NCBI GenBank assembly: GCA_963732055.1 | Contig: CAVSYG010000001.1 | Coordinates: forward strand, 73,756-137,755 | Source of the DNA: an uncultured Bacteroidota bacterium | GTDB lineage: Bacteria; Bacteroidota; Bacteroidia; Chitinophagales; Chitinophagaceae | Direction: 5' to 3' | Length of the DNA stretch: 64,000 nt | Part shown: one piece after another, positions 1 through 64,000 of the stretch | Position numbering within the stretch: the stretch's first letter is position 1 | Layout: each line of letters starts with the position of its first letter | Notes under the pieces: model-generated | Databases searched by the model: none | What the model saw: the letters and a program-made list of their open reading frames with translations, nothing else | What the model was told of the DNA's origin: nothing | Program-made: the position numbers and the translations under genes

Positions 1-1
1 A

Positions 2-805
2 AAAAAATTAGAAGGCCAGGTAGCCATCATTACCGGAGCGAGTAGCGGTATCGGAGCCGGCGTTGCCAAGTCTCTCTCGGCTTCGGGAGCGATTGTAGTT
101 ATTAATTATCCGGTGGCTCCCGTTAAGGATGCTGCGGAAGCTGTACTCGCAGAAATCGTGGCTGCTGGTGGAACCGGTATTACGGCCCTTTGTGATGTCA
201 GCAAGGAAGAAGAAGTGCAAAAGATGTTTTCCGATACCATTCAGAAATATGGAACTGTAGATATTCTGATTAACAATGCGGGGTTGCAGAGGGATTCACC
301 CTTTGATAAAATGACACTTGAACAATGGAATTATGTGATTTCCGTGAATCTCACAGGTCAATTTCTTTGCGCCAGGGAGGCCATCCGGGAGTTTCTGAAA
401 AGGGGAGTAGTTCCTGCGCGTTCCAAGTCCGCTGGAAAAATTATTCATATGAGTAGTGTGCATGAAGTGATTCCATGGGCAGGCCATGCCAATTATGCGG
501 CTTCCAAAGGCGGCATCCTGATGCTCATGAAGACGCTTGCACAGGAATATGCATGGAAAAAAATACGGGTCAACAGTATTTGTCCGGGAGCTATTCAAAC
601 ACCGATCAACCGATCAGCCTGGGATACTCCTGAAGCATTAAAGTCATTATTAACGCTGATTCCCTATCAGCGGATCGGTGAACCGGATGATATTGGTAAC
701 GCAGCTGTATGGCTATGCAGCGATGACAGCGATTATGTAAATGGAACTTCACTATTTGTGGATGGAGGAATGACATTATATCCCGGATTTACAACTAACG
801 GATAA
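2..805 (+). CDS. Short-chain dehydrogenase/reductase, glucose 1-dehydrogenase-like (5' end runs off the window)
   Basis: Frame is open from base 2 (KKLEGQVAIITGASSGIG, the TGxxxGxG NAD(P) motif), upstream of the track's start at 113. NNAG, YAASK (YxxxK) and C-terminal LFVDGG motifs are present. Confidence 0.92.
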   Translation, partial: KKLEGQVAIITGASSGIGAGVAKSLSASGAIVVINYPVAPVKDAAEAVLAEIVAAGGTGITALCDVSKEEEVQKMFSDTIQKYGTVDILINNAGLQRDSPFDKMTLEQWNYVISVNLTGQFLCAREAIREFLKRGVVPARSKSAGKIIHMSSVHEVIPWAGHANYAASKGGILMLMKTLAQEYAWKKIRVNSICPGAIQTPINRSAWDTPEALKSLLTLIPYQRIGEPDDIGNAAVWLCSDDSDYVNGTSLFVDGGMTLYPGFTTNG

Positions 806-808
806 GAA

Positions 809-3458
809 ATGATGAATCCCGAACAAGCCCGTATTGATAAACCACTTTGGAAAAAGTGGGGGCCCTATATGACCGACCGTCAGTGGGGAACGGTACGTGA
901 GGACTATAGCGGAAACGGAGCCGCATGGGAATTTGTCAGTCACGATATGGCCAGGAGCAAAGCTTATCGGTGGGGTGAGGAAGGAATTGCGGGTATTTGC
1001 GATGAACAGCAATTCCTCTGTTTCGCTATTGCCCTGTGGAATAAAAAGGATCCGATTTTAAAAGAAAGATATTTCGGACTCACCGGTAATGAGGGCAATC
1101 ACGGGGAAGACGTAAAAGAATGTTATTATTATTTGGATAGCACGCCCACGCATTCTTATATGAAGATGCTGTACAAATATCCGCATTCGGAATTTCCCTA
1201 TCAGCAACTGATCGATGAAAATAAAAAGAGAGGTAAAAACGAAACGGAATTTGAGTTGTTGGATACCGGCATCTTCAATCAGGATCAATATTTTGACATT
1301 TTCATCGAGTATGCAAAAAATGACCCGGAAGATATCCTGGTTAAGATCACGATTTTTAATCGTTCTTCGGAAGAAGCCAGCCTCAATATTTTACCCACCA
1401 TCTGGTTTCGCAATACCTGGGCCTGGGGTTATGATTCTTATAAGCCGGTTCTTACAATGTTGGACCCGTCTTCTATTCATATTAGTCATCAGAAATATGG
1501 CGATTATTTTCTCTATTGCGACGGGTCACCTGAGTTAGTTTTTACGGATAATGAAAGCAACAACGAAAAACTATATGCAGTAAAAGGACTACCCGGATAT
1601 TTCAAAGACGGAATCAATAATTATATTGTCCAGGGAGATTTATCAGTTAATCCATCGATGAGCGGCACGAAGGCCACTGCCAATTATGACGTAGTAGTAC
1701 CAGGTGGCCGATCTGCCATCATTTCGCTTCGTTTATCAAAAACAGAAAATAAAATACCTTTTGAATCTTTCAATTCGATTTTCACGCAAAGAAAAAAGGA
1801 GGCTGACTTATTTTATGGCGAAATACAGCAAGGAATCGAATCGGAGGATGCCCGGAATGTTCAGCGTCAGGCTTTCGCTGGTCTTTTATGGAGCAAGCAG
1901 TTTTATTATTTCAACATACATCAATGGCTGAAAGGTGACCCGGCGCAGCCTGAACCACCGGCCGAACGAAAAAAGGGAAGAAACCGGGAGTGGAGACATC
2001 TGAATAATTCGAGTATTATCAGTATGCCCGATAAATGGGAATATCCCTGGTTTGCTGCCTGGGATTTATGTTTTCATGCCGTTGCTTTCATGCCGATAGA
2101 TCCAGACTTTTCAAAGAATCAGTTATTACTTCTTACAAAAGAATGGTATATGCATCCCAACGGGCAGATGCCTGCATATGAGTGGAATTTTGGAGATGTA
2201 AATCCGCCCGTTCAGGCATGGGCTTCCTGGCGCGTTTACCGTGGCGAACAAAGATTTCATAAAAAAACGGGAGACAGGAGTTTTCTGGAAGCCATGTTTC
2301 ATAAACTATCACTCAATTTTACCTGGTGGGTGAATCGTAAAGACGAAGCAGGAAATAATCTTTTTGAGGGCGGATTTCTGGGACTGGATAATATTGGTGT
2401 TTTTGACAGAAATCAAACACTTCCACCGGGTGTTTCGCTTGCCCAATCCGATGGTACGAGCTGGATGGCGATGTATTCACTTAACATGATGCGTATCGCG
2501 TTGGAACTGGCAAAGGAAAATCCTGTATATCAGGATATGGCCACAAAATTTTTTGAACATTTCCTGTATATAGCTGAAGCCATGTTTAAAAATGGCGTAA
2601 AAGAGGAAGGGCTTTGGGATAGTGAAGATGAGTTTTATTATGATATGTTATATAGCGATGACGGCAGATCACTGAGTCTGAAACTCCGTTCAATGGTCGG
2701 ACTGATTCCGCTGTTTGCTGTAGAAGTTTTGGAAGATGACATTTTTTTACAGCAGAAAGAATTTGTAAGCAGGCTGAATTGGTTCCTGGATCACCGGCCT
2801 GATCTGGCTTCCCTTGTTTCCCGTTGGAATGAAAAAAATCCGGGTGAAAAACATTTGCTTTCGCTTTTACGCGGTAAAAGACTCACAAAAATATTGGTCA
2901 GGATGCTGGATGAATCTGAATTTCTTTCTCCCTATGGTATCCGATCCTTAAGTAAATGCCATGAGGCAAACCCTTTTGCCATTTCCCTGCAAGGGCAAAT
3001 CCTGACAGCACGCTATACTCCCGCCGAAGGGGATAGTTTTATGTTTGGCGGGAATTCGAATTGGCGCGGGCCGATCTGGATGCCGATGAATTATCTGATC
3101 CTGGAATCTCTCAGGCGGTTTTATCAATATTATGGGGATGACTTTAAAGTGGAATATCCAACACATTCAGGAAACTACATGAACCTTTTTACAATTTTTA
3201 TAGAATTGGCAAAACGTATGACCCGTATTTTTTTAAGGGATGAAAATGGAAGACGGGCCGTATTTGACGGGAATGAAGAAACTGCAAACCGATCCGCATT
3301 TTAAAGATTATATCTTATTTTATGAATACTTTCATGGAGATTCAGGAAGAGGTGTTGGAGCATCACATCAGACAGGCTGGACTGCATTAATTGCCAGATT
3401 ATTATTCCCGATGGAAAATGAAGAAAAATGGAAGTTCGCAGAATTAAAAATTAAATAG
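809..3458 (+). CDS. MGH1-like/GH63-related glycoside hydrolase (glucosidase), interrupted by a +1 frameshift near 3275
   Basis: Motifs [45 protein letters not shown] and [11 protein letters not shown]. The family C-terminus [23 protein letters not shown] lies in the next frame (ORF 3240..3458). Confidence 0.85.
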
Positions 3459-3467
3459 CCATTATAT

Positions 3468-4543
3468 ATGAATGACCCCGAACAAACCAAATCCTTCACT
3501 GCCAGATCCAGACAGATTATTCATTTAGCCGTTCAAATGTTGGCTCTGGCATTTCTATTCATATGGTGTTTTCAAATATTGGCCCCATTTATTACTCCCG
3601 TCATCTGGGCCGCCATCCTGGCGGTTTCTATGTTTCCCCTGCATCAGAAACTAAAAAGGTTATTAAAGGGCAGGGGCGTATTAGCCGCCATCCTGATGAC
3701 TGCATTTTTCCTGTTTTTTTTTATTTCTGTTATCAGTTGGCTGGGTTTCAGAACAGGCACAGAAATAAAAGATAAAATATCCAATTTCCAGGAAGGAAAA
3801 CTGAAGATACCGCCGCCCTCGGAAAAAGTGAAAGACTGGCCTCTGGTTGGAAATAAAATATTCCAGGCCTGGACTCAGTTATCCAGGGGGGTGGAGAATT
3901 TCCTTCAACAATATCCCGAGCAGATCAAAAGTGCAGGCAACTACGTTCTCGAGATGGTAACTTCTTCGGGTAAGGCTATATTATTTTTTTTACTGTCCAT
4001 TATAATAAGTGGTGTATTGCTTTGCTATTCTGCGGAGTCGGCAGAATATGCCAGGAAGTTTTTCAGCAGGTTAATAAACAGTTCCCAATTTGATATCAGT
4101 TCGATAGCGGCGGTTACCATCCGGAATGTCGTTCGGGGTATTCTGGGTGTTTCACTGATTCAGAGCCTTTGTGCCGGTGCCGGATTTTTTATTGCCGGTA
4201 TCCCATATGCTGGCATTTGGACGCTTTTATGTCTTATACTTGCCATTATTCAAGTCGGTATTATGCCGGTTACACTGGGCGTGCTGATTTATATATGGAC
4301 AACTGGTAATACAACAACAGCGATCCTGCTTACGATCTGGATGATACCGGTAGGACTGCTGGATAATATATTGAAACCGATTATGATGGGAAAAGGGGCA
4401 CCCGTTCCGATGCTTATCATTTTCCTTGGTTCGCTCGGGAGGATTTATATATTCCGGATTCGTCGGGTTTATTCACGGGAGCCGTCATTCTTTCTCTCGG
4501 ATACAGATTATTTGATGTATGGTTGAAGGAGGCTGAATTATGA
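3468..4543 (+). CDS. AI-2E family (PerM-like) inner-membrane transporter, +1 frameshift near 4440
   Basis: Polytopic hydrophobic protein with DNILKPIMMGKG and PMLIIFLGSLG. The expected continuation GFIYSGFVGLFTGAVILSLGYRLF reads in the shifted frame to TGA at 4541-4543. Confidence 0.85.
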
Positions 4544-4657
4544 TATAAATTCACATTTCCAAGAGTCTGGTACTTGTCCATTTTGATTTAACGGATAAAT
4601 GGGGGAAACCGATTTTTGTTTTGATTAATAAAGATATCTTTAATTAAAATCTTCTGC

Positions 4658-5806
4658 ATGCCCCGAAATTTAGCGAAGGGACTAATGGCCGGTTGTCTTT
4701 TGATACTTATCAGTTCCTGTAAAGAAGAAGAAAAAAAACCCGAAGTTTCTCCGGAAGTGAACGTCGTCGTTGCCGGAAAGGATAATATTCCTGTATATAA
4801 TGAGTATGTCGGAGAGGTTTATGGCCTTTCGGATGTGAATATAGATCCCCGGGTTCAGGGTTGGATAACGGGCATTTACTTTAAGGAAGGGTCCCTGGTT
4901 CAAAAGGGAAGTCTGTTATATACCATCGACGACCAGCCTTTTCTTAATTCGGTAGACGCTGCCAAGGCTGAAGTGGCGAGAACACAGACGCTTATGGAGA
5001 ATAAGCGTTCTGAACTCGACAGGGTAAAACCACTGGCTGAAATGAATGCACTGAGTCAGCGTGATCTGGATGATGCGAAAGCTTCTTATGCTGCAGCTCA
5101 AAACGAGGTGCAAATCGCTACTTCCAGACTGGCTAATGCACAAATTGAATTGGGTTATACCCGGATCACAGCGCCAATCACCGGAATCATCGGTATATCC
5201 AAGGTGCAGATCGGTGATTACGTCAAGCAGGTTTCCGCAGGTAACGGTATCAATGCGATTTCATCTCTGGGTGATGTCAGGGTTCGTTTTCCGATCTCAG
5301 AAAACGATTACCTGAATTTTCAGCGCGAATACAAGAAAGATCCCAAATCCAATAATTTTCGCGATGTTCCGGTGGAACTTATTTTGGGCGATGGTACTGT
5401 TTTCGGTGAAAAAGGAAATTTGCAATTAACCAACCGCCAGATAGATCCAAATACCGGATCTATCCTGATCCAGGCCTTATTTAAAAACAGTTCTGGTGTA
5501 CTAAGACCCGGACAGTATGTTAAGGTCAGGTTCAGGAGCGGTGAATTCAAAAATGCGATACTGATCCCTCAGCAGTCTGTCAACCAGCTTCAGAATGTCT
5601 TTCAGGTTTTTTTACTTACAGATAGTAATAAATTAAAGCCAACGCTGATCAAAGTGGGTAGCCGGGTGGGGAGCAACTGGATCGTCACTGACGGGATTAA
5701 AGAAGGAGACAAAATTGTCATAGTTGGAAGTACCTTTTTAAATCCAACAATGGTAGTCAAACCGGTCATGTTAAAATGGAACTATGATTCCACGTCGAAG
5801 GAATGA
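4658..5806 (+). CDS. RND efflux periplasmic adaptor (membrane fusion protein), lipoprotein
   Basis: Lipobox-like ISSC, lipoyl halves (PRVQGWI..EGSLVQKG; TRITAPITGIIG), DPNTGS and LRPGQYV motifs. Lies directly upstream of an RND permease. Confidence 0.93.
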   Translation: MPRNLAKGLMAGCLLILISSCKEEEKKPEVSPEVNVVVAGKDNIPVYNEYVGEVYGLSDVNIDPRVQGWITGIYFKEGSLVQKGSLLYTIDDQPFLNSVDAAKAEVARTQTLMENKRSELDRVKPLAEMNALSQRDLDDAKASYAAAQNEVQIATSRLANAQIELGYTRITAPITGIIGISKVQIGDYVKQVSAGNGINAISSLGDVRVRFPISENDYLNFQREYKKDPKSNNFRDVPVELILGDGTVFGEKGNLQLTNRQIDPNTGSILIQALFKNSSGVLRPGQYVKVRFRSGEFKNAILIPQQSVNQLQNVFQVFLLTDSNKLKPTLIKVGSRVGSNWIVTDGIKEGDKIVIVGSTFLNPTMVVKPVMLKWNYDSTSKE

Positions 5807-5839
5807 AGATCCAGTATAAAAAAGTTCCAACTATAATTT

Positions 5840-8800
5840 ATGAGTGAGTTTTTTATCAGGAGGCCGATCGTTGCAATGGTAATATCCATTTTTACCATTA
5901 TCCTGGGTGTTTTGATTCTAAAAGGAGTACCCATTTCACAATACCCGAGCATTACACCTCCGATGATCAAAATCACCGGTACTTACAGTGGAGCCAATGC
6001 TGTGAATGTGGAACAATCCGTCGCTACGCCGATTGAACAGGAGGTGAACGGAGTTGAAAACATGATATATATGCAATCCATCAACGCCAATGATGGAAGC
6101 ACAACCATCCAGGTTTCCTTTGAAGTAGGAACTAACCTGGATAATGCCAATATGCTGACGCAGAACCGGGTTGCCATTGCGACGCCCAGTCTGCCTGGCC
6201 CCGTAAAAGAACTGGGAATAAGCACCAAGAAATCTCTGGCATTTCCTATGATGATTGTGTCATTGTATTCACCCAACAATACTTATAATGCGCAATTCAT
6301 AAATAATTATTCCTATATCAATGTCGTCGATCAGATTAAACGCCTGAAAGGGGTGGGGGATGTGGTTGTTTTCGGTGCAGCCCAGTACGCAATGCGTATC
6401 TGGCTAAAACCTGACCGAATGAATACTCTGGGTATTTCGGTGGAAGATGTAACCAACGCATTAAAAGTTTACAATAATATTTATCCAGGTGGATCTTTTG
6501 GTAATAACCCGGCACTTCCGGGAATACAAAATACCTATACAGCCCAGTTACAATCGAGGCTGGTGAGTGTTGAAGCATTCAACCGGATCATACTGAAATC
6601 CAATGCAAGCGGAGCATTGGTCAGACTTAGTGATATTGCAAGAGTAGAACTGGGAACTGAAAATTATTCGCAATCCTGTCGTTATAACGGCCGGAATGCA
6701 TCGGCTATCACGATCTACCAGGTTCCTGGCAGTAATGCACTTGACCTGGCCGCCAGTATACGGAAGACCATGGCGGAACTAAAACAAAATTTTCCGGATG
6801 ATCTCGATTATACATATTCATTAGACACGACACTGGCAGTCAGCGCGGGCGTTGATGAAATTATGCATACCCTGGTCGAGGCGCTTATATTGGTTATTCT
6901 CGTCGTATTTATATTCTTACAGGACTGGCGCGCCACCCTGATCCCTTTGTTGACAGTTCCGGTATCCCTTATCGGTACTTTTATATTTTTCCCGCTGCTT
7001 GGATTTTCAGTGAATGTGTTGTCCCTGTTGGGGATGGTTCTGGCAATCGGGCTCGTGGTGGACGATGCTATTGTAGTGGTAGAAGCTGTAATGCATGAAA
7101 TTGAGCATGGGTTAAGTCCGAAAGAGGCTACAAGTAAAGCGATGAAAGAAGTGGCCGGACCAGTCGTAGCTATTGCCATTGTTCTTTCAGCCGTATTTAT
7201 TCCTGTTGCTCTGACGGGTGGTATTACCGGAAGATTATATCAGCAATTTGCGATTACCATCGCAGTTTCTGTGCTTTTGTCTGCCTTCAATGCGCTTACT
7301 CTGAGTCCGGCGTTGGCGGCGCTGCTCCTTCGTCCAAAAAAAGAAGGAAAGAAAAAGAATTTGCTGGAACGCTTCTTCGGATCATTCAACAGGGGATTTG
7401 ACAAATTTACAAACGGGTATACCAGGGTGGCAGGTTTCTTCGCGAGAAAATTAATCGTCTCGCTCATTATTCTTGGTATTATCACGGTGGCTGCCGGCTC
7501 CCTGCTGAAAAAAGTACCCGGAGGATTTGTTCCGGAAGAAGATGAGGGATATTTTCTCATGGGGGCGTTACTTCCCGATGCAGCTTCTTCTGAAAGAACA
7601 GACTCCCTCACGCGTAAATTAGAAGCTATAATCAAACAAATACCGGAAATTCAATCTTTTACGGTCATTAACGGATATAGTATACTCTCAAGCACCAATT
7701 CAAATAATTCCGGGACTGTTTTTGTACAACTGGCGCCATGGCATGACAGAAAAAGGACATCAAAAGAAGTGATCAGGGAATTGAATCAAAAATGCGCCGT
7801 GGGAATAACGGAAGGAACGATTATCGCCGTGAGCCCTCCGCCCATTCCGGGTTTGGGTAATGCGGCAGGATTCACATTAGAAATCCAGGACAGGTCAGGG
7901 CAATCTCCAACCTTTCTCGGAGATCAGGCGCAGAAATTTATTCTGGCGGCCAGAAAACATCCGGAAATTGGAAGTATTTATACCCTGTTTCGTCCAAATG
8001 TTCCCCAGAAAAGTATCATTATCGATAAGGATAAAGTAGAAAAACTCGGCTTGAGCCTGAATTCTGTAAATAGTGCCATTTCAAGCCTTTTGGGAAGTTC
8101 CTTTGTAAATAACTTTAATGAATTCGGCAGGCAGTACAAGACCTATATTATGGCCGATGCACCTTTCAGAATGAAACCCAGTGACCTCAGCCAGTTTTCC
8201 ATCCGCGATCCGAATGGTAATATGGTCCCGCTTTCAACGCTTGCAATTGTCAGAGATACCGTTGGCCCATTGTATACAAACCGGTTTAATCTTTACCGTT
8301 CAGCCGAAGTTTCCGGATCGCCGGCACCTGGATATTCGTCCTCGCAGGCATTGGATGCATTGGCTCAGGCGGCAAATGAATCCTTACCAAAAGGGGTGGG
8401 GTTTGCATACAGTAATATGTCTTTTCAGGAAAAAGCAGCTGAAGGCCAGAGTGGATTTGTATTTATCATGGCGCTTGTCTTTGTATTTTTTATCCTGGCC
8501 GCCCAGTACGAAAGCTGGACGCTGCCCTTTAGCGTATTGCTGGGTACTCCATGGGCGATTATGGGTGCCATGCTGGGATTGTTTTTAAGCCGGTTATCTT
8601 CGGATAGTTATGTAAATAATGTATTTGCGCAAATCGGACTTGTTATGCTGATCGGATTAAATGCAAAAAATGCCATCCTGATCGTGGAATTTGCAAAAAT
8701 GAAACTTGAGGAAGGTGGTATGACGGTCATGGAAGCGGCGATTGCAGGTGCGAAATTGAGATTCAGGCCCATCCTGATGACATCTTTTGCATTTATACTG

Positions 8801-9004
8801 GGAGTGATTCCACTGGTACGTGCGTCGGGAGCAGGCTCTGAGTCCAGAAAGGTAATGGGCATGGCGGTGTTCAGCGGGATGATTACAGCTACCGCACTCG
8901 GCGTTATCCTGATTCCGGCTTTTTTTGTATTGATTGAAAGAAAGAAGAAAATAAAGGCCAAAGCAGAAGAAACGAAATCATCCGATTCAAACCAACATGT
9001 ATAA
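5840..9004 (+). CDS. RND efflux permease (HAE1/AcrB-like)
   Basis: 1054 aa. Starts MSEFFIRRPIVAMV; carries proton-relay motifs AIGLVVDDAIVVVE, GLNAKNAILIVEFA and LRFRPILMTS. Confidence 0.96.
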   Translation: MSEFFIRRPIVAMVISIFTIILGVLILKGVPISQYPSITPPMIKITGTYSGANAVNVEQSVATPIEQEVNGVENMIYMQSINANDGSTTIQVSFEVGTNLDNANMLTQNRVAIATPSLPGPVKELGISTKKSLAFPMMIVSLYSPNNTYNAQFINNYSYINVVDQIKRLKGVGDVVVFGAAQYAMRIWLKPDRMNTLGISVEDVTNALKVYNNIYPGGSFGNNPALPGIQNTYTAQLQSRLVSVEAFNRIILKSNASGALVRLSDIARVELGTENYSQSCRYNGRNASAITIYQVPGSNALDLAASIRKTMAELKQNFPDDLDYTYSLDTTLAVSAGVDEIMHTLVEALILVILVVFIFLQDWRATLIPLLTVPVSLIGTFIFFPLLGFSVNVLSLLGMVLAIGLVVDDAIVVVEAVMHEIEHGLSPKEATSKAMKEVAGPVVAIAIVLSAVFIPVALTGGITGRLYQQFAITIAVSVLLSAFNALTLSPALAALLLRPKKEGKKKNLLERFFGSFNRGFDKFTNGYTRVAGFFARKLIVSLIILGIITVAAGSLLKKVPGGFVPEEDEGYFLMGALLPDAASSERTDSLTRKLEAIIKQIPEIQSFTVINGYSILSSTNSNNSGTVFVQLAPWHDRKRTSKEVIRELNQKCAVGITEGTIIAVSPPPIPGLGNAAGFTLEIQDRSGQSPTFLGDQAQKFILAARKHPEIGSIYTLFRPNVPQKSIIIDKDKVEKLGLSLNSVNSAISSLLGSSFVNNFNEFGRQYKTYIMADAPFRMKPSDLSQFSIRDPNGNMVPLSTLAIVRDTVGPLYTNRFNLYRSAEVSGSPAPGYSSSQALDALAQAANESLPKGVGFAYSNMSFQEKAAEGQSGFVFIMALVFVFFILAAQYESWTLPFSVLLGTPWAIMGAMLGLFLSRLSSDSYVNNVFAQIGLVMLIGLNAKNAILIVEFAKMKLEEGGMTVMEAAIAGAKLRFRPILMTSFAFILGVIPLVRASGAGSESRKVMGMAVFSGMITATALGVILIPAFFVLIERKKKIKAKAEETKSSDSNQHV

Positions 9005-9008
9005 GAGA

Positions 9009-10394
9009 ATGAAAAGGAAAGGAACATATGGATTGCTGGTCTTGGCTGTTTTACTATTCGCCAGTTGTATGGTCGGGAAAAAATACGAGAAGCCGACAAC
9101 TCCATCAGGTATTAGCTACCCGAATGCTACAAACTCGGATACGTCTTCTCTGGCAACCTGGTTTGCGATCTATCATGATACGGCATTGCAAACCCTGATT
9201 AAAATGGCCATCGATAGTAACCGGGATTTGCTCGCTGCGGCTTCGCGTATGCAGGAGGCCCTCGCATTATCTGGTGCAGTGAAGGCCAATATGCATCCTA
9301 AGCTAAGCTATCAGGCTCAAGGAGGTGGCGGCAAAGCAGGTTCCGATGCAACCAAGGTAGTTGGCGGTGTAGATGGAGGTCTGTTGAATGTATTTGGTGT
9401 GTTAAGCTGGGAGCTTGATATCTGGGGTAAACTGCGTCTTCAGACTCAGTCGGCTGAGGACGAATTTCTGGCAAGTCAGGCCAACCGGGATGCCTTACAG
9501 GTAAGTTTAGTAGCCGAAGTGGCCACTGACTACTTTTTGCTGCGGGATCTGGATAACAAGATAAAGATTTCAGAGAGCACACTGGAGGGAAGGAAACAAA
9601 ACACAAAGATTATTTCAGATAAATTCCAACACGGATATGTTTCTGAATTGGACCTGCTGCAGGCGCAACAACAGGAAGCGATTGCGGCAGCCTCTGTTCC
9701 AGGGTTCCGTCGTCAAATGATTCAGACTGAAAATGCAATCCGCGTACTAACGGGACTGGGACCCGGTCATGTAGTGCGTGGTGCAAATAACTATGATCAG
9801 ATATTATCTCCGGATATACCGGTTGGCCTGCCTTCCCAGTTGCTGGAAAGAAGGCCGGATATTGTCGCATCCGAATTTGCACTGCAGGCCCAGTTTGCAA
9901 GAATTGGTGTGGCCCAGGCAAACCGTTTTCCAACGATCAGTTTAACCGGAGTTCTTGGATTTGCCAGTCCGCAGTTATCTACACTTCTCACCAGTAATGG
10001 TTTTGTCGCCAATGGATTCGGATCGCTGGTGGGCCCACTGTTCAACTGGGGTCAGAATAAGAAACTGGTTGAGGTAGAAAAAAGAAGAACTGAACAATTA
10101 TTCTATCAATATGAGCAAACTGCATTAAATGCTTTTTCCGATGTCGATAATGCACTGGCTGCATACAGGAACCTGGATGAAGAAGACAAGGCAAGAAAAA
10201 TCCAGGTTGCCGCTGCTACAAAAGCGCTTACGCTTTCACAGGCCCGATATGATAACGGATATACGTCCTATCTGGAAGTAATCATCATGCAAACAAATTT
10301 ATTTGATGCCCAGCTGCTGGAATCCACAACTACTCAGCAAAAATTGAATTCTATCGTCTCTCTTTATAAAGCACTCGGTGGTGGATGGAACTAA
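9009..10394 (+). CDS. Outer-membrane efflux lipoprotein (NodT/OprM/TolC family)
   Basis: Lipobox LFASC, SWELDIWGKLR, GLPSQLLERRPDI and the C-terminal LYKALGGGW. ATG 9009 is preferred over the track's 8997. Confidence 0.94.
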   Translation: MKRKGTYGLLVLAVLLFASCMVGKKYEKPTTPSGISYPNATNSDTSSLATWFAIYHDTALQTLIKMAIDSNRDLLAAASRMQEALALSGAVKANMHPKLSYQAQGGGGKAGSDATKVVGGVDGGLLNVFGVLSWELDIWGKLRLQTQSAEDEFLASQANRDALQVSLVAEVATDYFLLRDLDNKIKISESTLEGRKQNTKIISDKFQHGYVSELDLLQAQQQEAIAAASVPGFRRQMIQTENAIRVLTGLGPGHVVRGANNYDQILSPDIPVGLPSQLLERRPDIVASEFALQAQFARIGVAQANRFPTISLTGVLGFASPQLSTLLTSNGFVANGFGSLVGPLFNWGQNKKLVEVEKRRTEQLFYQYEQTALNAFSDVDNALAAYRNLDEEDKARKIQVAAATKALTLSQARYDNGYTSYLEVIIMQTNLFDAQLLESTTTQQKLNSIVSLYKALGGGWN

Positions 10395-10407
10395 TTTAAA
10401 TATTTAT

Positions 10408-11202
10408 ATGCACCCCGGCCATTTTGATTTAATACCAGCTTTTTACCTTGCGGTCCCTTTTTTATTTTTACTGATCCTGGTTAACTATCTGGGATATCGG
10501 TTTAAAGGATATCATATCAGAAAATTCCCGGGAATTGAACATGTAGGTATCGGACCTACAGAAGGATCCCTGCTTGGTTTAACGGCGCTTTTGCTTTCCT
10601 TTACTTTTGGTATGTCGGCCACAAAATATGAAACACGCCGGCAGCATATTGTTTCTGAAACCAATTATATAGGTACATCCATCTTACGGTGTGATTTGTA
10701 TCCCGACAGTGTGCGGAATCTTTTAAGATCCGACTTCAAAAATTACCTGGAAACAAGAATTGCCTATTACAACGTGGGAGACGACGAAGAGATGATTAAA
10801 AAAACGCTGGAGCAGTCAGATTCTATTTCAACCATTATCTGGAAACGGGTTGCAGTACTTTCGCATGATTTGAATAATCGTGTCGCCAGCGAACAAATGG
10901 TTCCTTCCCTAAATTCGATGATTGATATCACAACAACCCGGGAATCGGCGCGGAGATCTACAGTACCATCAATGATTTTAATTGTTTTGTGTACTTTAAT
11001 TATTGTGTCTGCCTTTCTTTCCGGTTATGGAAGCAAAAGCCTTGAAAGAAATAAAGTGCTGGTGCTTGCCTTTGCATTGGTAACTACTTTGGCTCTTTAT
11101 CTGGTTGTTGATTTGGACAAGCCCCGCCAGGGATTTGTAAATCTGGATGCTACTGAGCAGCTAATGGTCAATCTGAGAACCCTTTTCACAGAACACCCAT
11201 AG
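10408..11202 (+). CDS. Membrane protein, DUF4239-like
   Basis: Four hydrophobic segments with LGLTALLLSFTF..A..YETRR...E.N.IGT and LVVDLDKPRQG, matching my recollection of the DUF4239 pattern. Start at ATG 10408 is inferred. Confidence 0.6.
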   Translation: MHPGHFDLIPAFYLAVPFLFLLILVNYLGYRFKGYHIRKFPGIEHVGIGPTEGSLLGLTALLLSFTFGMSATKYETRRQHIVSETNYIGTSILRCDLYPDSVRNLLRSDFKNYLETRIAYYNVGDDEEMIKKTLEQSDSISTIIWKRVAVLSHDLNNRVASEQMVPSLNSMIDITTTRESARRSTVPSMILIVLCTLIIVSAFLSGYGSKSLERNKVLVLAFALVTTLALYLVVDLDKPRQGFVNLDATEQLMVNLRTLFTEHP

Positions 11203-11254
11203 CTTATTGAATCATTATTTTTGGTATATTTTTAGGAATTTTAAAATCTGAATT

Positions 11255-11710
11255 TTGGAACTGATTCCTGTTCTGGAGCGTATGGATGAAAATCCGGAAT
11301 TTGTAAATAACCCACGCTGCCAGGAAAGCCTGCAGATGACGGTTGACTTTTATAAAAAGACAGGATTCTCGCGCCCATGGATCGGTTATTACGTAAAGGA
11401 AAATGAAATGCTGGTAGGATCTGCCGGATTTAAAGGAAAGCCGGTTAACGGGCAGATTGAAATAGCTTATGGCACATTTGAAGAATTCAGAAACCAGGGA
11501 GTCGGAACTAAAATTTGTAAGATATTAGTGAATCTTTCTTTGCGAACAGATCCAGCCATCCGGATTACCGCCAGGACATTGCCTGAGAATAACTATTCGG
11601 CCAGGATCCTTCAGAAAAACAAATTTCACTTTATAGGGAATGTTACAGATCCTGAAGACGGGGATGTTTGGGAATGGGAATATAAATCCGGTATTGAAAA
11701 TGAAATATAG
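11255..11710 (+). CDS. GNAT family N-acetyltransferase (RimJ/RimL-like)
   Basis: VGSAGFKG..VNGQIEIAYG..EEFRNQGVGT (motif A) and NNYSARILQKNKF. TTG start. Confidence 0.85.
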   Translation: MELIPVLERMDENPEFVNNPRCQESLQMTVDFYKKTGFSRPWIGYYVKENEMLVGSAGFKGKPVNGQIEIAYGTFEEFRNQGVGTKICKILVNLSLRTDPAIRITARTLPENNYSARILQKNKFHFIGNVTDPEDGDVWEWEYKSGIENEI

Positions 11711-12800
11711 TTACAAACTTTTGATGGTTGTTTTTATCAGCTGTTTTTCTTTTTTTGGTTTCTCTTCACTTGCTGCATCAAAAGACACACTCAATGCTAA
11801 TTCACTTCGACCTTATGGAAGATATGGTCAAAATCCCCATGGAAATCTCGAATTGATCAGCTCTGCTGTGCACTTTGGTTTTCGCTTTACAGGCCCTTAC
11901 TGTAGCATATTTGCTTCCCTATCTGATCCGACAGCTCATAACTATTTACAGTATACCGTGGACGGTATTTATTACCGGCGAATAAAAGTTTCAGGTAATA
12001 TCAGCCATTCCTATAATATCGTCGGTCTCGGTAAGGGTGAACATACCATCTGGGTTTATAAGGCGACTGAAGCGACCACCGGTCCTATTTTCATACAGAA
12101 AATTGTAGGCCATGAAATTATTGCTCTGAAAGTTCCCAACAGACCTTTAATTGAATTCATCGGTAATAGTATAACCTGTGGCGCAGCGGCAGATCCATCA
12201 GAGATTCCCTGTGGTGCAGGTGAATATCATGATCAGCATAATGCCTATTATGCATACGGGCCAAGGGTAGCCAGAATGCTCAACATGAATTTTATTTTAA
12301 GCAGTGTGAGCGGAATCGGAATTTACAGAACCTGGAACACGGCAGGGCCGTCCATGCTACAGGTTTACGAAAAAACGGACTTCCTTTTGAATAGTACAAG
12401 AAGTTGGGATTTCAAAACGTATACGCCCCGTGTCGTGAGTATTGCCCTTGGTACGAATGATTTTAGTGACGGAGATGGTAGGACACCCAGATTGCCTTTC
12501 GACAGCGTTGTATTTATAAATAATTATATCCGGCTGATTGAGTTGGTTATGTCGAAATATCCAAGCGCCCAGCTGGCTCTGCTCAGCAGTCCAATGTTAA
12601 ATGGAAACAAACGAATGACACTGCAAAATTGTCTTATGATTGTGAAAGCCCGTATTGAAAAAAAATACCCGTCAAAAAAAAAGGTGGCTCTGTTTTTCTT
12701 CAAGCCGATGACTGCCCGGGGTTGTGGAGGTCATCCCAGTGTTGAGGACCACGAAATACTTGCAAAGGAACTTGCACCTTTTTTTAAAAAGTTGATATAG
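11700..12800 (+). CDS. SGNH/GDSL hydrolase, CE2 (acetylxylan esterase)-like, with signal peptide
   Basis: Block I IEFIGNSITCG, block III IALGTND and C-terminal GHPSVEDH, preceded by an N-terminal beta-domain as in CE2. ATG 11700 gives a plausible signal peptide. Confidence 0.8.
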   Translation: MKYSYKLLMVVFISCFSFFGFSSLAASKDTLNANSLRPYGRYGQNPHGNLELISSAVHFGFRFTGPYCSIFASLSDPTAHNYLQYTVDGIYYRRIKVSGNISHSYNIVGLGKGEHTIWVYKATEATTGPIFIQKIVGHEIIALKVPNRPLIEFIGNSITCGAAADPSEIPCGAGEYHDQHNAYYAYGPRVARMLNMNFILSSVSGIGIYRTWNTAGPSMLQVYEKTDFLLNSTRSWDFKTYTPRVVSIALGTNDFSDGDGRTPRLPFDSVVFINNYIRLIELVMSKYPSAQLALLSSPMLNGNKRMTLQNCLMIVKARIEKKYPSKKKVALFFFKPMTARGCGGHPSVEDHEILAKELAPFFKKLI

Positions 12801-12806
12801 TCCTTT

Positions 12807-13187
12807 TTATTTTTCTCTCTTTATTATATCTTTTGCCAGATTCTCTCTGACTTTCCATTTAACCATTGCAGTAATCAGTTTTACAGGAATGGGTTTGTCC
12901 AATCGGAATCTGACGGCTCCTTTGGAAGTTTCGTAAGATTTCAGTTTTTCCCTGAATGCGATAATCGGACTGGCAGTAGGATAGAAGCCATAGTGTTTTT
13001 TTGCTGCTGAAAAAAATGCCAGCATACCTTTTAATCTGTATGCCGGCATTTGGTAACTGATCATTTCTTCTGCTCCAGGTGCTGCTGTTTTTATGGTTTT
13101 TCTTAGTAAGTCTAATCCTGCTTTCACGGAAGGAGGGTGTAATGCTATGTATTCATCTACTGTCGTGAAAGGTCCCTTTTCTTTCAT
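12807..13187 (-). CDS. DUF1801/YdhG-like (iron chaperone-like) protein
   Basis: TVDEYI, EEMISYQMPAY, KKHYGFYP and SKGAVRFRLDKPIP are typical of DUF1801. Confidence 0.85.
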   Translation of the reverse strand: MKEKGPFTTVDEYIALHPPSVKAGLDLLRKTIKTAAPGAEEMISYQMPAYRLKGMLAFFSAAKKHYGFYPTASPIIAFREKLKSYETSKGAVRFRLDKPIPVKLITAMVKWKVRENLAKDIIKREK

Positions 13188-13254
13188 AAGAATAATAAAT
13201 TCTTCGGAGAAAATTCTTATAGCCGTTCTGGGTATTGTTCTTTTAAACGAATTG

Positions 13255-13293
13255 TAAAAAAAAGCCCTTTAAAATTCCGGATCTTAAAGGGCT
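13255..13293 (-). terminator. Intrinsic terminator downstream of the beta-barrel gene
   Basis: 10-bp stem AGCCCTTTAA (13263-72)/TTAAAGGGCT (13284-93). The plus-strand A-run at 13256-62 gives a U-tail on the minus strand. Confidence 0.6.
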
Positions 13294-13350
13294 CTTCCTA
13301 AAAGTAAAACTTATTTTTGAAAGACAGGATTTACGTGTCAAAAAGACGGT

Positions 13351-13956
13351 TTATTTATGTCCTCCGAAATCAAATACCAAACCACCGGTAAGTCCGAATT
13401 GAAGTATGGTCGCATACGTGTTATACACATACCCGTAATAGAATGCCGTTCCCGTTGCCTGAGAGCTGGACAACAGCTGTGCTCCGATTTTTAAACCAAC
13501 TGAACTGGACATTTGAAATTTTACACCGGCTTTAATATCCCAGGCAAACTTGGTCTCTGATGTCGATCCCTGATAGTCGCTTTTATAAAATGCCGCACCC
13601 AAACCGAGGCCACCATAAGGCTCAATCTTTGGGTTATTCGTATAATATTGTTCGAAATTCAATAAGAGGTATGAAATTATGGTATTAGAACTGAATGTTT
13701 GACTGGGGATATAAATAGTTGTGGGTGTTGCAGTGCTTTGATATTGATATAATATTTCCAAACCGGTACCCTGGGCATTCACACCCTCTATGGAAGCACC
13801 CCACATTCCGCCGGCATTGATATAAGTGTAGGCATTGCTAAAATTGATTTTATCCCGGAAAGTATACCCACCAAAGGCATTGACTGACAAATGCTGCGAA
13901 TATCCTGCAGCCATGATAAAGAACAGCACAACGGATAAGACGATAGTTTTTTTCAT
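13351..13956 (-). CDS. Small outer-membrane beta-barrel protein (OmpA-like/porin family)
   Basis: Signal peptide, alternating aromatic/glycine beta-strands (IEPYGGLGLGAAF, FAWDIKAGVKF) and a near-terminal Phe. Confidence 0.8.
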   Translation of the reverse strand: MKKTIVLSVVLFFIMAAGYSQHLSVNAFGGYTFRDKINFSNAYTYINAGGMWGASIEGVNAQGTGLEILYQYQSTATPTTIYIPSQTFSSNTIISYLLLNFEQYYTNNPKIEPYGGLGLGAAFYKSDYQGSTSETKFAWDIKAGVKFQMSSSVGLKIGAQLLSSSQATGTAFYYGYVYNTYATILQFGLTGGLVFDFGGHK

Positions 13957-14163
13957 AAATAGTTAATTAGTTATAAAATTCGGTGTTATAACTTAAGAAC
14001 GACTCATTTTAAATGGTTTTACTGTTAAACGGTAGTAAAAATAATACTATTTACTGAGAGCCGGTTTTTAAATGTTTGGCATCGCATTGAATGAGGAATA
14101 TAATTTAAGTCATGTTTTTTTGAAGTAATACATTACGCCATGTCGTTAGTGATTTGCAAATTT

Positions 14164-15114
14164 TCATTTCGCCGGTGTAATCAGAATATTCCGAAATTCT
14201 ACCGGACCATGATCACCCTGCATCATAATGGGACCTGGTTCACCTTCCCTGCTATCCAGTGCACCACCCGTAATGCCAGGAATTTCCTGATTGAATATGA
14301 CGGTTTTGCCATTCACAGCAAGGGTTACCAGTCTGCCCACGAGTGTAACATCATAACTTTGCCATTCACCAGCATCTTTGGCAAGCATTTCATGAGGAGC
14401 TATGAAACCATATATTGCTCCGAGATAATCCCTGGATGCTTCTTTTCCTTTGCTGTCAACAATCTGAATTTCATAACGCCCTCTTAAATAAACACCGCTA
14501 TTGCTGCCTGCGGGGTAGCGGAATTCTATATGTAATTTAAAATCTTTAAATAACTGGTCGCTGATGATATTCGATCCCGAAGCCGGACTTTTCATAATTC
14601 CATTTTCCACAATCCATTGATTAGTTCCATTTGCATGCCAGCCCTTCAGATCTGTGCCATCAAATAATTTGATTTGTTCTCCCCATGAGGGTTCATTTGT
14701 TCTCCACAAAGAAGGTGCCCGAGTACCGGATAAAGTAAATTTTTTACCATCCGGCATCGTGAGCCATCCCAATAGGCTGTCACCCTGAAATTGGGCTTCA
14801 AAAACCAGATCACTGGAAGCGGTATCCCATTGGGGCGGGATAGAAAAACTGACGGTTCCATTGATGAAATTAATTTTTGAGATAGGTCTGGCACTACCTC
14901 CCTGTCCAACATACTGGCCGACCAATGTACGCGTTCCGGAATGATGAATCTCCAGCCAGGCGGGATAAGTCTTTCCCGCATTATATAAAGTAAGATCATA
15001 CCGGCCTTCCAGCGGGGATTCGAAAAATTTTTCTTTCGAAATGGCGTATGCGTTTGAAATACAAAAAACAAAAAGTAAAAAATAAGCAAATCTGATTGCG
15101 GATATTTTTTTCAT
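14164..15114 (-). CDS. DUF1080 (3-keto-disaccharide hydrolase-like) domain protein with signal peptide
   Basis: LFDGTDLKGW, FKDFKLHIEF, NSGVYLRG, GEWQSYDV and GPIMMQGDHG.VEFRNI. Confidence 0.88.
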   Translation of the reverse strand: MKKISAIRFAYFLLFVFCISNAYAISKEKFFESPLEGRYDLTLYNAGKTYPAWLEIHHSGTRTLVGQYVGQGGSARPISKINFINGTVSFSIPPQWDTASSDLVFEAQFQGDSLLGWLTMPDGKKFTLSGTRAPSLWRTNEPSWGEQIKLFDGTDLKGWHANGTNQWIVENGIMKSPASGSNIISDQLFKDFKLHIEFRYPAGSNSGVYLRGRYEIQIVDSKGKEASRDYLGAIYGFIAPHEMLAKDAGEWQSYDVTLVGRLVTLAVNGKTVIFNQEIPGITGGALDSREGEPGPIMMQGDHGPVEFRNILITPAK

Positions 15115-15150
15115 ATGACTTTTATCTTGGTCCGATTAAGATATTGAAAA

Positions 15151-16245
15151 TTACTGAATCCTTTCCCACCATAAAGTAAATATCTGATGGGTATCAATGT
15201 CTACATATTCGCCAATCATCGGATGTAGCAAATACACGTTTTTTAAGTCAGCCTCTTTTTTTATCCGGATAATTGGTTCATCCCAGGCATGAAGGGATAA
15301 GGAAAATTTTGCCCAATGTACCGGCAGTAACTTTTTTGCGCCCAGGTCAATGGCAGCCTGCACCGTTTCCTCCGGCATCATGTGAATATATTTCCAATTC
15401 TTATTATATTGACCATCTTCCAATATCGCCAAATCGAACGGTCCGAATCGTTTCCCGATTTCAGCAAAATGGCTACCATATCCGGAGTCACCTCCGATAA
15501 ATATCTTTTTATCTCTTGTAGTTAAGATGAAGGAGGTCCACAGACTCCTGTTTCTCCGTAATCCGCGACCGGAAAAATGCCTGGCGGTAACGGCATTGAC
15601 TGAAAATCCTTCTTCCGGATTTATTTGATCGCCCCATTCCATTTCTTCAATATTGTTTTTATCAAAACCCCAAAACAACATATGGGCGGCAACTCCCAGT
15701 CCGGTGATTATTTTTTTTACTTTGTTCTTCAACTGCAAAATAGTCGGATAGTCCAGATGATCCCAATGGTCATGCGTTATAAATAAATAATCAATATCCG
15801 GCATATCAGATACATTATAAATATCCGAGCCGGTAAAACTCTTTGTTGTAAAACGCAGGGGAGATGCATTACCGCTAAAAACCGGATCGACAAGGATTCT
15901 CTTGCCATCAATCTGCATAAAATAGGATGAATGCCCGAACCAAACAAGTATGTTTTTATTTCGATCAAGTTGGAGCAGGTCTGTTTTTTGGGATGGAAGA
16001 GGAGCTGGTGGGGTATTCCGTTTGCTTTTATCAAAAAGAAATTCCTTCAACACATTGAAAAATCCGGCTCCTTCCGTTAGTGAAGGTGTGGGCGTCAGGT
16101 TTTGAATCTGTCCGCCCCGAAAATATGACAACCGCTGAAGTTTTTTTAAATCGGATAAAGATGGGAGTGAACCGAAAGGTGTCCCATTGATGAACAATAT
16201 AGCCGCTCCAGTAATGATCAAAATAACAATTCCGGTTACGAGCAT
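15151..16245 (-). CDS. MBL-fold metallo-hydrolase (RomA/NAPE-PLD-like), N-terminally anchored
   Basis: WFGHSS, ITHDHWDHLD (HxHxDH), ARHFSGR, GGDSGY, HMMPEE and PVHWAKF. Confidence 0.9.
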   Translation of the reverse strand: MLVTGIVILIITGAAILFINGTPFGSLPSLSDLKKLQRLSYFRGGQIQNLTPTPSLTEGAGFFNVLKEFLFDKSKRNTPPAPLPSQKTDLLQLDRNKNILVWFGHSSYFMQIDGKRILVDPVFSGNASPLRFTTKSFTGSDIYNVSDMPDIDYLFITHDHWDHLDYPTILQLKNKVKKIITGLGVAAHMLFWGFDKNNIEEMEWGDQINPEEGFSVNAVTARHFSGRGLRRNRSLWTSFILTTRDKKIFIGGDSGYGSHFAEIGKRFGPFDLAILEDGQYNKNWKYIHMMPEETVQAAIDLGAKKLLPVHWAKFSLSLHAWDEPIIRIKKEADLKNVYLLHPMIGEYVDIDTHQIFTLWWERIQ

Positions 16246-16508
16246 GTTTTTTTACAGATAAGCCGATCAAATTATAAAAATTTAAAGTACAATTTTCTAA
16301 CGAGCCGGGGTTTTGTTTTTAATTGCATTTTATAATCCTGTTCAGGATATTCGAAAATTCAAAACTTACTGATTTGACAATATGAATCCCGGTTTAATTC
16401 CTGATTTTGGGTGATTTTGGTTAATGTACACGGTCCGCTTACCTTAATAAAGAAGAAGTCTGATGAATTTTTGACTTGATTCATTTGTGTGAAGAGGAAT
16501 CTCATAAA

Positions 16509-17705
16509 ATGAATTATATTCATATTTCGGGTATTCCTTCACTACAATCCATTCATTTGAAGCAATTTTTAGTCATATGCATGCTCCTGGTTTGCTGTGA
16601 CCAGATCATTGCTCAAACTTCAACGGAATCAAAAAAGGACACGGTATCTAAAGAGCCTGCCAAGAAAGACAGTTCAGGTTTCGACCATTTTAATACAAAA
16701 GCGGAACGCCTTTTCAAAATTTTGCCGGTTCCGATTTACTCATATTCTCCTGAAGCGGGAAATATTTATGGCCTGGCAAAATTTAATGTGATCAACTTAT
16801 CGAAGAAAGATACGATATCAAAAGCTTCTAAGTTATCCGGTGTGTTTACAACGTCTACCCTCGGTCGGGTGAATGCTTCCATCGCCACAGAATTGGTTTT
16901 TGATGAAAATAAATATGTAATCATCGGCTATGTGAATTATAAAAAAACACCTGAATATATCTGGGATATCGGCAATACCATCACAGATGATCCGGATCAG
17001 GATATTGTAAACCGGTTTGTTTTCGCCGGAACAGCATTGCGTCTGGTTGCCAAAGATTTTTATGTTGGTGTGCCATTTGAAGTAGCCGATTATTTCGACA
17101 TCTCTGCGGATAGTAACAGTGTTCTGAAAAAAGATAGTGTCGCCGGATTGCAAGGGGGAACCAGCGTTGGTCTTGGTTTAGCGGCGGCATACGATACCCG
17201 GGATAATCGTTACAATCCCAGGCACGGCTCTTATATTCTTGGAACAGCTGCATTTTTTCCGGGCAGCTGGGGGCCATATGCTTTTTCCAAATTTGGCCTT
17301 GACGCGAGAAAGTATCTTCCGTGGGGAAAAAAAAATGTTTTAGCAGGACAGATTACCACGGAATATGCAAATGGGGATGTTCCGTTTTATGAGCTTTCCA
17401 AATTAGGCGGCGATAACCAGATGCGCGGTTATTATGAGGGCGGCTTGCGCGATAATGTGCTGGTTGACGCCCAGGTAGAGCTTCGATTACATATCTGGAA
17501 TATTTTTGGTATCGTCGGGTGGTTCGGTGTCGGTCAGGTACAAAGCTCATATAATCAGGTTGCTCTGGATCAGTTTCATTTGTCATACGGACCAGGACTT
17601 CGTATCAGGGTTGATACAAAACATGATACAAACCTCCGCTTTGATTTTGGATTTGGTCCAGGCGGCATACAAGGTTTCTACGTTAATTTCGGCGAAGCAT
17701 TTTAA
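16509..17705 (+). CDS. Omp85 (BamA/TamA superfamily) beta-barrel lacking POTRA domains
   Basis: YDTRDNRYNP, loop-6 MRGY (VRGF/Y-like), NLRFDFG and the C-terminal FYVNFGEAF. At about 400 aa it has no room for POTRAs. Start is uncertain (16476, 16509 or 16581). Confidence 0.85.
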   Translation: MNYIHISGIPSLQSIHLKQFLVICMLLVCCDQIIAQTSTESKKDTVSKEPAKKDSSGFDHFNTKAERLFKILPVPIYSYSPEAGNIYGLAKFNVINLSKKDTISKASKLSGVFTTSTLGRVNASIATELVFDENKYVIIGYVNYKKTPEYIWDIGNTITDDPDQDIVNRFVFAGTALRLVAKDFYVGVPFEVADYFDISADSNSVLKKDSVAGLQGGTSVGLGLAAAYDTRDNRYNPRHGSYILGTAAFFPGSWGPYAFSKFGLDARKYLPWGKKNVLAGQITTEYANGDVPFYELSKLGGDNQMRGYYEGGLRDNVLVDAQVELRLHIWNIFGIVGWFGVGQVQSSYNQVALDQFHLSYGPGLRIRVDTKHDTNLRFDFGFGPGGIQGFYVNFGEAF

Positions 17706-17808
17706 ATGGTTAAAAACCTGCTGAAACCTCTTCAATACACGGGTTAATTGAATAAGGCCGCCATTTTTAATTAACTTCCACACAAAATTTATAAGACAAA
17801 TTATTTTA

Positions 17809-18165
17809 ATGAAGTACCTGGGTGTCATATGTGTGTTTGTAAGTTTTTTTATTATTATACAATGCACCTCCAAGAAAAAAGTAGAGTACGACATACCTTC
17901 TCACTACGGAAAAGAGGCCAGGGAAAATGCGATTGACTGGTTTGAAAAGGGGAAAATACTATACAAAATAGATTGTGCAGGTTGCCATGGAATCTATAAA
18001 AAGGGGAAGGATAGTGTACCTAATTTCACCAAAACACAAATTGACAACTATAACGCGATGTATATCAAGGGAGATCCTAAGAATCATTCAGTTGCGTCCA
18101 AGCTAAGCCCTGATCAATTGTATTACATACTTACTTTCTTAAGACTCCGGAAAATAGATAAGTAA
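17809..18165 (+). CDS. Small c-type cytochrome-like protein, probable lipoprotein
   Basis: Single CxxCH (CAGCH) after G..LY, an N-terminal hydrophobic stretch ending IIQC, and a C-terminal LSPDQLYYILTFL helix typical of class I cytochrome c. Confidence 0.65.
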   Translation: MKYLGVICVFVSFFIIIQCTSKKKVEYDIPSHYGKEARENAIDWFEKGKILYKIDCAGCHGIYKKGKDSVPNFTKTQIDNYNAMYIKGDPKNHSVASKLSPDQLYYILTFLRLRKIDK

Positions 18166-18472
18166 AGTGCTCGTGGGAAACTGGTTTACCATTATCTTCG
18201 GAACCAGGAAATGGCCCTGGTTTTGGGGCCCCATAAACTTTTTTTTGAAAAACCCGAATACTTTACGCCAGCTACCAATAAATAGTCTTTAATTTGTGTA
18301 TTGATATTGGATCACATCTAAATATCACCCATTCCTCCTTTGACTCCGATTGCGAGTTTTTAGAATCCTGCCATCCTCCCATTAATCCAGATCCTCCCGG
18401 AACTCCAGGCGACCTCCAATAACTAAAAATTTATTGTAATTGGTATAGATTAATAACCTTATCCGTATTTGT

Positions 18473-21400
18473 ATGTTTAAGACCCTAACTCATAATTCCC
18501 GGTTTGAATTCAGGAATTATTTCCTATTACCCCTGCTTTTAGTTTTTGCATTCAATTTTGCCTACACTCAGAATGCAATTGTCACTGAAAATTTAAATGC
18601 TGGTGTTCCCGCATCCCAGTGGGATATTCCTTTAAATAGTAATGGCACATTTGGAGACAAAACCATACAGGGTTTCGGCACCGATATCAGTGTAAACGTT
18701 GGCGGTACTATCAATTTTAAGATAACGGTTACGTCAGGAACGGATAAGTCATTCGGAATTAAAATTTACCGTATTGGATATTATCAGGGAAACGGAGCCC
18801 GCCTGATAGCAGATCTTGGTACTGCTTTTACCGGAATCACACAAAATGCCTGTTCGTTTGACAATACAACCGGGCTCACAGATTGCGGTAACTGGACGAC
18901 CAGCGCAAGCTGGACTGTCCCGTCTACAGCTGTTTCGGGACTGTATGTTGCCAAATTAACCCGGTCAGCTGCCGGTGGTGGTGGTTCCAGTCATATTGCT
19001 TTTATTGTTCGAAATGACGCCAGTACTTCCCAACTCTTATTTAAGACATCCGATGCCACCTGGCAGGCTTATAATCCTTATGGTGGATACAGTCTGTATG
19101 TCGGTGCCGGTATGCCATTCAATCATGGCGATAAAGTGAGTTATAACCGGCCGTATCTGACAAGAGACGGCGGGGGAGGCGGAGGAGCATCCGAGGATTT
19201 CTTTATGAATGCGGAATATCCCATGATCCGTTTCCTTGAAAGAAACGGCTTTGATATCAGTTATACAACTGACGTAGACATGGCGCGTAGCACAACTAAC
19301 CCTGTCACAAACCATAAAGTTTTTCTTTCTGTCGGTCATGATGAATATTGGTCGAAGGAAGAAAGAAATACAGTTGAAGCGGCACGTACGGCAGGAAAAA
19401 ACATGGCTTTTTTTAGCGGAAATGAAGTTTACTGGAAAACCAGATGGGAAAATAGTGTGGATGGCACAAGTACTCCTTTTCGCACAATGGTTTGTTATAA
19501 GGAAGGCACACTACCTACACCCGGAGAAAATGCATGCGGCGGGAAATGTGATCCCAGCACTGAATGGACAGGATTGTGGCGTGACGGATGCAGCTTTCCG
19601 AATGATAATGCCTGCAAACCTGAAAACGCTCTCAGCGGAGAGATCAGCTGGGATGGGACCACAAGTGCCATCATGGTACCTGATACTTACAAAAACTTAA
19701 GATTTTGGCGGAATACCTCGGTAGCTACATTGGGAGCTGGCCAAACTGCTACTATGACTCCAGGAACTCTGGGTTACGAGTGGGATTGGGAACAATATCA
19801 GAGTAGTTATCCACCCGGTCGCATTACGATGTCAAACACATCTTTTGATGGACATGTCCATAAATTATCGTTTTATAAGTCCTCTGCGGGTGGATTTGTC
19901 TTTGGTGCCGGATCAGTACAATGGTCATGGGGTCTTGATGCCAATCATGACAGTAATGAACAGGGAGGTGGTGGTGCCGCTACTGTGGCCATGCAACAGG
20001 CAACGATCAATTTGTTTGCCGATATGGGTGTACAGCCAGCCAGTATTCAAACAGGTCTTACTGCTGCTACCGCAACTACCGATGTTACTCCCCCGGTAAC
20101 CAAATTTACTTCACCGGCCACTGGATCAACCTTTACTTCATTATCACCTATCAGTTTTTCAGGAACTGCCACTGATGTCGGTGGAGTCGTTGCCGGCGTC
20201 GAAATCTCATTTGATGGAGGTGCGACCTGGGCAGCTGCAACAGGAACAACCAGTTGGACTTATTCCTGGACTCCTATCGGGAATGGAACATTTACAGTGA
20301 TTGTTCGCGGCATTGATGATTCCGGTAATTACACTGCAACAGCGTCTTCTCCTTCCATCACCATTACAATGAACGCTACTGCTCAAAATTGCCCATGTAC
20401 AATTTTTGGAACGACTGTCCCGACTGTGACGGTGACAAATGATAATGCGGGCGGAATTGTGGTTGGTACGAAATTCCGTTCAGCATTGAACGGAACTGTT
20501 ACGGGTATCCGCTTTTACAAGGCTTCGGGTAATAGTGGCACCCATCAGGGCCTGTTGTATAGCAATACAGGAACATTATTAGCCCAGGCAACATTTACCG
20601 GCGAAACGGCCACAGGATGGCAACAGGTAAGTTTTAGTAATCCGGTTACTATAACTGCAGGTACAACTTATGTTGCTTCCTATTTCAGCAGCAGTGGCAA
20701 TTATAGTTCGACAAACAATTATTTTTCACAAGCAATCGTAAATAGTCCTTTGACAGGTCTGGCAGACGGTACAGACGGAACAAATGGTGTTTATATATAT
20801 GCCTCTGCACCAGCCTTTCCTATTAATTCCTATCAAAAAGGAAATTACTGGGTGGATGCTGTATTTACCAATACGAACACCATTACGGCGAACGCTGGAA
20901 CTAACCAAACGATCACTTTGCCTCTGTCAACCATAACGCTCAATGGCAGTGCTTCTACTGGCGCAATCACCAGCTATGCGTGGACTGTTGTTTCCGGACC
21001 CAACACACCAACTATCACAACTTCAACCGCAGTTACGACAACCGTGACCGGATTGATCCAGGGAACTTATGTGTTCCAACTTTCAGTAAATGGTGGAGCA
21101 AGCACAGCACAGGTTACCATACTTGTAAATCCTCTTCCTCCACCCATGGCAAATGCAGGTCCCAAACAAACCATTACTTTACCCACTTCAACTGTAACTC
21201 TCAATGGCAGTGGTTCAGCGGGCACAATTACCAGTTATTCATGGAGTTTAATTTCGGGTCCTAATACACCTACCATTGCAACCCCCACAACAGTAAAGAC
21301 GACTGTTACAGGTCTGATTCAGGGCACATATATTTTTCAGCTTGCTCTGAATGGAACAGTCAGTACAGCAAGAGATACTGTAATCGTAAATGCCGCTGCC

Positions 21401-24400
21401 GCACCTGTGGCGAATGCGGGAAGTAATCAGACGATCACGCTACCGGTTTCATCGGTTACACTCAATGGTAATGGATCAACGGGTACAATAACCAGTTATG
21501 GCTGGACGAATATCTCCGGACCTAATACACCGGTAATTACAACACCTTCCAATGTTTCAACAACCGTCACCGGATTGATCCAGGGCAGTTATGTATTTCA
21601 GCTTTCATTAAATGCAGGCGCCAGTGTTTCTCAAGTTACCGTAACTGTAAATGCAGTTTCAACCTCCACCACTATATTCACAACACAAACACCGGCGGGG
21701 CCTACCGAAAATGATGCTTTGGCACTTGAGCTCGGAGTGAAATTCCGGACAAATACGGCTGGTTCTATCACCGGCATTCGCTTCTACAAGACGACTGGGA
21801 ATTCAGGCACCCATATAGGAGAATTGTATTCTTCTACCGGCACCCGGTTGGCACAGGCAACATTTACAGGCGAAACGGCGACCGGATGGCAACAAGTGCT
21901 CTTTAGTTCGCCCGTGGCAATCACGGCAGGTACAACCTATGTCGCTGCTTATTTCAGCAGTTCCGGTAACTATACCAGCACATCAAACTATTTCACGACC
22001 GCAGTAGTGAATGGTCCGATTACTGCTTTGGCAGATGGAACAGATGGCTCCAACGGAGTATACAGATATTCTACAACGGCTGTTTTCCCTTCCAGCACAT
22101 ACCAAAAAAGTAATTACTGGGTGGATGCCATATTTTCTTCCGGGCCTGTTGCACCGGTTGCAAATGCGGGTGCTAATCAGACCATAACATTACCAACGTC
22201 TAGGTGTCACACTGAACGGCAGTGGCTCTACAGGCGCAATCAGCAGTTATTCATGGACGTTAGTATCCGGACCAAACGTGCCGGTAATTACTACGCCCAC
22301 TACCGTGTCGACAACAGTAACCGGATTAATACAGGGAACTTATGTGTTCAAATTATCTTTAAATGGTGCCGTAAGTACTTCTCAGGTTACCATTACTGTA
22401 AACGCTGCACAGACTGTCGTTGCAAATGCGGGGGCTAATCAGACGATCGTCTTGCCGGCGTCTTCTGTAACACTGAATGGCAGCGGTTCAACCGGTACCA
22501 TTAGCAGTTATTCATGGACGTTAGTATCCGGACCAAACGTGCCGGTAATTACTACGCCCACTGCCGTGTCGACAACCGTGACCGGATTGATCCAGGGAAC
22601 TTATGTGTTCCAACTTTCAGTAAATGGTGGAGCAAGCACAGCACAGGTTACCATACAGGTAAATCCTGCTCCGCCACCTGTTGCTAATGCGGGCCCCAAA
22701 CAGACTATTACGTTACCGACTTCAACGGTGACTCTTAACGGCAGTGGTTCTACCGGCACCATATCCAGTTATGCCTGGAGTTTTGTTTCGGGTCCCAATA
22801 CACCTACTATAACAACTCCTACAACTGTAAAGACAACTGTTACAGGTCTGATTCAGGGCACATATATTTTTCAGCTTGCTCTGAATGGAACAGTCAGTAC
22901 AGCAAGAGATACTGTAATCGTAAATCGCCGCTGCCGCACCTGTGGCGAATGCGGGAAGTAATCAGACGATCACGCTACCGGTTTCATCGGTTACACTCAA
23001 TGGTAATGGATCAACGGGTACAATAACCAGTTATGGCTGGACGAATATCTCCGGACCTAATACACCGGTAATTACAACACCTTCCAATGTTTCAACAACC
23101 GTCACCGGATTGATCCAGGGCAGTTATGTATTTCAGCTTTCATTAAATGCAGGCGCCAGTGTTTCTCAAGTTACCGTAACTGTAAATGCAGCTTCAACCT
23201 CCACCACTATATTCACAACACAAACACCGGCGGGGCCTACCGAAAACGATGGTTTGGCACTTGAGCTCGGAGTGAAATTCCGGACAAATACGGCTGGTTC
23301 TATCACCGGCATTCGCTTCTACAAGACGACCGGGAATTCAGGCACCCATATAGGAGAATTGTATTCTTCTACCGGCACCCGGTTGGCACAGGCAACATTT
23401 ACAGGCGAAACGGCGACAGGATGGCAACAAGTGCTCTTTAGTTCGCCCGTGGCAATCACGGCAGGTACAACCTATGTCGCTGCTTATTTCAGCAGTTCCG
23501 GTAACTATACCAGCACATCAAACTATTTCACGACCGCAGTAGTGAATGGTCCGATTACTGCTTTGGCAGATGGAACAGATGGCTCCAACGGAGTATACAA
23601 ATATTCTACAGCGGCTGCTTTTCCTTCCAGCACATACCAAAAAAGTAATTACTGGGTGGATGCCATATTCTCTTCCGGGCCTGTTGCACCGGTTGCAAAT
23701 GCGGGTGCTAATCAGACCATAACTTTACCAACTTCCACAGTTACACTGAACGGCAGTGGCTCTACAGGCACAATCAGCAGTTATTCATGGACGTTAGTAT
23801 CCGGACCAAACGTGCCGGTCATTACTACGCCCACTGCCGTGTCAACAACTGTAACCGGATTAATACAGGGAACTTATGTGTTCAAATTATCTTTAAATGG
23901 TGCCGTAAGTACTTCTCAGGTTACCATTACCGTAAACGCTGCACAGACTGTCGTTGCAAATGCGGGTGCTAATCAGACCATCGTCTTGCCTGCGTCTTCT
24001 GTAACACTGAATGGCAGCGGATCTACAGGTACTATTTCCAGTTATGCATGGACCAGGATTTCAGGTCCGGGCACACCCATAATTGCAACACCCAGTGGTG
24101 TAACAACTTTGGTAACCGGACTGGTACAGGGTACTTATGTATTTCAACTTTCACTAAATAGTGGCGCCAGTGTATCACAAGTAACCGTGAATGTGATTCC
24201 CGCTTCCACACCCGTAACTATTTTTACTACACAGACACCAACGGTAACCACGTCGAATGACGGGATCGGCATTGAAACAGGTGTAAAATTCCGCAGCAGT
24301 GTTGGCGGGACAATTACAGGCGTTCGCTTTTATAAAACATCCGGCAACACGGGTACTCATACAGGTGAACTATATTCATCAATTGGTGCAAGACTCGCCC

Positions 24401-27150
24401 AGGCGGTCTTTACAAATGAAACGGCCACAGGATGGCAGACGGTAATATTCAGTTCGCCTGTGCCAATTACTGCCGGTGTAACATATATCGCCGCTTGTTA
24501 CAGCAGTAGCGGAAACTACATAAGCACAGATAATTATTTTAATACAGCCGTTGTTAACGCACCATTGACCGCCCTGGCTGACGGAACCGACGGGCCAAAT
24601 GGTGTGTTTGTATATGGAAATGCTGCTGCGTACCCAGCGAATTCGGGTTCAAAGACTAATTATTGGGTAGATGCGATTTTTAACGGTTCGGTTAATACGG
24701 TCGATGTAACTCCTCCGGGAATAATAGTAACCAGTCCGGCAGCTGCTGCAACCAATGTATCCGCGAATTCATCTGTCAATGTATTCTTCAATGAAGAATT
24801 AAATCCGTCAACTGTGTCAGGTAATACTGTTTTCCTCCAGAATGGAACGACCAACATTGCATCCTCTGTGATCAATAATACTGAAGGAGGCGTGACGCTG
24901 ACACCTTCCGCACCGCTTAATCCCAACACTGTATATACGGTTACGGTAAAGGGCGGAACTGGTACAAATAAAATTACAGATGTCGCAGGAAACGCTTTGA
25001 CAAAAGATACGGTTTGGAGTTTCACTACAGCTCCCAAACCAACCGTGGCAATCCCTGCTAACGGACCCGGTGGTCCGATACTGCTGATTAGCTCCGCCTC
25101 AAATGCATTCAGCCGTTATCCAGTCGAAATACTGCGTGCCGAAGGTTGGAATGCTTTTAACGCATTGGATATTTCAGCTGTCACAACAACAGAAATAAAC
25201 AAATACGATGTGGTTGTTGTCGGAGATATTACTCTAACGGCCGCACAGGTAACCATGTTAACAAACTGGGTAAATGCAGGCGGAACGTTGATTGCATTTC
25301 ATCCGGATCCACAATTGTCTGCATTGCTGGGAATTTCTTCAGCCGGCGGAACAATGTCAGATAAATACCTGCTTGTAAATACGGCAACAGCGCCCGGACT
25401 CGGTATTGTGAACCAGACTATTCAATATCACGGCGTTGCCAATCTGTATAATGTAAATGCAGGTACCAATATTGTGGCTACTCTTTATTCAGATGCAACA
25501 ACGGCGACCATTTATCCGGCCGTGACCAGCAGGAATGTCGGAACACTCGGTGGACAGGCTATTGCGTTTGCATATGATCTGGCGAAATCGGTTGTATATA
25601 CAAGACAGGGCAATCCGGCTTGGGCAGGACAGAACCGCGACGGGCAGGATGCCGTTATTCGTGCGGATAATTTATTTTTTGGCAATGCATCTTTTGATCC
25701 GCAGCCGGATTGGGTAAACCTGAATAAGGTAGCCATACCGCAGGCAGATGAACAACAAAGATTATTCACGAATATTATAGTGGCTGGGAATTTCGATCGT
25801 AAACCATTACCGAGGTTCTGGTTCCTTCCGAAGGGGAAGAAAGCGGCTGTTGTGATGACGGGTGATGATCATGCGAACGGTGGAACCATGGGCAGATTTA
25901 ATAGATACCTGGCACTCAGTAGTTCAAATACACCCAGTGATGTGGCTAACTGGAATGCAATCCGGAGTACGTCATATATGTATCCGTTCTCTCCCATAAC
26001 TAATGCGCAGATCGCAATATATCAGAACCAGGGATTTGAACTTGCATTTCATCTGAATCCGAACTGCAGTGTATGGACACCTAGCCAACTTCAAAATTAT
26101 TTTAGTAGCCAGATGTCAGATTTCACAGACGAATATTATGTAGCGAATCCGCTGGCAACACATCGTATCCATTGTCTTTCATGGAGTGACTGGGCCACAT
26201 TGCCAAAAACAGAAGTTCAGCTTGGCATCCGTCTGAATGTGAGTTATTATTACTGGCCGCCTTCCTGGATTAATAACAGACCGGGTATGTTTACAGGATC
26301 TGGTATGCCTATGCGTTTTGCAGATACTGACGGTAGCCTGATTGACAACTACCAGGTGCCCAGTTATATGACTGATGAATCCGGTCAGACTTATCCCATG
26401 ACGATCGATTCACTGTTACTTCGTGCGACCGGGGCACAGGGGTATTATGGCGTTTTCTGCGCAAATATGCACACAGATGATTCTGCTTCTGCCGGTTCGG
26501 AAGCAATCATTGCTTCGGCACAGGCATTGCAAATTCCCGTGGTGTCTTCCAAACAAATGCTCGATTGGCTGGATGCAAGAAATAATTCTACATTCTCAAA
26601 TTATACCTGGTCAAACGGCACATTGGGCTTTACAGTAACACAGGATCCTAAGGCGCTGAATTTAAAAGGCATGTTACCGCAAACTATTTCCGCGGGTAGT
26701 TTTATTTCACTTACTCAAAACGGATTAGCTGTTAATACCACGATTGAAACCATTAAGGGAATTAGTTATGTTTTCTTTGATGCAAGCAACGGTAATTATG
26801 TCGCGACATATGCAGTAACCGCTCCTGGTGCCGGCAGTAATCCTGCTTTGGCTCAAATTGCACCGGCCTCAGAGTCTGATTCAACAAACTTCACGAATTA
26901 CCTGGGTCAGAATTATCCTAATCCATTTAGTCTGAATACAAGAATCAATTATAGTATTGCTGCAAGTAATGTCGTTGAATTGATTTTATACGACATGCAG
27001 GGAAGGCCGGAAAAAGTTATGGTAAATGAAGTAAAAAAAGCAGGTAACTATGTTTACGATTTGAATACGGGTAACCTGGCGAAGGGAGTTTATTTCTACA
27101 GAATCCGTTCCGGAAGTTTTATCGATGTAAAAAAACTGATTATTCAATAA
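18473..27150 (+). CDS. Giant T9SS-secreted multidomain protein (~2,891 aa after removing two +1 insertions): DMFase-beta-like domain, Ig-like domain, 4x DUF4082, 9x PKD-like repeats, SbsA/Big_5-like Ig, shared ~585-aa module, CTD
   Basis: Track ORFs 18473..22438, 22278..22961 and 22942..27150 join into one frame. The insertions at ~22203 (extra G) and 22926 (extra C) are shown by the internal duplicate copy. Motifs TWQAYN, VGHDEYWS, GxKF..TGIRFYK..NYWVD, ANAGxNQTITLP, and CTD LGQNYPNPF..LAKGVYFYRI. Confidence 0.85.
21037..24025 (+). repeat. Intragenic tandem duplication, unit ~1,533 bp (511 aa: PKD repeats plus one DUF4082)
   Basis: ACCGTGACCG at 21041 recurs at 22575, ACTGTTACAGGTCTG at 21302 recurs at 22836, and CCGGATTAATACAGGG at 22321 recurs at 23855 (offset 1534 each, including one spurious inserted base). 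Confidence 0.92.
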
Positions 27151-27174
27151 CACTAGGTATAACGCGTTAGAACC

Positions 27175-27235
27175 ATGTCATATTTTGGGAGTTTCTGTCA
27201 AAAGATATTGACAGAAATTCCCAGAATATGTACAT
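27175..27235 (+). terminator. Long intergenic stem-loop (terminator or mRNA-stability hairpin)
   Basis: 23-bp stem 27179-27201/27208-27230 with a 6-nt loop AAGATA. The only two non-Watson-Crick pairs are G-U on the plus strand. Confidence 0.65.
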
Positions 27236-27542
27236 TCTTTCCACAATTCTTACTTATTTGAAGGTGAACTAATTGATATACAGTCTGTTACGACTTATAT
27301 CAAAGACTTTGTTATCGATTTATAATAATTGCCTATTTACTATACTTTACCAGATATTGTTTTTATTTTGCGGCATCCAATCCTGTCTATTTACTGAATA
27401 AGACACTGAGATATTATTACATAAATGTCCACGGCTGTCTTATTAACTTTCCAAATCCGCCTGTTTCCATCCAGATCCTTTTTCAAAATCAAATTCGTTT
27501 TCGAAGAAAGCAACATTCATAATAGACAGTAATTCGTGCGCT

Positions 27543-30500
27543 ATGTATCAGAAAACTTTACCCTATGTCAGGGGAATAAAATATTTTATTATTTTATTCC
27601 TTGCATTTTTTTCCTTCCATTCCTCCTTTTCCCAAAATCCGATTGTTACTGAGAATGCACAGATAGGGACACCTGCTTCAACTTGGGATATTCCAACAAA
27701 AGATGCTGGTGATTCTTCTATCCAGGGATTTGCGACGGATATTAGTGTAAATGTTGGTGGTACGATAAACTTTAAAATTGATGTCAATACGGGAACTGAT
27801 AAGACTTTTAATATTTCAATTTATCGAATAGGTTATTATCAGGGGAACGGCGCGCGTCTGATTGCTGATTTAGGACCGGGCTTTACTTTTAACGGTATCG
27901 CCCAGGGTGGTTGTAACTATGATGGTGCAACGGGTCTTACTGATTGTGGAAACTGGACTACCACGGCTTCATGGAATGTTCCTGCAGGCGCTGTATCTGG
28001 ACTATATATCGCTAAACTTACAAGGTCGGCAGCAGGCGGTGGAGGGACCAGTCATATCCCATTTGTCGTACGAAATGATGCTCCAACAAATACCTCTGCA
28101 CTTTTCTTTAAGACTTCGGATGCTACCTGGCAGGCTTATAATAATTATGGAGGCAACAGTTTATATGTCGGAGCTGGCTTACCGAATAACCATGCATCAA
28201 AAGTCAGTTACAATCGTCCCTTTCTTACCCGCTCAGGTGGTGGGGGCGGTGCCGCAAGGGAAGACTGGTTTATGAATGCCGAGTATCCAATGATCCGTTT
28301 TCTGGAGTCAAACGGATTTGACGTCAGTTACACTACGGATATGGACCTTGTTCGCAATAATGTAAATAATATTAATCTTTTATTGAATCATAAAATATTT
28401 CTGTCAAACGGCCATGATGAATATTGGTCCAAGGAAGAAAGGAATACCGTTGAAGCAGCAAAAGCGGCTGGAAAAAATCTGGCTTTCTTCAGCGGAAACG
28501 AAATATATTGGAAAACAAGATGGGAAAACAGTATTGATGGTACAAGTACTCCTTTTCGTACCATGGTATGTTATAAAGAAGGTGCACTGCCAACAGCCCA
28601 GGAAAATGCCTGTGGAGATAAATGTGATGTTTCAACAAACGAATGGACAGGCTTATGGCGAGACGGATGTAATTATACCGGTGTGACGGACGCATGTAAA
28701 CCTGAAAACGCATTATCCGGGCAGATCAGCTGGGACGGAATTCCGGGCACAATAACAGTTCCTGATACTTATAAAAATTTAAGATTCTGGCGTAATACAG
28801 CTGTAGCCACGCTGGGAACCGGGGTAACGCAAACACTCACCAATGGAACATTGGGATACGAGTGGGATTGGTTTCAATATAGCAGTACGTATCCGCCGGG
28901 AAGGGTTAGGATGTCAAGCACTACATTAGACGGCCGGATACATAATTTATCCTTATACAAAGATGTAACCAGTAAAGCCCTGGTATTCGGTGCAGGGACG
29001 GTACAATGGGCCTGGGGACTAGATGCCAATCACGATATCAATGAGCTAAGTAATGGTGGTGCTGCCGATCGAAATATGCAGCAGGCTACGATCAATCTGT
29101 TTGCAGATATGGGCGTTCAGCCGGCTACAATTCAAAGTCCGCTTACCATTGCTACGCAATCAACAGATATTACACCGCCTGTTACAACAATTACATCACC
29201 GGCCAATGGTACGCAGATACCGGAAAGCGCAACTTTCAATATTACGGGAACTGCCACAGATGTGGGTGGTGTAGTTGCAGGCGTCGAAGTATCCGTAGAT
29301 GGCGGCCTCACCTGGCAACCCGCTACCGGTACGACGAACTGGAGTTTTTCCTGGCTGCCAACTGCGCAGGGGACTGTAACGATAAAAAGTCGTGCTTTTG
29401 ATGATATCGGAAACCTGGAATCTCCCGGTGGAAGTGAAGGTTCGGCTAATACCGTAACAGTATCAGTAGTTTCAGGTACACCGCCAACAAACTGCCCTTG
29501 CTCTATATTATACACAACCGTCACAAAGCCCGACCAACAATAATGATCTGAATCAACATGATCGGACCGGGTGGCATCACAGTCGGCGTAAAATTTAAAG
29601 CTGATTTTGATGGTAAAATTACACGGAATCAGATTTTTTAAAGCGCCTCTTGATAACGCGACGACAGATGAACACGTGACATTATATGCATATAAGTCCG
29701 GATGGTGGAGTCAGCCCTGGAACGGCGATAGCTACTGCCAGTCTGCCATCAAATTTTACGCATGATCAGGTAAACGGAGAGTGGGCAGAGGTTTTATTTG
29801 CAACGCCTTTTCAGATTACGGCAAATACTGTTTATGTAGCTACTTATTATAGCCCTACCGGATATTACAATGCTACCGATAATTCTTTTACAAATCCGGT
29901 TGTAAATGGTCCGCTGGCTATATTGAAGGATGGTGACGAGGGCGTTAATGGTGCATATATTTACGATGACGCATACCCGACTAATGGATTTCAGGCATCC
30001 AACTATTGGGTCGATGTAGATTATTCAAACGGCGCTGATATTACACCACCAACGGTTATTTTTAATAATCCTGCATCAGGTGCGACGAATATCAACATCA
30101 ATAGTTCAATTTCAGCTACATTCAGCGAGAATATAAACCCGTCTACGGTAACCGGAGCTACTTTTGTATTAAAAGATGGTTCGGGAAATATAATACCTGG
30201 AACCGTCAGCTATTCTGTTGGCACAAGGTCAGCGACTATACTTTTGTCATCTCCCCTCGATTATTCCACACAATACTTTGCTACGGTTACTGGTGGAGCT
30301 TCAGGAATAAAAGATCTGGCGACCCCTACCGCCAATGCCATGGTATCTGATTTTATATGGAGCTTTACAACAGTTCCCGTTCCGGCAATTCCGCCCGATG
30401 ATGGATCGGGTGGACCCATATTGATTGTTAGCAGTAACCTGAACCCGTATAGTCGGTACCTTGTAGAAATACTTAGGGCACAGGGATATACCGCTTTCAA

Positions 30501-32724
30501 AGCAGTAGATATTTCGGAAGTGGAATCAAACCCGGCGATGCTGAATGATTATGATATTATTTTGTTGGGCCAGATGACACTTAATTCAACAGATGTTGGA
30601 CTTTTTTCCTCGTGGACCAATGCAGGAGGCACGCTCATAGCGCAACGTCCCAGTACATTGCTTTATCCTTTGATGGGTATCACATCCAGCGGTACGAGAG
30701 TAGATAATATTACTAATACCTACCTGTTGGTAAATACCGCAACAGGGTTGCCGGGGACTGGTATTGTGAGCCAAACTATCCAATATCATGGTGATGCTGA
30801 TCTTTACAACATGAACGCGGGGACAACCAGCCTGGCGACGCTTTACTCTTCGGCTACTACAGCAACTGTTAATCCGGCAATTACAAGTAAGAATTGTGGT
30901 GCAGGTAAAGCAATCGCCTATGCATTTGACCTTGCAAAGTCCATCATACTGACAAGACAGGGAAATATGGCATGGGCAGGTTCCAGTAGAGACGGGCAGA
31001 CGGGACCAACCAGATCCGATAATTTATTTTTCCCGAATTGGGTTGATTTTAATAAAATACAAATTCCGCAGGCAGATGAACAACAACATTTGCTAACTAA
31101 TATCATTCTGCTCGATAATCTGAATAAGAAACCTTTACCACACCTATGGATTTTGCCGAGCGGATTAAAAGCGGCTGTGATAATGACCGGAGATGATCAT
31201 AACAATGGAAGTTATCCCGGAAGTTCCGGAACAGCCGGCCGGTTTAATGAATACAGAGATATGAGTACTGATAATTCTCCCGGGGCTGTTGATGACTGGA
31301 AAGCAATCAGGGGCACCTCCTATGTTTTTAACGACATATCGATGTCGATCGATTCGGTAGCTTATTATCAATCTCTGGGATTTGAAATTGCATTGCATCC
31401 GAATACCAATTGTATAAATTTTACTCCGGCATCTTTAACAAGTACCATATCCACCCAACTATCACAGCTTGAGGCACAATTGCCCACTTTGATGTCTCCG
31501 GTTACCAACAGGACCCATTGCATGCCATGGAGTGACTGGGCGTCTCAACCAAAGATTGAAAATTCGTTCGGTATCCGGTTTGATGTAAATTATTATTACT
31601 GGCCTAGCACCTGGGTTCAAAACAGGCCCGGACTGTTTACAGGTTCCGGTATGCCGATGCGTTTTGCGGATAATGACGGAACGCTGATTGATTGTTTTCA
31701 GGCCCCGACCCAAATACCAGATGAATCCGGATTGGATATCACAAATAGCATCAATACATTGCTGGATAACGCCATTAACAAGGGATATTATGGGGCATTT
31801 GTTATGAACATGCACACGGATACTGCCATACATGTAGGTTCAGATCAAATCATCGCTTCAGCGAAGGCAAGAAATATTCCCATTATCAGTGCTAGGCAAA
31901 TGCTGACCTGGCTGGATAGCCGGAATGGTACAAAGTTTAGTAATATCGCCTGGGATAATGTTGCCAAAAAGTTGAGCTTTGATCTGACAACAACTGCACA
32001 CAATCTGCAGGCCATGGTGCCTTTCAACTCTGCTGATGGCACACTGTTGCAGGTGACCGGAGGTGGAACGCCTGTTACGGTTACCACACAAACTGTAAAA
32101 GGAATTGCCTACGGATTTTTTCCTGCCAGCTCACAAAGTTATGTGGCTACATATTCAAGTACTCCATTGCCCATCACACTACTGAATTTTACAGTTACCA
32201 AACAGGGTGATAATGCACAACTGAACTGGTCAACTTCATCGGAAGAAAATAATAAGGGTTTTGAAATACAGCGTAGCACAGATCAATCCAACTGGACTGT
32301 ATTGAATTTTATCGCTGGTGCTGGAAACAGTCAGACTGAAAAGGATTATCAATATCTTGATCAGAATCTGCCCGCTGGAACTTATTATTATCGTCTGCGA
32401 CAGGTTGATTATGATGGTAATTCATCTTTCAGCAAAGTTGTACCGGTGACTTTTGATGGAGGTATGGCGTTGGAGTTGAAACAGAATCATCCGAATCCGT
32501 TCAGTAATTATACTTCGATTTCTATGGTCATTCCAAAAGCCGGTCGTGTGCAACTGATGTTATATGACCAGATGGGCAGACCCATACAGCAATTAATGGA
32601 TGAGGAAAAAATGCCCGGAACGTATACCGTAACGGTGAATAAGAACGGATTGAGTTCTGGCATTTATTATTATAAAATGAATGCGCTCGGACAAGTGATC
32701 GTAAAGAAAATGACAATTTTGTAA
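27543..32724 (+). CDS. Second T9SS-secreted paralog (~1,725 aa after removing four +1 insertions): DMFase-beta-like domain, Ig, DUF4082, Big_5-like Ig, shared module, LPITL-type Ig-like domain, CTD
   Basis: ORFs 27543..29543 and 29686..32724 are bridged by DUF4082 fragments (GGITVGVKF, GIRFFKA) in successive frames at 29530-29690. N-terminal domain is closely similar to paralog 1. CTD LKQNHPNPF..LSSGIYYYKM. Confidence 0.85.
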
Positions 32725-32740
32725 ATACAAATTTTAAAAT

Positions 32741-32776
32741 AAAAGCCGCTGATTATCCAGCGGCTTTTTTTTGTTT
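32741..32776 (+). terminator. Intrinsic terminator after paralog 2
   Basis: AAAAGCCGCTG-ATTATC-CAGCGGCTTTT followed by a long T-run. Confidence 0.9.
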
Positions 32777-32923
32777 AATGGCTCATTTCTTTTTTACTTA
32801 TCCACACTTTTTGGATTCTCACCTTGAAAACCCTGAATAAATATCTCAGGTATTTTGCATATGAATTGGCGAAGTTCACTAATATTGGATCTCGTATGAG
32901 CAGCATGGAACGAGAAAAAAATA

Positions 32924-34834
32924 ATGGGGAGACTTCTGAAAATAATATCAACGGTTTTTATTCTGATTCTTTTACCGCTTTCTTCCAGAGTTTTTAATTT
33001 ATTCTTAAGATTTTCCGCCCAGAATTTTCCAACCACTCCGATATATGATGGACCCGGAGGACCTATATTGATTGTCAGCAGTGCTGTGAATCCTTTCGGC
33101 CGTTACCAGGTAGAAATATTAAGAGCACAGGGATATACATCTTTCAAGGCTGTAGATATTACCGAAGTGGAGGCAAACCCTGCGATACTGAATAGTTACG
33201 ATGTTATTTTATTAGGACAGATGAAATTAAATGCGTCAGATGTTTCTCTTCTGATTACATGGACTAACAAAGGCGGCACACTCATAGCTCAACGACCCTG
33301 TTCATTACTTTATCCATTAATGGGTATAACATCAAGGGACTCTGTAGCGGATAATTATAAAAAAACTTACCTGTTAGTAGATACCACAATTGAGCAACCG
33401 GGAGCTGGAATTGTAAGCCAGACGATCCAGTATCATGGTGTAGCTGATCTGTACGATTTGCTGCCCGGAACCACGAGTCTCGCAACATTATATTCTTCAG
33501 CGACGACACCCACTCGCAATCCAGCAATAACAAGTGCCAGCGTTGGTAACAAAGGAGGTAAAGCGATCGCTTTTGCATTCGATCTTGCGAAATCCATTGT
33601 GCTTACAAGACAGGGAAATATGGCTTGGACGGGGCAGAGCAGAGACGGGCAAACAGGTCCTATCAGATCGGACGATTTATTCTTCCCAGACTATGTCGAC
33701 TTCGACAAAATACAAATTCCACAGGCCGACGAACTTCAGTATCTGTTTACGAATATCATCCTGCTGGATAATCTGCATCGAAAGCCCCTGCCGCATTTAT
33801 GGATACTGCCCAGGGGATTAAAGGCAGCGATCGTGATGACTGGAGATGATCATAATATAGAAATGAAATCGGGATTTACTGGTACGCCGAGCCGCTTCAA
33901 TGATTACAGGTTAATGAGCATGGACAATTCTCCACAAGCCGTGGAAGATTGGAAAGCGATCAGGGCTACTTCTTATGTTTATGACAATATAATCTTGTCC
34001 AATGATTCAGTACATCATTATCAGTCTTTGGGATTTGAAATCGCGTTTCATCCTACTACCGATTGCAAAGATTTTACACGTACGTCGCTTTCAAATGATA
34101 TGACCAGGCAATTGTCAAAGCTTGAGACAAAATTACCCGGTATGTTACCACCGGTTACAAACAGAACACATTGTATGCCCTGGAGTGACTGGGCGTCACA
34201 ACCGAAAATTGAAAGCTCTTTGGGGATCCGTTTTGATGTAAATTATTATTATTGGCCGAGTACCTGGGTTCAGAACCGGCCCGGGCTGTTTACGGGCTCA
34301 GGTATGCCCATGCGTTTTGCAGATAGTAATGGAACAATGATTGATTGTTATCAGGCGCCTACACAAATTCCGGATGAATCCGGGCTTGATATTACAAACA
34401 GCATCAATACACTGCTGGATAATGCGATTAATAAAGGTTACTACGGAGCTTTTGTAATGAATATGCACACGGATACTGCCATGCATATCGGATCGGACCA
34501 GATCATCACTGCTGCGATGACCAGACAGATACCTGTTATTTCTTCCAAACAAATGTTAACCTGGCTCGATAACCGTAACGGGACTGTATTCAGCGGTGTA
34601 GCCTGGGATAATATCGCAAAAACACTGAGTTTTACTGTCAATACAATTGCGCATAACCTTCAGGTTATGGTTCCTCTGCATTCTATGGACGGGGAACTGA
34701 TTCAGGTAATTGAAAATGGAAAGCCTGTCCCATTTACAATTCAAACGATTAAGGGAATACAGTATGGGTTTTTCGCCGCAAGCACGCACAATTACAATTA
34801 TATCGCTGTTTATTCAAAAAAAGCCGCTGAGTAA
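32924..34834 (+). CDS. Third paralog: N-terminal signal/anchor plus the shared ~585-aa module only (no DMFase-like domain, no CTD)
   Basis: GPGGPILIVSS, VMTGDDH, GFEIAFHP, RTHCMPWSDW, YYYWP and NMHTD align with the modules at 25063-26815 and 30403-32160. Confidence 0.88.
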   Translation: MGRLLKIISTVFILILLPLSSRVFNLFLRFSAQNFPTTPIYDGPGGPILIVSSAVNPFGRYQVEILRAQGYTSFKAVDITEVEANPAILNSYDVILLGQMKLNASDVSLLITWTNKGGTLIAQRPCSLLYPLMGITSRDSVADNYKKTYLLVDTTIEQPGAGIVSQTIQYHGVADLYDLLPGTTSLATLYSSATTPTRNPAITSASVGNKGGKAIAFAFDLAKSIVLTRQGNMAWTGQSRDGQTGPIRSDDLFFPDYVDFDKIQIPQADELQYLFTNIILLDNLHRKPLPHLWILPRGLKAAIVMTGDDHNIEMKSGFTGTPSRFNDYRLMSMDNSPQAVEDWKAIRATSYVYDNIILSNDSVHHYQSLGFEIAFHPTTDCKDFTRTSLSNDMTRQLSKLETKLPGMLPPVTNRTHCMPWSDWASQPKIESSLGIRFDVNYYYWPSTWVQNRPGLFTGSGMPMRFADSNGTMIDCYQAPTQIPDESGLDITNSINTLLDNAINKGYYGAFVMNMHTDTAMHIGSDQIITAAMTRQIPVISSKQMLTWLDNRNGTVFSGVAWDNIAKTLSFTVNTIAHNLQVMVPLHSMDGELIQVIENGKPVPFTIQTIKGIQYGFFAASTHNYNYIAVYSKKAAE

Positions 34835-34846
34835 TCAGCGGCTTTT
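34819..34846. terminator. Bidirectional intrinsic terminator between convergent paralog 3 and wcaJ
   Basis: 12-bp stem AAAAGCCGCTGA-GTAA-TCAGCGGCTTTT, with the paralog 3 stop codon in the loop. A-run on one side and T-run on the other. Confidence 0.85.
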
Positions 34847-34888
34847 ATCACAATTATTGCTTTATGCTTTACGCTTTAGGCCTTACGC

Positions 34889-36274
34889 TTAAAATGCATT
34901 TTTATCACCCCTGATTGTAACAAGTATTGTCAAAAAAATTATCTTTAAATCTAAATATAGCGACCAGTTTTCCATATACCATGTATCATATTCGACTCTT
35001 TTTCTCAGAAATTCATTGTCTTTAATTTCACCTCTGAATCCATTTACCTGCGCCCATCCTGTAAGACCAGGTTTTACAAAATGCCTGATCATATATTCTT
35101 TATACAACTCCGCAAATTGCTCTGTGTGCTTTAACATGTGAGGTCTTGGTCCTACCAGCGACATGTCTCCAAGAAAAATATTCAATACCTGGGGAAGCTC
35201 ATCGATATTTGTCTTTCGCATAATACGGCCGATTCGGGTAATCCGGTTGTCATTTCGACTCACCTGTACTGAATCGGCCTGATCGTTTACCCGAAGACTC
35301 CTGAATTTCAGACAACGAAAAGGCTGATTGTTTTTCCCGGATCTTAACTGGATAAAGAAAACAGGACCTTTCGAATCCAGTTTTATCAATATTGCAATCA
35401 GAGGAATCAGCCAGGAAAGTATAAATATGATTGCGAGGGTACTTAAAACAACATCCAGCGCCCTTTTTTTAATTCTGTTGCCGGTATCCTCGAGTGGTTC
35501 TTTTCTCAGGGACAATACCGGGATATCATTTACGAAATCCACGTAAATATTCCTGTTTACAAAAATATTATAATCGGGAACAAATTTAAAATATACAAAT
35601 TGGGCCTCCGCTTCCTGTGCCAGTTCAAACAAGTAGGGGTAATGTTCGGGGATTAATGTCGAATAAATTTCAGTAACCTCATTTTCCCTGACAAACTTCA
35701 TGCAATCCTTCAGATCGCTTAAAACCCGTAAGTCCGCAGAGTCCCTGATTTTGCCACTGTCATCAAAACAGCCTGCTAATTTTACCAGTTTTGTTTCCTT
35801 CTGAAAGTAATTGATGAGCCGTTTGGAAACATCATTGTATCCCAGTACCATCACATTTTTTGCAAGCTTGAACTTACTACGAAGGGAAATAACCAACAGG
35901 TTAAATATAAACCTGTTAAAAAGTAAAATGGCTGCAAAAGTGGTGAAACAAAAAATGATAAAGAACCTGGAATACTGATAATGGAATATAAATATAAACA
36001 GGAAGAGGAGGGTAATGGTGAATACATAGCATTTGAAAGTTCGCTTGAAGAATATCTCAAAATCCAACCAATTTTTGCTCATATAAAGCTGGGTAAGATA
36101 TACCGAAGTCATCCAAACCAGATTGAATACAGCAAAAAATAAATGATACTCAGGAAGGTTAATTGCATCGGCTCTGAATATGGCCACACTGGCAAATAAC
36201 AGTACCATGTTAAGAGATAGGATATCCCATAACCAAAGCAGGGAGCGGAAGAAATTAAATGAAGTTTTATTCAT
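34889..36274 (-). CDS. wcaJ: Undecaprenyl-phosphate glucose phosphotransferase (priming glycosyltransferase)
   Basis: N-terminal TMs and a CoA-binding-like middle region, then Bac_transf motifs KRALDV, KFRSL, RKTNIDELPQ, SLVGPRP, VKPGLTGWAQVNG and YMENWSLYLD. Confidence 0.9.
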   Translation of the reverse strand: MNKTSFNFFRSLLWLWDILSLNMVLLFASVAIFRADAINLPEYHLFFAVFNLVWMTSVYLTQLYMSKNWLDFEIFFKRTFKCYVFTITLLFLFIFIFHYQYSRFFIIFCFTTFAAILLFNRFIFNLLVISLRSKFKLAKNVMVLGYNDVSKRLINYFQKETKLVKLAGCFDDSGKIRDSADLRVLSDLKDCMKFVRENEVTEIYSTLIPEHYPYLFELAQEAEAQFVYFKFVPDYNIFVNRNIYVDFVNDIPVLSLRKEPLEDTGNRIKKRALDVVLSTLAIIFILSWLIPLIAILIKLDSKGPVFFIQLRSGKNNQPFRCLKFRSLRVNDQADSVQVSRNDNRITRIGRIMRKTNIDELPQVLNIFLGDMSLVGPRPHMLKHTEQFAELYKEYMIRHFVKPGLTGWAQVNGFRGEIKDNEFLRKRVEYDTWYMENWSLYLDLKIIFLTILVTIRGDKNAF

Positions 36275-36418
36275 TACAGAAATACTTTGAAATTCGATTC
36301 AAAGTCCGGCATTTATTTTCCGGGAAAACAGCGGTAAGATATACAGAAACTAAGCAATTCAATCATCAAACTCTTTGTCATATTGAACTGCGTAATTCAG
36401 GTAATTCATCAGCCTGAT

Positions 36419-37297
36419 TTAACTCACTATTTTTAATGAAGCCTGGTCAAATTGATTGATCAGTGAAGCCGTTTCATAAATATTACTTTTTGATGATGCA
36501 CCAAAAAGGATTGATTCAATATTGGGCAGACTGCACACATATTCTATCGCTTCCCGGGCTGAAACAGCACCACCAGCCAGAACCTGCATAGCAATGGCCC
36601 GGAATCGTCCGGTGCTGAGTATATGTTCATACTTCTCCCTGCCCCCCGACATCCTGAATCCTGCTTTATTAATAGATGAACAGATTATGGGGTTCTTAAT
36701 GCCGGCTCCTTCCAGCACATCCAATAGCATGGGCATATTCATTGTTATATAGCCTGCTTCAGCATTATACTTCTTTGCTACATATTTGTGATATGATACC
36801 AGCACATCTGTCATTCTCAACCCAAGCAAAAGATCAGTAATTACGTTTTGGAGGAAAATAACAGGGGTTTGTATGCCTTTAAACATTTTCATTTCGGCGT
36901 CAATCAGCAATTCCATTATGGCCATATAGTCTTTCGATAAAAAAGCAACCCCACCTTTAAAAAGTGAACCGACAAAATTCCCGGGAACATATTGTTTGAG
37001 TGTTCCGGCGATACCCAGTTCGGTAACCGCATTCGCATATTTATGCGCATACGGCATACAAGGGAAAATTTTGAAATTTCTGTATTTATCCGGATCGTCC
37101 CGGATGATCTGGCAGATATTTGCTATCCGGTCATGCGTTGTACACATGAAAGTTTTTATGCCCGCTTCCATTGCATAATCAAGTGTCCTGACAATCGCGC
37201 TGTCTTCCTTAAAGCGCATCGACTGGGCCATAGATTTGTCATCAGAAATATGATTTACCGCGAAAAACTGGTTATCACCAAATAATATTCTGTCCAT
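36419..37297 (-). CDS. Conserved hypothetical protein, possibly aldo/keto-reductase-like barrel
   Basis: Intact 292-aa ORF in operon. Segments AMEAGIKTF, IAMQVLAGG, EAIEYV and ILFGAS resemble AKR-fold segments (inference). Confidence 0.55.
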   Translation of the reverse strand: MDRILFGDNQFFAVNHISDDKSMAQSMRFKEDSAIVRTLDYAMEAGIKTFMCTTHDRIANICQIIRDDPDKYRNFKIFPCMPYAHKYANAVTELGIAGTLKQYVPGNFVGSLFKGGVAFLSKDYMAIMELLIDAEMKMFKGIQTPVIFLQNVITDLLLGLRMTDVLVSYHKYVAKKYNAEAGYITMNMPMLLDVLEGAGIKNPIICSSINKAGFRMSGGREKYEHILSTGRFRAIAMQVLAGGAVSAREAIEYVCSLPNIESILFGASSKSNIYETASLINQFDQASLKIVS

Positions 37298-37301
37298 TAT
37301 G

Positions 37302-38312
37302 TTAATTCTGCGCTTTTCTAATTAATGAAATTGCTTTATCGGTGTTCCACGCGCTTTCAAAATGATTAATTGTGTTGGGTACCTTCCCCTGAACGGCCTT
37401 GATGAAATAATCAATTTGTGCTGAATACTCTTCTCCTCGTAAATAAAATGCTACTTCCTTCGTGAGCTCGGTAACGTATTTGATGTTCCAACCTTTACTA
37501 TATCCGTCCGGACAATGATTATCCCTGAAAAATACTTTCAGTTCATTGGCATCTGAAATCAGTTTACCCTTTTGCGCATTTATTGTAATAGACGTCGACA
37601 TTTTCCTGATCGTATCATCGCTCCAGTTCACCGTCAACAGGCCGGATACCTGATTACCCAGCTCGAGCATGGCATAAACGGCATCATCCACATTTTTAGA
37701 AAAAATTGATTTTAAGACGCTTGCTTTTACGGTGGTTACCGGGGCCAGTAGATAATTAATAAGGTCTATTACATGGGAGGCATAATCCATCAGACAGCCG
37801 CCCCCTTCATCCGGATTTGACCTCCATGTATCTTGCTTTGGTTTTACAACCACCGGACCATTCGCCTGACCGTGAAAATGATAGATTTCACCGAGGCAGC
37901 CGCTGTCAATAATTTTTTTAACTTCCTGGAATGTTCCGACAAATTTATTGTGATACCCTACCTGATTAATCAGTTTTTTTTGTGTTGCCATCGCCACCAG
38001 GATACCTCCTTCTTCCGGATTAAGACAAAAAGGTTTCTCGGTAAAAACATGAATATCTCTTTTCAGTAAGTCTTCTACTATTTTTGCATGAAATTTCGTT
38101 GGTACAGCCACGATCACTGCATCTGGTTTTGCAGTATCCAACATTTTAATGTGATCTGTAAAACTTGGAAATCCACTGTATTTCTCAATAGCCTCAGTCA
38201 TCATTTTAGATGTATCACATACGCCAACTACTTCAACATCCGGATGCGCACCCAATATCGCCAGATGTGAAATACCCATTTTCCCAATACCAATAATTCC
38301 AACCCTGATCAT
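37302..38312 (-). CDS. Gfo/Idh/MocA family oxidoreductase
   Basis: IRVGIIGIGKMG, VPTKFH, VFTEKPF and GGGCLMDYASH. Confidence 0.92.
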   Translation of the reverse strand: MIRVGIIGIGKMGISHLAILGAHPDVEVVGVCDTSKMMTEAIEKYSGFPSFTDHIKMLDTAKPDAVIVAVPTKFHAKIVEDLLKRDIHVFTEKPFCLNPEEGGILVAMATQKKLINQVGYHNKFVGTFQEVKKIIDSGCLGEIYHFHGQANGPVVVKPKQDTWRSNPDEGGGCLMDYASHVIDLINYLLAPVTTVKASVLKSIFSKNVDDAVYAMLELGNQVSGLLTVNWSDDTIRKMSTSITINAQKGKLISDANELKVFFRDNHCPDGYSKGWNIKYVTELTKEVAFYLRGEEYSAQIDYFIKAVQGKVPNTINHFESAWNTDKAISLIRKAQN

Positions 38313-38390
38313 AAATTAATTATATTAAAAAACCTGTAGCTATGGTCATTTGCTTATTATTATTTTCTGCATATTTGCGAAAATAAGACG

Positions 38391-39518
38391 TCATTTCAAT
38401 AATGAAGTAAAAGTGTCTATGACTTTTTGAATATCTTCTTCTTTCATTGGAATATACAGAGGCAGAATGATACTTCTGTCACTGGCTTTTTCCGACACTG
38501 GTAATTGCAGATTGGCATATTCCTTATTATACGCTGTTTCCCGATGTGTTGTCATAATTCCCCTTCGTGTTGAAATACCGGCATCCAGCATTTTCTGCAT
38601 GATGTCATTTCTGCTGACCGGAGAGTCATCCTGCAGGTAAATACTGTAGGACTGATAGTTACTAAAATATCCCTTTTTTTCTATTGGTAACTGAAGATAT
38701 TTGAGACCCTTAAAGGCTTTATGATACCGAAGTGCTATTTTTCTTCTTTTTGCTATGATCCAGTCCAGTTTTTCAAGTTGCTGGATTCCGACAGATGCCT
38801 GTATGTCAGTTAGCCGATAATTGTAGCCTACTTCCAGATGATCTTCGAATATAATTTTGGAAGATTCATGTCTGGTTCGGTCATTTACCGACATGCCATG
38901 CTGCCTGAGGAGCTTCATGCGGTTATAATATGACTCATTATTTGTAGTGATCATTCCGCCGTCACCGGTTGAAATAACTTTTCTTGGGTGAAAGGAAAAG
39001 CAAACCAGATCTGAATGACTTCCGATTTTAGCTCCCTTATATGCGGAACCGGCAGCGCATGCGGCGTCTTCAATTAATTTCAGCTGGTATTTTTTTGCAA
39101 GCTCCTTAAAAGCATCTATATCGGCGGGCATTCCAATCTGGTGAACCAGCAGTATGGCTTTTGTCTTATCCGTAATTTTTCTTTCTGTATCCTGCACGTC
39201 GAGGTTATAATTTGTGGGATTTATTTCCGCAAATACGGGTTTTGCACCCACGTATTTGATAGTGTTGGCGGTAGCAATATAACTCATAGAAGGACAAATT
39301 ACTTCATCGTCAGGACCAATGCCTGATACAATCATCGCGAGATGAAGGGCCGTTGTGCAATTTGAAACGGCAACGGCATATTTCGCTCCGGTATAAGCAG
39401 CGAATTTCTGTTCAAATTCGGCAACCCGCGGTCCCTGCGTTATCCATCCGGTCAATATGGTATCGTATGCAGCTTTTGCTTCTTTTTTTGTCAGGTAGGG
39501 TTTGGCTATCGGAATCAT
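38391..39518 (-). CDS. DegT/DnrJ/EryC1/StrS PLP-dependent sugar aminotransferase
   Basis: MIPIAKP, SNCTTALH, IEDAACA, FSFHPRK (PLP lysine) and GYNYRLTD. ATG 39518 overlaps the upstream stop codon. Confidence 0.93.
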   Translation of the reverse strand: MIPIAKPYLTKKEAKAAYDTILTGWITQGPRVAEFEQKFAAYTGAKYAVAVSNCTTALHLAMIVSGIGPDDEVICPSMSYIATANTIKYVGAKPVFAEINPTNYNLDVQDTERKITDKTKAILLVHQIGMPADIDAFKELAKKYQLKLIEDAACAAGSAYKGAKIGSHSDLVCFSFHPRKVISTGDGGMITTNNESYYNRMKLLRQHGMSVNDRTRHESSKIIFEDHLEVGYNYRLTDIQASVGIQQLEKLDWIIAKRRKIALRYHKAFKGLKYLQLPIEKKGYFSNYQSYSIYLQDDSPVSRNDIMQKMLDAGISTRRGIMTTHRETAYNKEYANLQLPVSEKASDRSIILPLYIPMKEEDIQKVIDTFTSLLK

Positions 39519-40495
39519 TCGTTTACAGTTATTTTGTTTTTTTCGAAATACCACTCACTTAATTCTTTCATTCCCTTTTCAAGTGAAATGGTGGGGGTAA
39601 ACTTAAGCAAATCTTTGGCCTTACTGATATCTGCCAGTCTGCGGCTAACCGGGTTTACAGAATTTTCAGCTCTGTATTCAGGTGCAAGATTTGAATTGTT
39701 TACTTTTAACAACACCGCTAGCAATTCTTTGAGGCTTGTTTCCTCACAATTTCCAATATTGAAAGCTTCATCAGTCACATCAGCCTGTAACGCAGCAATA
39801 TTGGATTTGGCTATATCTTTTACATATACAAAATCCATTGTCGTAGATCCATCCCCATAAATAAGCGGATTTTTTTCGTCCCGGATGCAATCAAGCCATT
39901 TAATCATGACTTCAGTATACTTGCCGTCCGTATCCATACGGGGACCGTATGCATTGAAGTATCGAAGAGCCACATAATCCAGTCCGTACATGAATTTAAA
40001 ACTACGGAATAGTTGTTCTCCCCACATTTTGGCAGCGCCGTAAAAAGTTTGATTATTATAGGGATTGTCTGTTTCCGGGGTAGGGAAGTGCTGAGCCAGT
40101 CCATAAACAGATGCGCTTGAACTGTAGATTACTTTTTTCACCTTATGCTTTACGCATAACGAAGCGATTTCAAAAGTTGATTTTAGCATAACTTCAAATC
40201 CCTCCCGGGGATTGGCGGCGCATGAATTGATGCGCAGTGCAGCCATATGGAAAACATAGTCTGTACCTGTAATACATTTCTCAAGCAGGTCCAGGTCCCT
40301 CATATCCCCATTATGAAATTCAACAAGCGTATTATTTATGAAGTTTTTCATATTTGGATAACCACCCCTAATCAGGTTATCTATAATTATAATTTTCTTT
40401 GGTTTTAAAGGGATCAATTCTTCAATGACATAAGAACCGATAAAACCGGCACCCCCGGTAACCAGGATAACACTGTCTTTTACTTTATTGTTCAT
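39515..40495 (-). CDS. NAD-dependent nucleotide-sugar epimerase/dehydratase
   Basis: LVTGGAGFIGS, FHMAA, YSSSASVYG, YGAAK (YxxxK), LRYFNAYGP and DFVYVKD. Confidence 0.92.
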   Translation of the reverse strand: MNNKVKDSVILVTGGAGFIGSYVIEELIPLKPKKIIIIDNLIRGGYPNMKNFINNTLVEFHNGDMRDLDLLEKCITGTDYVFHMAALRINSCAANPREGFEVMLKSTFEIASLCVKHKVKKVIYSSSASVYGLAQHFPTPETDNPYNNQTFYGAAKMWGEQLFRSFKFMYGLDYVALRYFNAYGPRMDTDGKYTEVMIKWLDCIRDEKNPLIYGDGSTTMDFVYVKDIAKSNIAALQADVTDEAFNIGNCEETSLKELLAVLLKVNNSNLAPEYRAENSVNPVSRRLADISKAKDLLKFTPTISLEKGMKELSEWYFEKNKITVNE

Positions 40496-40527
40496 GACGT
40501 TCTTTATTTAACGGCTTTAAGTTTTAT

Positions 40528-41469
40528 TTATAATTCAACGATTTCATCTATAATAAAAACCGGCCTTTTGCGGCTGGCATCGAGTGTTCTCCAAAGATAT
40601 TCTGCAATAATTCCAAGCGAAATATTGGTAATTCCAAACCCGATTGTGAGAATGGACATCAGAGCAGGCCAGCCACTGGCCAGGTCATGAAATACCAGTT
40701 TACGGATGATGATATAAGCGGTCCAGAGGGAACCCAGAATGAACATGGATATGCCAATCAGGGTAACCATGCGGATAGGAGCATAGGAAAATGCCACAAA
40801 AGAGTCGATGAATAATTTGATTTTTTTCGACATCGTCCACTTACTTACTCCTGTTTTTCTTTCTCTTTTTTTATAGGAAATAGAAGTCTGCCGAAATCCC
40901 ATACCAAGGATTTGTAAAAAGATCGAAGAATTTGCCTCCACATTTGTTTTAACCTGGGCCGCCACTTTTTTATTGAACATGACAATATCAAATCCCTTTT
41001 CGGGGAAATTACTAAAGGCAAATTTCTTCATCAGGTAGGCATACATAGATGAGAATGTTTTTTCTCCCAGGGAAACTTTTGTGCTTTCCCGATGCGCCCA
41101 TATGATTTCGTTGCCATCCCTGGTTTTTTGCTCCATTTGAAGGATCAGCTCCAATGGATCCTGCAGATCGGCATAATTAAAACAAATTAATTCTCCGGAA
41201 GCGATAGAGATACCCGCCCGCAGGGCAGCATGGGAACCGAAATTACGTGAGAGGCTGATTATTTTAGCCTGATAATTTTTATGCACCATTTCTTTTAATC
41301 GTCCAACAGATCCATCTTTGGAACCATCATTTACGAAAATAACTTCCGGGATTAATTGTGGATGTTCACCGAAAAAGTTATTCAGATTATCTGTCAGAAA
41401 GGGGATACCCTCATACTCATTATAAATGGGTATGATAACGGATACATATCGATTGTTTGAATCATGCAT
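40528..41469 (-). CDS. GT2 polyprenyl-phosphate glycosyltransferase (GtrB/ArnC/YkoT-like)
   Basis: VIIPIYNE, VNDGSKDG, LSRNFG, ADLQDP, two C-terminal TMs and GIIAEYLWR..RKRP. Confidence 0.9.
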   Translation of the reverse strand: MHDSNNRYVSVIIPIYNEYEGIPFLTDNLNNFFGEHPQLIPEVIFVNDGSKDGSVGRLKEMVHKNYQAKIISLSRNFGSHAALRAGISIASGELICFNYADLQDPLELILQMEQKTRDGNEIIWAHRESTKVSLGEKTFSSMYAYLMKKFAFSNFPEKGFDIVMFNKKVAAQVKTNVEANSSIFLQILGMGFRQTSISYKKRERKTGVSKWTMSKKIKLFIDSFVAFSYAPIRMVTLIGISMFILGSLWTAYIIIRKLVFHDLASGWPALMSILTIGFGITNISLGIIAEYLWRTLDASRKRPVFIIDEIVEL

Positions 41470-42409
41470 GGTTATCCGGTTTGAATCTTACACGAATACT
41501 TTTGATTATCTCAGCAGGTGCTATTCTTGCACCCTTGTATTCTATTTCTGTTATTTCCAGCATACCATCGCCGCAGGCAACGCGAATGGCTTTCGTGTCC
41601 TTTTGAATTCCTACAACATGACCTGCAATGGCTAGGAATTTTTCTCCATAATTAAATTCCGCCGCTTTCCAGATAATTATTTTTTCACCATTAAGAAAAC
41701 TAAAAGCACCACTATAAGGTGCGGAAGAAGCCCTTACCAACCGGCTGATATTTTGGGCGTTCTCATTCCAGTTTATCTGGCTGTCCTCAGGCAACCGAGG
41801 GAAGCAACGAAGACCTTTCAGGGAACCTTTGACTTCATATGCATCGGGTTTACTAAAAACTTTTAGTAACGCTTCTTCATATAACAGGGGAACATCGTGA
41901 ACCGCCTGCTTCAAAATATCAGCAATATAAGTTTGCTCAGTTATTGGAATGGCTTTTCTTGAAATCACGTCACCGGCGTCGAGTTCAGGATCCATTTTAT
42001 GTATGTTTCCATATATTTTATTTTCCCCGTTTATGATTGACCAGTTGACGGTGGCATTTCCTTTATAATCCGGTAAATTCCCTAAATGAAAATTTAGAAT
42101 GCCGCATTCAAAGAGATCGAGAAAGCTTTTTGGAATGGTATACTTCCAGTTCACGCTGATAGCTGCACGTATCTTGTTCTCTTTCACAATTTGAATAAGT
42201 TCCTCATTGTTGAGGGATTTCATCATAAAAAAAAGCGCACCAGTTTCGGTTGCGAGTAATTCAAAATCTGTATGTTTAATATCATATTCCTCATAGGCTT
42301 CTTCGGTTACGATCGCTTTACAAACAAATCCTTTGGAAACGAGGTATTTTATCCCGTCATATAAGTAACGTGAGCGGCCAATGGCAATAATATTATTCGT
42401 TGTACTCAT
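41462..42409 (-). CDS. Nucleotide-sugar N-formyltransferase (Fmt/ArnA-N-like)
   Basis: LNFHLGNLPDYKG, SIINGE, IHKMDPELDAGD and a C-terminal Fmt_C region (LVRA..PYSGA). Located inside a polysaccharide operon. Confidence 0.85.
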   Translation of the reverse strand: MSTTNNIIAIGRSRYLYDGIKYLVSKGFVCKAIVTEEAYEEYDIKHTDFELLATETGALFFMMKSLNNEELIQIVKENKIRAAISVNWKYTIPKSFLDLFECGILNFHLGNLPDYKGNATVNWSIINGENKIYGNIHKMDPELDAGDVISRKAIPITEQTYIADILKQAVHDVPLLYEEALLKVFSKPDAYEVKGSLKGLRCFPRLPEDSQINWNENAQNISRLVRASSAPYSGAFSFLNGEKIIIWKAAEFNYGEKFLAIAGHVVGIQKDTKAIRVACGDGMLEITEIEYKGARIAPAEIIKSIRVRFKPDNHA

Positions 42410-43440
42410 ACCAGTTCCATTATTTTTATATCCTTATAATCATATTGACCGCGAAGTAACGCTTCACCCGCTTTAAGACCTCCGGATTGTAATCGAATGA
42501 TCGGATCGTAACCTATGGCAGAAGGCAGAATGCCCATATGGCCACTATGAACATGCCGGGGAAAAAATCTTAAACCTTTACTGTGTAAATAGTCTTCATT
42601 TAGATCGCCCGCAAAGCGCAGGATAAAAGGGTCTGATAACTGTGACTGGATCTGATGAACGCTCACAGGCGTTTTTTCACCGATCCAATCCTTGTCAAAA
42701 GGATATGCTGTAAATATTACGGCTTCAGCATTCTTGTAATTTTCCGGAATATTGATTTCCGGAAACCCACCAATCCAGTCAATTTGGTTTTCATTATACC
42801 TGGCCCGGTGTTCATTCGTATCGATGACAGCCAGTCCATCGCAAATATTGGCCAGTACCTTTGCGATAAAAGGGCCGAAATCGTTATTGCAGAGCAATAT
42901 GAATTTGTTTTTATACGGGCAAATTCCGGAATCAAATATTTGCTTTAGTGCCATATCGCCCAAATAGTTAAATACATCTACATTGGGATGTCTTTCGTTT
43001 GTGGCACCAATCTTTATCCCCCTTTTCCGAATATAATTAATATCCATGTCGGCATCCCTCCATTCCCAGGCTTCATACATCAATGGAATGACGACTTCTT
43101 CTTTGGTATGCTGCAGTATGGATTCAGTCAACGGCCTCAGGTGACCGGAATTTGTAATAATATCCGCCTGTGCTATTATTTCCGGATTCAGGTGATCTAT
43201 CAAATGAATATCCAATTTGAATTGACGGAATGAATCTGCCAATGCCCTGGTATTTGAAAAAATCTCTTCCATTTTACCATACCTGGTGGTTTTTGAAAAG
43301 GCAAAAACCTTCGCTCCTGCAATAGCAGCCAAAATGGGTGTTACGATATAAGCACCGCTGGCGGCTTCAGTCAGAACGGTTTTACCTTTTAAATCCAGCT
43401 CAAGTGCACGAACCTGCCGCGCTAATTTGTCGATGAGCAT
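42406..43440 (-). CDS. Hypothetical protein (alpha/beta, possibly Rossmann-like)
   Basis: Intact 344-aa ORF with 4-bp stop/start overlap to the formyltransferase. No family recognised. Confidence 0.6.
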   Translation of the reverse strand: MLIDKLARQVRALELDLKGKTVLTEAASGAYIVTPILAAIAGAKVFAFSKTTRYGKMEEIFSNTRALADSFRQFKLDIHLIDHLNPEIIAQADIITNSGHLRPLTESILQHTKEEVVIPLMYEAWEWRDADMDINYIRKRGIKIGATNERHPNVDVFNYLGDMALKQIFDSGICPYKNKFILLCNNDFGPFIAKVLANICDGLAVIDTNEHRARYNENQIDWIGGFPEINIPENYKNAEAVIFTAYPFDKDWIGEKTPVSVHQIQSQLSDPFILRFAGDLNEDYLHSKGLRFFPRHVHSGHMGILPSAIGYDPIIRLQSGGLKAGEALLRGQYDYKDIKIMELV

Positions 43441-43442
43441 TA

Positions 43443-44543
43443 TTAATAACTATTCAGGGTCTCGATAACATAATCTACATCTTCGTCAGAAAGTTCCGCA
43501 TACATGGGAAGAGAAAGGCAATGATCGGCCAAATATTCCGAATTCGGAAAATCCCCCTTTTTATATCCCAGGCTGGCATAGGCCTTTTGCAAGTGGCAGG
43601 GTACCGGATAATGAAGTCCGGGAAAAATATTTTTTTCATTCAGAAATTTTAGGAATTCATCTCTTTTTTCTGTCGTTACGACGAACAGATGAAAAACGGA
43701 ATCATGGCCCGGCGGCTGAACCTGCATTTTAATTTTAGGGTTTTTTATTCCTTTGTGATATTTGCCCGCAATTTCTTTTCTTTTTTTATTCCAGTCAGGC
43801 AGATGTTTTAACTTAATCGTGAGCGACGCACCTTCGAGACCCCCCATGCGCATATTATAACCGATTTCATCATGATAGTATCTCACGACAGAACCATGAT
43901 TTCGGAGACTCTGCAGATGTTTATAATAGTCCGTATTATTTGTTGTCAGGCCGCCGGCTTCACCGCATGCTCCCAGATTTTTACCAGGATAAAAACTAAA
44001 ACAGGCCATTACACCAAAGCCGCCTACCGGTTTATCCAGATAATGGGCGCCTTGTGCCTGCGCGGCATCTTCAATCAGAAATAAGTTATGCTTGTCGCAT
44101 ATCTTTTGCGCGGCCTGAATATCAAATGGCTGACCATAGAGATGCACACCAATAACAGCCTTTGTTTTTGACGTGATTTTTGATTCTAACCGGGAACTAT
44201 CCATTTCCCATGTATCCGGATCACAATCTACAAATACCGGTGTGGCTCCGGTATGGGATACACCCCAGGCTGTTGCTATAAATGTATTGGCCGGTATGAT
44301 TACTTCGTCACCAGCGCCTATCCCCAAAGCTAACATGGCCAGATGCAGGGCCGTTGTGCCGTTGTTTACGCCTACAGCGTATTTAGTGCCACAAAATCTA
44401 GCAAAATTCTTTTCAAATTCCTCTACAAAGGGGCCACCTGAAAATGCAGTTTGTTCATAAACTTTTTCAAATGCCTCAAATACTTCTTTTTTAATTTGCT
44501 GGTGTTGACCTTTTAGGTCAAGACAGGGGATCTTCTTATTCAT
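43443..44543 (-). CDS. DegT family aminotransferase (WlbC/WbpE/FdtB-like)
   Basis: IPCLDL, NNGTTALH, IEDAAQAQG, FSFYPGKNLG and HYPVPCH. Confidence 0.93.
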   Translation of the reverse strand: MNKKIPCLDLKGQHQQIKKEVFEAFEKVYEQTAFSGGPFVEEFEKNFARFCGTKYAVGVNNGTTALHLAMLALGIGAGDEVIIPANTFIATAWGVSHTGATPVFVDCDPDTWEMDSSRLESKITSKTKAVIGVHLYGQPFDIQAAQKICDKHNLFLIEDAAQAQGAHYLDKPVGGFGVMACFSFYPGKNLGACGEAGGLTTNNTDYYKHLQSLRNHGSVVRYYHDEIGYNMRMGGLEGASLTIKLKHLPDWNKKRKEIAGKYHKGIKNPKIKMQVQPPGHDSVFHLFVVTTEKRDEFLKFLNEKNIFPGLHYPVPCHLQKAYASLGYKKGDFPNSEYLADHCLSLPMYAELSDEDVDYVIETLNSY

Positions 44544-44559
44544 GATTTTATTGATACGG

Positions 44560-45048
44560 TTATAGGGTCTTTATGATTTTTGCCGGCACACCCGCAACTA
44601 CGGTATTCGGCAAAACATCTTTCGTAACAACTGATCCGGCTCCAATCAGTGCATTTTCACCAATTGTGATTCCACATAAAATGGTGGCATTGGATCCGAT
44701 CGAAGCCCCTTTTTTCACAATAGTTTTTATCAGTTTCCAGTCTGCTTCGGTTTGAGGGCTTCCATCGGCATTCGTCGCTTTGGGAAACAGATCGTTCGTA
44801 AACATCACACCATGGCCGACAAAAACATTGTCCTCAATATGTACACCTTCACAAATAAAACTGTGGCTGGAAATTTTACAATTCTTCCCGATGAAAGCGC
44901 CCTTTTGAATTTCCACAAAGGCTCCAATTTTTGAATTATCATCGATACTGCAGCCATATGCATTTACAAAGTTGAAAATCTTCGTGTCCTTACCAAGGCT
45001 GACATTATTCAGGCTTTGTTTATCATTATTGATTGTAACTAATTCCAT
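44560..45048 (-). CDS. Left-handed beta-helix N-acetyltransferase (WlbB/WbpD/WxcM-N-like)
   Basis: Hexapeptide repeats, VMFTND, GASIGSNATI and VAGVPAK. Confidence 0.88.
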   Translation of the reverse strand: MELVTINNDKQSLNNVSLGKDTKIFNFVNAYGCSIDDNSKIGAFVEIQKGAFIGKNCKISSHSFICEGVHIEDNVFVGHGVMFTNDLFPKATNADGSPQTEADWKLIKTIVKKGASIGSNATILCGITIGENALIGAGSVVTKDVLPNTVVAGVPAKIIKTL

Positions 45049-45051
45049 AGA

Positions 45052-46065
45052 TTATTTTATTCTGATTTCTTTTCCGTTGTTTTTTATGGATTCCTGGGAA
45101 GCTTCCAGAATTCTCACCACACTTTTACCCAATGTAGCATTTGACATGGGATCTTTCTTGTGAATCACCGATTGTATAAAATCGTCAGCCACCCCGGCAA
45201 GCGCTTCCCGACTGGATAATTTTGGGATATAGACATCACCGGTTCTGTAATCAACCATGATCCGGGTTCTGTCTTCTTCTGTTTTGTGATTATATCCGGT
45301 ATCGTATACCCTTACTTTTTCCGATGGTTCAAGGTCATTATATAAAATCATCTTCTTGTCACCGCCAATCAGCGTTTGACGAACTTTAACCGGGGATGAC
45401 CAGGAGCAAACAAAATGAGCAATAAAATTTGAATTATAATTTACCGTCAGGTAAGCAATATTTTCAATTTTATTTCCGGTATGCGAAATGCCGGTTGCAT
45501 TAATACTCTCTGGTATTTCAGTAATCAAATATGTAAGAATGGAAATATCATGAGGGGCAAGATCCCATAAAACATTTATATCGGGTTGAAAAAGCCCGAG
45601 GTTGATACGTGAAGAATCAAAATAAAGCGGTGTTCCGATGACCTCCGTTTGAATTATTTCTTTCATTTTCTGAACCGCACCCGTATACAAAAAAGTGTGA
45701 TCCGCCATCAAAGTGAGTCCTTTTTTTGTTGCCAACTCGATTAATTCATCTGCTTCACGAACGGAAGAAGTCATAGGCTTCTCTATAAGAACATGTTTAC
45801 CCTGTAAAAGAGATCGTTTGGCGAGTTCAAAATGGGTATGAACAGGAGTGGCAATTACAATGGCATCTACTTCTTTACTTCCAATAATATCTTCGGCATC
45901 TTTGACACCTTGTATGGAGGGAAAGGTCTTTGCCAGTAAGTTTAATCTTTCAGGCCGTCCATCCGCCACCATTCGGACTGTACAATCCGGTGTGGCAAAA
46001 AAATTCCTTACAATATTGGGGCCCCAATATCCATATCCAATAACTCCAACCTTAATATTCGCCAT
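45052..46065 (-). CDS. Gfo/Idh/MocA oxidoreductase (WlbA/WbpB-like sugar 3-dehydrogenase)
   Basis: VGVIGYGYWG, ATPVHTH, VLIEKPM and LWDLAPHD. First gene of an oxidoreductase-acetyltransferase-aminotransferase trio. Confidence 0.88.
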   Translation of the reverse strand: MANIKVGVIGYGYWGPNIVRNFFATPDCTVRMVADGRPERLNLLAKTFPSIQGVKDAEDIIGSKEVDAIVIATPVHTHFELAKRSLLQGKHVLIEKPMTSSVREADELIELATKKGLTLMADHTFLYTGAVQKMKEIIQTEVIGTPLYFDSSRINLGLFQPDINVLWDLAPHDISILTYLITEIPESINATGISHTGNKIENIAYLTVNYNSNFIAHFVCSWSSPVKVRQTLIGGDKKMILYNDLEPSEKVRVYDTGYNHKTEEDRTRIMVDYRTGDVYIPKLSSREALAGVADDFIQSVIHKKDPMSNATLGKSVVRILEASQESIKNNGKEIRIK

Positions 46066-46084
46066 TATTTTTTAATGTTTTTAT

Positions 46085-47923
46085 TTAAAGGACCGTGTTT
46101 TCGGGAATTAAAATTTTAAAATAATCATTTGACCAGACCTCGTGATATTTATGATCATTGATAAAATCCTCTAATATTTCATTGCGGTCAATATTTATTG
46201 GCAATTTCAAATAATCCTGCGTAACCTTTTTTAACGGCCAGTTTTTGCCATTTCCCAGTGTCAACGCTGTTTGCATAATTATTACAGGTAATTGCTTGTT
46301 ACTGCCTGCTGCTATTTCCAATTCTTTTTTAAAGGTATTGCTTTGATATAACCATGGCCAGGGGTTTCGCGTATAAGGTATTGTCTCCGTCATGAAATGA
46401 AAAATGGGGACGCAATCATAGGCCAAAACGTGGTCGTTGGGCTTTACATATTTTGATGATGCCGCGAGCAATTGATTGATTTCTTCAGCTCTCTCTTTCG
46501 TTGTAAAAATTCCTCTCATGTACTTATTATCTACAGCGTATCGCATGGCTGCCCTGTTTTCCATATCAGAATGAGGATAGTCGTAAGTATAGAATAAGCT
46601 GGCGAAAATGGTGAGTGCAACGATAATCTTTCTTGCTTCAGCCAACTGGTTATCCTGCATAAAACGGGATATTCTGAAGGGCTTTATATTATCATTAAAT
46701 GTAAAGACAGTTCCGGATGTCACGGCAATAATTCTGTCGGCGACAATGGGGAAAGCAATCCAGAGCGAATAGATCTCAACAGTTTCTATACCTTCCGAAC
46801 TCCCCATCGGATGTACCAATAAAATAAAAATTCCAATGAACAGCAGTAGATTTATTTCCCTGTCCGAATCGAAAATAATCATCGCAGATCCTATGATTAG
46901 GCATATTCCTGTAATTAAGTATAATACGGTCAGATTTGTAATGATACCTTTAGCAACCAAAATGACCAGTCCGGCAATCACAATTATCTTGACTAAACTA
47001 AACAGGATATTGCTTTTAGGAATCAATCTTTTAAACTTGTTCTCAAGAAAATAAAAAGAAAGAACTGATAAAATCAGGAAGGCGGCCATGATAACAGCAA
47101 CTACCCAATGGTGAATAATGGTCCTGATCATTTTGGAAATGCTGTAAAAATCCTGATTTGGTTTGACCTGAACCGGACGTTTGCCAATTCCTGCCAAAAT
47201 TTTCAGGGCGTCTAAATATATATGCAGATGACCCAGCAACTGCATGACCAGTAAAACAAAGAGCGTGGTCAATATGAATCCAGCAAGGAAAACCAGTATG
47301 TTGTTGACAATTGTTTTTACAGTTTCCTTTTCAAGATAACCGTAATAGATGATGGCAAGTGCCAGTCCGACGCCCAGAAGATTGGGAAATCGGTTAAACA
47401 TGTTTAAGGAAATGATAACCCCGCTTCCAAATAAGGAGAAAGACTGTTTGTTTTTTAATCCATTAAAAAGTAATATCGCCGTGATCACATACAACAATGA
47501 TGAGAAATTATTGTAGTAGAATTCTTTTGGATCGTTGTTTAAGTTGAGGGTTAAGAGAAAAAGACTTATTTGGAGATATCCGGGCGAAACGTAATTCTTT
47601 AAAAACCTGTAGGTAATTATGATAATGATAGTAAAAACGACGACCCATAACATCCTCAATCCTAACAAGCCCGCAAATGGAAGTATTTTTACAAAAAGTC
47701 CACCTATAATACCGGAAAGCCAGAACATAAAGCAATAGGTAACGGATTGCGGGTTATTAAAGATCTGCTGATAAAAAGTGCCATAAAATCCGGTATCAGC
47801 CAGGTCAATCCCCTGAAATATCACGATCGTCTGGTAAGTGAAGAGAAGCAGAAAGAAAAAATTGCTGTTAATCCCGAATTTGGCAAATCGGGACTGATTT
47901 TTAACAGCTATGGGTTGTAGCAT
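46085..47923 (-). CDS. Polytopic membrane protein, GT-C-fold-like (ArnT/PMT-type architecture)
   Basis: About 13 hydrophobic segments, an acidic DLADTG motif after TM1, GLLGLR, and a soluble ~150-aa C-terminal domain. The family assignment is inference. Confidence 0.55.
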   Translation of the reverse strand: MLQPIAVKNQSRFAKFGINSNFFFLLLFTYQTIVIFQGIDLADTGFYGTFYQQIFNNPQSVTYCFMFWLSGIIGGLFVKILPFAGLLGLRMLWVVVFTIIIIITYRFLKNYVSPGYLQISLFLLTLNLNNDPKEFYYNNFSSLLYVITAILLFNGLKNKQSFSLFGSGVIISLNMFNRFPNLLGVGLALAIIYYGYLEKETVKTIVNNILVFLAGFILTTLFVLLVMQLLGHLHIYLDALKILAGIGKRPVQVKPNQDFYSISKMIRTIIHHWVVAVIMAAFLILSVLSFYFLENKFKRLIPKSNILFSLVKIIVIAGLVILVAKGIITNLTVLYLITGICLIIGSAMIIFDSDREINLLLFIGIFILLVHPMGSSEGIETVEIYSLWIAFPIVADRIIAVTSGTVFTFNDNIKPFRISRFMQDNQLAEARKIIVALTIFASLFYTYDYPHSDMENRAAMRYAVDNKYMRGIFTTKERAEEINQLLAASSKYVKPNDHVLAYDCVPIFHFMTETIPYTRNPWPWLYQSNTFKKELEIAAGSNKQLPVIIMQTALTLGNGKNWPLKKVTQDYLKLPINIDRNEILEDFINDHKYHEVWSNDYFKILIPENTVL

Positions 47924-48045
47924 GATTGGGGTTAAGGTTTAATGGACAGATATTGAAAACGTCCGCCTTCTGCAAATATTTTTCACTATGCTGCCTAAAA
48001 TTGCGATTATAGGTTCTGCCAGAAGCTTTTGCGCATGTTTTAAGG

Positions 48046-49152
48046 CTAACCTGCAGTTTTGTTGAAAAGTTCAATATATTGATCAGTTATGGTCTCCCAT
48101 GAGTATTCCTTCAAAATCCTTGTTTTCGCTTTTTCGGCCAATTTCAAGTGCCCACAACGATCGCTGAGTGAAATTTTAAGAGCCGAAAGGAGAGAGGCGA
48201 TGTCAGATTTCTTAAAAAGCAGTGCGTCCTGGTGAGCGATGTATTTATTTTCTTTAATATCGCTGCAAATGAGAGGTGTCCCAAGACCCATAACCGATAG
48301 CATAACGGGTGAAAGTCCTTCTATATCGGATGGTTGGACATAAGCATAAGCCTGTTTCATTAATGTTACTGTATCATCTCCATAAATAAATCCGGCAAAT
48401 ATGATTCTTGAGTCATTGGTTTTTTTAAGAGTGATTTCAAATTCGCTCGGATTGGGTGACCCTCCCACCAATACCAGTTTTTTTTCAGTTGTCAATTTTT
48501 CAAAAGCAGGAATAAGATACTGCAATCCTTTATCAGGAATAAACCGGCCCACAAATAAAAAATATTCGTTTTTTTTCAGACCAAGCCTCTGAAGAATATC
48601 AGTTTCATTTGTGTCTTTTATTTCACTGCCAAATGATATAAATTCAAATTTTCTTTTGAATTTTTTTTCAAAGAGTTCCTTTGTAAATACATTATCAATA
48701 GCAATAAATCTGGAAGTCCAAACCGCTACATAAGCATTGGCAAGCACCAGTTTACCCATTATATAATTCCACTTGGGTCTTTCCCATTCAGGGCCGCCGT
48801 CGATGCTCAGGATTATTTTTTTTCCGAATATTTTCAGAATTAAAGCAAACAGGGCATTGTTTCCCTGTATATGAACAATGTCTGCTGTATTTTTTGTGAT
48901 GATATGCCAGCAAACTTTGAATGAATGTATTATGCTGTCAATACCTGATTTGTTAATGGTTTTGAGATAAACAATATTTACACCTTCGAAAGATGCCTGT
49001 CCCTTTTTCTGACCTGGATATAACCGGTTATATCCGGTTACTTTATATCCACGCGCGGCCAGTCTGGGGAGGAATTCAAGTGCGAATTTATCTGCTCCGG
49101 CAGATCCCTCAGCAGGTGGTAAAGATCTAAACCCAAAGGACGCAATGCGCAT
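48046..49152 (-). CDS. GT4 glycosyltransferase
   Basis: FLFVGRFIPDKG and YVQPSDIEGLS..LSVMGLG.PLICSDI (EX7E-like). Confidence 0.9.
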   Translation of the reverse strand: MRIASFGFRSLPPAEGSAGADKFALEFLPRLAARGYKVTGYNRLYPGQKKGQASFEGVNIVYLKTINKSGIDSIIHSFKVCWHIITKNTADIVHIQGNNALFALILKIFGKKIILSIDGGPEWERPKWNYIMGKLVLANAYVAVWTSRFIAIDNVFTKELFEKKFKRKFEFISFGSEIKDTNETDILQRLGLKKNEYFLFVGRFIPDKGLQYLIPAFEKLTTEKKLVLVGGSPNPSEFEITLKKTNDSRIIFAGFIYGDDTVTLMKQAYAYVQPSDIEGLSPVMLSVMGLGTPLICSDIKENKYIAHQDALLFKKSDIASLLSALKISLSDRCGHLKLAEKAKTRILKEYSWETITDQYIELFNKTAG

Positions 49153-49172
49153 ATTAGAAATAAAAATGTAGG

Positions 49173-50096
49173 TTAGAATTTATCTTTCAGATAATCCTTG
49201 AAATACAGATCAATGTAATCTTTTAAAGCTTCCTGCCAATCGCGCATAATATTGATGCCCCGGAGATCAAGTTTTTTGTTTACAAGTCTTTCGCATGGCG
49301 GTCTGGGTGCAAAATAAGTATCCTTGAAATAGTCGGAATTTACTTCCGTCATTTTTACCTGATCTGTGAGCCCCAAAACACTTACCAGTTCCTTAGCTAC
49401 CTCCATTCTGCTTGTCTGTCCCTTGCAAACCAGATTATACAGCCCCCAGTATTGTTTTTCGATCAGCAATTTCACATTCCGTGCAAAATCTATTGTAAAT
49501 GTGGGTGTGCCGTCCTTATCATTCACGATAAATAACTCGCGTTTGCCGCTTACCAATTGTTTGATCAGTTTGCCAATATATTTTTTATCCTTACTGGGTC
49601 CTCCGCCCATCATCCATCCGGCGCGACATATGATATACCTGTTGGCGTGTTCAACGACATAACGTTCACCCATATATTTCGATCTTGCATAATGACCCAG
49701 GGGGTTTGGCATGTCCCAGTCATCATAAAGATTTTTTGCTCCGTCAAAAATTCCTGCGGTGCTGATATATAACAAGGGTATATTTAGTTCATTCGCGATA
49801 TATACGGCATTCTCTGCGGCAATAGTATTTGTAAGATAAGTGTCATCTACATTTTTTTCACAAAATTCCAGATCAGTATAAGCGCCTAAGTGAAACAGAT
49901 AATCCGGTTTAAAATCAAAAACATCTTTTTTATAAGATTCAAAATCTCTGAAATCCAGAAAGCTTAGCCAGGGCACATTTACATCTTTGTCGGTGCATTT
50001 TAACTGAAAATCATCATTGAATACACGGTAAAATGCTTCACCCAGCATGCCACCGCTTCCGGCCATGTAGATTCTTGATTTGTTTGTTTGTTTCAT
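49173..50096 (-). CDS. dTDP-4-dehydrorhamnose reductase (RmlD)-like SDR
   Basis: AGSGGMLG, HLGAYT, YISTAGIFDG, YARSK, CRAGW and DGTPT. Confidence 0.8.
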   Translation of the reverse strand: MKQTNKSRIYMAGSGGMLGEAFYRVFNDDFQLKCTDKDVNVPWLSFLDFRDFESYKKDVFDFKPDYLFHLGAYTDLEFCEKNVDDTYLTNTIAAENAVYIANELNIPLLYISTAGIFDGAKNLYDDWDMPNPLGHYARSKYMGERYVVEHANRYIICRAGWMMGGGPSKDKKYIGKLIKQLVSGKRELFIVNDKDGTPTFTIDFARNVKLLIEKQYWGLYNLVCKGQTSRMEVAKELVSVLGLTDQVKMTEVNSDYFKDTYFAPRPPCERLVNKKLDLRGINIMRDWQEALKDYIDLYFKDYLKDKF

Positions 50097-50136
50097 TCAG
50101 GTGATTATTTCTATGGTTAATGGTTGATAAGTTCGT

Positions 50137-50835
50137 TTAATTGGTTATTCTGCTTTTTATAACCTTTCCAGGTACACCAGCTACGATAGAATAAGGGGGG
50201 ATATCCCGGTTCACGAGAGCTCCGGCTGCTATAATAGAACCTTTTCCGATTCGCACGCCAGATAAAATGACCGAGCGGGTGCCCAGCCATACATCATCTT
50301 CAATGATGACTTCACCCCGGACCGTCGGCTGGCTGATCATTGGTATTTCCAGATCAGTAAATCCATGGTTTTCGGAAAATATTGATACGTTAGGACCGAA
50401 CATCACATGAGAGCCGATCGTCACTTTACCTCTTACCTGAATAAAACAGTTTTGTGAAATACCCACATCGTCGCCAATGACCAATCCGACGCCCATATTT
50501 TTTATGTTTCCGGTACATTCTATGACGGTATTTCTCAATATGGTAACATTATTTCCCAGCCTTACTCCTTCTGCACAAAGTGCATTGATTTCGACATTGT
50601 CGCCGATGGTTATGGTTTTGCCGGCTGTGATTTTATGACAATACCAGATTTTACAATGCCGGCCGATAAATATTAATCCGCTGGAACGTTTGAAAAAAAT
50701 TTTATAATAAAATCCACGTAGCAGAGAGAAGAACTTATCCGACAAAATGATGAATTTGTCGCGATTCGATAATCTCTCATCAACTTTATATCCTTTCTTG
50801 CCCAGTTTTCCGATGATATAATTTAGGAATTGCAT
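50137..50835 (-). CDS. Hexapeptide-repeat O-acyltransferase
   Basis: LbH repeats, MFGPNVSI, ENHGF, IEDDVWLG and VAGVPGK. Confidence 0.88.
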   Translation of the reverse strand: MQFLNYIIGKLGKKGYKVDERLSNRDKFIILSDKFFSLLRGFYYKIFFKRSSGLIFIGRHCKIWYCHKITAGKTITIGDNVEINALCAEGVRLGNNVTILRNTVIECTGNIKNMGVGLVIGDDVGISQNCFIQVRGKVTIGSHVMFGPNVSIFSENHGFTDLEIPMISQPTVRGEVIIEDDVWLGTRSVILSGVRIGKGSIIAAGALVNRDIPPYSIVAGVPGKVIKSRITN

Positions 50836-50844
50836 CTGGATGTT

Positions 50845-52107
50845 TTAAAGAGCTAACTGCAAGGATTCGAATATGGGAGACAAATTCCGGGCGAACGCAT
50901 CGTAATTTACCAGGTTCAATGCGTGTTCCCTGGCATTCTTACCCATTTGGGTCAGTTTATCTTTATCATCCATCATCAACTGAATCTTCAATCGAAGATC
51001 AGCCGTATTCGCTGGTTGAAACAATTGGCCAGTTACATCATTAATAACTAATTCAGGAATACCTCCGATGTCAGCACCCAATACTGGTTTGGCCAGTAAC
51101 AGGGCTTCAACAAGAGAATACGGTAAATTCTCATACCATTCACTGGGAACCACCACAAATAAAGCATGCCGTACAAAACGGAAAACTTCTTCTTTTGGCA
51201 TTTTACCCAGCAATTTCACATTCTGAATTTGATCACGCTCAACCAATTCCTTTAGTTCGTCAAAATGTTCTCCGCTGCCAATTACTTTCAAATCCAATGC
51301 AAGACCGGTCATTGCCCTTACCAGAGTAAAAATTCCTTTAACCTTGAGAATGTTCCCTACATATACAATGTACGGCTTATTGACAATTTCCGGTGGATCA
51401 TCATATTGGCCGGAAACGGAATGAATATCGAACAAATTATAAACCTGCCGCAGTTTGTGGCTGTCAAAACCAAAGGCTTCAAATTTTTTTTTGATGAAAA
51501 TAGAAGGGCAAATAAAATAATCTACATATTTATAAGGATTGGAAAACTTATTTGCATAAGATTCCAATGCGGCCACGAAACTTGCCTGAACAGATTCCTT
51601 CTTGCATTTATTTACGATACATTGATAGAATTTGCCGCCTTTGCATTTCTCGCAAATATTTTCATGACTGATAAACGTGGTGTTCGGGCACAGAATGACG
51701 TAGTCATGCAAAGTCCATATAATAGGAATATTTTTCTTTTTTATTTCAGGTATTATACTCGCCGGAGTAAGATAGTGGTGGATATTATTTAAATGAACAA
51801 TGTCTATTTGATATTTATCCAGTAGTAATTTCAGGTTTGACTTAGCCTGGGTCGAGTAGAGGCTGTTTTTAACAGCTTTCAAGCCACTTAAAAGCGTTTT
51901 ATTTTTATTAAGCGCCCGGTAGTCAATATTTGAAATAAAATATTCGGAAAACGGGTTGGGAAAATTTTTCTCATTCGTCATCGAAAAGGGAATGACCGTA
52001 TGGCCAAGCGATTCGTAAAACTTACAGAGGTTTTCAATATAGGTCCAATCTCCACCTGAAGGGAACCAGGTCCAGTTAACGATCAATATGTTCAGTTTCC
52101 CGGCCAT
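50845..52107 (-). CDS. GT4 glycosyltransferase
   Basis: IVHLNNIH, WTLHDY, and VVPSEWYENLPYSLVEA..GGIPE. Confidence 0.92.
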   Translation of the reverse strand: MAGKLNILIVNWTWFPSGGDWTYIENLCKFYESLGHTVIPFSMTNEKNFPNPFSEYFISNIDYRALNKNKTLLSGLKAVKNSLYSTQAKSNLKLLLDKYQIDIVHLNNIHHYLTPASIIPEIKKKNIPIIWTLHDYVILCPNTTFISHENICEKCKGGKFYQCIVNKCKKESVQASFVAALESYANKFSNPYKYVDYFICPSIFIKKKFEAFGFDSHKLRQVYNLFDIHSVSGQYDDPPEIVNKPYIVYVGNILKVKGIFTLVRAMTGLALDLKVIGSGEHFDELKELVERDQIQNVKLLGKMPKEEVFRFVRHALFVVVPSEWYENLPYSLVEALLLAKPVLGADIGGIPELVINDVTGQLFQPANTADLRLKIQLMMDDKDKLTQMGKNAREHALNLVNYDAFARNLSPIFESLQLAL

Positions 52108-52111
52108 TATT

Positions 52112-53230
52112 CTATGCCTGTTCCAGCAGCTGCAGCGTCTTTCTATATTCTCCGATCATTTTTTCCGCACTGAAATTATTACTAACATAATCGTGGATCG
52201 TTTCAGCAGAGAAATTAAACTGAAGGGCCTTAGACCATTTCTGGGCGATATCGGCAACCTCCGGTTCACATAAAAATCCATTCAGTCCTTCGGAAATCAT
52301 TTCGGACGCGCCGCCAATATTTGTCAAAACGACCGGCAAACCACAAGCCATTGCTTCGAGTGCTGCAATTGAAAATGTCTCTACACTTGTAGAACATAAT
52401 GTAAACAGGTTGCTGGCCCAATAAAAGGGACGAACATCCGACTGGAGACCTGCAAATTTTATAAATTCTGACATATTCATTTTTTCTGCTATTCCCCGGC
52501 ATTGCTCAAGCAACGACCCCTCGCCGACAAAAAGCAGATATGCTTTTTGGCTATATTCTGAATGCAGTAATTGAAGTGATTTGATGGCACCAATATGATT
52601 TTTTTCGAAGCGAAACGCAGCTGTCATGATGATAACAGCAGCATCCTCCGGGATTCCGTATTGATTTCTTAATTTTATTTTGTCACAATCATCGCCCGGT
52701 AAACGCCATTTGTTTATATCAATACCATTGTGAATAGTTTTGAACTGGCGCTTGGGAATACTGTATTTGAGGGCTGTGTAGTTTGCCTGGTTCTCAGAAA
52801 CTGTAATAATAAGATCTTTACTGGTTAAAAGGGTTGAATACAATTTATTCAGATTATTTTCCTTTTTGTTCTTTGGGATCGTACTGTGATAAGAAACAAT
52901 AACAAAAGGTTTCTGCTTTAGTCCGCTGATGATCAGCTTTGCCAGAAAAAAACTAAAAAAATTCAGGCAGAAGATAATGTCAGGCTTTTCAGTGCGGATT
53001 AACCTTCTTAAAGTTCTGAGCGGAGCAAAGTCAAACTTTCCTGTTCTCGGGAGAGGCAGAAACCGGATTTCTTTATTGAATTCTTCCTGGGCCTTATTGT
53101 CATCACTCAGACTTACGACTACTTGTGATTTTACATCTTTCACCAGGGTATTGGCCAGCAGAATAAGAAATTTTTCTGCTCCGCCTACGGGGAAAGCAGG
53201 GGCTATATAAAAAATGGTTTTATGTGACAA
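52112..53230 (-). CDS. GT4 glycosyltransferase
   Basis: GGAEK, IHNGID, EKNH and ETFSIAALEAMACGLPVV..GGASE. TTG start. Confidence 0.92.
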   Translation of the reverse strand: MSHKTIFYIAPAFPVGGAEKFLILLANTLVKDVKSQVVVSLSDDNKAQEEFNKEIRFLPLPRTGKFDFAPLRTLRRLIRTEKPDIIFCLNFFSFFLAKLIISGLKQKPFVIVSYHSTIPKNKKENNLNKLYSTLLTSKDLIITVSENQANYTALKYSIPKRQFKTIHNGIDINKWRLPGDDCDKIKLRNQYGIPEDAAVIIMTAAFRFEKNHIGAIKSLQLLHSEYSQKAYLLFVGEGSLLEQCRGIAEKMNMSEFIKFAGLQSDVRPFYWASNLFTLCSTSVETFSIAALEAMACGLPVVLTNIGGASEMISEGLNGFLCEPEVADIAQKWSKALQFNFSAETIHDYVSNNFSAEKMIGEYRKTLQLLEQA

Positions 53231-53232
53231 TC

Positions 53233-54603
53233 CTAAACGACTTTTTTCAGATAAAGTAATGACGGATCGGTTTTATTACGGCTATTTTTGATCCGGATAT
53301 CATTATATTTATTTTCTCCAATAAGTGAAACAATAAATAGAAATGTGATACTGGATGTAAGCTCTCCGTTTTGCCCCACGCAGTAGATAATAATAAAAAT
53401 CAATATCGTAACTAGTGGCGATATTCCAATATTTTTTTTGAAAGAATTCCTGAATATGGATATCACCAGAAGAGAATACATACACAATCCGACAATTCCG
53501 TTTTCTATTAATAGCAATAACAAGCCGTTATGGGGAGGCAGGAAATTTCTTCCCAGGTTTCTCTTTACAAAGCCCCAAAAACCGATTCCGAATACCTGCT
53601 CTACCGGCTTTAGTTTTTGAAAGGCTTCAAATGCATTGGAAGAGGCTTCTCCCCGCCATTCCAGTGCATCCAGTGCCTGGGCATTATAGTTAAATCCCAT
53701 ATGTTTATTAAAGACGGCTATTGGTTCATCCACCATCCTTTGGGTAATGTTTTCCACGAATTCACTATTTAAATTGAGAACCTGTTGTACCGTGACAAAT
53801 ATAAATAGTGCCAGGAATATGGCAGCAATCCCCATGGTTATTAGCTTGACGGCTTTCTTTGAACTTTCCTTTGATCTTAATTGCCTTCCTATTAGAAAAA
53901 TTGAAATACCTATGATTCCCAGCAGTGAACTTCTGGAAGTTGACATCAGCACACCCAAAAACATAATAGGCAGAAGAAGAGTAAGTTTACCAATATTCCG
54001 TTTATTGATGAATTCATTTATCAGAAATACAAAACACATACCGCAAATCAGGCCATAAAAATTATGATTGATCACTTCAATAATTTCCCCTTGTTCATCA
54101 TATTGGACCGGAATATTGAGTGCCAGTAAATAAATCCTTTGAACTGGAAAATGGCCGATGATAGCATACGAATAGGCCAGATCGGCAAAACAGATAAGCC
54201 CCGCAAGTATAAGGCTTATTTTAATGTAAGTATAATCCCCTTTTTTGCAAAAATAGTAGAACCCGCAATAAACCGAAATGGCTGTCAGGAATGTCAGTTT
54301 GATAAAAGCAAAATCAACCAGGTCGTATGCTAATGTGACCAGGTAACTATAAAAGATGAAAAGGATGATGTATATGGCGTTCGAACTCAAAAAAGGAGGA
54401 GGTTTTTCTCCTTTGACAGGAATGATGGTTCGGAGAAATAACGTAATTCCTATGACCGCTCTGATATTTAAAGGCAGACCAGCGACCTCAAAATTAATAT
54501 CCGCTATGGTTATCGTAAAAAATAAAACAGCAATGATTTCCGGCTTGGTAATCAAAATGTATATAAACATTCCCCCCGCTAATGCAAGTAAAATAGTATT
54601 CAC
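53233..54603 (-). CDS. O-antigen polymerase/ligase-like membrane protein (putative Wzy)
   Basis: About 11 TMs, STSRSSLLG and PPHNGLLLLLIENG (Wzy_C/WaaL-type motifs). Located in a Wzx/Wza/Wzc locus. Confidence 0.75.
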   Translation of the reverse strand: MNTILLALAGGMFIYILITKPEIIAVLFFTITIADINFEVAGLPLNIRAVIGITLFLRTIIPVKGEKPPPFLSSNAIYIILFIFYSYLVTLAYDLVDFAFIKLTFLTAISVYCGFYYFCKKGDYTYIKISLILAGLICFADLAYSYAIIGHFPVQRIYLLALNIPVQYDEQGEIIEVINHNFYGLICGMCFVFLINEFINKRNIGKLTLLLPIMFLGVLMSTSRSSLLGIIGISIFLIGRQLRSKESSKKAVKLITMGIAAIFLALFIFVTVQQVLNLNSEFVENITQRMVDEPIAVFNKHMGFNYNAQALDALEWRGEASSNAFEAFQKLKPVEQVFGIGFWGFVKRNLGRNFLPPHNGLLLLLIENGIVGLCMYSLLVISIFRNSFKKNIGISPLVTILIFIIIYCVGQNGELTSSITFLFIVSLIGENKYNDIRIKNSRNKTDPSLLYLKKVV

Positions 54604-54645
54604 CAGGAAAACTTATAAAATGTTATCACAACAAAAGAAAATTTC

Positions 54646-55662
54646 TTAGATATTTTTTTTAATTTTTTTAACCAGATTTTTCAAATAAACTATTGGATGA
54701 ATCATCATTAATTTATTTAAAAACATTTTCTTAAACCCCCGTGTGTTGTATGTAACAACAATCCATTTTTCAATGAGAATTTGGTAGCAAAGAAATGCAT
54801 TATAATTACCGTTTTTTTTAAGATATGAATATAATTTCACCATCCAGTTCTCGAGGCTGCGGATTCTATCAGGATTTCCAAAGAAGAAAGCATTATAAGA
54901 TAGTGCATTTGAATGAACATCCAGTTCGGATTTTGAATATTCAATTCCCAGATCATCGAGTATCCTTTTGTTTATCTTATTGACATGTGCAAACATGATT
55001 TCACTTTTTCTTGTACTCATATTGTTGTCATGCACCCTATACAAAGTTGTAAACTCCGGCAGGTTTAATATTTTTCCCGTCCGGGATATCCTGTACCAGA
55101 GATCATAGTCTTCGCATACCTGAAAGTTCTCATCATATTTAAGGTCTTTTGCAATACCCGTGCGCATCATGATCGCGGAATGACAAAAGCAATTGTGTAA
55201 TAGCAGATAGGACTGGGCATCCCGGTTATTCGCGGGGAACGTAACGTTTTTTAGGAATCTGCCGTTTGAATCAATCGTTTGAAAGTAACTGCCACACAAG
55301 TCATAATCCGGATTTTCTGATAGGAATCTGACTTGTTTTTCGAGCCGGTATGGCAGGGCAATATCATCTGCATCTATTCTGGCAATATATATACCATTTG
55401 ATTCCCGAAGACCTCTGTTCAGCGAGAATATAATTCCTTTGTTACCGTCGTTTGGGAAGTATTTTATTCTTTTATCCTGATATTTCAGGATCAGATTTTC
55501 AGTACTGTCCGTTGAGCCATCGTTGATAATAACCAGTTCCCAGTTCCGATAGGTTTGAGCCAATATGCTATCCAGAGATTCTGCCAGATATTTTTCCCCA
55601 TTATATACAGGAAGTACGATGGAAACCAGCGCCGCTTGTTCGTCGTTTAAATTTATTGCCAT
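54646..55662 (-). CDS. GT2 glycosyltransferase
   Basis: VSIVLPVYN, INDGSTD, ARIDADD and EDYDLW. Confidence 0.92.
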   Translation of the reverse strand: MAINLNDEQAALVSIVLPVYNGEKYLAESLDSILAQTYRNWELVIINDGSTDSTENLILKYQDKRIKYFPNDGNKGIIFSLNRGLRESNGIYIARIDADDIALPYRLEKQVRFLSENPDYDLCGSYFQTIDSNGRFLKNVTFPANNRDAQSYLLLHNCFCHSAIMMRTGIAKDLKYDENFQVCEDYDLWYRISRTGKILNLPEFTTLYRVHDNNMSTRKSEIMFAHVNKINKRILDDLGIEYSKSELDVHSNALSYNAFFFGNPDRIRSLENWMVKLYSYLKKNGNYNAFLCYQILIEKWIVVTYNTRGFKKMFLNKLMMIHPIVYLKNLVKKIKKNI

Positions 55663-55723
55663 CAATATTTACCGGAAATTATTGAAGAATTTTAAATATG
55701 CCTGTTAAAGCCGGTAAAAACTC

Positions 55724-57007
55724 CTAACCGTAGTTAAATAGTATTTTTCTGAATATAATTACCATGATAACGAAGTAGAGCAAATTGCCGACCGCATATC
55801 CGATCGTAGCGCCTACTGTTCCGTATAATGCCACAAAACCACAGCTAAAGACTACCTGTCCTGAATAACTGACAAATTCCATAGTTATATACGTTTTTGT
55901 CATTGCTTTTGCAATCATCAGATATCCCAATATCCATCCCGCCATTTTAAATATATCTCCAATAAGCTGAAAACCAAATAATTCCTGCATGCCGGCAAAT
56001 TCCTTTGTAAATAATATCTGAATTATTAATTTTCTTAAAAAGTATATGACAATGGTAGCGGCAATGAGCAGGGGGATAATCAATTTATAAACGCTGAAGA
56101 TTTCCTTTCTTAACTCATTTTTGTTTCTGAGTTCAGCCAGTCTCGGCAGATAATATACGCTCAGTGATGTTGTTATAACCAGGAGGTACATAATGGAGAT
56201 TCTGTTTATTCCCTCCCATAATCCGGCGCTGGTTATGGATTCATGGTTCTTGATATAACTCCTGATAATCAATTGACTAACTGGCACCACGATGGCGCTT
56301 ACAAGAGCCATGACTGAATAATGAGCGAGTCTGCCGGTTACCAGTTTGCTAAATTTTCTTGTAAATACCCGCCATTCAAACCAATAGGATTTGTGAATAA
56401 TCCCCAAAGTCAGAAGGAAAACGATCGATTGAAATGTAACTACCGAGATCAGAGCGCCTGAAACGCCATATCTGATGGATAGTATAACAGAGAATATCAG
56501 GCCGACGATACTACCCAGGATATTCGCAATGATGTATTTTTTATATTCTTTAAACCCGTTTATTACGGAAATCAGTAATGCATTTAAAGCATATAAAATG
56601 ATCGTACAGCCAAAAAAATAAAAAACGAACCTGTATTTTTCGTCAAGCAATATGATTTTGGAAAAATATCCGGCACCCGCGATCAACGCAATGCTCGTCA
56701 GGATTGAAAAGAATATGGTGACCCAGAATCCCGTGCCGAGAAAAAGGAGATATTTTTTTCTGGAACCGGAATATTCAGATACATACTTTGTCATTCCGGC
56801 ATTAATACCGCCGCTGGATATGCCCAGGGTAATCGTTGAAAAATTATTCAACTGGCCGAGCAAAGCAATACCCGCCGGCCCGATTATTGCCGCTACAACT
56901 TTTACGCTGACCAACCCTGTGAGCATTTTAATGACTGTGGAAACGGCATTCAGGGATGAAACCTTCACCAGATCGGTCGAAAAAGCTTTTCTTAATTTGA
57001 CTATCAC
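55724..57007 (-). CDS. wzx: O-antigen/EPS flippase (WzxE-like)
   Basis: 12-14 TMs, IGPAGIALLGQ, GLWEG..RIS..Y, VYYLPRLAE and QLIGD..K. Confidence 0.88.
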   Translation of the reverse strand: MIVKLRKAFSTDLVKVSSLNAVSTVIKMLTGLVSVKVVAAIIGPAGIALLGQLNNFSTITLGISSGGINAGMTKYVSEYSGSRKKYLLFLGTGFWVTIFFSILTSIALIAGAGYFSKIILLDEKYRFVFYFFGCTIILYALNALLISVINGFKEYKKYIIANILGSIVGLIFSVILSIRYGVSGALISVVTFQSIVFLLTLGIIHKSYWFEWRVFTRKFSKLVTGRLAHYSVMALVSAIVVPVSQLIIRSYIKNHESITSAGLWEGINRISIMYLLVITTSLSVYYLPRLAELRNKNELRKEIFSVYKLIIPLLIAATIVIYFLRKLIIQILFTKEFAGMQELFGFQLIGDIFKMAGWILGYLMIAKAMTKTYITMEFVSYSGQVVFSCGFVALYGTVGATIGYAVGNLLYFVIMVIIFRKILFNYG

Positions 57008-57269
57008 GTTTGAATTAGAATTATAAGTGACCGGGACAGAAACAGCTACGCCACCTCAGTCCCACAGAAAGGACCAATTTAATCAAATTTTGGTTGTAAC
57101 CGTCACAATACCAGCGAATTATACTGGTTTGTCTTTATGCTTACTAAAAACGCATAAAAACCCGATTTAAGTATTTGGAATTGATATTGATTTTAGAATC
57201 CTTACTCTGAGTCTGAACAGGAAACAGTTGTTCTTGCAAGGACGTGATCGGGGAGAGGTCTCCGGTCGA

Positions 57270-59642
57270 TTATACTGTTTTCTTCTTCCTGGCTTTTCCG
57301 TATGAATCGTAAGAAGATTTATAATCGTAACCGTAACCATAACCATAGCCATAGCTATATTGGCCAATACCTCTTTTCTTTATACCATTAAAAATCAAAG
57401 CCACGTTTTTAATATTATGGAATTCCATATTCTCTTTAAGCATTTTAATATTGTTTTTTCGCACTTTGCCATGCCGAATCACATATAGTGTATAATCGCA
57501 GAGTGGTGCAATCACATACACATCTGTTATAGGATTTATAGGTGGCATATCAATAATCAGTATATCCACTTTAGTGTTTAAATAATCCAGAAATACTTCA
57601 ATTTTCCCGTTGAGTAATAACTCTGATGCGTCCTCTTCAAGATGGCCGGCCTGTACGAAATATAAATCAGGGTTAAAAGGGGTTTGTAATAAAATCTCAG
57701 ATTCAGAAACCTTGCCCATCAGATAATCCGTGATCCCGACACCTCTTTCCAACCCAAGCAATTCACAGATAGAAGGCTGATGTAGATCCAGCTCAAGTAA
57801 GGCTACTTTTTTATTATTTCTCGTTATCAGGTTGGCCAGATTGGTCGCTATAAAGCTTTTTCCTTCGCCTTCTATGGATGAAGTAAATACGATCCTTTTT
57901 ACATGTCCGGGTGTGTCAGAAAGGTTCTTTACCGCTGATCTCAGCAATCGAAATTGTTCGATGATAAAACTTCTTTCTTTTGTAGCTGTTATCAGACCGT
58001 TCTGGAACTTTCCTTCGATGATTTCGCCGATAACAGGAAAATTTGTCAGCGCTTCAATATCGCTTCTGTATAGTATTTTATTGTTGAGTATATTTTTCAA
58101 TGATATGATCGTACTACCCAGGGCAAAGGGAAAAACCAGGGCCATCAGATAGATTAAACCTCTTTTTGGACTTACCGGCGTAACGGTAGATGTCGCTTTA
58201 TCAACAATATAACTATCAGGCAGTACAGAACTCATTGTATACGAAGCCGCTTCTTCTCTTTTTTGTAAAAGGAATGAATATATTTCAGCGGTGATATTTC
58301 TTTGCCGGCTGACTTCTACCAGTTCCTTTTCTTTCTGGGGTATGGCATTCGCCATCGCTGAGTCGCGATTGGATATTTTGTCTACATATGATTGGTTGGT
58401 CTGCAGATTCGCTTTCTGGCTCTTAATTGTTTCAAGTACCGCCGATTCGTTCTTTACAATTTCATCCTTTATAGAAGAGAGAATAGGATTGTTTTCAGCG
58501 GTCGTTTTACGAAGCCTTGCATATTCGCTTTGGGCATTGTGTAATTTTTCCAGCAATTGGTTCAGCGTAGGGTCCGTTATTTCAAAGGTGGAAGGCACTA
58601 CACTGGAAGTATCATTTTTTGTTTCCAGGTAGTGTTGAACCTCATCCAGCACATTCATCTGCATTTTCATCTTATTTTTCTGCTGGTCGTTCGTCGTCAT
58701 ACTTTGCAGATACAAACGGCTCTGCTCACTGATATCCACAATCCCGGTTTTGTTACGGTATTTCTGAATACTGTTATCTACTGAATCAAGTTGATATTTA
58801 ACATTTTTTAGTCTGTCTTCTATAAAACTCAAAGTGCTGGCAGCAATATCGCTCTTCTGTTTAACCGCATTCTGATTGTAAGAAGTGACTATATTGGTTA
58901 TGATCGCCTCCCCTTCTTCCGGAACGGGATCTTTTATTTTTAATGTTATAACAGAAGATTGTTTACTGGTCGGAGCCGCAACCAGATTTTCACCAAGAGC
59001 ATCCGTTTCATTAACCAGGCTTATAAGAGAGAAAAAGTATTTTACTTTTGACTGGTCCTTGCCAATAGAATTGTATAACCCATAATGTGGATTCTGAATA
59101 AATCGTATCACGCCCCATTCCGTCTTTGCCCATTCATTCAGGGGGTAAACCTTGCCTGCGATTTCTACATTGTTTGTATTAGGCGCAATACTAAAATATA
59201 CCTTTTTGACTTCAATGATGGATCCGGGGTCCGACACTTCCAGTATAACCGGACTGGTTAAATAGGCATTTCTTTTGATCATTCCACGCCATCCTGATTC
59301 TGTGTAAATAGGCGCATACAACCTCATTTTGGTCACAACATCTATAATCACCTCATTTGACCGTATAATTTCCAATTCATTTTCAACAATTTTTTTCGTG
59401 TTGAAAAGATTTAGCAATTCTTCCATTTTCGAATCTTCCTGACCTTTTTTTTCATCCTTTATCAGAATGCTGGCCGAAGATTCATATACGGGAACAGTAT
59501 ATTGGAGGTACACAAAGGCAAGAGCCAGACTGAACAGGAGCAAAACAGCAAAAAAGGGCCAGTAGGGCAGATATTTAATTGCCAGGTGCTGAAAAAAGTT
59601 CTCATTATCAGCATCCGTTGCAATTGGCTGCTTTTTTTCCAT
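57270..59642 (-). CDS. wzc: Polysaccharide co-polymerase / BY-kinase
   Basis: Two TMs flanking a coiled-coil periplasmic region, Walker A TSSIEGEGKS, Walker A' LLELDL, Walker B IIDMPP, and a C-terminal tyrosine cluster YSYGYGYGYGYDYKSSYDSY. Confidence 0.95.
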   Translation of the reverse strand: MEKKQPIATDADNENFFQHLAIKYLPYWPFFAVLLLFSLALAFVYLQYTVPVYESSASILIKDEKKGQEDSKMEELLNLFNTKKIVENELEIIRSNEVIIDVVTKMRLYAPIYTESGWRGMIKRNAYLTSPVILEVSDPGSIIEVKKVYFSIAPNTNNVEIAGKVYPLNEWAKTEWGVIRFIQNPHYGLYNSIGKDQSKVKYFFSLISLVNETDALGENLVAAPTSKQSSVITLKIKDPVPEEGEAIITNIVTSYNQNAVKQKSDIAASTLSFIEDRLKNVKYQLDSVDNSIQKYRNKTGIVDISEQSRLYLQSMTTNDQQKNKMKMQMNVLDEVQHYLETKNDTSSVVPSTFEITDPTLNQLLEKLHNAQSEYARLRKTTAENNPILSSIKDEIVKNESAVLETIKSQKANLQTNQSYVDKISNRDSAMANAIPQKEKELVEVSRQRNITAEIYSFLLQKREEAASYTMSSVLPDSYIVDKATSTVTPVSPKRGLIYLMALVFPFALGSTIISLKNILNNKILYRSDIEALTNFPVIGEIIEGKFQNGLITATKERSFIIEQFRLLRSAVKNLSDTPGHVKRIVFTSSIEGEGKSFIATNLANLITRNNKKVALLELDLHQPSICELLGLERGVGITDYLMGKVSESEILLQTPFNPDLYFVQAGHLEEDASELLLNGKIEVFLDYLNTKVDILIIDMPPINPITDVYVIAPLCDYTLYVIRHGKVRKNNIKMLKENMEFHNIKNVALIFNGIKKRGIGQYSYGYGYGYGYDYKSSYDSYGKARKKKTV

Positions 59643-59698
59643 ATTCAAAGGGTTTTATACAGTATCATATACCACGCTGTAACGTATTATTACTTGCT

Positions 59699-60514
59699 TT
59701 ATTTTCTATATTCAATCGCACTGATGGTTATGATTAATAATGATACCACGCTCAATATGATGGGTGTAACCTGGGCAAACCTTTCCTTCTTTTCCCTGTT
59801 TTGACTTGGTTCAACATAAATGACATCATTTGACTTCAGGTAATAGTAGGGTGAAGTAAACAAACCACTGGAGGTCAGGTCTATTCTTACGATCAATTTA
59901 TCGCCCTTATCGTCTTCCCGAATCAGTAACACATTGTCTTTCTTACCATAAATAGTTATATCTCCAGCAAAACTCAGGGCTTCCAGCAAACTGATTTTTT
60001 CATTCGGAGTAGTATAAACTCCGGGTTTGGACACCTCACCCAAAACACTTACTCTGAAATTCAATTGCCTAATGGTTACAATCGGATCAATTAATTGTTT
60101 TGTATCCACCAGTTGTTTCGTTAAAAGAGCCTGCAACTGAGATTTAGTCAGGCCCTGCGCATGTATTTTCCCTAAGACGGGAAACAAAATGTCCCCATTC
60201 AGATTTACCAGGTAGCCGATCGTCAGGGTATTGCCAAATGATGTAGCAGAGCTGGTTGTTGGGGTGGATTCATTGGGTGCATTAAAAATGGCTGAAGCCG
60301 TAGGGTTGGCACTACTTACAGTAATGCTAAGCAAATCATTGATTTGAATAAATGATTCAATATTAGGAGGGAATTTGCTTTTTATCGTGACATTGTCGAT
60401 ACCGTCAAAATAGATAATCTTTTTTGTGCCGCAGGAAGATGTGAATAAGGTTAGAATTATTAACAAAAATGCTGAAGAACTTTTGAGTTTTGTCCGAAGG
60501 GTCGTTTGATACAT
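59699..60514 (-). CDS. wza: Polysaccharide export lipoprotein (OPX/Wza)
   Basis: Lipobox TSSC, DLLSITV, GDILFPVLG, VSVLGEV and SLBB motif ALSFAGD. ATG 60514 is preferred over TTG 60538. Confidence 0.92.
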   Translation of the reverse strand: MYQTTLRTKLKSSSAFLLIILTLFTSSCGTKKIIYFDGIDNVTIKSKFPPNIESFIQINDLLSITVSSANPTASAIFNAPNESTPTTSSATSFGNTLTIGYLVNLNGDILFPVLGKIHAQGLTKSQLQALLTKQLVDTKQLIDPIVTIRQLNFRVSVLGEVSKPGVYTTPNEKISLLEALSFAGDITIYGKKDNVLLIREDDKGDKLIVRIDLTSSGLFTSPYYYLKSNDVIYVEPSQNREKKERFAQVTPIILSVVSLLIITISAIEYRK

Positions 60515-61221
60515 AATAAGTAATACGTTGATTATCAATTTTTTATATATGAGTTAATAAGTGTGTTTCTGCTCGGTTGATCAGTTGATCTTCTGATGTA
60601 AATACTGTACCCTGAAATTTTTATAAGAATGCTGGATTATATTTCTCACCATTCCTGACTACTCTTTTTGATGAGTCCGGGAAAATCAAGTTAAGCACTT
60701 TGAATAGCTGTAAACTTTTCCGGCAGAAGGATATGTGGAATTCCTCAAAACTATATCAGGTAGCTATCGAGGCTTAAAGATAGAAATTTTTATCAAAGAT
60801 CTATGCATGTGTTAACAAATTGGAATACAATTAAATTGACCATCATTTGACTGAAAAATTGCGGAAAATTATATATAAAATATGTGGTTTCCCAAATCGG
60901 GAATATTTCCTCGTTGAGGACAGATTCCCATACTGATATTTCAAAAAGGGCTAAGAGATTTTTCTGATTTTTATATTTAATTGCTAAAAAAAATTGTGAA
61001 TAATTGTGTCACAAAATGTGGATTACTTTTAATTCTCTCAGGATCAGAATTTTAATCCCGAAAATGTTGTAGCATTTATTCAACAATTCTCATTCGGAAA
61101 TTTTTGGCAAGTAATTTGAACACGTTCGGGTAGTTTGAAAATATTAACTAAGAAGACGTTAATATTTAGAATTTAAAATCCAAACGAGAAGTTATCCAAT
61201 ATCATCCAATATCCACCGACT

Positions 61222-64000
61222 ATGGAAATCCAACTTTACACACAAAGAGGCCTTGTCGTATTTAGTTCTGTAGTAAAGAAGATCAAAAACAAGGCGGACA
61301 AACTTCTCCTGCTATCCTGTGCTATATGTATCCATCTTGCCGGTCTCGCACAGACCACCAATTTATCTTTCACACAAATACCTCTGACGGACCCGGAATT
61401 TCTGAGACCCGGAGCGGGCGCTAATGAATGGTCTTACGATCAGAATATTGTAAATATCCCTACACAGGGAACAAATACACAACGACTCGACAGATATTGG
61501 CGTTTTACCTGGCTGGATTTTCAACCCGCCAATGGTTCGAGTGGTTCTTATGATTTTTCAGTCTTCGATTCTAAAATTCAGCAATCAATTTCTAAAGGAC
61601 AAACTTTCAGCTTTGGAGTAATGCAACAATGCGGAGGTTGTGACGCGAATTTACAGACCAATATTTCCGGCGCTGTGATGCTTTATCCAACCTGGTTACA
61701 CAACCAAATGCAAGGTGAATCAGTAAAAGATTTTATTTCTGGTGGTGAGTGGTTCCCGAACTATAACAGCGCGTCATATCTGACTGCTTTAAAGAATCTG
61801 AATGTCGCGATTAATAATCATATTCTTTCAGGCTCTTATAGTGGCGTACGTTATCAGGACGTAATCGGTCAGATCGATATACGTGGATATGGGGATTTCG
61901 GAGAGTGGACAAACAACGTTTTTACAAATGGAAATTTAACTGTTGCAAGCGGTGACAGTATTATCTCTTATCACGTTCATGTATTTGATAAGTTCCAATG
62001 CGTTTACATGATGGCCACGGTAGACGGTGGTCAGCTTAGTAATACAAATGTCCCTCCGGGCGTAGGGTATTATGCTTTGACTGCTTCAAATTCGGTTGGT
62101 AAACTGGGATGGCGAAGAGACTCATGGGGCCAGACGGATAACTACCTTTCTCAATGGACGGATGCAAACCCGACTGTTTTTAATGGACTTTCCTTCAAAA
62201 CAGAAATAATGAATCGTTACCAGTTTGCTCCGATAGTGGGTGAGCCTCAGGACGGTGGGTCAGCTGGGAATTTCACCTCTCTGGCAGCACAAATGACGAA
62301 ATACGGTGTAACTAGTTTCGGTAATGGTAATTTTAATAATGGTGTTAATGCAACGATACAAAATAGTTTCAGGGCCGCTTCAAAGGCAGCCGGATATCGT
62401 ATAGTATTAACGGGTGGAAGCATGACCACAACGCTGACCGGTGGGAACACATTTAATGTCTCTCTGAATTGGCAGAATATCGGCGCCGCACCCGACTATA
62501 AAAATTGGAATGCTACATTCGAACTAAGAAGTTCGACTAATGCCGTAGTATGGACAGGAACTTCTTCATTTAATCCGAGATTATTTTTACCATCCGGGAC
62601 ACCCTCAGCCATCAGTGATAATTTTACACTTCCTTCCACCGTTCCGCAAGGCACATATAGTATGTATCTCATAATAAGAGATCCGGTCGGATTCCGCAAA
62701 CCGCTTCCTCTTGGTATAACAGGCGTCAATTCCGATGGAAGTTATTTGCTTAGAAGCAATATTACCGTTGGGACTGGTACAGCAAATCAACCACCTACTG
62801 CAAATGCAGGCGCTGATCAGACAATCACGTTGCCGGCATCCACCGTGTCTCTGACTGGTTCCGGAACAGATGCAGGCGGATCAATAGCTTCTTATTCCTG
62901 GGCAAAATTGTCTGGTCCGGCATCTGGAACCATTGCTACAACAACGACAGCCAACACAAATATTACCGGATTAGTTCAGGGTGTATATGTTTTTGCCCTG
63001 ACTGTAACTGATAATCAGGGGGCGACAGCAACAGATAATGTGCAGATTACAGTGAATGCTGCCACGGCGCCTGCAAATCAACCTCCTGTTGCAAACGCCG
63101 GTGCAGATCAAACCATCCAGTTGCCAACATCTACTGTTTCGTTGACCGGAACAGGAACAGACGCGGATGGTACGATTGCATCTTATGCCTGGACTAAACT
63201 TTCTGGCCCTGCAGGTGGAACCATAGTTACACCAACAGTTGCAAATACGAACATTACCGGTTTAATACAAGGTGTATATGTTTTCACATGTACCGTAACA
63301 GATAACCAGGGTGCAACGGCTACAGACAATGTTCAGATAACAGTTAATGCTGCTACGGTACCTTCAAATCAACCTCCTGTTGCAAACGCCGGTGCAGATC
63401 AAACTATCCAGTTGCCAACATCTACTGTTTCGTTGACCGGAACAGGAACAGACGCGGATGGTACGATTGTATCTTATGCCTGGACTAAACTTTCTGGCCC
63501 TGCAGGTGGAACCATAGTTACACCAACAGTTGCAAATACGAACATTACCGGTTTAATACAAGGTGTATATGTTTTCACATGTACCGTAACAGATAACCAG
63601 GGTGCAACGGCTACAGACAATGTTCAGATAACAGTTAATGCTGCCACGGTACCTTCAAATCAACCTCCAGTTGCAAATGCCGGTGCAGATCAGACTATCC
63701 AGTTGCCAACATCTACTGTTTCGTTGACCGGAACAGCGACAGATGCAGACGGAACGATTGCATCTTATGCCTGGACTAAACTTTCTGGCCCTGCAGGTGG
63801 AACCATAACTACGCCAACGGCTCCAAATACGAATATTACTGGTTTAATACAAGGTGTATATGTTTTCACATGTACAGTAACGGATAACCAGGGTGCAACG
63901 GCAACAGACAATGTTCAGGTAACAGTCAGTGCTGCTACGGTACCCGCAAATCAACCTCCCGTCGTAAATGCCGGTTCAGATCAGACGATCCAGTTGCCAA
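61222..64000 (+). CDS. Large exported protein missing from the ORF track (runs off the right edge): GH-A-like/DUF4832 region followed by at least four PKD-like repeats
   Basis: I translated it from ATG 61222 and found no stop up to 64000. Signal-like LLLLSCAICIHLAGLAQ, then GYGDFGEW, IVGEP, AGYR, WQNIGAAP, KPLPLGI and SDGSYLL, then NQPPxANAGADQTIxLP repeats. Confidence 0.85.
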   Translation, partial: MEIQLYTQRGLVVFSSVVKKIKNKADKLLLLSCAICIHLAGLAQTTNLSFTQIPLTDPEFLRPGAGANEWSYDQNIVNIPTQGTNTQRLDRYWRFTWLDFQPANGSSGSYDFSVFDSKIQQSISKGQTFSFGVMQQCGGCDANLQTNISGAVMLYPTWLHNQMQGESVKDFISGGEWFPNYNSASYLTALKNLNVAINNHILSGSYSGVRYQDVIGQIDIRGYGDFGEWTNNVFTNGNLTVASGDSIISYHVHVFDKFQCVYMMATVDGGQLSNTNVPPGVGYYALTASNSVGKLGWRRDSWGQTDNYLSQWTDANPTVFNGLSFKTEIMNRYQFAPIVGEPQDGGSAGNFTSLAAQMTKYGVTSFGNGNFNNGVNATIQNSFRAASKAAGYRIVLTGGSMTTTLTGGNTFNVSLNWQNIGAAPDYKNWNATFELRSSTNAVVWTGTSSFNPRLFLPSGTPSAISDNFTLPSTVPQGTYSMYLIIRDPVGFRKPLPLGITGVNSDGSYLLRSNITVGTGTANQPPTANAGADQTITLPASTVSLTGSGTDAGGSIASYSWAKLSGPASGTIATTTTANTNITGLVQGVYVFALTVTDNQGATATDNVQITVNAATAPANQPPVANAGADQTIQLPTSTVSLTGTGTDADGTIASYAWTKLSGPAGGTIVTPTVANTNITGLIQGVYVFTCTVTDNQGATATDNVQITVNAATVPSNQPPVANAGADQTIQLPTSTVSLTGTGTDADGTIVSYAWTKLSGPAGGTIVTPTVANTNITGLIQGVYVFTCTVTDNQGATATDNVQITVNAATVPSNQPPVANAGADQTIQLPTSTVSLTGTATDADGTIASYAWTKLSGPAGGTITTPTAPNTNITGLIQGVYVFTCTVTDNQGATATDNVQVTVSAATVPANQPPVVNAGSDQTIQLP
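62785..64000 (+). repeat. Tandem 291-bp (97-aa) PKD-like repeats
   Basis: The AAT CAA CC (NQP) unit starts at 62785, 63076, 63367, 63658 and 63949, an exact 291-bp period. Units 2 and 3 are near-identical. Confidence 0.95.

Follow-up and report, generated by a model that had tools for sequence, protein, structure and literature searches.

A 64,000-nt stretch of DNA from a soil Chitinophagaceae bacterium (hereafter the window) carries three neighbouring genes, A, B and C, next to a polysaccharide biosynthesis locus. All three proteins have a deacetylase-like module, and A and B have a dimethylformamidase (DMFase)-like head as well. We consider it probable that they work in the periplasm and at the surface as a set of tools for removing N-acyl groups from the polymer of the cell itself, because two modules resembling amide-cutting enzymes adjoin amino-sugar polysaccharide genes here and likewise in at least six phyla.

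Organization and Export of Genes A, B and C

Genes A–C lie in tandem, and a signal peptide was predicted in each product. They converge on a Wzx/Wzy/Wza/Wzc locus (34889–60538) on the opposite strand. The first-pass annotation, made from the sequence alone, had described three exported tandem paralogs converging on a Wzx/Wzy locus, and the analysis bears this out.

18473–27150, + strand: gene A, 2,891 aa without the extra bases, T9SS cargo; signal peptide, DMFase-like head (aa 31–540), Big_7, DUF4082, PKD and DUF4082 units, Big_5, 600-aa deacetylase-like module (25021–26823), Por_Secre_tail
27543–32724, + strand: gene B, 1,725 aa without the extra bases; signal peptide, DMFase-like head, Big_7, DUF4082, Big_5, deacetylase-like module (30334–32160), Por_Secre_tail
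32924–34834, + strand: gene C, 636 aa; signal peptide and deacetylase-like module only
34818–34848, no strand: terminator-like bidirectional hairpin between the converging gene C and Bac_transf

The module of approximately 600 aa is common to A, B and C, with an identity of 51–71%. The DMFA2_C head, Big_7, DUF4082, Big_5 and the T9SS C-terminal domain are common to A and B only. Gene A has five DUF4082 domains in total and a tandem duplication of 1,535 nt, with copies at 21392–22926 and 22927–24461. The T9SS sorting domain PF18962 was detected in A and B. With a Sec signal but without a T9SS domain, gene C would act in the periplasm; A and B, exported by the type IX secretion system, would act at the cell surface. 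Among the genes of the window, no transporter or catabolic genes of the SusC/D type were found beside A–C.

A bidirectional terminator had been proposed between the paralogs and the locus, and a hairpin was indeed found there. Its sequence, AAAAAAAGCCGCTGA-gtaa-TCAGCGGCTTTT, has a perfect 12-bp stem and a GTAA loop, with an A-run upstream and a T-run downstream. The hairpin spans the gene C stop codon and lies 41 nt from the Bac_transf stop. It was missed by a consensus terminator scan and spotted by reading the sequence, and the 76 nt around it had an unremarkable fold z-score. A near-identical hairpin is located 3′ of gene B (32741–32768).

As assembled, gene A is split into three ORFs and gene B into two. 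The two frameshifts in deposited A and the four in deposited B, which create in-frame stops as well, would fit genuine pseudogenes in this strain, with only C and gene G (described below) functional here. We assign this explanation a low probability. Each break is one extra base (A, 22202 and 22925; B, 29510, 29562, 29624 and 29691), and all six bases are absent in short-read contigs of related soil populations. With the extra bases removed, the frames of A and B are uninterrupted and the sequence is well conserved. The A and B orthologs in two genomes (G018 and G010) are intact. The breaks appear to stem from the assembly; in B, four indels crowded into 180 nt of otherwise undecayed sequence point to a consensus error.

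Conserved Active-Site Residues in the DMFase-Like Head

The family PF20254 (DMFA2_C) matched gene A with 323 bits (E = 4e-96) and gene B with 313 bits (E = 5e-93), against a cut-off of 27, in agreement with the DMFase-like assignment made earlier. In the profile alignment to DMFase 6LVB, residues Y399, Y440, H519, E521 and N547 fall on A and B positions that do not vary among 12 diverse sequences, drawn from several phyla. These are Y200, Y209, H289, E291 and N317 in A, and Y199, Y208, H291, E293 and N319 in B. In DMFase, the active-site residues serve as the 2-Tyr-1-carboxylate metal ligands and as the catalytic His and Asn (PMC7686228). As aligned, the head keeps the complete 2-Tyr-1-Glu site, including the His and Asn.

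The closest PDB relative of the head is N-acetyl-(R)-beta-phenylalanine acylase (8I5A/8HUY; E = 5.5e-16 and 1.8e-15), an N-acetyl amide hydrolase. Against the enzymes of solved structure, the head aligns only in patches (E = 1e-9 to 1e-16). The acylase and the DMFase large subunit (Paracoccus sp. DMF, 6LVB) belong to the same Pfam family as the head, and all three have an Ig-like domain and a ThuA/GATase1-like catalytic domain with the five site residues kept. DMFase and the acylase are cytoplasmic and hydrolyse small N-formyl or N-acetyl amides, whereas the head is secreted, is part of proteins that also contain arrays of DUF4082, PKD and Ig domains and a second, deacetylase-like module, and is linked to polysaccharide loci. 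The pentraxin-like domain II of DMFase is absent from the head, whose alignment jumps from DMFase residues 3–41 to 337–399. The DMFase large subunit also requires a small subunit for activity (PMC7686228). On inspection, no gene for such a subunit was evident between or beside A–C.

The Shared Module Resembles NDST1 and CE4 Deacetylases

The module shared by A–C matched no Pfam or NCBIfam family and had no meaningful sequence match among PDB chains. Its AF2 model had a pLDDT of 88.8 and a pTM of 0.91. The top Foldseek match of this model was human NDST1 (N-deacetylase part), with E = 1e-10 over 592 columns. The next matches were CE4 deacetylases at a probability of 1.00, including Bc1974, BACOVA_03992, BA3943 and PdaA; PDB entries 4DWE and 5JMU are among the matches at this probability. 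In the model, the fold is that of a NodB/CE4- and NDST1-like deacetylase with a distorted (beta/alpha) barrel; the first-pass annotation had named NodB/CE4-fold enzymes as known removers of N-acetyl or N-formyl groups.

The module motifs TGDDH, NRTHC, TDES and N(M/A)HTD are invariant or almost so. The Asp-Asp of motif 1, which provides the base and a metal ligand in NodB/CE4 enzymes, is present within (M/L)(T/S)GDDH, where G, D, D and H are invariant in 34 sequences. The invariant residues in gene C are D308, D309, H310, H376, R414, H416, D484, E485, H515 and D517. The CE4 motif 2 HxxxH is missing from the module: there is a single invariant His (H376 of C) and no His at +4. H310, H416 or a Cys may stand in instead. 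By analogy with H488/D491 of PelA_DA, the motif 5 catalytic acid may be H515, an invariant residue that lies two positions before D517 in N-M/A-H-T-D.

The known polysaccharide de-N-acetylases of the periplasm or cell exterior include PgaB and IcaB (CE4), PelA (CE21), Agd3 (CE18), PelA_DA of B. cereus (CE26, PMC13254593) and the N-deacetylase half of NDST1 (9F6Z). The logic shared with them would be a NodB-type metal-dependent barrel, encoded beside synthesis and export genes, that deacetylates the polymer after translocation. The module has the DD motif of these enzymes, and its HTD recalls H488/D491 of PelA_DA (PMC13254593). Its layout of an alpha/beta domain, a barrel and a beta-sandwich resembles those of Agd3, PelA_DA and NDST1. 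Unlike the known enzymes, the module is unmatched by sequence in Pfam, NCBIfam and PDB and lacks HxxxH. It is also paired with an unrelated amidase fold, and its locus is of the Wzx/Wzy amino-sugar kind and not a synthase-dependent homopolymer locus.

The Polysaccharide Locus

34889–36274, − strand: initiating phosphoglycosyl transferase Bac_transf, above the WcaJ equivalog cut-off (Und-P glucose phosphotransferase)
37302–47923, − strand: amino-sugar block by profile matches; GFO1 (UDP-GlcNAc 3-dehydrogenase-like), DegT1, epimerase/dehydratase, GT2a (PgfS/ArnC-type polyprenyl-phosphate glycosyltransferase), formyltransferase (next entry), hyp344, DegT2, short hexapeptide N-acetyltransferase, GFO2, hyp612 (multi-pass membrane protein of no recognised GT-C family)
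41462–42409, − strand: formyltransferase, ArnA-N-like
48046–60538, − strand: assembly/export block; three GT4, RmlD-like reductase, WcaF/WbbJ-like O-acetyltransferase, GT2b, and the four genes below
53233–54603, − strand: Wzy (Wzy_C)
55724–57007, − strand: Wzx (Polysacc_synt)
57270–59648, − strand: Wzc (Wzz, GNVR and P-loop)
59699–60538, − strand: Wza (Poly_export and SLBB)

By these profile assignments, the locus is a full Wzx/Wzy-dependent set of initiating transferase, flippase, polymerase, co-polymerase/kinase and outer-membrane exporter. Profile matches confirmed the two aminotransferases (DegT), the N-acetyltransferase and the formyltransferase listed by the first-pass annotation; the locus has two hexapeptide acyltransferases. 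It would build a Wzx/Wzy-dependent polysaccharide with a repeat unit that begins with glucose-1-phosphate. The repeat unit would carry N-acylated amino or diamino sugars, made by WbpB/E/D-like enzymes of the GFO, DegT and hexapeptide types.

The locus probably also includes a formyl branch of Arn/Gtr-like character. The best models of the formyltransferase are PRK06988 and ArnA-N. Those of PgfS and ArnC align along the whole of GT2a, and DegT1 is hit by ArnB and PseC; none of these scores reaches its cut-off. The Arn pathway of lipid A modification (ArnA/B/C/D/T) and the locus both have a formyltransferase, an aminotransferase, a polyprenyl-phosphate GT2 and a large membrane protein, and a NodB-fold deformylase is needed. 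The locus differs in that its matches are all sub-cut-off and a profile search found no ArnD/Polysacc_deac_1 gene within it. The candidate deformylases are exported here, and the target would be a polysaccharide, not lipid A. The formyl group may be a transient protecting group of the Arn type that is absent from the finished polymer.

Gene G and DUF4082

61222–64000 and on to about 66807, + strand: gene G, 1,861 aa; signal peptide, unclassified 350-aa head with DUF4832, about 14 PKD repeats, T9SS C-terminal domain

Gene G had been described as a PKD-repeat, GH-like gene diverging from the other end of the locus. It does diverge from wza and has the PKD repeats, and its C-terminal sequence is of the typical T9SS sorting type. 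The GH label, and with it the proposed trimming role, could not be confirmed: a permissive Pfam scan of the head recognised DUF4832 alone, and no other Pfam, NCBIfam or PDB match was found. The AF2 model of the head, built from only 4 sequences, was poor (pLDDT 42).

The DUF4082 unit had no meaningful sequence match among PDB chains. Three contigs (L104, L105 and L108) have one virion-protein PHROG match, an M15 endolysin-type peptidase, a weak holin match and one partial IMG/VR match. Seven upstream ORFs had no PHROG match, and nothing was found in cultured phages. Putative phages of this kind appear to have assembled a tail-type protein out of the G head and the PKD–DUF4082 units of gene A. 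Such a chimeric tail protein, if true, would mark DUF4082 as a polymer-recognising module.

Relatives and Gene Neighbourhoods

Relatives were found in over 7,000 protein clusters and in the genomes of over 600 species. Outside the window's genus, two or more EPS markers accompany 33 of 78 loci, which represent at least six phyla. A DegT gene lies no more than 10 kb from head relatives at 21 of 49 loci, where chance predicts 0.97 (Poisson P about 4e-21, a value that takes no account of phylogeny or shared ancestry). This linkage to amino-sugar genes is found mainly in Actinomycetota, Pseudomonadota and Acidobacteriota and is rare in Bacteroidota. At 32 of the 78 loci, head and module are parts of one protein, with either one first, or products of adjacent genes (scores of 590–940 bits). 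Several gene orders occur among the linked loci, and the head and module genes can lie within operons. In Geodermatophilus, the last base of Bac_transf (8463–10001) is the first base of the DMFase-like gene (10001–16939). Across phyla, at an overall identity of 45–60%, every DMFase catalytic residue is conserved without exception, as are numerous polar positions in the module.

Within the window's genus, the locus and the A–C-type genes are present or absent together: the locus marker hyp344 occurs in four of the five genomes with a head gene and in none of the 17 without one. Of the two wza/wzc loci in the window's own genome, only this one has the genes beside it. The flanking synteny also takes in unrelated genes (Omp85, MBL and CE2).

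The association with EPS loci expected from the first-pass annotation was thus only partly recovered. It held for amino-sugar loci, but Bacteroidota outside the genus usually do not have the genes beside an EPS locus; only 1 of about 31 places there is within 20 kb of Bac_transf. Two narrower expectations failed. The formyltransferase, nearby in just 3 of the 78 loci, was rejected as a marker of linked loci, and so was wza/wzc, with Wzc in 6 of 78 and no wza detected outside the genus by a weak single-sequence Wza model. The statement that no described system joins DMFase-like/DUF4082 proteins to EPS still stands, as our literature search found no paper tying these families to EPS; a search for work on the beta-phenylalanine acylase structure likewise yielded nothing.

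Proposed Role and Alternatives

We suggest that the A, B and C enzymes act on the polymer once it is outside the cytoplasm. Module 1 would be a mononuclear-metal amidase of the dimethylformamidase fold, and module 2 a metal-dependent deacetylase of the NodB/CE4–NDST1 type. Both would take N-acyl groups off the polymer, for the most part N-acetyl groups and in this locus perhaps N-formyl ones, and the DUF4082, PKD and Ig arrays would keep the enzymes on the polymer. Deacylation would give free amines and alter charge, cohesion and recognition. Several points count against such a toolkit: the mostly large distance to Bac_transf in Bacteroidota outside the genus, the lack of an evident DMFase small subunit and of domain II, the lack of HxxxH, the interruption of A and B as assembled, and the presence of two deacylase modules in one protein for no apparent reason.

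The substrates could instead be foreign, with the proteins scavenging chitin, peptidoglycan or other microbes' N-acetylated glycans or attacking competitors' matrix, and the EPS adjacency being inherited synteny. The T9SS is a common export route for polysaccharide-degrading enzymes, the genes stand alone in most Bacteroidota, and the synteny covers Omp85, MBL and CE2 too. We regard foreign substrates as unlikely, however. The linkage to amino-sugar biosynthesis recurs across phyla in varied gene orders, at times inside operons, the genes come and go with the locus inside the genus, and SusC/D-type genes are lacking beside A–C. It is very unlikely that the proteins are mainly adhesins or matrix scaffolds whose enzyme-like domains merely bind the polymer or are inactive. 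Pseudoenzymes are known within CE4, BA3943 among the Foldseek matches being one, and the absent HxxxH, the very long PKD, Ig and DUF4082 arrays and T9SS surface anchoring would suit such a role. But the DMFase catalytic residues are all invariant at this identity across phyla, as are many polar residues of the module, and gene C is the module alone with no repeat array.

An Arn-like step was also considered, in which GT2a loads an N-formyl amino sugar on undecaprenyl phosphate, and gene C or the head deformylates it (the ArnD step) before hyp612, as a GT-C-like enzyme, transfers it to the polymer. The substrate would then be a lipid-linked intermediate, not the finished polymer. The sub-cut-off Arn-type matches of the formyltransferase, GT2a and DegT1, the multi-pass nature of hyp612 and the lack of an ArnD gene in the locus are consistent with it. 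Such a step cannot be the general role of the family, because a formyltransferase is near so few of the other loci (3/78). Moreover, ArnD works on the cytoplasmic face, whereas A–C are exported, and hyp612 has no recognised GT-C family. We therefore consider an Arn-like step improbable.

Deacylation of the cell's own polymer may extend beyond this genus. Tentatively, the head and the NDST1/CE4-like module could be a widespread, unrecognised two-enzyme system that de-N-acylates amino-sugar surface polysaccharides outside the cytoplasm, with DUF4082 recognising the polymer. In this lineage it would act in two compartments, the periplasm (C) and the cell surface (A and B). Such deacylation could be what the rare 2-Tyr-1-carboxylate iron amidase fold does in nature, and a new carbohydrate-esterase family could be founded on the module. 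The cationic charge, adhesiveness and biofilm formation of polymers such as PNAG, Pel and galactosaminogalactan depend on partial de-N-acetylation. To our knowledge, the enzymes known for polymer de-N-acetylation all have NodB-type folds, and DMFase is known as a degrader of a man-made solvent. If our proposal is true, a second, unrelated fold, the DMFase iron amidase, does such chemistry on diamino-sugar-rich heteropolymers in thousands of bacteria from soil and water, where it often has a divergent module of the NodB type as its partner. It would explain the origin of the DMFase fold, give DUF4082 a function and provide new enzymes for tailoring N-acylated glycans.

Structure of Genes A, B and C

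The window belongs to the genome of an uncultured member of the Chitinophagaceae, which comprises 4.76 Mb in 14 contigs. ORF listing and Pfam comparison showed five large ORFs at 18473-32724 (+ strand), followed by one 636-aa ORF. Three-frame reading resolved the five ORFs into a gene A broken near 22190 and 22930 and a gene B with several breaks inside 29480-29700.

18473-27150, + strand, gene A
27543-32724, + strand, gene B
32924-34834, + strand, gene C

Against the short-read contigs of other soil metagenomes, which match the window at 94-99% identity, gene A carried one extra base each at 22202 and 22925, and gene B one each at 29510, 29562, 29624 and 29691. None of the six was inside a long homopolymer. 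With these bases omitted, gene A reads through for 2,891 aa and gene B for 1,725 aa, and the sequence that spans the joints is normal for DUF4082 and PKD. The orthologs in two genomes of the same genus were open frames of 2,479, 2,466 and 1,711 aa. Because the short-read contigs lack the six bases, the mended frames are uninterrupted and the orthologs are open, A and B were treated as intact genes with presumed consensus errors. The same caution is advised for other apparent frameshifts in this assembly.

All three genes encode an N-terminal signal peptide and a common module of ~600 aa (51-71% identity), which confirms the first-pass annotation of three tandem exported paralogs. No Pfam or NCBIfam family matched the module. 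Gene C consists of the signal peptide and the module and nothing more. The proteins of A and B also have in common a DMFase-like DMFA2_C (PF20254) head (67% identity over 650 aa), Big_7, DUF4082, Big_5 and a T9SS C-terminal domain. Within the whole source genome, the head and the module were found at this locus only. Gene A contains a recent tandem duplication of 1,535 nt (window 21392-24461) covering a PKD-DUF4082 unit. The first 300 nt of the copies are 100% identical and the other parts 96-98%. Relative to the 2,479-aa ortholog of the same-genus genome G018, gene A thereby gains one DUF4082 and three PKD domains.

Polysaccharide Locus

The locus was annotated by Pfam/NCBIfam-type matches, and three conserved proteins of 292, 344 and 612 aa matched no family. 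The two aminotransferases, the N-acetyltransferase, the formyltransferase and Wzx/Wzy named in the first-pass annotation were all recognised.

34889-60538, - strand, polysaccharide locus, with the following genes (all - strand):
34889-36274, initiating transferase (Bac_transf), WcaJ equivalog
36419-37297, 292-aa protein, no Pfam or NCBIfam family
42406-43440, 344-aa protein (hyp344), no Pfam or NCBIfam family
612-aa multi-pass membrane protein
two GFO oxidoreductases, closest to UDP-GlcNAc 3-dehydrogenase
two DegT aminotransferases
epimerase/dehydratase
short hexapeptide N-acetyltransferase, NeuD/PglB-type
O-acetyltransferase, WcaF/WbbJ-type
formyltransferase, closest to PRK06988 and ArnA-N
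GT2, PgfS/ArnC-type
three GT4, a second GT2 and an RmlD-like reductase
Wzy, Wzx, Wzc and Wza

The block 38391-47923 contains DegT1, the epimerase, the ArnC/PgfS-type GT2, the ArnA-N-like formyltransferase, hyp344, DegT2, the acetyltransferase, GFO2 and the 612-aa membrane protein. It resembles an Arn/Gtr-type lipid-carrier side-branch pathway but has no ArnD deformylase.

Where gene C and Bac_transf converge there is a hairpin (34818-34848) with a perfect 12-bp stem, flanked on opposite sides by an A-run and a T-run, in agreement with the bidirectional terminator proposed earlier between the paralogs and the locus. A near-identical hairpin is located 3′ of gene B (32741-32768), and the common core of the two is GCCGCTGA...TCAGCGGC. 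The paired hairpins after B and C would fit duplication of a gene together with its terminator.

A second wza/wzc/Bac_transf locus is present in the same genome (contig C6:718131-747311); neither a DMFase-like gene nor a module gene lies near it. An ordinary RND efflux operon (4658-10394; AcrB-type pump and outer-membrane factor) lies upstream in the window and is unrelated to genes A-C and the exopolysaccharide (EPS) finding.

Head Domain and Shared Module

Twelve head domains drawn from several phyla were combined into a profile (60% mean column identity), which was compared with the PDB. The profile matched N-acetyl-(R)-beta-phenylalanine acylase, whose two PDB sequences scored E 5.5e-16 and 1.8e-15, and the large subunit of DMFase at E 2.5e-9. 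In DMFase, Y399, Y440 and E521 are metal ligands, H519 is essential, and N547 binds water (PMC7686228). The profile alignment placed all five on invariant residues of the head family, equivalent to Y200, Y209, E291, H289 and N317 in gene A and Y199, Y208, E293, H291 and N319 in gene B. DMFase has a domain II, which the heads of A and B lack, and no small subunit is evident for them. The head is therefore a relative with a matching active site and not DMFase proper.

The module alignment (34 sequences, 60% mean identity) contained many invariant polar residues, including the motifs GDDH and His-Thr-Asp. The model built from it had a pLDDT of 88.8 and a pTM of 0.91. The best Foldseek match was human NDST1 N-deacetylase/N-sulfotransferase (E 1e-10, 592 columns). 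The second was the GATase1-like domain of GH42 enzymes, on the N-terminal domain of the module, followed by several CE4 deacetylases of polysaccharides and peptidoglycan (probability 1.00). CE4 enzymes have HxxxH, whereas the module has a single His in that place. Its layout and His/Asp pair appear to recall Agd3 and PelA_DA, the latter recently described as CE26 (PMC13254593).

Distribution of Relatives

The DMFA2_C-Ig-DUF4082 architecture was detected in 7,134 protein clusters (E<=1e-10) among 8,000 candidates scored. Relatives occurred in more than 600 stretches of species genomes (a lower bound), and in named sources they are called only "DUF4082 domain-containing protein". Four of six distant members were beside or within polysaccharide loci (Pedococcus, Geodermatophilus, Gillisia and Pontibacter). 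The first base of the Geodermatophilus gene (10001-16939) is the last base of Bac_transf (8463-10001). HMMs made from the locus proteins were then used to scan 78 loci, all outside the genus of the window.

Table. EPS markers in the flanks of DMFase-like genes (loci)
At least two EPS markers: 33/78
DegT: 27/78
GFO: 20/78
Hexapeptide transferase: 20/78
Bac_transf: 12/78
Formyltransferase: 3/78
At least two markers, Pseudomonadota: 7/8
At least two markers, Actinomycetota: 17/30
At least two markers, Acidobacteriota: 5/17
At least two markers, Verrucomicrobiota: 1/3
At least two markers, Chloroflexota: 1/1
At least two markers, Bacteroidota: 1/14

For the 49 loci on contigs spanning all or most of both flanks, the expectation was calculated from DegT copy number and genome size. 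DegT was within 10 kb at 21 loci, against 0.97 expected (Poisson P ~4e-21, shared ancestry ignored). Set against the neglect of ancestry, the loci show several gene orders and orientations. The association with EPS genes expected in the first-pass annotation was thus recovered, but the one with formyltransferases was not. The module accompanied the head at 32 of the 78 loci, as a C-terminal fusion, an N-terminal fusion or an adjacent gene.

In 23 Bacteroidota genomes, 1 of about 31 places was within 20 kb of Bac_transf. DMFase-like genes in Bacteroidota usually stand alone. From the phylum breakdown and these coordinates, the arrangement in the window is therefore unusual for Bacteroidota, while it is typical for the family at large. 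In the genus of the window, synteny was kept in every genome with the DMFase-like gene and long enough contigs, and hyp344 accompanied the head gene in 4 of the 5 genomes that carry it and was found in none of the 17 that lack it. No published link between these families and exopolysaccharides was found in literature searches, as the first reading had supposed.

Gene G and Chimeric Proteins

Gene G (from 61222, + strand) diverges from wza at the other end of the locus, as noted before, and extends past the window end. Its 1,861 aa begin with a signal peptide and an unclassified head that includes DUF4832, continue with about 14 PKD repeats and end in a T9SS tail. The head had no recognisable family and gave a poor model, and the earlier label "GH-like" is a guess. 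A paralog of the head (54% identical) is located at C6:104186-105601, ~7 kb from another DegT gene (C6:97491).

Among homologs of the G head, fusions with PKD and DUF4082 are frequent. Two metagenome contigs of 64 and 74 kb each encode one such protein of 954-1,123 aa (L104:10001-12865 and L105:10001-13372). The N-terminal part is 51-55% identical to G over the head and PKD repeats, and the PKD-DUF4082 part at the C-terminus shares 55-63% identity with the gene A units. Besides ORFs that run in one direction and have no known function, the contigs carry a weak holin match, a peptidase of the M15 endolysin type and one PHROG match to a virion protein. The chimeric gene is directly upstream of a small PKD protein, with the holin match and the M15 gene further downstream. 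These contigs are probably phages, and host modules seem to have been combined in the chimera to give a tail or receptor-binding protein. If so, a tail-type protein has been assembled from both kinds of host protein that flank the locus, which would fit A-type and G-type proteins engaging one surface polymer.

Proposed Function

The first-pass annotation saw A-C and G as a toolkit that removes N-formyl or N-acetyl groups from the cell's own polymer and trims it. For A-C, the most economical reading is a putative post-export polymer-modification toolkit. C would act in the periplasm. A and B would work at the cell surface, where their DUF4082, PKD and Ig arrays would keep them attached to the polymer. 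The polymer would be rich in N-acylated amino or diamino sugars, and two metal-dependent amidase modules, unrelated to each other, would strip its N-acyl groups. The formyl group of the locus may be part of an Arn/Gtr-type branch (formyltransferase, ArnC-type GT2 and large membrane protein, no ArnD), in which case the deformylase that is missing could be one of the two modules. Since formyltransferases are rare beside members of the family, its general substrate is more likely N-acetyl. A polysaccharide de-N-acylase encoded with its own biosynthetic locus is already known. Under the function inferred here, the new elements are an amidase fold for which no such role was known and a divergent NodB-type module.

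What the first reader, a model, noticed from the sequence alone, without database searches (positions are those of the whole stretch)
18570..20060. DMFase-beta-like domain on T9SS surface proteins retains candidate iron ligands; possible sugar deformylase
Seen: paralog 1 and paralog 2 (about 27640-29120) both conserve TWQAYN, SLYVG, EYPMIRFLE and GHDEYWSKEE. Known: N,N-dimethylformamidase uses a mononuclear iron site with two Tyr and one Glu plus a nearby His. Inference: the Tyr of AYN, the Tyr of SLY and the His/Glu of GHDE could form an equivalent site. An extracellular location makes solvent DMF an unlikely natural substrate, whereas a formyltransferase lies about 20 kb away in the adjacent locus.
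Basis: partly seen in the sequence, partly recalled or inferred. Interest (0 to 1): 0.72.

Follow-up and report, generated by a model that had tools for sequence, protein, structure and literature searches.

The report
Secreted dimethylformamidase-like amidase heads
Two neighbouring giant surface proteins of a soil Bacteroidota bacterium each start with an enzyme domain that keeps the iron-site residues of dimethylformamidase, so they probably cut amide bonds outside the cell; nothing ties them specifically to formyl sugars.

Summary
Window 18569-20092 and 27630-29180 encode two 76%-identical ~508-aa domains that match Pfam PF20254 (DMFA2_C) at E 4e-96 and 5e-93. All four quoted motifs are present in both.

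HMMER alignments to solved structures map five residues that mutagenesis showed to be essential in Paracoccus dimethylformamidase (DMFase):
- QAY-N = Y399
- SLY-VG = Y440
- G-H-D-E-YW = H519 and E521
- SG-N-E = N547

These are kept in 257-264 of 266 homologous domains. An AlphaFold model (pLDDT 85) matches only N-acetyl-(R)-beta-phenylalanine acylase and DMFase in the PDB. The pentraxin domain II is absent. The sixth catalytic residue, E657, could not be mapped, and I could not obtain model coordinates to measure site geometry.

Intact orthologues carry this head and a T9SS C-terminal sorting domain in one ORF. The window's frame breaks are single extra bases that related strains lack. dN/dS is 0.03-0.05.

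The head belongs to a very large uncharacterised secreted family, usually joined to DUF4082 and often to an NDST1/CE4-like deacetylase module.

The formyltransferase link is synteny within one subclade. None of nine other head-bearing genomes in the phylum sample has that formyltransferase.

Best reading: an extracellular metal-dependent amidohydrolase, probably a glycan de-N-acylase. Formyl specificity is unsupported.

The parts
18473..18568 (+). Signal peptide of gene 1 (aa 1-32). The mature protein would begin at Gln33 (QNAIVTEN).
   Evidence: Hydrophobic N-terminus in the translation. The homologue consensus begins AQNxIVTEN at the same point. Cleavage site is inferred, not predicted by a tool.
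18569..20092 (+). DMFase-like catalytic head of gene 1 (508 aa). It combines an Ig-like domain I with a ThuA/GATase-like alpha/beta domain III and has no pentraxin domain II.
   Evidence: PF20254 E 3.9e-96. AF2 pLDDT 84.8, pTM 0.90. Foldseek matches 8i5a at E 1.9e-17 and 6lvd at E 1.5e-15, with nothing else credible. Domain II gap seen in the alignments; DMFase domain limits from PMC7686228.
19070..19099 (+). Two candidate metal-ligand tyrosines of gene 1: Y200 (TWQAY-N, equivalent to DMFase Y399) and Y209 (SLY-VG, equivalent to Y440).
   Evidence: HMMER alignments. Conserved in 264/266 and 257/266 domain copies. Codon positions.
19337..19345 (+). H289-D290-E291 of gene 1. H is equivalent to DMFase H519 and E to E521. 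The Asp replaces the Pro found in DMFase and the acylase and is invariant in this subfamily.
   Evidence: H519A and E521A are inactive in DMFase.
19421..19423 (+). N317 of gene 1 (FFSG-N-E), equivalent to DMFase N547, the proposed oxyanion stabiliser.
   Evidence: Conserved in 260/266 copies. N547A is inactive in DMFase.
20093..25038 (+). Stalk of gene 1: Big_7, then DUF4082 and K319L-type PKD modules, then Big_5. It contains an internal repeat whose opening 300 nt are identical (21392-21691 = 22927-23226, start-to-start spacing 1535 nt).
   Evidence: Pfam. Repeats. Near-identical peptides.
22202..22202 (+). Frame break 1 of gene 1: one extra base relative to related strains.
   Evidence: Three-frame translation. 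DNA sequence. One base 'left out' in contigs of runs X2 and X3.
22925..22925 (+). Frame break 2 of gene 1: one extra base relative to related strains.
25039..26841 (+). About 585-aa module of gene 1 with no Pfam family. It comprises a GATase1-like domain, a NodB/CE4-like deacetylase fold and a beta-sandwich (MTGDDH, NMHTD motifs).
   Evidence: 44% identity to the gene 2 copy. AF2 of paralogue 3 gave pLDDT 86.6. Foldseek: NDST1 N-deacetylase at E 6.9e-11, CE4 deacetylases and GATase1 domains.
26914..27150 (+). T9SS type A C-terminal sorting domain of gene 1, with its stop codon.
   Evidence: PF18962 E 2.1e-08. TIGR04183 E 2.2e-11.
27543..27629 (+). Signal peptide of gene 2. The mature N-terminus would be QNPIVTEN.
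   Evidence: Translation. Consensus. Cleavage site is inferred.
27630..29180 (+). DMFase-like catalytic head of gene 2. Candidate residues are Y199, Y208, H291, E293 and N319, at 28137-39, 28164-66, 28413-15, 28419-21 and 28497-99.
   Evidence: PF20254 E 4.7e-93. PDB phmmer alignments. Codon positions.
29510..29691 (+). Four single-base frame breaks in gene 2, at 29510, 29562, 29624 and 29691. They split the head from the DUF4082, Big_5, 585-aa module and CTD part (29686-32724).
   Evidence: Bases 'left out' in contigs of X3 (all four) and X1 (the two sites it covers). The intact 1707-aa orthologue in G010 has head and CTD together.
29686..32724 (+). Remainder of gene 2: partial DUF4082, Big_5, the 585-aa NDST1/CE4-like module and the T9SS CTD (32491-32718).
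   Evidence: Pfam. NCBIfam. BLASTP against the gene 1 tail.
32924..34834 (+). Paralogue 3: an N-terminal helix plus the 585-aa module alone, with no head and no CTD.
   Evidence: No Pfam or NCBIfam hit. Homologues. AF2 and Foldseek.

Best explanation
The finding is the N-terminal catalytic head of two tandem giant T9SS cargo proteins. Once the single-base frame breaks are discounted, these are about 2891 and 1725 aa long.

Each head is a cut-down member of the dimethylformamidase / N-acetyl-beta-phenylalanine acylase superfamily. It has the Ig-like domain I and the ThuA/GATase-like domain III that holds the active site. It lacks the pentraxin domain II, and I found no small subunit.

Five of the six residues that mutagenesis showed to be needed in DMFase are retained:
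- the two Tyr and one Glu that bind Fe3+
- the nearby His
- the oxyanion Asn

The head therefore most likely binds a mononuclear metal, probably Fe3+, which activates water and polarises an amide carbonyl. That would hydrolyse an amide bond outside the cell.

The substrate is inferred, not shown. The head is usually fused to DUF4082 beta-sandwich modules. It is often fused to an NDST1/CE4-like de-N-acetylase module, and sometimes to GH16. The most likely target is therefore N-acyl groups on an extracellular amino-sugar polymer, which could be the cell's own exopolysaccharide or a foreign cell wall.

Shown here: family membership, fold, residue retention, purifying selection, secreted architecture.
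Inferred: metal identity, catalysis, substrate class.
For: - PF20254 at E 4e-96 and 5e-93.
- A profile of 50 homologues hits the acylase 8i5a at E 1.2e-16 and DMFase 6lvb at E 3.3e-10.
- The alignments put Y, Y, H, E and N on DMFase Y399, Y440, H519, E521 and N547. The roles of those residues are experimental (PMC7686228). The acylase also keeps them.
- In 266 domain copies the five columns are conserved in 257-264. In the first of the two tandem heads of P0125, four of the five are substituted together: Y399->W, H519->E, E521->S, N547->K.
- AF2 model pLDDT 84.8, pTM 0.90. Foldseek finds only the acylase (TMq 0.66) and DMFase (TMq 0.55) as real matches.
- In the model the residues sit just after parallel strands 156-159, 251-256 and 278-283. 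This is the usual active-site edge of such sheets (inference).
- dN/dS is 0.029 and 0.050 against the G018 orthologues.
- The family is very large: 8498 clusters at 50% identity, and the top 150 are over 50% identical across all 508 aa.
- 192 of 261 homologues carry DUF4082. 53 of 261 carry the 585-aa module, including 13 of 13 proteins of 3000 aa or more. That module folds like NDST1/CE4 deacetylases.
- GH16 fusions occur in L006 and L017.
- Head and CTD lie in one ORF in intact orthologues. SprA is present in the genome.
Against: - No member of the secreted subfamily has been assayed. I found no paper on it.
- E657, the proposed catalytic base of DMFase, could not be mapped.
- The DMFase large subunit alone is inactive without its small subunit, and no small subunit is evident here.
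- The two Tyr are 9 residues apart here, against 41 in DMFase. The Y440 equivalence therefore rests on a short motif, although its posterior probability in the alignment is high.
- The 585-aa partner is not obligatory. It is absent from 300 other sampled genomes of the phylum, including G082, which has three heads.
- Polysaccharide genes are adjacent only in some lineages.
- The genes are frame-broken in this assembly.
Confidence: 0.55

Rival explanations
1. The head is an N-formyl-sugar deformylase that acts on the formylated amino sugar made by the adjacent polysaccharide locus (formyltransferase at 41462-42409).
For: - DMFase itself cleaves a formamide.
- The neighbouring locus has an Arn-like set: DegT aminotransferases, a formyltransferase, a GT2 and an epimerase/dehydratase. 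No PF01522 ArnD-type deformylase was detected.
- Within the genus, the formyltransferase orthologue occurs in exactly the genomes that carry the heads: G008, G010, G011, G018, G020 and the window's own genome.
Against: - That co-occurrence is one syntenic block in one subclade, so it counts as a single event.
- In a 300-genome phylum sample, 0 of 9 other head-bearing genomes have the formyltransferase at E<=1e-40. The only other genome that has it lacks the head.
- No formyltransferase lies within 10 kb of the heads in L003, L004, L006, L015, L016 or L017.
- The closest solved relative is an N-acetyl acylase, not a formamidase.
- Arn-type deformylation happens on the lipid carrier at the inner membrane, according to general knowledge of the Arn pathway. 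It does not happen on a T9SS-exported protein.
Confidence: 0.08
2. The domain is a non-catalytic metal-binding or adhesion module. For example, it could be a surface iron-capturing site that uses the same Tyr/Tyr/His/Glu ligand set as periplasmic ferric-binding proteins.
For: - The DMFase paper itself notes that the two-Tyr arrangement resembles ferric-binding proteins, which also use a His and are not enzymes.
- The head sits on adhesin-like stalks of Ig, PKD and cadherin repeats.
- One homologue lies among copper-resistance genes (L004).
Against: - The oxyanion Asn (N547 equivalent), which has no ligand role, is also kept in 260 of 266 copies.
- Both solved relatives are hydrolases.
- About 60 further invariant positions across the 508 aa suggest a shaped substrate site rather than a simple metal clamp (inference).
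Confidence: 0.12
3. The head is catalytic but not an amidase. The ThuA-like metal site has been re-used for another reaction on carbohydrate, such as ester hydrolysis, lyase chemistry or keto-sugar chemistry.
For: - The core is ThuA/GATase-like.
- Partner domains are carbohydrate-related: DUF4082, GH16 and the CE4-like module.
- The subfamily has its own invariant Asp next to the ligands (HDEY versus HPEY) and lacks domain II.
Against: - Both characterised relatives cleave amides.
- Every DMFase catalytic residue that could be mapped is retained.
- No glycosidase or esterase fold matched credibly.
Confidence: 0.15
4. In this particular genome the two genes are decaying pseudogenes, so the heads no longer function, whatever the family does elsewhere.
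For: There are six single-base frame breaks in the deposited sequence.
Against: - Every break is a one-base insertion that is absent from contigs of related strains, including the best-matching sample X1.
- Orthologues are intact.
- dN/dS is 0.03-0.05.
- Other long-read metagenome assemblies of relatives show the same kind of fragmentation (L005, L017).
- The head coding regions themselves are uninterrupted.
Confidence: 0.1

Closest known systems
N,N-dimethylformamidase large (beta) subunit, Paracoccus sp. DMF (PDB 6LVB/6LVD/6LVE; PMC7686228)
   Same: Same Pfam family (PF20254). It has the same Ig-like domain I and ThuA-like domain III. The alignment equivalents of the Fe3+ ligands Y399, Y440 and E521, the essential H519 and the oxyanion N547 are all present.
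   Different: - Only about 15% identity, with TMq 0.55.
- The pentraxin domain II (residues 74-337) is missing.
- No small subunit is evident, although DMFase needs one.
- E657 could not be mapped.
- The Tyr-Tyr spacing is 9 residues rather than 41.
- The motif is HDEY instead of HPEY.
- The protein is secreted, cysteine-rich and fused to long stalks, whereas DMFase is a cytoplasmic alpha2beta2 enzyme that acts on a synthetic solvent.
N-acetyl-(R)-beta-phenylalanine acylase (PDB 8HUY, 8I5A, 8I59)
   Same: It is the best solved match by both sequence (profile E 1.2e-16) and fold (E 1.9e-17, TMq 0.66). It keeps the same Tyr/Tyr/His/Glu/Asn motifs: TYQAYANY, LATYNLH, GTHPEY, GGNGFYW.
   Different: It shares 13% identity and is a roughly 770-aa protein with the extra middle domain. 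Its substrate is a small N-acetyl amino acid. I could not find its paper, so its metal content is unknown to me.
NDST1 N-deacetylase half and CE4 (NodB) polysaccharide deacetylases (PDB 9F6Z, 4DWE, 2IW0, 2VYO). These are relatives of the fused 585-aa partner module, not of the head.
   Same: The partner module folds as a GATase1-like domain plus a CE4-like barrel. NDST1 is the top match (E 6.9e-11), and chitin and peptidoglycan deacetylases follow. This points to an N-acetylated glycan as the shared substrate.
   Different: The module has no Pfam hit and its motifs are non-canonical (MTGDDH, RTHC, NMHTD). It is absent from many genomes that carry the head.
ArnD (CE4-family undecaprenyl-phosphate-L-Ara4FN deformylase). 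This is the known enzyme type for sugar deformylation.
   Same: The neighbouring locus has Arn-like genes.
   Different: It has an unrelated fold and acts on a lipid-linked sugar at the inner membrane (general knowledge). The head is a T9SS-exported DMFase-type domain. The link was tested only by co-occurrence, which failed outside one subclade.

Membership tests
Pfam PF20254 (DMFA2_C; DMFase beta-subunit-like superfamily) | Sequence match above the curated gathering score | tested here: met
   323.2 and 313.0 bits against a cut-off of 27. The genome scan gives 327.6 and 314.6 bits.
Pfam PF20254 (DMFA2_C; DMFase beta-subunit-like superfamily) | Fold: Ig-like domain I packed on a ThuA/GATase-like alpha/beta/alpha domain III | tested here: met
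   The AF2 model (pLDDT 84.8) matches only 8i5a/8huy (E about 2e-17) and 6lvb/6lvd (E about 1e-15) in the PDB. Domain definitions.
[quoted passage not shown] | Fe3+ ligands Tyr399, Tyr440 and Glu521 | tested here: met
   Alignment equivalents are Y200, Y209 and E291 in gene 1, and Y199, Y208 and E293 in gene 2. They are conserved in 264, 257 and 264 of 266 copies. This is positional equivalence only; metal binding was not measured.
[quoted passage not shown] | Essential second-shell residues His519 and Asn547 | tested here: met
   H289/N317 in gene 1 and H291/N319 in gene 2. Conserved in 262 and 260 of 266 copies.
[quoted passage not shown] | Catalytic base Glu657 | tested here: inconclusive
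   Neither single-sequence nor profile alignment reaches that region. The invariant E436 (GYEWD) and D290 (HDEY) are only candidates.
[quoted passage not shown] | The ligand side chains converge on one metal site in 3D | not testable with these tools
   Model coordinates are not released. The only support is topological: the residues follow parallel strands 156-159, 251-256 and 278-283.
DMFase holoenzyme (alpha2beta2) | Pentraxin-fold domain II (residues 74-337) in the large subunit | tested here: not met
   About 35 residues of the query replace DMFase residues 41-338 and acylase residues 53-343. Domain limits.
DMFase holoenzyme (alpha2beta2) | A separate small (about 15 kDa) subunit that is needed for activity | tested here: inconclusive
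   The only small ORF upstream (17809-18165) is a CxxCH cytochrome-c-like lipoprotein. It is conserved only in the near lineage (L018) and is unrelated to the ORF at that position in L003. I had no model of the small subunit to search with.
T9SS type A cargo | N-terminal signal peptide plus a C-terminal Por_Secre_tail domain on the same polypeptide, in a genome with a T9SS | tested here: met
   The CTDs hit PF18962 and TIGR04183. Head and CTD share a single ORF in G018 and G010. SprA scores 2397 bits in the genome. In this assembly the frames are broken.
   They co-occur only in one syntenic subclade. 0 of 9 other head-bearing genomes in the phylum sample have the formyltransferase. None lies nearby in six other loci.

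The most novel reading that the evidence does not exclude
The signal-peptide, DMFA2_C head, Ig and DUF4082 proteins form a very large, unrecognised class of secreted 2-Tyr-1-carboxylate iron amidohydrolases, with thousands of sequence clusters in Bacteroidota, Myxococcota, Actinomycetota and other phyla. On this reading they de-N-acylate extracellular amino-sugar polymers, often together with a fused NDST1/CE4-like deacetylase. They would also be the natural stock from which the solvent-degrading DMFase evolved.
Probability: 0.35. Interest if true: 0.75.

Novelty: new variant of a known kind. Interest (0 to 1): 0.5.

Why it matters
DMFase has an unusual iron site and acts on a man-made solvent, so where it came from is an open question.

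This work shows that the same residue set sits at the tip of giant secreted proteins. The family has thousands of clusters and has never been assayed.

If the heads are active amidases on glycans, they would be a new kind of carbohydrate-modifying enzyme, a non-CE4 de-N-acylase. That bears on biofilm and exopolysaccharide remodelling and on the turnover of chitin and cell walls in soil. They would also point to the natural ancestor of DMFase.

The experiment is simple. Express one 508-aa head, measure its metal content and screen it against N-acyl substrates.

This window is one more member of a family that was already met several times in this scan, so it adds little on its own. Its two contributions are the negative test of the formyltransferase link and the T9SS context.

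Tried and rejected
- **Mapping DMFase E657.** The profile search with alignments shown and a phmmer search with only the C-terminal 151 aa did not reach DMFase in that region.
- **Measuring ligand distances.** No model coordinates are placed in the Python box.
- **Literature.** I found no paper for PF20254 or DMFA2_C, for the beta-phenylalanine acylase structure, or for secreted DMFase-like proteins. DUF4082 is mentioned only in passing in two papers. The Rhizobium proteins pRL90159 and pRL90161 are only predicted T1SS substrates.
- **Formyltransferase link.** It looked striking within the genus, where 6 of 6 head-bearing genomes have the gene and 0 of 19 others do. It collapsed at phylum scale, so I rejected it as functional evidence.
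- **Obligate coupling of the head to the 585-aa module.** Rejected. The module is absent from all 300 other sampled genomes, including G082 with three heads. It is nevertheless common in the longest homologues.
- **A DMFase-like small subunit upstream.** The 118-aa ORF there is a cytochrome-c-like lipoprotein and is not conserved beyond the near lineage.
- **A glycosidase fold for the head.** GH66 and GH123 hits have TM-scores of 0.11-0.16 and rmsd of 17-22 A, which I take as chance matches to the Ig part.
Full report
**1. What is there**

The window holds two tandem plus-strand genes.

- Gene 1 starts at 18473. In this assembly it is read as three ORFs: 18473-22438, 22278-22961 and 22942-27150.
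- Gene 2 starts at 27543 and is read as 27543-29543 plus 29686-32724.

Each gene begins with a signal peptide and then a roughly 508-aa domain. These domains lie at 18569-20092 and 27630-29180. They match Pfam PF20254 (DMFA2_C, 'N,N-dimethylformamidase beta subunit-like, C-terminal') at E 3.9e-96 and 4.7e-93.

All four quoted motifs (TWQAYN, SLYVG, EYPMIRFLE, GHDEYWSKEE) are present in both genes.

**2. Whole genes and export**

Downstream of each head come:

- Big_7
- DUF4082
- in gene 1, three or more K319L-type PKD domains and further DUF4082 copies
- Big_5
- a roughly 585-aa region with no Pfam family
- a Por_Secre_tail T9SS sorting domain

The frames are broken at about 22202 and 22925 in gene 1, and at 29510, 29562, 29624 and 29691 in gene 2. 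Contigs from three other soil-metagenome runs that carry 94-99% identical DNA lack exactly one base at each of these places.

Same-genus genomes hold intact orthologues of 2479, 2459 and 1707 aa. In each, DMFA2_C and Por_Secre_tail lie in one ORF. The head evolves under strong purifying selection: dN/dS is 0.029 and 0.050 against the G018 orthologues, with dS near or above 1. SprA, the T9SS translocon, is present in the genome.

I therefore read the breaks as most likely assembly indels. The proteins are T9SS cargo of about 2891 and 1725 aa.

Gene 1 also contains an internal repeat. Its opening 300 nt are identical (21392-21691 = 22927-23226), and the copies start 1535 nt apart. This may explain why the G018 orthologue is about 410 aa shorter.

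**3. Are the DMFase catalytic residues kept?**

The DMFase structure paper (PMC7686228) reports the following.

- Fe3+ is bound by Y399, Y440 and E521.
- H519 lies 3.5 A from the metal and is essential.
- N547 (oxyanion) and E657 (possible base) are also required.
- The large subunit has an Ig-like domain I (residues 1-73 plus 338-383), a pentraxin domain II (74-337) and a ThuA-like domain III (384-761).

HMMER alignments of gene 2 and of a 50-sequence profile to PDB chains give this mapping:

| Motif in the window | DMFase residue | Kept in 266 domain copies |
|---|---|---|
| Y of QAY-N | Y399 | 264 |
| Y of SLY-VG | Y440 | 257 |
| H of G-H-DEYW | H519 | 262 |
| E of GHD-E-YW | E521 | 264 |
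| N of SG-N-E | N547 | 260 |

The acylase 8HUY/8I5A, which is the closer solved relative (profile E 1.2e-16), keeps the same motifs.

In the first of two tandem heads in one protein (P0125), four of the five residues are substituted together (Y399->W, H519->E, E521->S, N547->K), while the second head is intact. This is the pattern expected of a functional unit.

E657 could not be placed by sequence. The invariant E436 (GYEWD) and the subfamily-specific invariant D290 (HDEY, where DMFase and the acylase have HPEY) are candidates only.

**4. Fold**

An AlphaFold2 model of head 1 has pLDDT 84.8 and pTM 0.90. Its only credible PDB matches are the acylase (E 1.9e-17, TMq 0.66) and DMFase (E 1.5e-15, TMq 0.55). 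No glycosidase or other hydrolase fold competes.

The alignments show that about 35 residues stand where DMFase has residues 41-338. The head is therefore domain I plus domain III without the pentraxin domain.

In the model the five residues follow parallel strands 156-159, 251-256 and 278-283. That is the usual active-site edge of such a sheet.

**5. The family**

A full HMMER scan of 1.84 billion representative proteins finds 8498 clusters at E<=1e-3 and 2482 at E<=1e-30. The best 150 are all more than 50% identical over the entire 508 aa, and they sit in proteins of 500-5500 aa.

Named hits come from Puia and other Chitinophagaceae, Pontibacter, Gillisia, Salinimicrobium and Myxococcota. 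The nearest are Puia MAGs, so the window is probably from a Chitinophagaceae soil MAG.

Of 261 fetched homologues, 192 contain DUF4082. 53 contain the 585-aa module, including all 13 proteins of 3000 aa or more. The order of head and module can be reversed.

The distribution is patchy: 6 of 25 genomes in the genus and 10 of 301 in a phylum sample carry the head. Tandem arrays of paralogues are common.

**6. The partner module**

The 585-aa module also occurs alone in paralogue 3 (32924-34834). It has no Pfam or NCBIfam hit.

Its AF2 model (pLDDT 86.6) matches these structures:

- the N-deacetylase half of human NDST1 best (E 6.9e-11)
- CE4 polysaccharide, chitin and peptidoglycan deacetylases (TMt up to 0.69)
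- GATase1-like domains

Many of these giant proteins therefore carry two domains of amide-cleaving types. The coupling is not obligatory. None of 300 other sampled genomes of the phylum has the module, including G082, which has three heads.

**7. Test of the deformylase idea**

The minus-strand locus from 34889 onward is a surface-polysaccharide cluster. It includes Bac_transf, two DegT aminotransferases, an epimerase/dehydratase, a GT2, the formyltransferase at 41462-42409, GT4s and a Wzy-like gene.

Within the genus, the formyltransferase orthologue is present in exactly the genomes that have the heads. These genomes share the same gene order, so this is one inherited block, not repeated association.

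At phylum scale the link disappears. None of the 9 other head-bearing genomes has the formyltransferase at E<=1e-40, and the one other genome that has it lacks the head. Neighbourhoods in six other lineages contain no formyltransferase. Only some contain any polysaccharide-synthesis gene: a GT2-GH26 synthase in L003 and a single epimerase in L015. L004, L006, L016 and L017 have none.

Formyl specificity is therefore unsupported. A broader role on N-acylated glycans rests on the domain fusions, not on this neighbourhood.

**8. Mechanism proposed**

Steps shown or supported:

- The protein is exported by Sec and the T9SS.
- The head sits at the mature N-terminus on a long Ig/PKD/DUF4082 stalk.

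Steps inferred:

- Two tyrosinates and a glutamate hold Fe3+.
- The metal acts as a Lewis acid on an amide carbonyl and on a bound water.
- His289 and Asn317 assist, as in DMFase.
- An acid not yet identified, D290 or E436, acts as the base.
- DUF4082 and the other modules hold a polymeric substrate, and the CE4-like module removes acetyl groups from the same polymer.

I put about 0.55 on 'secreted metal-dependent amidohydrolase'. I put less, about 0.35-0.4, on 'glycan de-N-acylase', and about 0.08 on 'formyl-sugar deformylase of the neighbouring locus'.

**9. Novelty**

The domain family is catalogued in Pfam, and NCBI already names these proteins 'N,N-dimethylformamidase beta subunit family domain-containing protein'. 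The resemblance itself is not new.

What is not in the searchable literature is any study of the secreted, domain-II-less subfamily.

Earlier notes of this scan describe at least nine members in other genomes with the same reading. I treated those as leads and re-derived the points above independently. My sampling supports polysaccharide-locus adjacency less strongly than some of those notes state.

Noticed in passing
window 17809-18165 (+): A 118-aa ORF just upstream of gene 1 encodes a small lipoprotein-like protein with a CxxCH haem motif (CAGCHG). A close homologue, judged by eye from the translations, sits at the same place upstream of the DMFA2_C genes in L018. The ORF at that position in L003 is unrelated.
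   Followed up: partly
window 25039-26841, 30403-32160, 32924-34834: A roughly 585-aa module occurs three times. It has no Pfam or NCBIfam family. It folds as GATase1-like plus CE4/NodB-like plus beta-sandwich, and human NDST1 N-deacetylase is its top PDB match. More than 2000 homologues exist, many at 50% identity or above.
   Followed up: partly
window 21392-24460: The stalk of gene 1 contains an internal repeat. Its opening 300 nt are identical (21392-21691 = 22927-23226), and the copies start 1535 nt apart. Both frame breaks of gene 1 lie inside or at the edge of it. The G018 orthologue is about 410 aa shorter, which suggests either repeat-number variation or an assembly expansion.
   Followed up: partly
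window 38391-47923 (-): The polysaccharide locus has an Arn-like set: two DegT, a formyltransferase, a GT2, an epimerase/dehydratase and a 612-aa membrane protein with no Pfam hit. Pfam detected no ArnD-type PF01522 deformylase. The 292-aa ORF (36419-37297) and the 344-aa ORF (42406-43440) have no family at all.
   Followed up: partly
P0125 (2958 aa, metagenome protein): This protein carries two tandem DMFase-like heads. In the first, four of the five mapped catalytic residues are substituted (Y->W, H->E, E->S, N->K). The second head is intact. The protein ends in the same 585-aa module.
   Followed up: partly
L006 10001-12457 and 18437-19606; L017 13606-19800: In other Bacteroidota the head or the 585-aa module is fused to, or lies next to, GH16 domains, within arrays of three or four paralogous head genes. 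This hints at beta-glucan-containing or cell-wall substrates.
   Followed up: no
window 20380-20420 and 29490-29510: A conserved Cys-Pro-Cys motif (NCPCTIF / NCPCSIL) precedes the first DUF4082 module in both genes and in the homologues. Its role is unknown.
   Followed up: no
L005, L017 (long-read metagenome contigs of relatives): The orthologous giant genes are also chopped into several short ORFs there. This is the same kind of fragmentation as in the window and is consistent with systematic indel errors in such assemblies.
   Followed up: no

Follow-up and report, generated by a model that had tools for sequence, protein, structure and literature searches.

The window, a stretch of 64,000 nucleotides from a soil Bacteroidota genome, carries in three adjacent genes three copies of one module of some 585-590 residues (Table 1), and these are exactly the copies that the whole genome holds. 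That such a module is triplicated here had been proposed in a first-pass annotation, and this is borne out: all three copies translate without a stop and align over about 585 residues, copies 2 and 3 being 74% identical while copy 1 shares 54% with copy 2 and 53% with copy 3. The limits given at that time stand for copies 1 and 2; copy 3 ends at 34831, near the stop of its reading frame, and not at 34815. The motifs quoted were found in their places in every copy, among them YYYWP, FTGSGMPMRFAD, NMHTD, EILRAxG and GGTLIA, with the exception of YDVIxxG, which holds only approximately (YDVVVVG, YDIILLG and YDVILLG in copies 1 to 3). Among 250 relatives from elsewhere, 104 positions reach a conservation of 95% or more; copies 1 and 2 each keep 102 of these and copy 3 keeps 103, a retention that, judged on conservation, is far beyond chance and tells the module apart from a decayed repeat.

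Table 1. Features in and around the module copies (positions in the window; residue numbers, here and in the text, are those of copy 3)
Feature	Position	Strand	Content or basis
Host gene A, broken into three frames	18473..27150	+	Frames 18473-22438, 22278-22961, 22942-27150
Host gene A, N-terminal part			Signal peptide, DMFA2_C-like domain (~18758-19948), Big_7, DUF4082/PKD repeats
Host gene A, C-terminal part			Big_5, module copy 1, T9SS C-terminal domain (26914-27147)
Module copy 1	25063..26815	+	Within ORF 22942-27150
Copy 1 motifs		+	MTGDDH 25855-25872; GFELAFH 26032-26052; RIHC 26164-26175 (R(I/T)HC..WSDW 26164-26193); NMHTD 26464-26478
Host gene B, broken	27543..32724	+	Frames 27543-29543 and 29686-32724
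Host gene B, N-terminal part			Signal peptide, DMFA2_C-like domain (~27813-29030), Big_7, DUF4082, Big_5
Host gene B, C-terminal part			Module copy 2, extra beta domain, T9SS C-terminal domain (32491-32721)
Module copy 2	30403..32160	+	Within ORF 29686-32724
Copy 2 motifs		+	MTGDDH 31183-31200; GFEIALH 31378-31398; RTHC 31510-31521 (R(I/T)HC..WSDW 31510-31539); NMHTD 31807-31821
Module copy 3	33050..34831	+	Nearly whole of stand-alone gene 32924-34834 (636 aa)
Copy 3 motifs		+	MTGDDH 33836-33853; GFE(L/I)A(F/L)H 34031-34051; R(I/T)HC..WSDW 34163-34192
Copy 3 residues 1-190, alpha/beta domain of ThuA / class-I glutamine-amidotransferase type	33050..33619	+	DSSP strand/helix order
Copy 3 residues 191-255, loop NxAWxGQxRDG...R.DDLFF, then IPQADEQQ helix	33620..33814	+	
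Copy 3 residues 256-512, NodB-like seven-stranded beta/alpha barrel	33815..34585	+	Fold, conservation, CE4 profile alignment
Copy 3 residues 513-590, C-terminal beta-sandwich	34586..34819	+	Eight strands, pLDDT ~90-95
Wzx/Wzy-type exopolysaccharide (EPS) cluster, convergent	34889..60538	-	Initiating sugar transferase, two DegT aminotransferases, SDR, GFO enzymes; GT2, GT4, two hexapeptide acyltransferases, ArnA-like N-formyltransferase; Wzy, Wzx, Wzc, Wza

Two of the three host genes are frameshifted in this genome: the frame of host gene A changes twice by +1, near 22203 and 22926, and that of host gene B changes at least three times, between 29540 and 29690. Intact orthologues exist for both, in two genomes of the same genus for A (2,459 and 2,479 aa) and in genome G010 for B (1,707 aa). 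The proteins of copies 1 and 2 have signal-like N-termini and Por_Secre_tail domains, which would direct them to type IX display or secretion as giant proteins; in the gene of copy 3 the N-terminus is hydrophobic and signal-like and a T9SS tail is absent, as would suit a stand-alone, Sec-exported form. Forms consisting of the module and a signal peptide alone are common in the family at large. Frequent fusion partners are Big_5 (23 of 34), DUF4082 (22 of 34), FN3-like and ConA-like lectin domains and GH16. The DMFA2_C-like amidase domain accompanies the module in 40 of 145 representatives, on its N-terminal side in 35; its structural resemblance is to DMFase and to N-acetyl-(R)-beta-Phe acylase (8huy, E=1.8e-11). 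The giant proteins of copies 1 and 2 also bear an N-terminal amidase domain of this DMFase/N-acetyl-amino-acid-acylase kind.

The family is a large one, with 2,807 clusters at 50% identity and no fewer than 581 loci. Its carriers, mostly soil and rhizosphere organisms, belong to Bacteroidota, Acidobacteriota, Chloroflexota, Actinomycetes and Eisenbacteria, and identity across phyla stays near 50%. Within the genus the module was found in 10 of the 37 genomes searched (the window's own genome counted), and in none of 24 other families of the order. A sister subfamily is 30% identical to it. The module matches no model in Pfam or NCBIfam and no sequence in PDB, and HMMER against Pfam and PDB gave no link to any family even at E<=10; this holds for PF01522 (CE4) at the same threshold and for Pfam HSNSD, and genuine CE4 genes of the same genome score up to 112 bits. 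As carbohydrate esterase families reach only CE21 in a survey of May 2026 (PMC13450560), this want of sequence matches keeps plausible the earlier suggestion of a new family, for which the module is a good candidate.

Predicted fold and structural relatives

An AlphaFold2 model of the module (pLDDT 90.1, pTM 0.92) begins with an alpha/beta domain similar to ThuA/GATase1, continues with a NodB-like barrel of seven strands and ends in a beta-sandwich, in agreement with the alpha/beta region, deacetylase barrel and beta-rich tail that had been expected from the letters. For the first domain, Foldseek returns the GH42 trimerisation domain and GATases, and paralogues and the sister family give weak Pfam matches to DUF4350, ThuA and GH42M. 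It lacks the Cys-His-Glu triad and, by analogy, is most likely a CBM87-like extension of the substrate groove. The segment that follows (residues 191-255) may close over the active site as a lid or linker; its first thirty residues (191-220) are of low confidence (pLDDT 61-79), and R198, D199, R206, D227 and E228 are conserved at 97-100%. In the barrel, invariant polar residues stand at the C-terminal ends of successive strands in the model: D266/D267/H268, H334, R372/H374, Y399/Y400, D442/E443 and H473/D475.

The Foldseek comparison that had been proposed at the outset places CE4-type deacetylases first for the barrel and human NDST1 first for the whole module. With the whole module, NDST1 (9f6z_B, E=1.6e-11; 8ccy, E=9.5e-9), matched over its N-terminal and N-deacetylase domains, precedes GH42 and GATase entries (for the N-domain) and then CE4. 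With the barrel alone, against PDB, 16 of the 17 top matches are of CE4 type, that is 15 unambiguous CE4 entries and 4dwe, a 'putative polysaccharide deacetylase' (TM to query 0.51); PdaC, PgdA and Bc1974 belong to this class, PdaC 6h8l at E=3.8e-7. E-values run from 4e-7 to 1e-4 and target-normalised TM from 0.35 to 0.67, with 0.53-0.67 for single-domain targets of ~200-220 aa, yet the similarity is remote (identity 9-14%, TM to query 0.41-0.51, rmsd 4-9 A). The module's barrel is larger than CE4 by about 60 residues and always has its two flanking domains.

The best CE4 fit by TM-score is 2vyo (TM to target 0.67), probably inactive, and BA3943 is also among the barrel matches; BA3943 and EcCDA are CE4 pseudo-enzymes. 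One might then see the module as a non-catalytic unit, binding polysaccharide or serving as an adhesin, within giant repeat-rich T9SS surface proteins that carry Ig, PKD and DUF4082 domains, the more so as its canonical metal triad is incomplete. We hold this to be improbable: among the 104 positions conserved across phyla, those at strand ends include four His, an Arg and several Asp/Glu, as one would expect of a catalytic pocket more than of a binding surface; some 50% identity is maintained across phyla, and stand-alone forms that add no more than a signal peptide are frequent.

Three known systems share the general plan. Agd3, the galactosaminogalactan de-N-acetylase of Aspergillus fumigatus (6NWZ), joins a GATase1/ThuA-like CBM87, a CE18 domain and a beta-rich domain (PMC7229062), and PelA of Pseudomonas (9CGY) a ThuA/PhzE/IFT52-like alpha/beta domain, a CE21 domain and a beta-rich domain (PMC12022489), so that the PelA/Agd3-like architecture initially suspected has the order of domains found here. 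PelA acts on exopolysaccharide outside the cytoplasm and, as a NodB-like enzyme with altered motifs, itself became the founder of a new CE family (PMC12022489); it has a GH166 domain that the module has not, and 9CGY was not among the top 50 Foldseek matches. Agd3 and the module are both secreted and have a triad-less N-domain, and in both barrels an Asp-Asp pair follows the first strand, with an Arg and, late in the sequence, a catalytic His, but there is no similarity between them at the sequence level and the barrel matches 6nwz only at E=0.015. NDST1 (8CCY, 9F6Z), a heparan-sulfate N-deacetylase, has its (beta/alpha)7 deacetylase domain joined to a Rossmann-like N-domain; at about 10% identity to the module, it differs by its sulfotransferase fusion, its Golgi membrane anchor and the want of a beta-sandwich of the module's kind.

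Active-site residues

CE4 enzymes have TFDD as motif 1 and H(S/T)xxH as motif 2. In three of four profile-profile runs KAAIVMTGDDH falls on xxLTFDDGP and GFEIAFH on GHEIGNH (best run P=7.4e-5, probability 62%), and one run also aligns NMH with LLH and R372 with the motif-3 Arg; the fourth was not significant and in a different register. The similarity to CE4 is weak and register-consistent over motifs 1, 2 (first His), 3 (Arg) and 5 (His), with RxHC in the place of RxPY. Over the 253 members in which conservation was measured, D266, H268, H334, R372, H374, Y399 and Y400 are invariant, H473 is kept in 99.6% and D442, E443, N471 and D475 in about 99%; D266, H334, H374, D442 and H473 are invariant in the sister subfamily too. 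The absence of the second motif-2 His, noted for the three copies, extends to the family, as in 251 of 253 members the eight residues after H334 contain no His. D267, the canonical metal-binding Asp, is conserved in only 86% (the other 14% have N, E, Q, G or A, and the sister subfamily has Gly), and the CE4 metal site is in this way weakened twice. As for the extra histidines of the first-pass annotation, that of RxH (H374) is invariant in both subfamilies, whereas that of DDH (H268) is not. The conserved Cys near motif 2, C339, is present as described, but it co-varies with C375 of RxHC (both in 247 of 253 members, four of the six exceptions losing both, and the two lost together in the sister subfamily) and is therefore probably engaged in a disulfide and not in metal binding.

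Set beside its relatives, the module has nearly the spacing of NDST1, whose D319/D320, H389 and H529 correspond to D266/D267, H334 and H473, at intervals from the Asp pair of 70 and 209 residues against 68 and 206 (PMC10864358); NDST1 has the full triad H389, H393 and D320, without its second His in the module. Agd3 has the HxxxH of CM2 that the module lacks, and separates the first two motifs by more than 120 residues against ~68, so that its 64-residue insertion is absent here; RxHC, YYYWP and FTGSGMPMRF are invariant blocks that the module has in addition. PelA associates D-x-D with HxxxH (D530, H600, H604) and has H526 instead of the motif-3 Arg, which the module keeps while missing the second His. 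Judged by these motifs, the active site is built differently from those of all three families.

It is worth considering that the barrel catalyses something other than deacetylation, without the canonical metal triad, in the scavenging of foreign polymers: a metal-independent hydrolysis of amides or rings as in PuuE, or a glycoside hydrolysis or lyase reaction of the kind of GH38/GH57-type enzymes, which have related seven-stranded barrels. Besides the missing His and the dispensable D267, this would account for invariant blocks without CE4 counterpart (YYYWP, FTGSGMPMRF, TRQGN, IPQADEQQ), suggestive of a distinct substrate or mechanism, and for the foraging-type lectin, Ig and GH16 domains of the T9SS cargo, the patchy distribution within the genus and the SusC/SusD utilisation locus of the sister subfamily. 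PuuE-type allantoinase (3CL6), a NodB fold outside CE4, has indeed lost the same His, together with a change to metal-independent, non-deacetylase chemistry (PMC10967932). We nevertheless regard this reading as rather unlikely: PuuE lacks both motif-1 Asp and is a cytoplasmic enzyme of small molecules, whereas the module retains both of these Asp together with the Arg of motif 3 and the His of motif 5 and is exported, fused to domains of glycan-binding type; deacetylases, and not GH38 or GH57, head the Foldseek matches; and a SusC-like gene neighbours only one of 80 module loci, against 15-21 for EPS genes.

On balance we favour, by a modest preference, a secreted and probably metal-dependent de-N-acylase of polysaccharides, of the Agd3/PelA/NDST1 architectural type; its catalysis, metal ligands and substrate we infer as follows. 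Each copy would be a self-contained, exported three-domain carbohydrate-active module, in which the triad-less N-domain lengthens a polysaccharide-binding groove, like CBM87 in Agd3, the (beta/alpha)7 barrel performs the chemistry and the beta-sandwich gives support or binding. An N-acyl group (acetyl or formyl), or possibly an O-acyl group, would be hydrolysed off a sugar of an extracellular polysaccharide by CE4-like acid/base catalysis, with D266, the first Asp of TFDD, as base, R372 as the motif-3 Arg and H473, the motif-5 His, as acid tuned by D442. The metal site may have been re-wired around H334, the first His of motif 2, with H374 from the neighbouring strand standing in for the missing second His and D266, D267 or H268 completing it, while the putative C339-C375 disulfide would staple the two His-bearing loops.

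Gene neighbourhood and candidate substrate

Immediately downstream, and convergent with the module genes, lies the EPS cluster (Table 1), whose synteny with the module is kept in genome G025. Through this genomic context it is a candidate source of the substrate, which in this genus would be the product of the adjacent locus, with N-acetylated or N-formylated amino sugars; bacterial homologues of Agd3 are often found in EPS loci (PMC7229062). A true de-N-acylase might also act on something else, be it chitin/chitosan, peptidoglycan, fungal or algal wall polymers, T9SS cargo or A-LPS-type glycans, the adjacency then being a coincidence of synteny. This is a possibility of some substance, though clearly behind the favoured reading: 59-65 of 80 loci, about three quarters, are without EPS neighbours, no neighbour gene is universal, distant homologues sit in unrelated contexts, and the fusions to GH16 and lectin-like domains and the soil and rhizosphere habitat of most carriers would suit such substrates. 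Against coincidence stands the recurrence of EPS genes: in ~15-21 of the 80 loci, about a fifth and far more than for any other functional class, genes for glycosyltransferases, an initiating transferase, acyltransferases or Wza/Wzc lie no more than 6 kb from the module. The genera concerned number at least five, from three families, spanning Chitinophagaceae, Hymenobacter, Pontibacter, Gillisia and Christiangramia.

Three copies of an unannotated module and their relatives

The three copies of the module align end to end over about 585 residues, copies 2 and 3 being the closest (74% identity, 1 vs 2 and 1 vs 3 standing at 54% and 53%), and a search of the entire 4.76-Mb assembly established that they are the whole complement of this genome. 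The motifs that a first-pass annotation had assigned to them were all found in each copy, at the positions claimed. In 250 relatives from other organisms, 104 positions reach a conservation of at least 95%; each copy keeps 102-103 of them, and on this count all three look functional at the level of the module. Pfam recognises only the flanking parts of the three ORFs: two DUF4082, three PKD and one Big_5 domain before copy 1, a truncated DUF4082 and a Big_5 before copy 2, and a T9SS sorting domain after either, while the ORF of copy 3 begins with a hydrophobic, signal-like segment and has no recognised domain.

Features of the window and examples of the sister subfamily
Feature	Position	Strand	Remark
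Genes upstream of gene A	14164-17705		
Gene A, host of copy 1	18473-27150	+	
Upstream ORF, 5′ part of gene A	18473-22438	+	
DMFA2_C domain of gene A	18758-19948	+	N-terminal
Direct repeat in gene A	21392-22519 / 22927-24053	+	1.1 kb, ~97% identical
Frameshifts in gene A	near 22203; near 22926	+	two, both +1
Module copy 1	25063-26815	+	inside ORF 22942-27150 (1,402 aa)
Gene B, host of copy 2	27543-32724	+	
Upstream ORF, 5′ part of gene B	27543-29543	+	
DMFA2_C domain of gene B	27813-29030	+	N-terminal
Frame changes in gene B	between 29540 and 29690	+	at least three
Module copy 2	30403-32160	+	inside ORF 29686-32724 (1,012 aa)
Module copy 3	33050-34831	+	inside ORF 32924-34834 (636 aa)
EPS cluster	34889-60538	-	Wzx/Wzy type, convergent with module genes
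EPS-cluster ORF	36419-37297	-	292 aa, no Pfam/NCBIfam match
Arn-like block	38391-43440	-	
EPS-cluster ORF	42406-43440	-	344 aa, no Pfam/NCBIfam match
EPS-cluster ORF	46085-47923	-	612 aa, no Pfam/NCBIfam match
Start of very large secreted protein	61222-63999		runs past window end; divergent from EPS cluster
Sister subfamily, L020 (genome G017)	614-2167		
Sister subfamily, L129 (Danxiaibacter flavus CP128386.1)	9001-10845		

The module itself, queried with copy 3, has no match in Pfam-A at E<=10 (the module regions of copies 1 and 2 likewise being without match) and none in NCBIfam; against PDB chain sequences neither the single sequence nor a 40-sequence profile gave a meaningful match with E up to 10, and the lone library match that HMMER produced is a sub-threshold DUF4350 on the N-domain. 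Relatives are nevertheless plentiful, amounting to more than 2,000 clusters in a 90%-identity collection, to 2,807 50%-identity representatives reaching E<=1e-3 (1,078 of them E<=1e-30), and to at least 581 loci in species-representative genomes. Among the carriers are Chitinophagaceae, Dyadobacter, Hymenobacter, Pontibacter, Adhaeribacter, Gillisia, Algoriphagus, Segetibacter, Thermoanaerobaculia, Vicinamibacterales, Eisenbacteria, Chloroflexota and Actinomycetes; from one group to the next, identity to copy 3 remains at about 50%. Among the representatives listed, matches nearly always run the full length of the module (roughly query residues 30-630). It is passed on as a single unit, standing by itself after a signal peptide or embedded in proteins of up to 5,513 aa. 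Its distribution is patchy: it is present in 10 of the 37 genomes of the genus searched, this one counted, and in none of 24 further families of the order. Stand-alone proteins of about 617 aa that share 30-33% identity with the module make up a sister subfamily of more than 1,000 members, equally unannotated; it has LTNDGED where the module has MTGDDH, and lacks the Cys pair described below.

Fold and putative active site

AlphaFold2, run with a 40-sequence alignment, gave a model of the module (pLDDT 90.1, pTM 0.92; residue numbers are those of copy 3) where a parallel-sheet alpha/beta domain (1-190) is followed by a low-confidence yet highly conserved loop and a long helix (191-255), by seven strand-helix units (256-512) and by an eight-stranded sandwich (513-590). 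With the whole module, Foldseek placed human NDST1 on top of the PDB entries (9f6z_B, E=1.6e-11; 8ccy, E=9.5e-9), then a GH42 GATase-like domain, class-I glutamine amidotransferases and CE4 deacetylases. The matches of the N-domain are GH42M and GATase folds, and a role as active glutamine amidotransferase was rejected, the domain having no conserved Cys. When the barrel was modelled alone (pLDDT 80), CE4-type structures took 16 of the top 17 places, each with probability 1.00; 15 are unambiguous CE4 entries and one, 4dwe, is a 'putative polysaccharide deacetylase' (examples are PdaC 6h8l, E=3.8e-7; Bc1974; BA0150; 2vyo, TM to target 0.67; 4dwe, TM to query 0.51). Agd3 (6nwz_A) matched the barrel at E=0.015, and PelA (9CGY) was absent from the Foldseek top 50. 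The AlphaFold2 models thus display the distorted (beta/alpha)7 barrel that characterises CE4.

A comparable order of domains is known from three deacetylases. Agd3, of family CE18, has a GATase1/ThuA-like CBM87, then the CE domain, then a beta-rich C-terminal domain (PMC7229062), the very layout of the module model; PelA, of CE21, has a ThuA/PhzE/IFT52-like alpha/beta domain, then the CE21 domain, then a beta-rich domain (PMC12022489); and in NDST1 a Rossmann-like N-terminal domain precedes the deacetylase (PMC10864358). The architecture proposed from the sequence, an alpha/beta domain followed by a deacetylase barrel and a beta-rich tail, is therefore borne out by model, Foldseek matches and published domain order alike, and we hold fold and architecture with high confidence.

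At the level of sequence the link to CE4 is weak. While genuine CE4 genes of the same genome score 63-112 bits to Polysacc_deac_1 (PF01522), the module has no match to this profile at E<=10. Profiles of the module barrel were compared with those of genuine CE4 domains from this genome and related ones: a first run gave a probability of 9% (P=0.0036), another, with an alignment of 18 CE4 sequences as target, reached a non-significant 1.6% in a shifted register, because of which we treat the link as weak, and a query widened with the sister subfamily gave 62% (P=7.4e-5) and 17.6% (P=0.0014) in a consistent register. Three of the four runs agreed in placing KAAIVMTGDDH on xxLTFDDGP and GFEIAFH on GHEIGNH; one run alone also matched R372 to the Arg of motif 3 and NMH to LLH. 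From this weak signal, D266/D267 would correspond to motif 1, H334 to the first His of motif 2, R372 to motif 3 and H473 to motif 5.

Conservation in a 253-member alignment is complete for D266, H268, H334, R372, H374, Y399 and Y400, and reaches 99.6% for H473, about 99% for D442, E443, N471 and D475, and 98% for C339 and C375; D267, at the metal position of CE4 motif 1, is kept in 86% and is otherwise N, E, Q, G or A. A non-catalytic binding module is one rival reading of the family; in the models all of these residues sit at the C-terminal ends of barrel strands, the hallmark of an active site in a barrel, with T-G-D-D following the first strand and R372 and H473 at the strand ends corresponding to CE4 motifs 3 (RxPY) and 5 (LxH), although the sequences around these two read RxHC and NMH. 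The absence of the second His of motif 2, already noticed in the three copies, extends to the family, since in 251 of the 253 members the eight residues that follow H334 include no His, the place of the second His being taken by N, G or D, and H334 is the only motif-2 His. It is here that different chemistry on the same scaffold has to be weighed, as there is a precedent in PuuE, where loss of the second His is linked to metal independence.

CE4 machinery consists of an Asp-His-His metal site together with an acid His. D266, E330, H334, H374, D396, Y399, D442 and H473 are common to both subfamilies, and we infer that the conserved core is one Asp with three His, the same composition as in CE4, one His being supplied from the next strand. 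In the sister subfamily D267 is replaced by Gly, H268 by Glu, C339 by Ala and C375 by Trp. The two cysteines co-vary (both are present in 247 members, both are lost in four of the six exceptions, and the same holds between subfamilies), which, in an exported protein, points to a disulfide joining the two His-bearing loops; a role of the conserved Cys as metal ligand was rejected on this ground.

Comparison with the known systems sets the module apart from each. It has the single H334 where CE4 has H(S/T)xxH with two metal-binding His, and where CE4 motif 1 provides a catalytic and a metal Asp, its D266 is invariant and its D267 is not. To Agd3 it shows no sequence homology (PDB search with the family profile, E<=10); Agd3 has motifs CM1-CM4 with HxxxH and a long CM1-CM2 insertion, whereas the module lacks HxxxH and the corresponding spacing is 68 residues, vs more than 120. 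PelA has H-x-D-x-D, HxxxH and no motif-3 Arg, the module T-G-D-D-H, a single motif-2 His and the invariant R372. It has no Pfam match to the NDST family (HSNSD) either, and lacks the second His of the NDST1 His-His-Asp triad (H389, H393, D320), yet NDST1 is its best whole-module structural match, and the spacings from D266/D267 to H334 to H473 (68 and 206 residues) are similar to those of NDST1 (70 and 209). The best-supported reading is that of a hydrolase of the Agd3/PelA/NDST1 type, exported, built of three domains and modifying polysaccharide, with a NodB-like catalytic barrel and a re-wired metal site; the predicted hydrolytic, deacylase-type activity is a proposition that we favour slightly over its negation.

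Host genes and genomic neighbourhood

The ORFs found upstream of those of copies 1 and 2, which carry a signal peptide, DMFA2_C, Big_7 and further DUF4082/PKD units, are the 5′ parts of the host genes A and B, severed by frame changes. The two frameshifts of gene A coincide with the ends of its internal repeat, a PKD-DUF4082-PKD unit, and this suggests either that a unit was recently duplicated in tandem or that the assembly went wrong within a repeat. In two other genomes of the genus the orthologues, of 2,459, 2,479 and 1,707 aa, are uninterrupted, with the layout signal peptide, DMFA2_C, Big_7, (DUF4082/PKD)n, Big_5, module and T9SS tail. No public reads holding the sequence of the window were found, the best run containing 14% of the sampled words, and the frame changes of these giant T9SS genes may reflect either real pseudogenisation or assembly error.

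Scanning 34 representatives for domains fused to the module gave Big_5 in 23, DUF4082 in 22 and the FN3-like Pur_ac_phosph_N in 14, with occasional ConA-like and GH16 domains. A DMFA2_C-like domain is present in 40 of 145 family representatives, N-terminal to the module in 35 of these 40. Those of the window are closer to N-acetyl-(R)-beta-phenylalanine acylase (8huy, E=1.8e-11) than to dimethylformamidase (6lvb, E=4e-4); both enzymes hydrolyse amides and have a ThuA-like fold in their catalytic domain (PMC7686228).

The adjacent EPS cluster, an adjacency preserved in another genome of the genus, encodes an initiating sugar transferase, two DegT aminotransferases, SDR and GFO enzymes, GT2 and GT4 transferases, two hexapeptide acyltransferases, Wzy, Wzx, Wzc and Wza, with an ArnA-like formyltransferase (E=6e-38, below the family cut-off) beside an ArnC/PgfS-like GT2. 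A locus of this content probably produces N-acylated amino sugars, and possibly N-formylated ones. The Arn-like block within it consists of a DegT aminotransferase, an SDR, the ArnC/PgfS-like polyprenyl-phosphate GT2 and the ArnA-like N-formyltransferase, then a 344-aa ORF; it hints at an N-formylated amino sugar on a lipid carrier, and no ArnD-type deformylase is recognisable.

A survey of the neighbourhoods of 80 module loci from named genomes found EPS genes to be the commonest type of neighbour, at 15-21 of the loci and in at least five genera (SDR epimerase 13, GT2 8, GT4 7, hexapeptide transferase 7, initiating transferase 6), with Wza and Wzc near the module in Gillisia limnaea too. No universal conserved neighbour exists across the loci compared, and regular membership in polysaccharide-utilisation loci was rejected, a SusC-like gene lying near the module at one of the 80. 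In Danxiaibacter flavus, by contrast, the sister subfamily is found in a SusC/SusD locus, accompanied by an AraC regulator, an SDR, an MR/MLE dehydratase and other proteins lacking annotation. The module would probably strip N-acyl groups from an extracellular amino-sugar polymer, which in this genus would plausibly be the product of the adjacent EPS locus; that the neighbouring EPS is indeed the substrate we hold to be quite doubtful, and a true deacylase acting on foreign polymers is the rival to be set beside it.

Upstream of gene A stand a DUF1080/3-keto-disaccharide-hydrolase-like protein, a metallo-beta-lactamase-fold protein and a small Omp85-family outer-membrane protein; in two other genomes (G010 and G018) the ORFs before gene A agree with them in length, strand and order, as judged by ORF layout, and these genes may form one functional unit with it. 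Beyond the EPS cluster begins a very large secreted protein with DUF4832, four PKD and four Big_9 domains.

A candidate carbohydrate esterase family

Fold, domain order and general mechanism are already known. Pfam and NCBIfam hold neither the family, nor its motif set (TGD[D]H, single-His motif 2, RxHC, YYYWP, FTGSGMPMRF, NMHTD), nor its frequent DMFase-like fusion, and the literature searched had nothing on any of the three. A paper mining heparosan N-deacetylases covers CE4, CE18 and NDST enzymes only, and CAZy CE families are given in the literature only up to CE21 (PMC13450560), the apparent 'CE22' being an artefact of 'CE2_2'. Judged against Pfam, NCBIfam and this literature, the module is a credible candidate for a new CE family, an unpublished dbCAN/CAZy assignment being conceivable. 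A more specific proposal, tentative and somewhat unlikely, is that it founds a CE/amidase family apart from CE4, CE18 and CE21, in which the metal would be held from three strands (D266, H334, H374) and not by Asp and HxxxH, and which about a quarter of carriers would pair with a DMFase/acylase-like amidase in one polypeptide, for a two-amidase editing of amino-sugar EPS that would remove N-formyl or N-acetyl groups outside the cell.

Neutral exopolysaccharides become cationic, adhesive polymers of the biofilm through de-N-acetylation (PNAG, Pel, galactosaminogalactan), and CE18 (2020) and CE21 (2025) each opened a class of matrix biology. The present module, a large one, is strongly conserved, with identity of about 50% between phyla, and is common in soil Bacteroidota, Acidobacteriota, Chloroflexota and Actinomycetes; its proteins are at present annotated as 'hypothetical' or named by their Ig-like neighbours alone. 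Its recognition would annotate thousands of proteins, offer CAZy a concrete candidate family and provide a natural experiment in the rebuilding of the NodB metal site. Carriers available in culture are Gillisia limnaea DSM 15749, Segetibacter koreensis DSM 18137, and Dyadobacter and Pontibacter strains.

Follow-up and report, generated by a model that had tools for sequence, protein, structure and literature searches.

A conserved nine-gene cassette in an exopolysaccharide locus of a soil Bacteroidota, predicted to deliver a formamido sugar through a lipid carrier

In the Arn pathway of Escherichia coli and Salmonella (PmrHFIJKLM), a C-4 keto sugar is transaminated by ArnB, N-formylated by the N-domain of ArnA, transferred to undecaprenyl phosphate (Und-P) by ArnC, flipped, and passed on by a GT-C glycosyltransferase; ArnC is described as taking the formylated donor only (PMC12690121, citing Breazeale 2005). 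In the three-component systems, a Pren-P-sugar synthase and a GT-C enzyme modify the Wzx/Wzy product after its export (PMC11127046), and the Gtr-type systems (GtrA/GtrB/Gtr*, ORF15/14/12 of Citrobacter, and the streptococcal GacI/GacL and Pgf) are of this kind. The WbpA/B/E/D/I enzymes of Pseudomonas and WlbA-D of Bordetella belong to the pathways of UDP-2,3-diacetamido-2,3-dideoxy-hexuronic acids. The O-antigen of Psychrobacter cryohalolentis K5T is cited as containing 2,3,4-triacetamido-2,3,4-trideoxy-L-arabinose (Kondakova 2012, cited in PMC8040287), a sugar with N-acylated amines on C-2, C-3 and C-4, for whose biosynthesis no description was found in the accessible literature.

We analyzed a 64,000-nt stretch of DNA (the window) from an uncultured soil Bacteroidota, in which nine tightly packed minus-strand genes (38391-47923) form a cassette inside an exopolysaccharide (EPS) gene cluster (Table 1). 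We consider it reasonably probable (about 0.65) that the cassette is a three-component-type, Gtr/Arn-like system for extracytoplasmic glycosylation with its own sugar-nucleotide pathway, which adds a formamido sugar, probably to the polysaccharide of the locus. The known Arn/Gtr scheme would thus appear here with a different sugar, an unclassified branch of GT-C transferases and one enzyme family without an assigned function. The epimerase/dehydratase, DegT aminotransferase, formyltransferase, GT2 and 612-aa protein named in a preliminary description were all confirmed on the minus strand at the positions of Table 1; that description had not separated out the four further genes of the span, which encode a second DegT protein, a hexapeptide acetyltransferase, a GFO/IDH/MocA oxidoreductase and a 344-aa protein. 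The cassette is placed between the glycosyltransferases and the WcaJ-type initiating transferase (PGT; TIGR03023, 432 bits against a cut-off of 411 bits; Bac_transf, 4e-65) of a Wza/Wzc/Wzx/Wzy locus, in which Wzc and Wza were assigned from translations and from the Pfam domains of homologues in a related locus (L009), not from a Pfam scan of the window ORFs.

Table 1. Features of the cassette and of the surrounding EPS locus
Feature	Position	Strand	Basis
636-aa secreted protein, possible accessory	32924-34834	+	convergent with operon end
WcaJ-type initiating PGT (Und-P glucose-1-P transferase)	34889-36274	-	TIGR03023, Bac_transf
DegT-1, ArnB-like, predicted C-4 aminotransferase	38391-39554	-	PF01041 5.9e-115
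GalE-like extended SDR, predicted C-4 oxidation or epimerisation before DegT-1	39515-40495	-	PF01370 2.6e-50
Polyprenyl-phosphate GT2 (GtrB/ArnC/DPMS type), two C-terminal TM helices	40528-41469	-	PF00535 8e-22
N-formyltransferase (FT), ArnA N-domain-like, two domains	41462-42409	-	PF00551 + PF02911
344-aa cytoplasmic protein, unannotated family, two-domain Rossmann-type fold	42406-43440	-	
DegT-2, predicted sugar C-3 aminotransferase	43443-44543	-	PF01041 2e-118
162-aa left-handed beta-helix (LbH) N-acetyltransferase, WlbB/WbpD-like	44560-45048	-	Hexapep 1e-20
GFO/IDH/MocA oxidoreductase, predicted UDP-HexNAc(A) 3-dehydrogenase (WlbA/WbpB-like)	45052-46065	-	PF01408 7e-26
612-aa GT-C-fold glycosyltransferase, ~13 TM helices + C-terminal periplasmic domain	46085-47923	-	
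Wzy	53233-54603	-	Wzy_C 2e-14
Context GT2	54646-55665	-	same minus-strand locus as Wzy
Wzx	55724-57007	-	Polysacc_synt 6.5e-9
Wzc	57270-59648	-	ORF translation; Wzz/GNVR/ParA domains in L009 homologue
Wza	59699-60538	-	ORF translation; Poly_export domain in L009 homologue

Dozens of genomes carry the cassette in collinear form, and the nine-gene order is identical in a relative whose GT-C protein is only 44% identical to that of the window, so that the arrangement is not due to chance. With the 344-aa gene as anchor, 53 well-flanked loci were compared: the GFO oxidoreductase, SDR and DegT-1 were each present in 51, DegT-2 and GT2 in 45, the acetyltransferase in 43, FT in 37 and the window's GT-C family in 25. 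The GT-C gene usually lies just upstream of the GFO gene on either strand, and this adjacency survives a strand flip.

Three of the proteins form a WlbA/B/C-like trio, predicted to install a 3-acetamido group in addition. The GFO oxidoreductase matches the NCBIfam model of UDP-GlcNAc 3-dehydrogenase (1.2e-36, under the cut-off), the acetyltransferase matches the NeuD/PglB/VioB sugar acetyltransferase family (1.6e-22), and the closest PDB entries of DegT-2 are QdtB (6e-105), DesV (2e-89) and WbpE (2e-64). Their gene order is that of wlbA-wlbB-wlbC. By WlbA/C/B logic, the GFO protein would oxidize a UDP-HexNAc at C-3, DegT-2 would transaminate it and the LbH protein would N-acetylate the new amine, giving a 2,3-diacetamido sugar. 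The GFO, LbH and DegT C-3 aminotransferase functions are in common with the Wbp and Wlb pathways; unlike them, the cassette has no 2-epimerase, the window has no linked 6-dehydrogenase (which is linked in only 10 of 80 related loci compared), and the product would be processed further at another carbon.

This further processing would be at C-4. Over its full length DegT-1 shares 34% identity with E. coli ArnB (5e-75), and among PDB entries it comes closest to ArnB (6e-71) and to perosamine synthetase (4e-68); since residue 13 is where the homologues and the PDB alignments set in, translation probably starts at the ATG at 39518. An epimerase/dehydratase is present as previously described, although it is GalE-like and not a decarboxylase of the ArnA type: its closest PDB entries are UDP-HexNAc/Glc 4-epimerases (6dnt, 2e-53; 4zrm; WbgU; WbpP), and T432-S433-E434 of ArnA is replaced by S127-A128-S129, with Y and K retained. 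In two related loci (L050 and L053) the SDR slot is occupied by an ArnA-C-type SDR with T-S-E/Y/K/R intact, which adjoins a 6-dehydrogenase and lies upstream of a DegT-1 71-74% identical to that of the window, suggesting that the step before DegT-1 is a C-4 oxidation. The SDR would then act at C-4, DegT-1 would install the second amine, and FT would cap it with a formyl group. The epimerase-type S-A-S motif of the window SDR makes this enzyme a less certain source of the keto substrate of DegT-1, which counts against our reading.

The most likely product is a multiply N-acylated, N-formylated amino sugar, to which the Psychrobacter sugar, as cited, is the nearest described. The L050 and L053 cassettes would give a pentose skeleton like that of Psychrobacter, whereas the SDR type of the window suggests, as we infer for the skeleton, that C-6 is retained; in addition, N-4 would be formylated here, not acetylated, and delivery would proceed via Und-P and a GT-C enzyme.

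The closest PDB match of FT is the ArnA N-domain (1.6e-25). FT is 25% identical to residues 15-308 of E. coli ArnA (7e-30), and the ArnA triad N102/H104/D140 is kept as N106/H108/D144. Full-length PDB alignments of GT2 were obtained with Synechocystis GtrB (1e-42) and ArnC (1e-30); it carries the Pren-P-GT motif xADLQD and keeps D48, N77, R128, R205, S210 and K211 of ArnC. The FT gene shares 8 nt with the GT2 gene and 4 nt with the 344-aa gene. Across the 80 related loci, acyl-transfer machinery of the formyl, acetyl, acyl-ACP or ATP-grasp type fills the slot that follows the 344-aa gene, the FT-negative loci having GNAT+ACP, hexapeptide, ATP-grasp or FemAB-like enzymes in it. By statistics that ignore phylogenetic non-independence, GT2 identity was far lower in FT-negative loci at matched 344-aa divergence (p = 3.3e-7), DegT-2 differed marginally (p = 0.037), and SDR, DegT-1, GFO and the acetyltransferase showed no difference (p = 0.33-0.92). 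This co-variation, together with the 8-nt overlap, suggests that the FT product is the substrate of GT2, which would move the formamido sugar onto Und-P at the inner membrane face; the donor specificity of ArnC, as described in PMC12690121, is parallel to it.

Two separate functions could also lie side by side, namely a UDP-formamido sugar made for cytoplasmic glycosyltransferases that build it into the repeat unit, and an ordinary Gtr-like GT2/GT-C pair adding Glc or GlcNAc in the periplasm. Consistent with this, the closest solved relative of GT2 is the glucose-transferring GtrB and its top NCBIfam match is PgfS, both before ArnC; Methylomicrobium and other loci have the seven soluble enzymes but lack GT2 or GT-C; and the several GT4 and GT2 enzymes of the EPS locus could take the UDP-sugar directly. 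However, GT2 is internal to the sugar cassette, where it overlaps FT and directly adjoins the SDR gene; this position is kept in 45 of the 53 loci, and GT2 diverges specifically when the acyl slot changes, which is unexpected for a Glc/GlcNAc transferase, so that we regard separate functions as rather improbable. FT is present without GT2 in 8 of the 53 loci (Methylomicrobium, for example), where the nucleotide-linked sugar can serve directly as donor; this, like the closeness of GT2 to GtrB, counts against the lipid-carrier reading.

The cassette fits the PMC11127046 definition of three-component systems, although, unlike in Gtr-type systems, the donor would not be a common sugar but would come from a dedicated pathway of seven enzymes encoded within the cassette, and no GtrA is linked. 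The lack of ArnD, GtrA and ArnE/F in the operon, noted in the preliminary description, was borne out: the ArnD-type PF01522 had 12 matches in the genome and none in the window (the nearest about 65 kb beyond its end), the GtrA matches (PF04138) were on other contigs, and the intergenic gaps of the cassette leave no room for an overlooked small gene. No flippase candidate was found within the window, which counts against our reading. In 27 of the 80 related loci, an ArnE/F-like 124-aa protein with four TM helices is encoded directly after GT2, suggesting that a flipping step exists, by which the lipid-linked sugar would reach the periplasm. This protein matches the EamA, TMEM234 and SMR models, all below cut-offs; EamA and TMEM234 are the Pfam families matched by E. 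coli ArnE, and an SMR/EamA-type candidate is as in Arn and the Citrobacter system. The window genome had no homologue of it (best E 0.73).

The clustering of measurable homologues of ArnB (34%), ArnC (29%) and the ArnA N-domain (25%, with the triad) with a GT-C protein might indicate a true Arn system, placing L-Ara4N on lipid A for cationic peptide resistance. We find this scarcely credible. Unlike in Arn, the SDR is a protein separate from FT and lacks the Ser/Glu pair found in the ArnA decarboxylase; the operon lacks Ugd as well as ArnD and ArnE/F; the GT-C protein is no ArnT orthologue, sequence similarity to ArnT being undetected; every NCBIfam Arn equivalog scored far under its cut-off; and the cassette carries the additional 3-amino-3-N-acetyl module and the 344-aa enzyme, within a Wzx/Wzy EPS locus of Bacteroidota.

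The 612-aa protein had been called GT-C-like, a reading that would fail if it were a Wzy or an unrelated fold. Its AlphaFold2 model (pLDDT 87, pTM 0.88) gave, in a Foldseek comparison with the PDB, only GT-C proteins among the best 28 matches (AglB/STT3, PglB, Pmt4, ArnT, ALG3/9, AftA, Emb), with no Wzy or ligase among these 28, and the Wzy_C protein of the locus is a separate one. PF13231 (PMT_2) was matched by 17 of 34 aligned family members, and the first loop after TM1 shows, across the family, no variation at Q37, G38, D43 and G45 and almost none at D40. The window protein itself reached no Pfam or NCBIfam model, which, like the missing similarity to ArnT, counts against our reading; the protein belongs to an unclassified transferase branch. 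As AglB and STT3 oligosaccharyltransferases lead the Foldseek list (2.6e-4 to 1e-3), slightly before PMT and ArnT, it could instead be an oligosaccharyltransferase or polymerase acting on Und-PP-linked glycans. This is very unlikely, for direct reading of the sequence showed no WWDxG-type motif, the family matches PMT_2 and not STT3, the gene persistently adjoins the Pren-P GT2 and its sugar pathway, and the locus has a Wzy already. The protein is predicted to be an extracytoplasmic transferase using an Und-P-linked sugar. The route first suggested, from a formamido sugar via Und-P to GT-C, is supported by the GT-C fold, the Pren-P-GT motif, the FT triad and the GT2/FT co-variation, and further by the ArnE/F-like protein found after GT2 in related loci and by the lasting adjacency of GT-C and cassette.

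The GT-C protein would pass the sugar to a periplasmic acceptor. The embedding of the cassette in the EPS locus and the patchy distribution of its marker gene (found in only 3 of the 300 further genomes sampled from the phylum, and missing from a genome of the same genus) point to the glucose-initiated, Wzx/Wzy-made polysaccharide as the most likely acceptor, with the sugar as a side-branch. Such patchiness is a usual trait of variable surface glycans. There are other genomes in which the cassette is solitary, with EPS genes missing from its vicinity, so that the acceptor need not be the locus polymer; the same chemistry could serve lipid A or the LPS core, as with ArnT, or periplasmic or outer-membrane proteins, as in O-glycosylation of the PMT type. 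In many genomes a cassette with a divergent GT-C is solitary and away from any Wzx/Wzy genes, one locus has two GT-C paralogues, suggesting more than one acceptor, and PMT_2 is the ArnT/PMT family. On the other hand, every cassette of the window's clade lies within a Wzx/Wzy locus, with Wzx or glycosyltransferases on one side and the PGT on the other; its rarity and patchiness are unlike core-envelope modifications; and a fully N-acylated neutral sugar would bring no charge change useful on lipid A unless deacylated. We hold another acceptor to be unlikely, though worth keeping in mind.

The 344-aa gene constantly accompanies the cassette. Searches of its product against Pfam, NCBIfam and the PDB sequences gave no match, and the family comprises 918 clusters at 50% identity. 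The AF2 model (pLDDT 84) resembles SAH hydrolase (Foldseek, 5e-10), PHGDH and dipicolinate synthase A, and a loop that reads CNNDFG in the window protein is GGGxFG in distant family members. This enzyme would perform a further step on the sugar.

The 636-aa secreted protein, for which no Pfam match and no family were found, is a candidate extracytoplasmic de-N-acylase or deformylase. Its homologues within 10 kb of the cassette occur only in FT-positive loci (9/9, against 38/71 FT-positive among the remainder; Fisher p = 0.009), including those of Methylomicrobium, Burkholderiales and Vicinamibacterales.

Nine genes occupy the interval 38391-47923, each either overlapping its neighbour slightly or lying 2-32 nt from it; the interval belongs to a minus-strand gene array extending from about 60.5 kb to 34.9 kb. 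The preliminary description had named the genes that it listed for this interval correctly, but its list was incomplete. The other members of the array encode Wza, Wzc, Wzx, a GT2, GT4 enzymes, an O-acetyltransferase-like protein and an RmlD-like reductase (the window Wza and Wzc were assigned from ORF translations and from Pfam domains in their L009 homologues; L numbers denote related loci from other genomes). Downstream of the cassette, the array continues with a second GFO/IDH/MocA oxidoreductase, a 292-aa family-less protein and then a phosphoglycosyltransferase (PGT), which scored above the NCBIfam equivalog cut-off for WcaJ, the undecaprenyl phosphate (Und-P) glucose-1-P transferase (432 vs 411 bits). 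The cassette is embedded in a Wza/Wzc/Wzx/Wzy/WcaJ locus, which provides the context for the predicted modification of an Und-PP-linked or mature glycan after export. In a metagenomic relative whose GT-C protein is 44% identical, the same nine genes are found in the same order, directly between Wzx and PGT. The second oxidoreductase (37302-38312, minus strand), UDP-GlcNAc 3-dehydrogenase-like (9.5e-37), and the 292-aa protein (36419-37297, minus strand), without a Pfam or NCBIfam match, form a pair (36419-38312) inserted between DegT-1 and PGT; the pair occurs only in the closest relatives L020, L021 and L083 and is missing in L009 and L024.

Genes of the cassette, and related features in loci from other genomes (L numbers)
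Feature	Position	Strand	Remark
GT-C, polytopic membrane protein, 612 aa	46085-47923	-	first in transcription order; no Pfam/NCBIfam match
GFO, GFO/IDH/MocA oxidoreductase	45052-46065	-	best NCBIfam match UDP-GlcNAc 3-dehydrogenase, 1.2e-36, below cut-off
AcT, hexapeptide (LbH) acetyltransferase, 162 aa	44560-45048	-	
DegT-2 aminotransferase	43443-44543	-	
344-aa protein	42406-43440	-	family: none
FT, two-domain formyltransferase	41462-42409	-	
GT2	40528-41469	-	
SDR, extended	39515-40495	-	
DegT-1, second DegT	38391-39554	-	last of the nine in transcription order
ArnA-C-type SDR + 6-dehydrogenase swaps, two Chitinophagaceae cassettes	L050:12950-15190; L053:13274-15512		
636-aa protein homologues beside cassette	L044:148-6966; L076:4526-6241; L042:11620-13320		

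PDB sequence and profile searches with the 612-aa protein gave nothing significant, and neither BLASTP nor hhalign detected sequence similarity to E. coli ArnT. About 95 homologues were detectable. The protein had been described as GT-C-like with a PMT_2 search proposed as a check; PF13231 (PMT_2) was matched by 17 of 34 aligned relatives (best 1.5e-9), the window copy being unmatched. The confident AlphaFold2 model (pLDDT 87, pTM 0.88) has about 13 TM helices followed by a C-terminal mixed alpha/beta domain, and GT-C enzymes made up all of its top 28 Foldseek hits in the PDB (AglB/STT3 at 2.6e-4, Pmt4, ArnT, ALG3/9, AftA, PglB and Emb; for ArnT 5ezm, E 5e-3 and TM 0.51), with unrelated transporters of low probability ranked below them. 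The catalytic acidic residues of GT-C enzymes sit directly after TM1. Just after TM1 in the 34-member alignment, Q37, G38, D43 and G45 are invariant and D40 is nearly so, and K8, R12 and K15 at the N-terminus fit a cytoplasmic start. The modelled GT-C fold of the 612-aa protein, together with a first extracytoplasmic loop that carries acidic residues, agrees with the GT-C component of three-component Gtr-type glycosylation systems. The alternative that it is a Wzy or has an unrelated fold, which had been named as the case against the proposal, is contradicted by the GT-C fold, by the absence of PF04932 from the protein and 34 relatives, and by the presence of a separate Wzy_C protein (53233-54603) in the same locus; no Wzy or WaaL fold was among the 50 Foldseek hits listed.

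GT2 aligned over its full length with ArnC and with Synechocystis GtrB (5ekp, 1e-42), its best solved relative. It keeps ArnC residues D48, N77, R128, R205, S210 and K211 and has two C-terminal TM helices, and its motif is xADLQD at the place where ArnC, GtrB and DPMS have DADLQx (PMC12690121). With this alignment, the xADLQD motif, conserved residues for nucleotide and phosphate binding and two TM helices, GT2 is predicted to be a polyprenyl-phosphate glycosyltransferase of the Gtr type, a class characterised by a GT-A domain, a DxD-type motif, juxtamembrane helices and two TM helices.

The cassette enzymes were also compared with the arn operon of E. coli K-12. GT2 is 29% identical to ArnC (5e-35) and scored 127 bits on NCBIfam PRK10714, for which the cut-off is 529. 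DegT-1 and ArnB share 34% identity in a full-length alignment (5e-75), and ArnB is also the best PDB match of DegT-1, whose score on PRK11658 was 296 bits vs a cut-off of 631; judged from its sequence, DegT-1 is a homologue of ArnB and not an equivalog. FT matches residues 15-308 of ArnA at 25% identity (7e-30), with the ArnA N-domain as its best PDB match, and its N106, H108 and D144 align with the ArnA triad N102, H104 and D140, so that it is a predicted N-10-formyl-THF-dependent formyltransferase like the ArnA N-domain. FT is a stand-alone protein, however, whereas the ArnA N-domain is fused, and it scored under the equivalog cut-off. SDR shows 23% identity with the ArnA C-domain (8e-14), but only Y, K and R are kept, and S127-A128-S129 stand opposite ArnA T432/S433/E434. 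The replacement of T-S-E by S-A-S rules out an ArnA-type C-4 oxidative decarboxylase, and the best PDB matches of SDR were UDP-hexose and UDP-HexNAc 4-epimerases. The cassette would function like the Arn and Gtr systems and is strictly a member of neither, several defining features of Arn being absent.

We surveyed related cassettes with the 344-aa protein as the anchor (80 loci in species-representative genomes, out of 392 confirmed matches) and located homologues of the window proteins by tblastn. Among the 53 adequately flanked loci, GFO, SDR and DegT-1 were each found in 51, DegT-2 and GT2 in 45, AcT in 43, FT in 37 and this GT-C family in 25. Where present, the GT-C gene is usually located just 5' of GFO, in either co-directional or divergent orientation. 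Twenty GT2-containing loci lack this GT-C family, and 15 of them have another protein of 480-660 aa with at least eight TM segments, often at the GT-C position and without a Pfam match; alternative polytopic proteins beside GT-C-less cassettes include L052:5518-7224 and L060:5636-7294; the hhalign setup in which the GT-C profile was compared with the large membrane proteins of such loci misses genuine ArnT too. One metagenomic cassette, L105, has two GT-C paralogues, one upstream of GFO and the other between SDR and DegT-1 (L105:1545-3425 and L105:10001-11878), which suggests that a single lipid-linked donor serves two acceptors or is joined in two linkages. In Methylomicrobium and some other loci, the seven soluble enzymes are present and both GT2 and GT-C are absent, so that the soluble enzymes plausibly make one nucleotide sugar that some organisms use directly.

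As to the identity of this sugar, the closest PDB matches of DegT-2 were the C-3 aminotransferases QdtB (6e-105), DesV and WbpE. The adjacent GFO, DegT-2 and LbH acetyltransferase constitute a set like WbpB/E/D or WlbA/C/B, which is predicted to build a 3-acetamido group, with UDP-GlcNAc or UDP-GlcNAcA as the possible substrate. L050 and L053 carry, at the position of the GalE-like SDR, an ArnA-C-type SDR instead (28-29% identity to ArnA-C, E 5e-37 and 2e-38), in which T-S-E, Y, K and R619 are all intact; it is accompanied by a UDP-sugar 6-dehydrogenase and followed by a DegT-1 that is 71-74% identical. SDRs with (T/S)-S-E fill this slot in four further loci. The presence of predicted 4-keto-forming SDRs in the slot would place an oxidation at C-4 before DegT-1 and supports the predicted role of DegT-1 as a C-4 aminotransferase. 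The swap in L050 and L053 would give an amino-pentose, and would make these cassettes closer analogues of Arn than that of the window. Literature searches yielded no direct description of the cassette or of a diacetamido-formamido sugar.

The acyl slot, the gene position after the 344-aa gene, is occupied by FT in 37 of the 53 loci and otherwise by GNAT + ACP sets, hexapeptide acyltransferases, an ATP-grasp enzyme or Acetyltransf_6/FemAB-like enzymes. Among loci matched for how far the 344-aa protein has diverged (50-70% identity), those without FT had a GT2 much less identical to that of the window than did those with FT (n = 15 vs n = 23; Mann-Whitney p = 3.3e-7, a test that ignores shared ancestry). 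Within the 60-66% bin of 344-aa identity, GT2 identities were 67-79% in FT loci vs 34-59% in FT-less loci, without overlap. The identities of SDR, DegT-1, GFO and AcT did not differ with the presence of FT (p = 0.33-0.92), and that of DegT-2 did so marginally (p = 0.037). Such a drop, with statistics that disregard shared ancestry, would be expected of a GT2 that recognises the N-acyl group in the manner of ArnC. Among individual slots, L058:11033-13812 contains a GNAT, a glyoxalase-like protein, a 511-aa family-less protein and an ACP; L065:11055-15701 contains a GNAT and an ACP and, by eye, a ketoreductase, an MBL-fold hydrolase, a KAS III and an acyl-CoA ligase (of these, the GNAT alone was scanned); and L075:11032-12679 contains an ATP-grasp enzyme followed by one ORF. 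These small acyl-building sets imply that one and the same sugar carries uncommon N-acyl groups.

The 344-aa protein has no Pfam or NCBIfam model, and PDB sequence and profile searches gave only weak hits to Rossmann domains. It belongs to a large family (1781 hits in a single search). The structural model (pLDDT 84) resembles two-domain Rossmann enzymes, namely SAH hydrolase (5e-10), phosphoglycerate dehydrogenase and dipicolinate synthase A (TM 0.58-0.60). The invariant polar residues of the family, T24, E25, T96, N97, R102, E126 and E149, are all in domain 1, and a loop in domain 2 reads GGGxFG in distant members vs CNNDFG in the clade of the window. Weak THF_DHG_CYH_C matches were seen in two distant members; a FolD-like supplier of formyl-THF was nevertheless rejected, because the protein is equally conserved in loci that have a GNAT, hexapeptide, ATP-grasp or FemAB-like slot and no FT. 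A role as the missing UDP-HexNAc 6-dehydrogenase is weakened by the co-occurrence of a canonical UDPG_MGDP_dh gene in 10 loci and by the lack of an invariant cysteine in the family alignment.

Neither an ArnD nor a flippase of the GtrA or ArnEF type had been recognised in the operon, and database searches agreed on both points. PF01522 (CE4/Polysacc_deac_1) was unmatched in the window, the 12 matches in the genome all being elsewhere. No ArnE or ArnF, and no linked GtrA or SMR/EamA-type flippase of a Gtr-type system, was found in the window; GtrA-family genes are present on contigs C12 and C6 of the genome (C12:250969 and C6:304573), and could act as a flippase in trans. In 27 of the 80 loci, a small membrane protein of 124 aa with about four predicted TM segments is encoded immediately 3' of GT2. 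It matched EamA and TMEM234 below the cut-offs, the same two Pfam families that E. coli ArnE matches, and also matched SMR models. This protein is missing from the clade of the window, and no homologue was found in the window's own genome (best E 0.73). Five more PMT_2-type GT-C proteins are encoded in this genome outside the window (C6:369750, C14:224694, C8:98998, C11:313724 and C11:344547), and together with the GtrA-family genes they suggest that several lipid-carrier glycosylation systems may coexist. Another Arn-like module, this one with a CE4 enzyme, was seen in Prolixibacteraceae (L019:3734-11293), where a 38%-identical GT-C is beside a different GT2, a methyltransferase, a DegT, an ArnD-like Polysacc_deac_1 protein, an amine oxidase and an SDR.

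Three neighbouring paralogues are encoded on the plus strand at 25063-34834 of the window, and homologues of the third, a secreted protein of 636 aa without a family, lie near the cassette (at most 10 kb away) exclusively in loci that have FT. FT is present in all nine loci with such a homologue nearby vs 38 of 71 loci (Fisher p = 0.009). Methylomicrobium, Burkholderiales and Vicinamibacterales are among the nine, and three other phyla are represented. The 636-aa module forms part of a 2272-aa protein in Methylomicrobium. We regard the association between the secreted neighbours and FT as a hint that deformylation may take place outside the cell, and not as a finding.

The interpretation proposed from the sequence, in which a formamido sugar would be loaded on Und-P and then added extracytoplasmically by the GT-C protein, gains support from the modelled GT-C fold, the FT triad, the GT2 motif and the co-variation of GT2 with the slot. 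A fuller reading, to which we assign a probability of only about one in five, is that the product of the cassette is a 2,3-diacetamido-4-formamido-trideoxy hexose (or, for L050 and L053, a pentose), which has yet to be described in lipid-carrier-linked form; that the 344-aa protein is a new enzyme family with a SAH-hydrolase/2-hydroxyacid-dehydrogenase-like fold, responsible for one step; that N-4 is a plug-in position for formyl, acetyl, acyl-ACP or aminoacyl groups, co-evolving with the polyprenyl-phosphate transferase; and that, in loci of the formyl type, the secreted neighbours deformylate the product after export. If the last part is true, the ArnD step would be moved outside the cell and a cationic amine would be unmasked on the polymer. 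To our knowledge, only for Arn, in polymyxin resistance, has it been established experimentally that an amino sugar must be formylated to be loaded on Und-P. The cassette would show the same logic, accompanied by a swappable N-acyl slot, serving surface-polysaccharide diversification in soil Bacteroidota, with variants in several other phyla.

The marker gene occurs in several phyla, yet of 300 other genomes sampled from the phylum only 3 carry it, and it is missing from a genome of the same genus. This patchy distribution is more in keeping with a variable determinant of surface glycans than with a function of the core envelope. Since the cassette stands alone, away from EPS genes, in some genomes, the acceptor may differ between lineages. 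Automated pipelines give the GT-C and 344-aa proteins of the window no family and would give the remaining cassette proteins generic names only, and the homologues of the former two are mostly named hypothetical. Experimental handles include the unannotated 344-aa family (918 clusters at 50% identity), which is invariably with the pathway, the unclassified GT-C branch, the candidate SMR/EamA-type flippase, and cultured carriers such as Segetibacter koreensis DSM 18137, whose cassette includes FT, GT2 and the small membrane protein.

Scans of 34.5-49.5 kb for promoters (51 vs 47.9±7.2, with a scan that does not model Bacteroidota promoters) and terminators (16 vs 13.1±3.3) were at chance level. 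At the other end of the array, a large open-ended ORF (61222-63999, plus strand; over 925 aa) with PKD-like repeats of about 95 aa is divergent from Wza.
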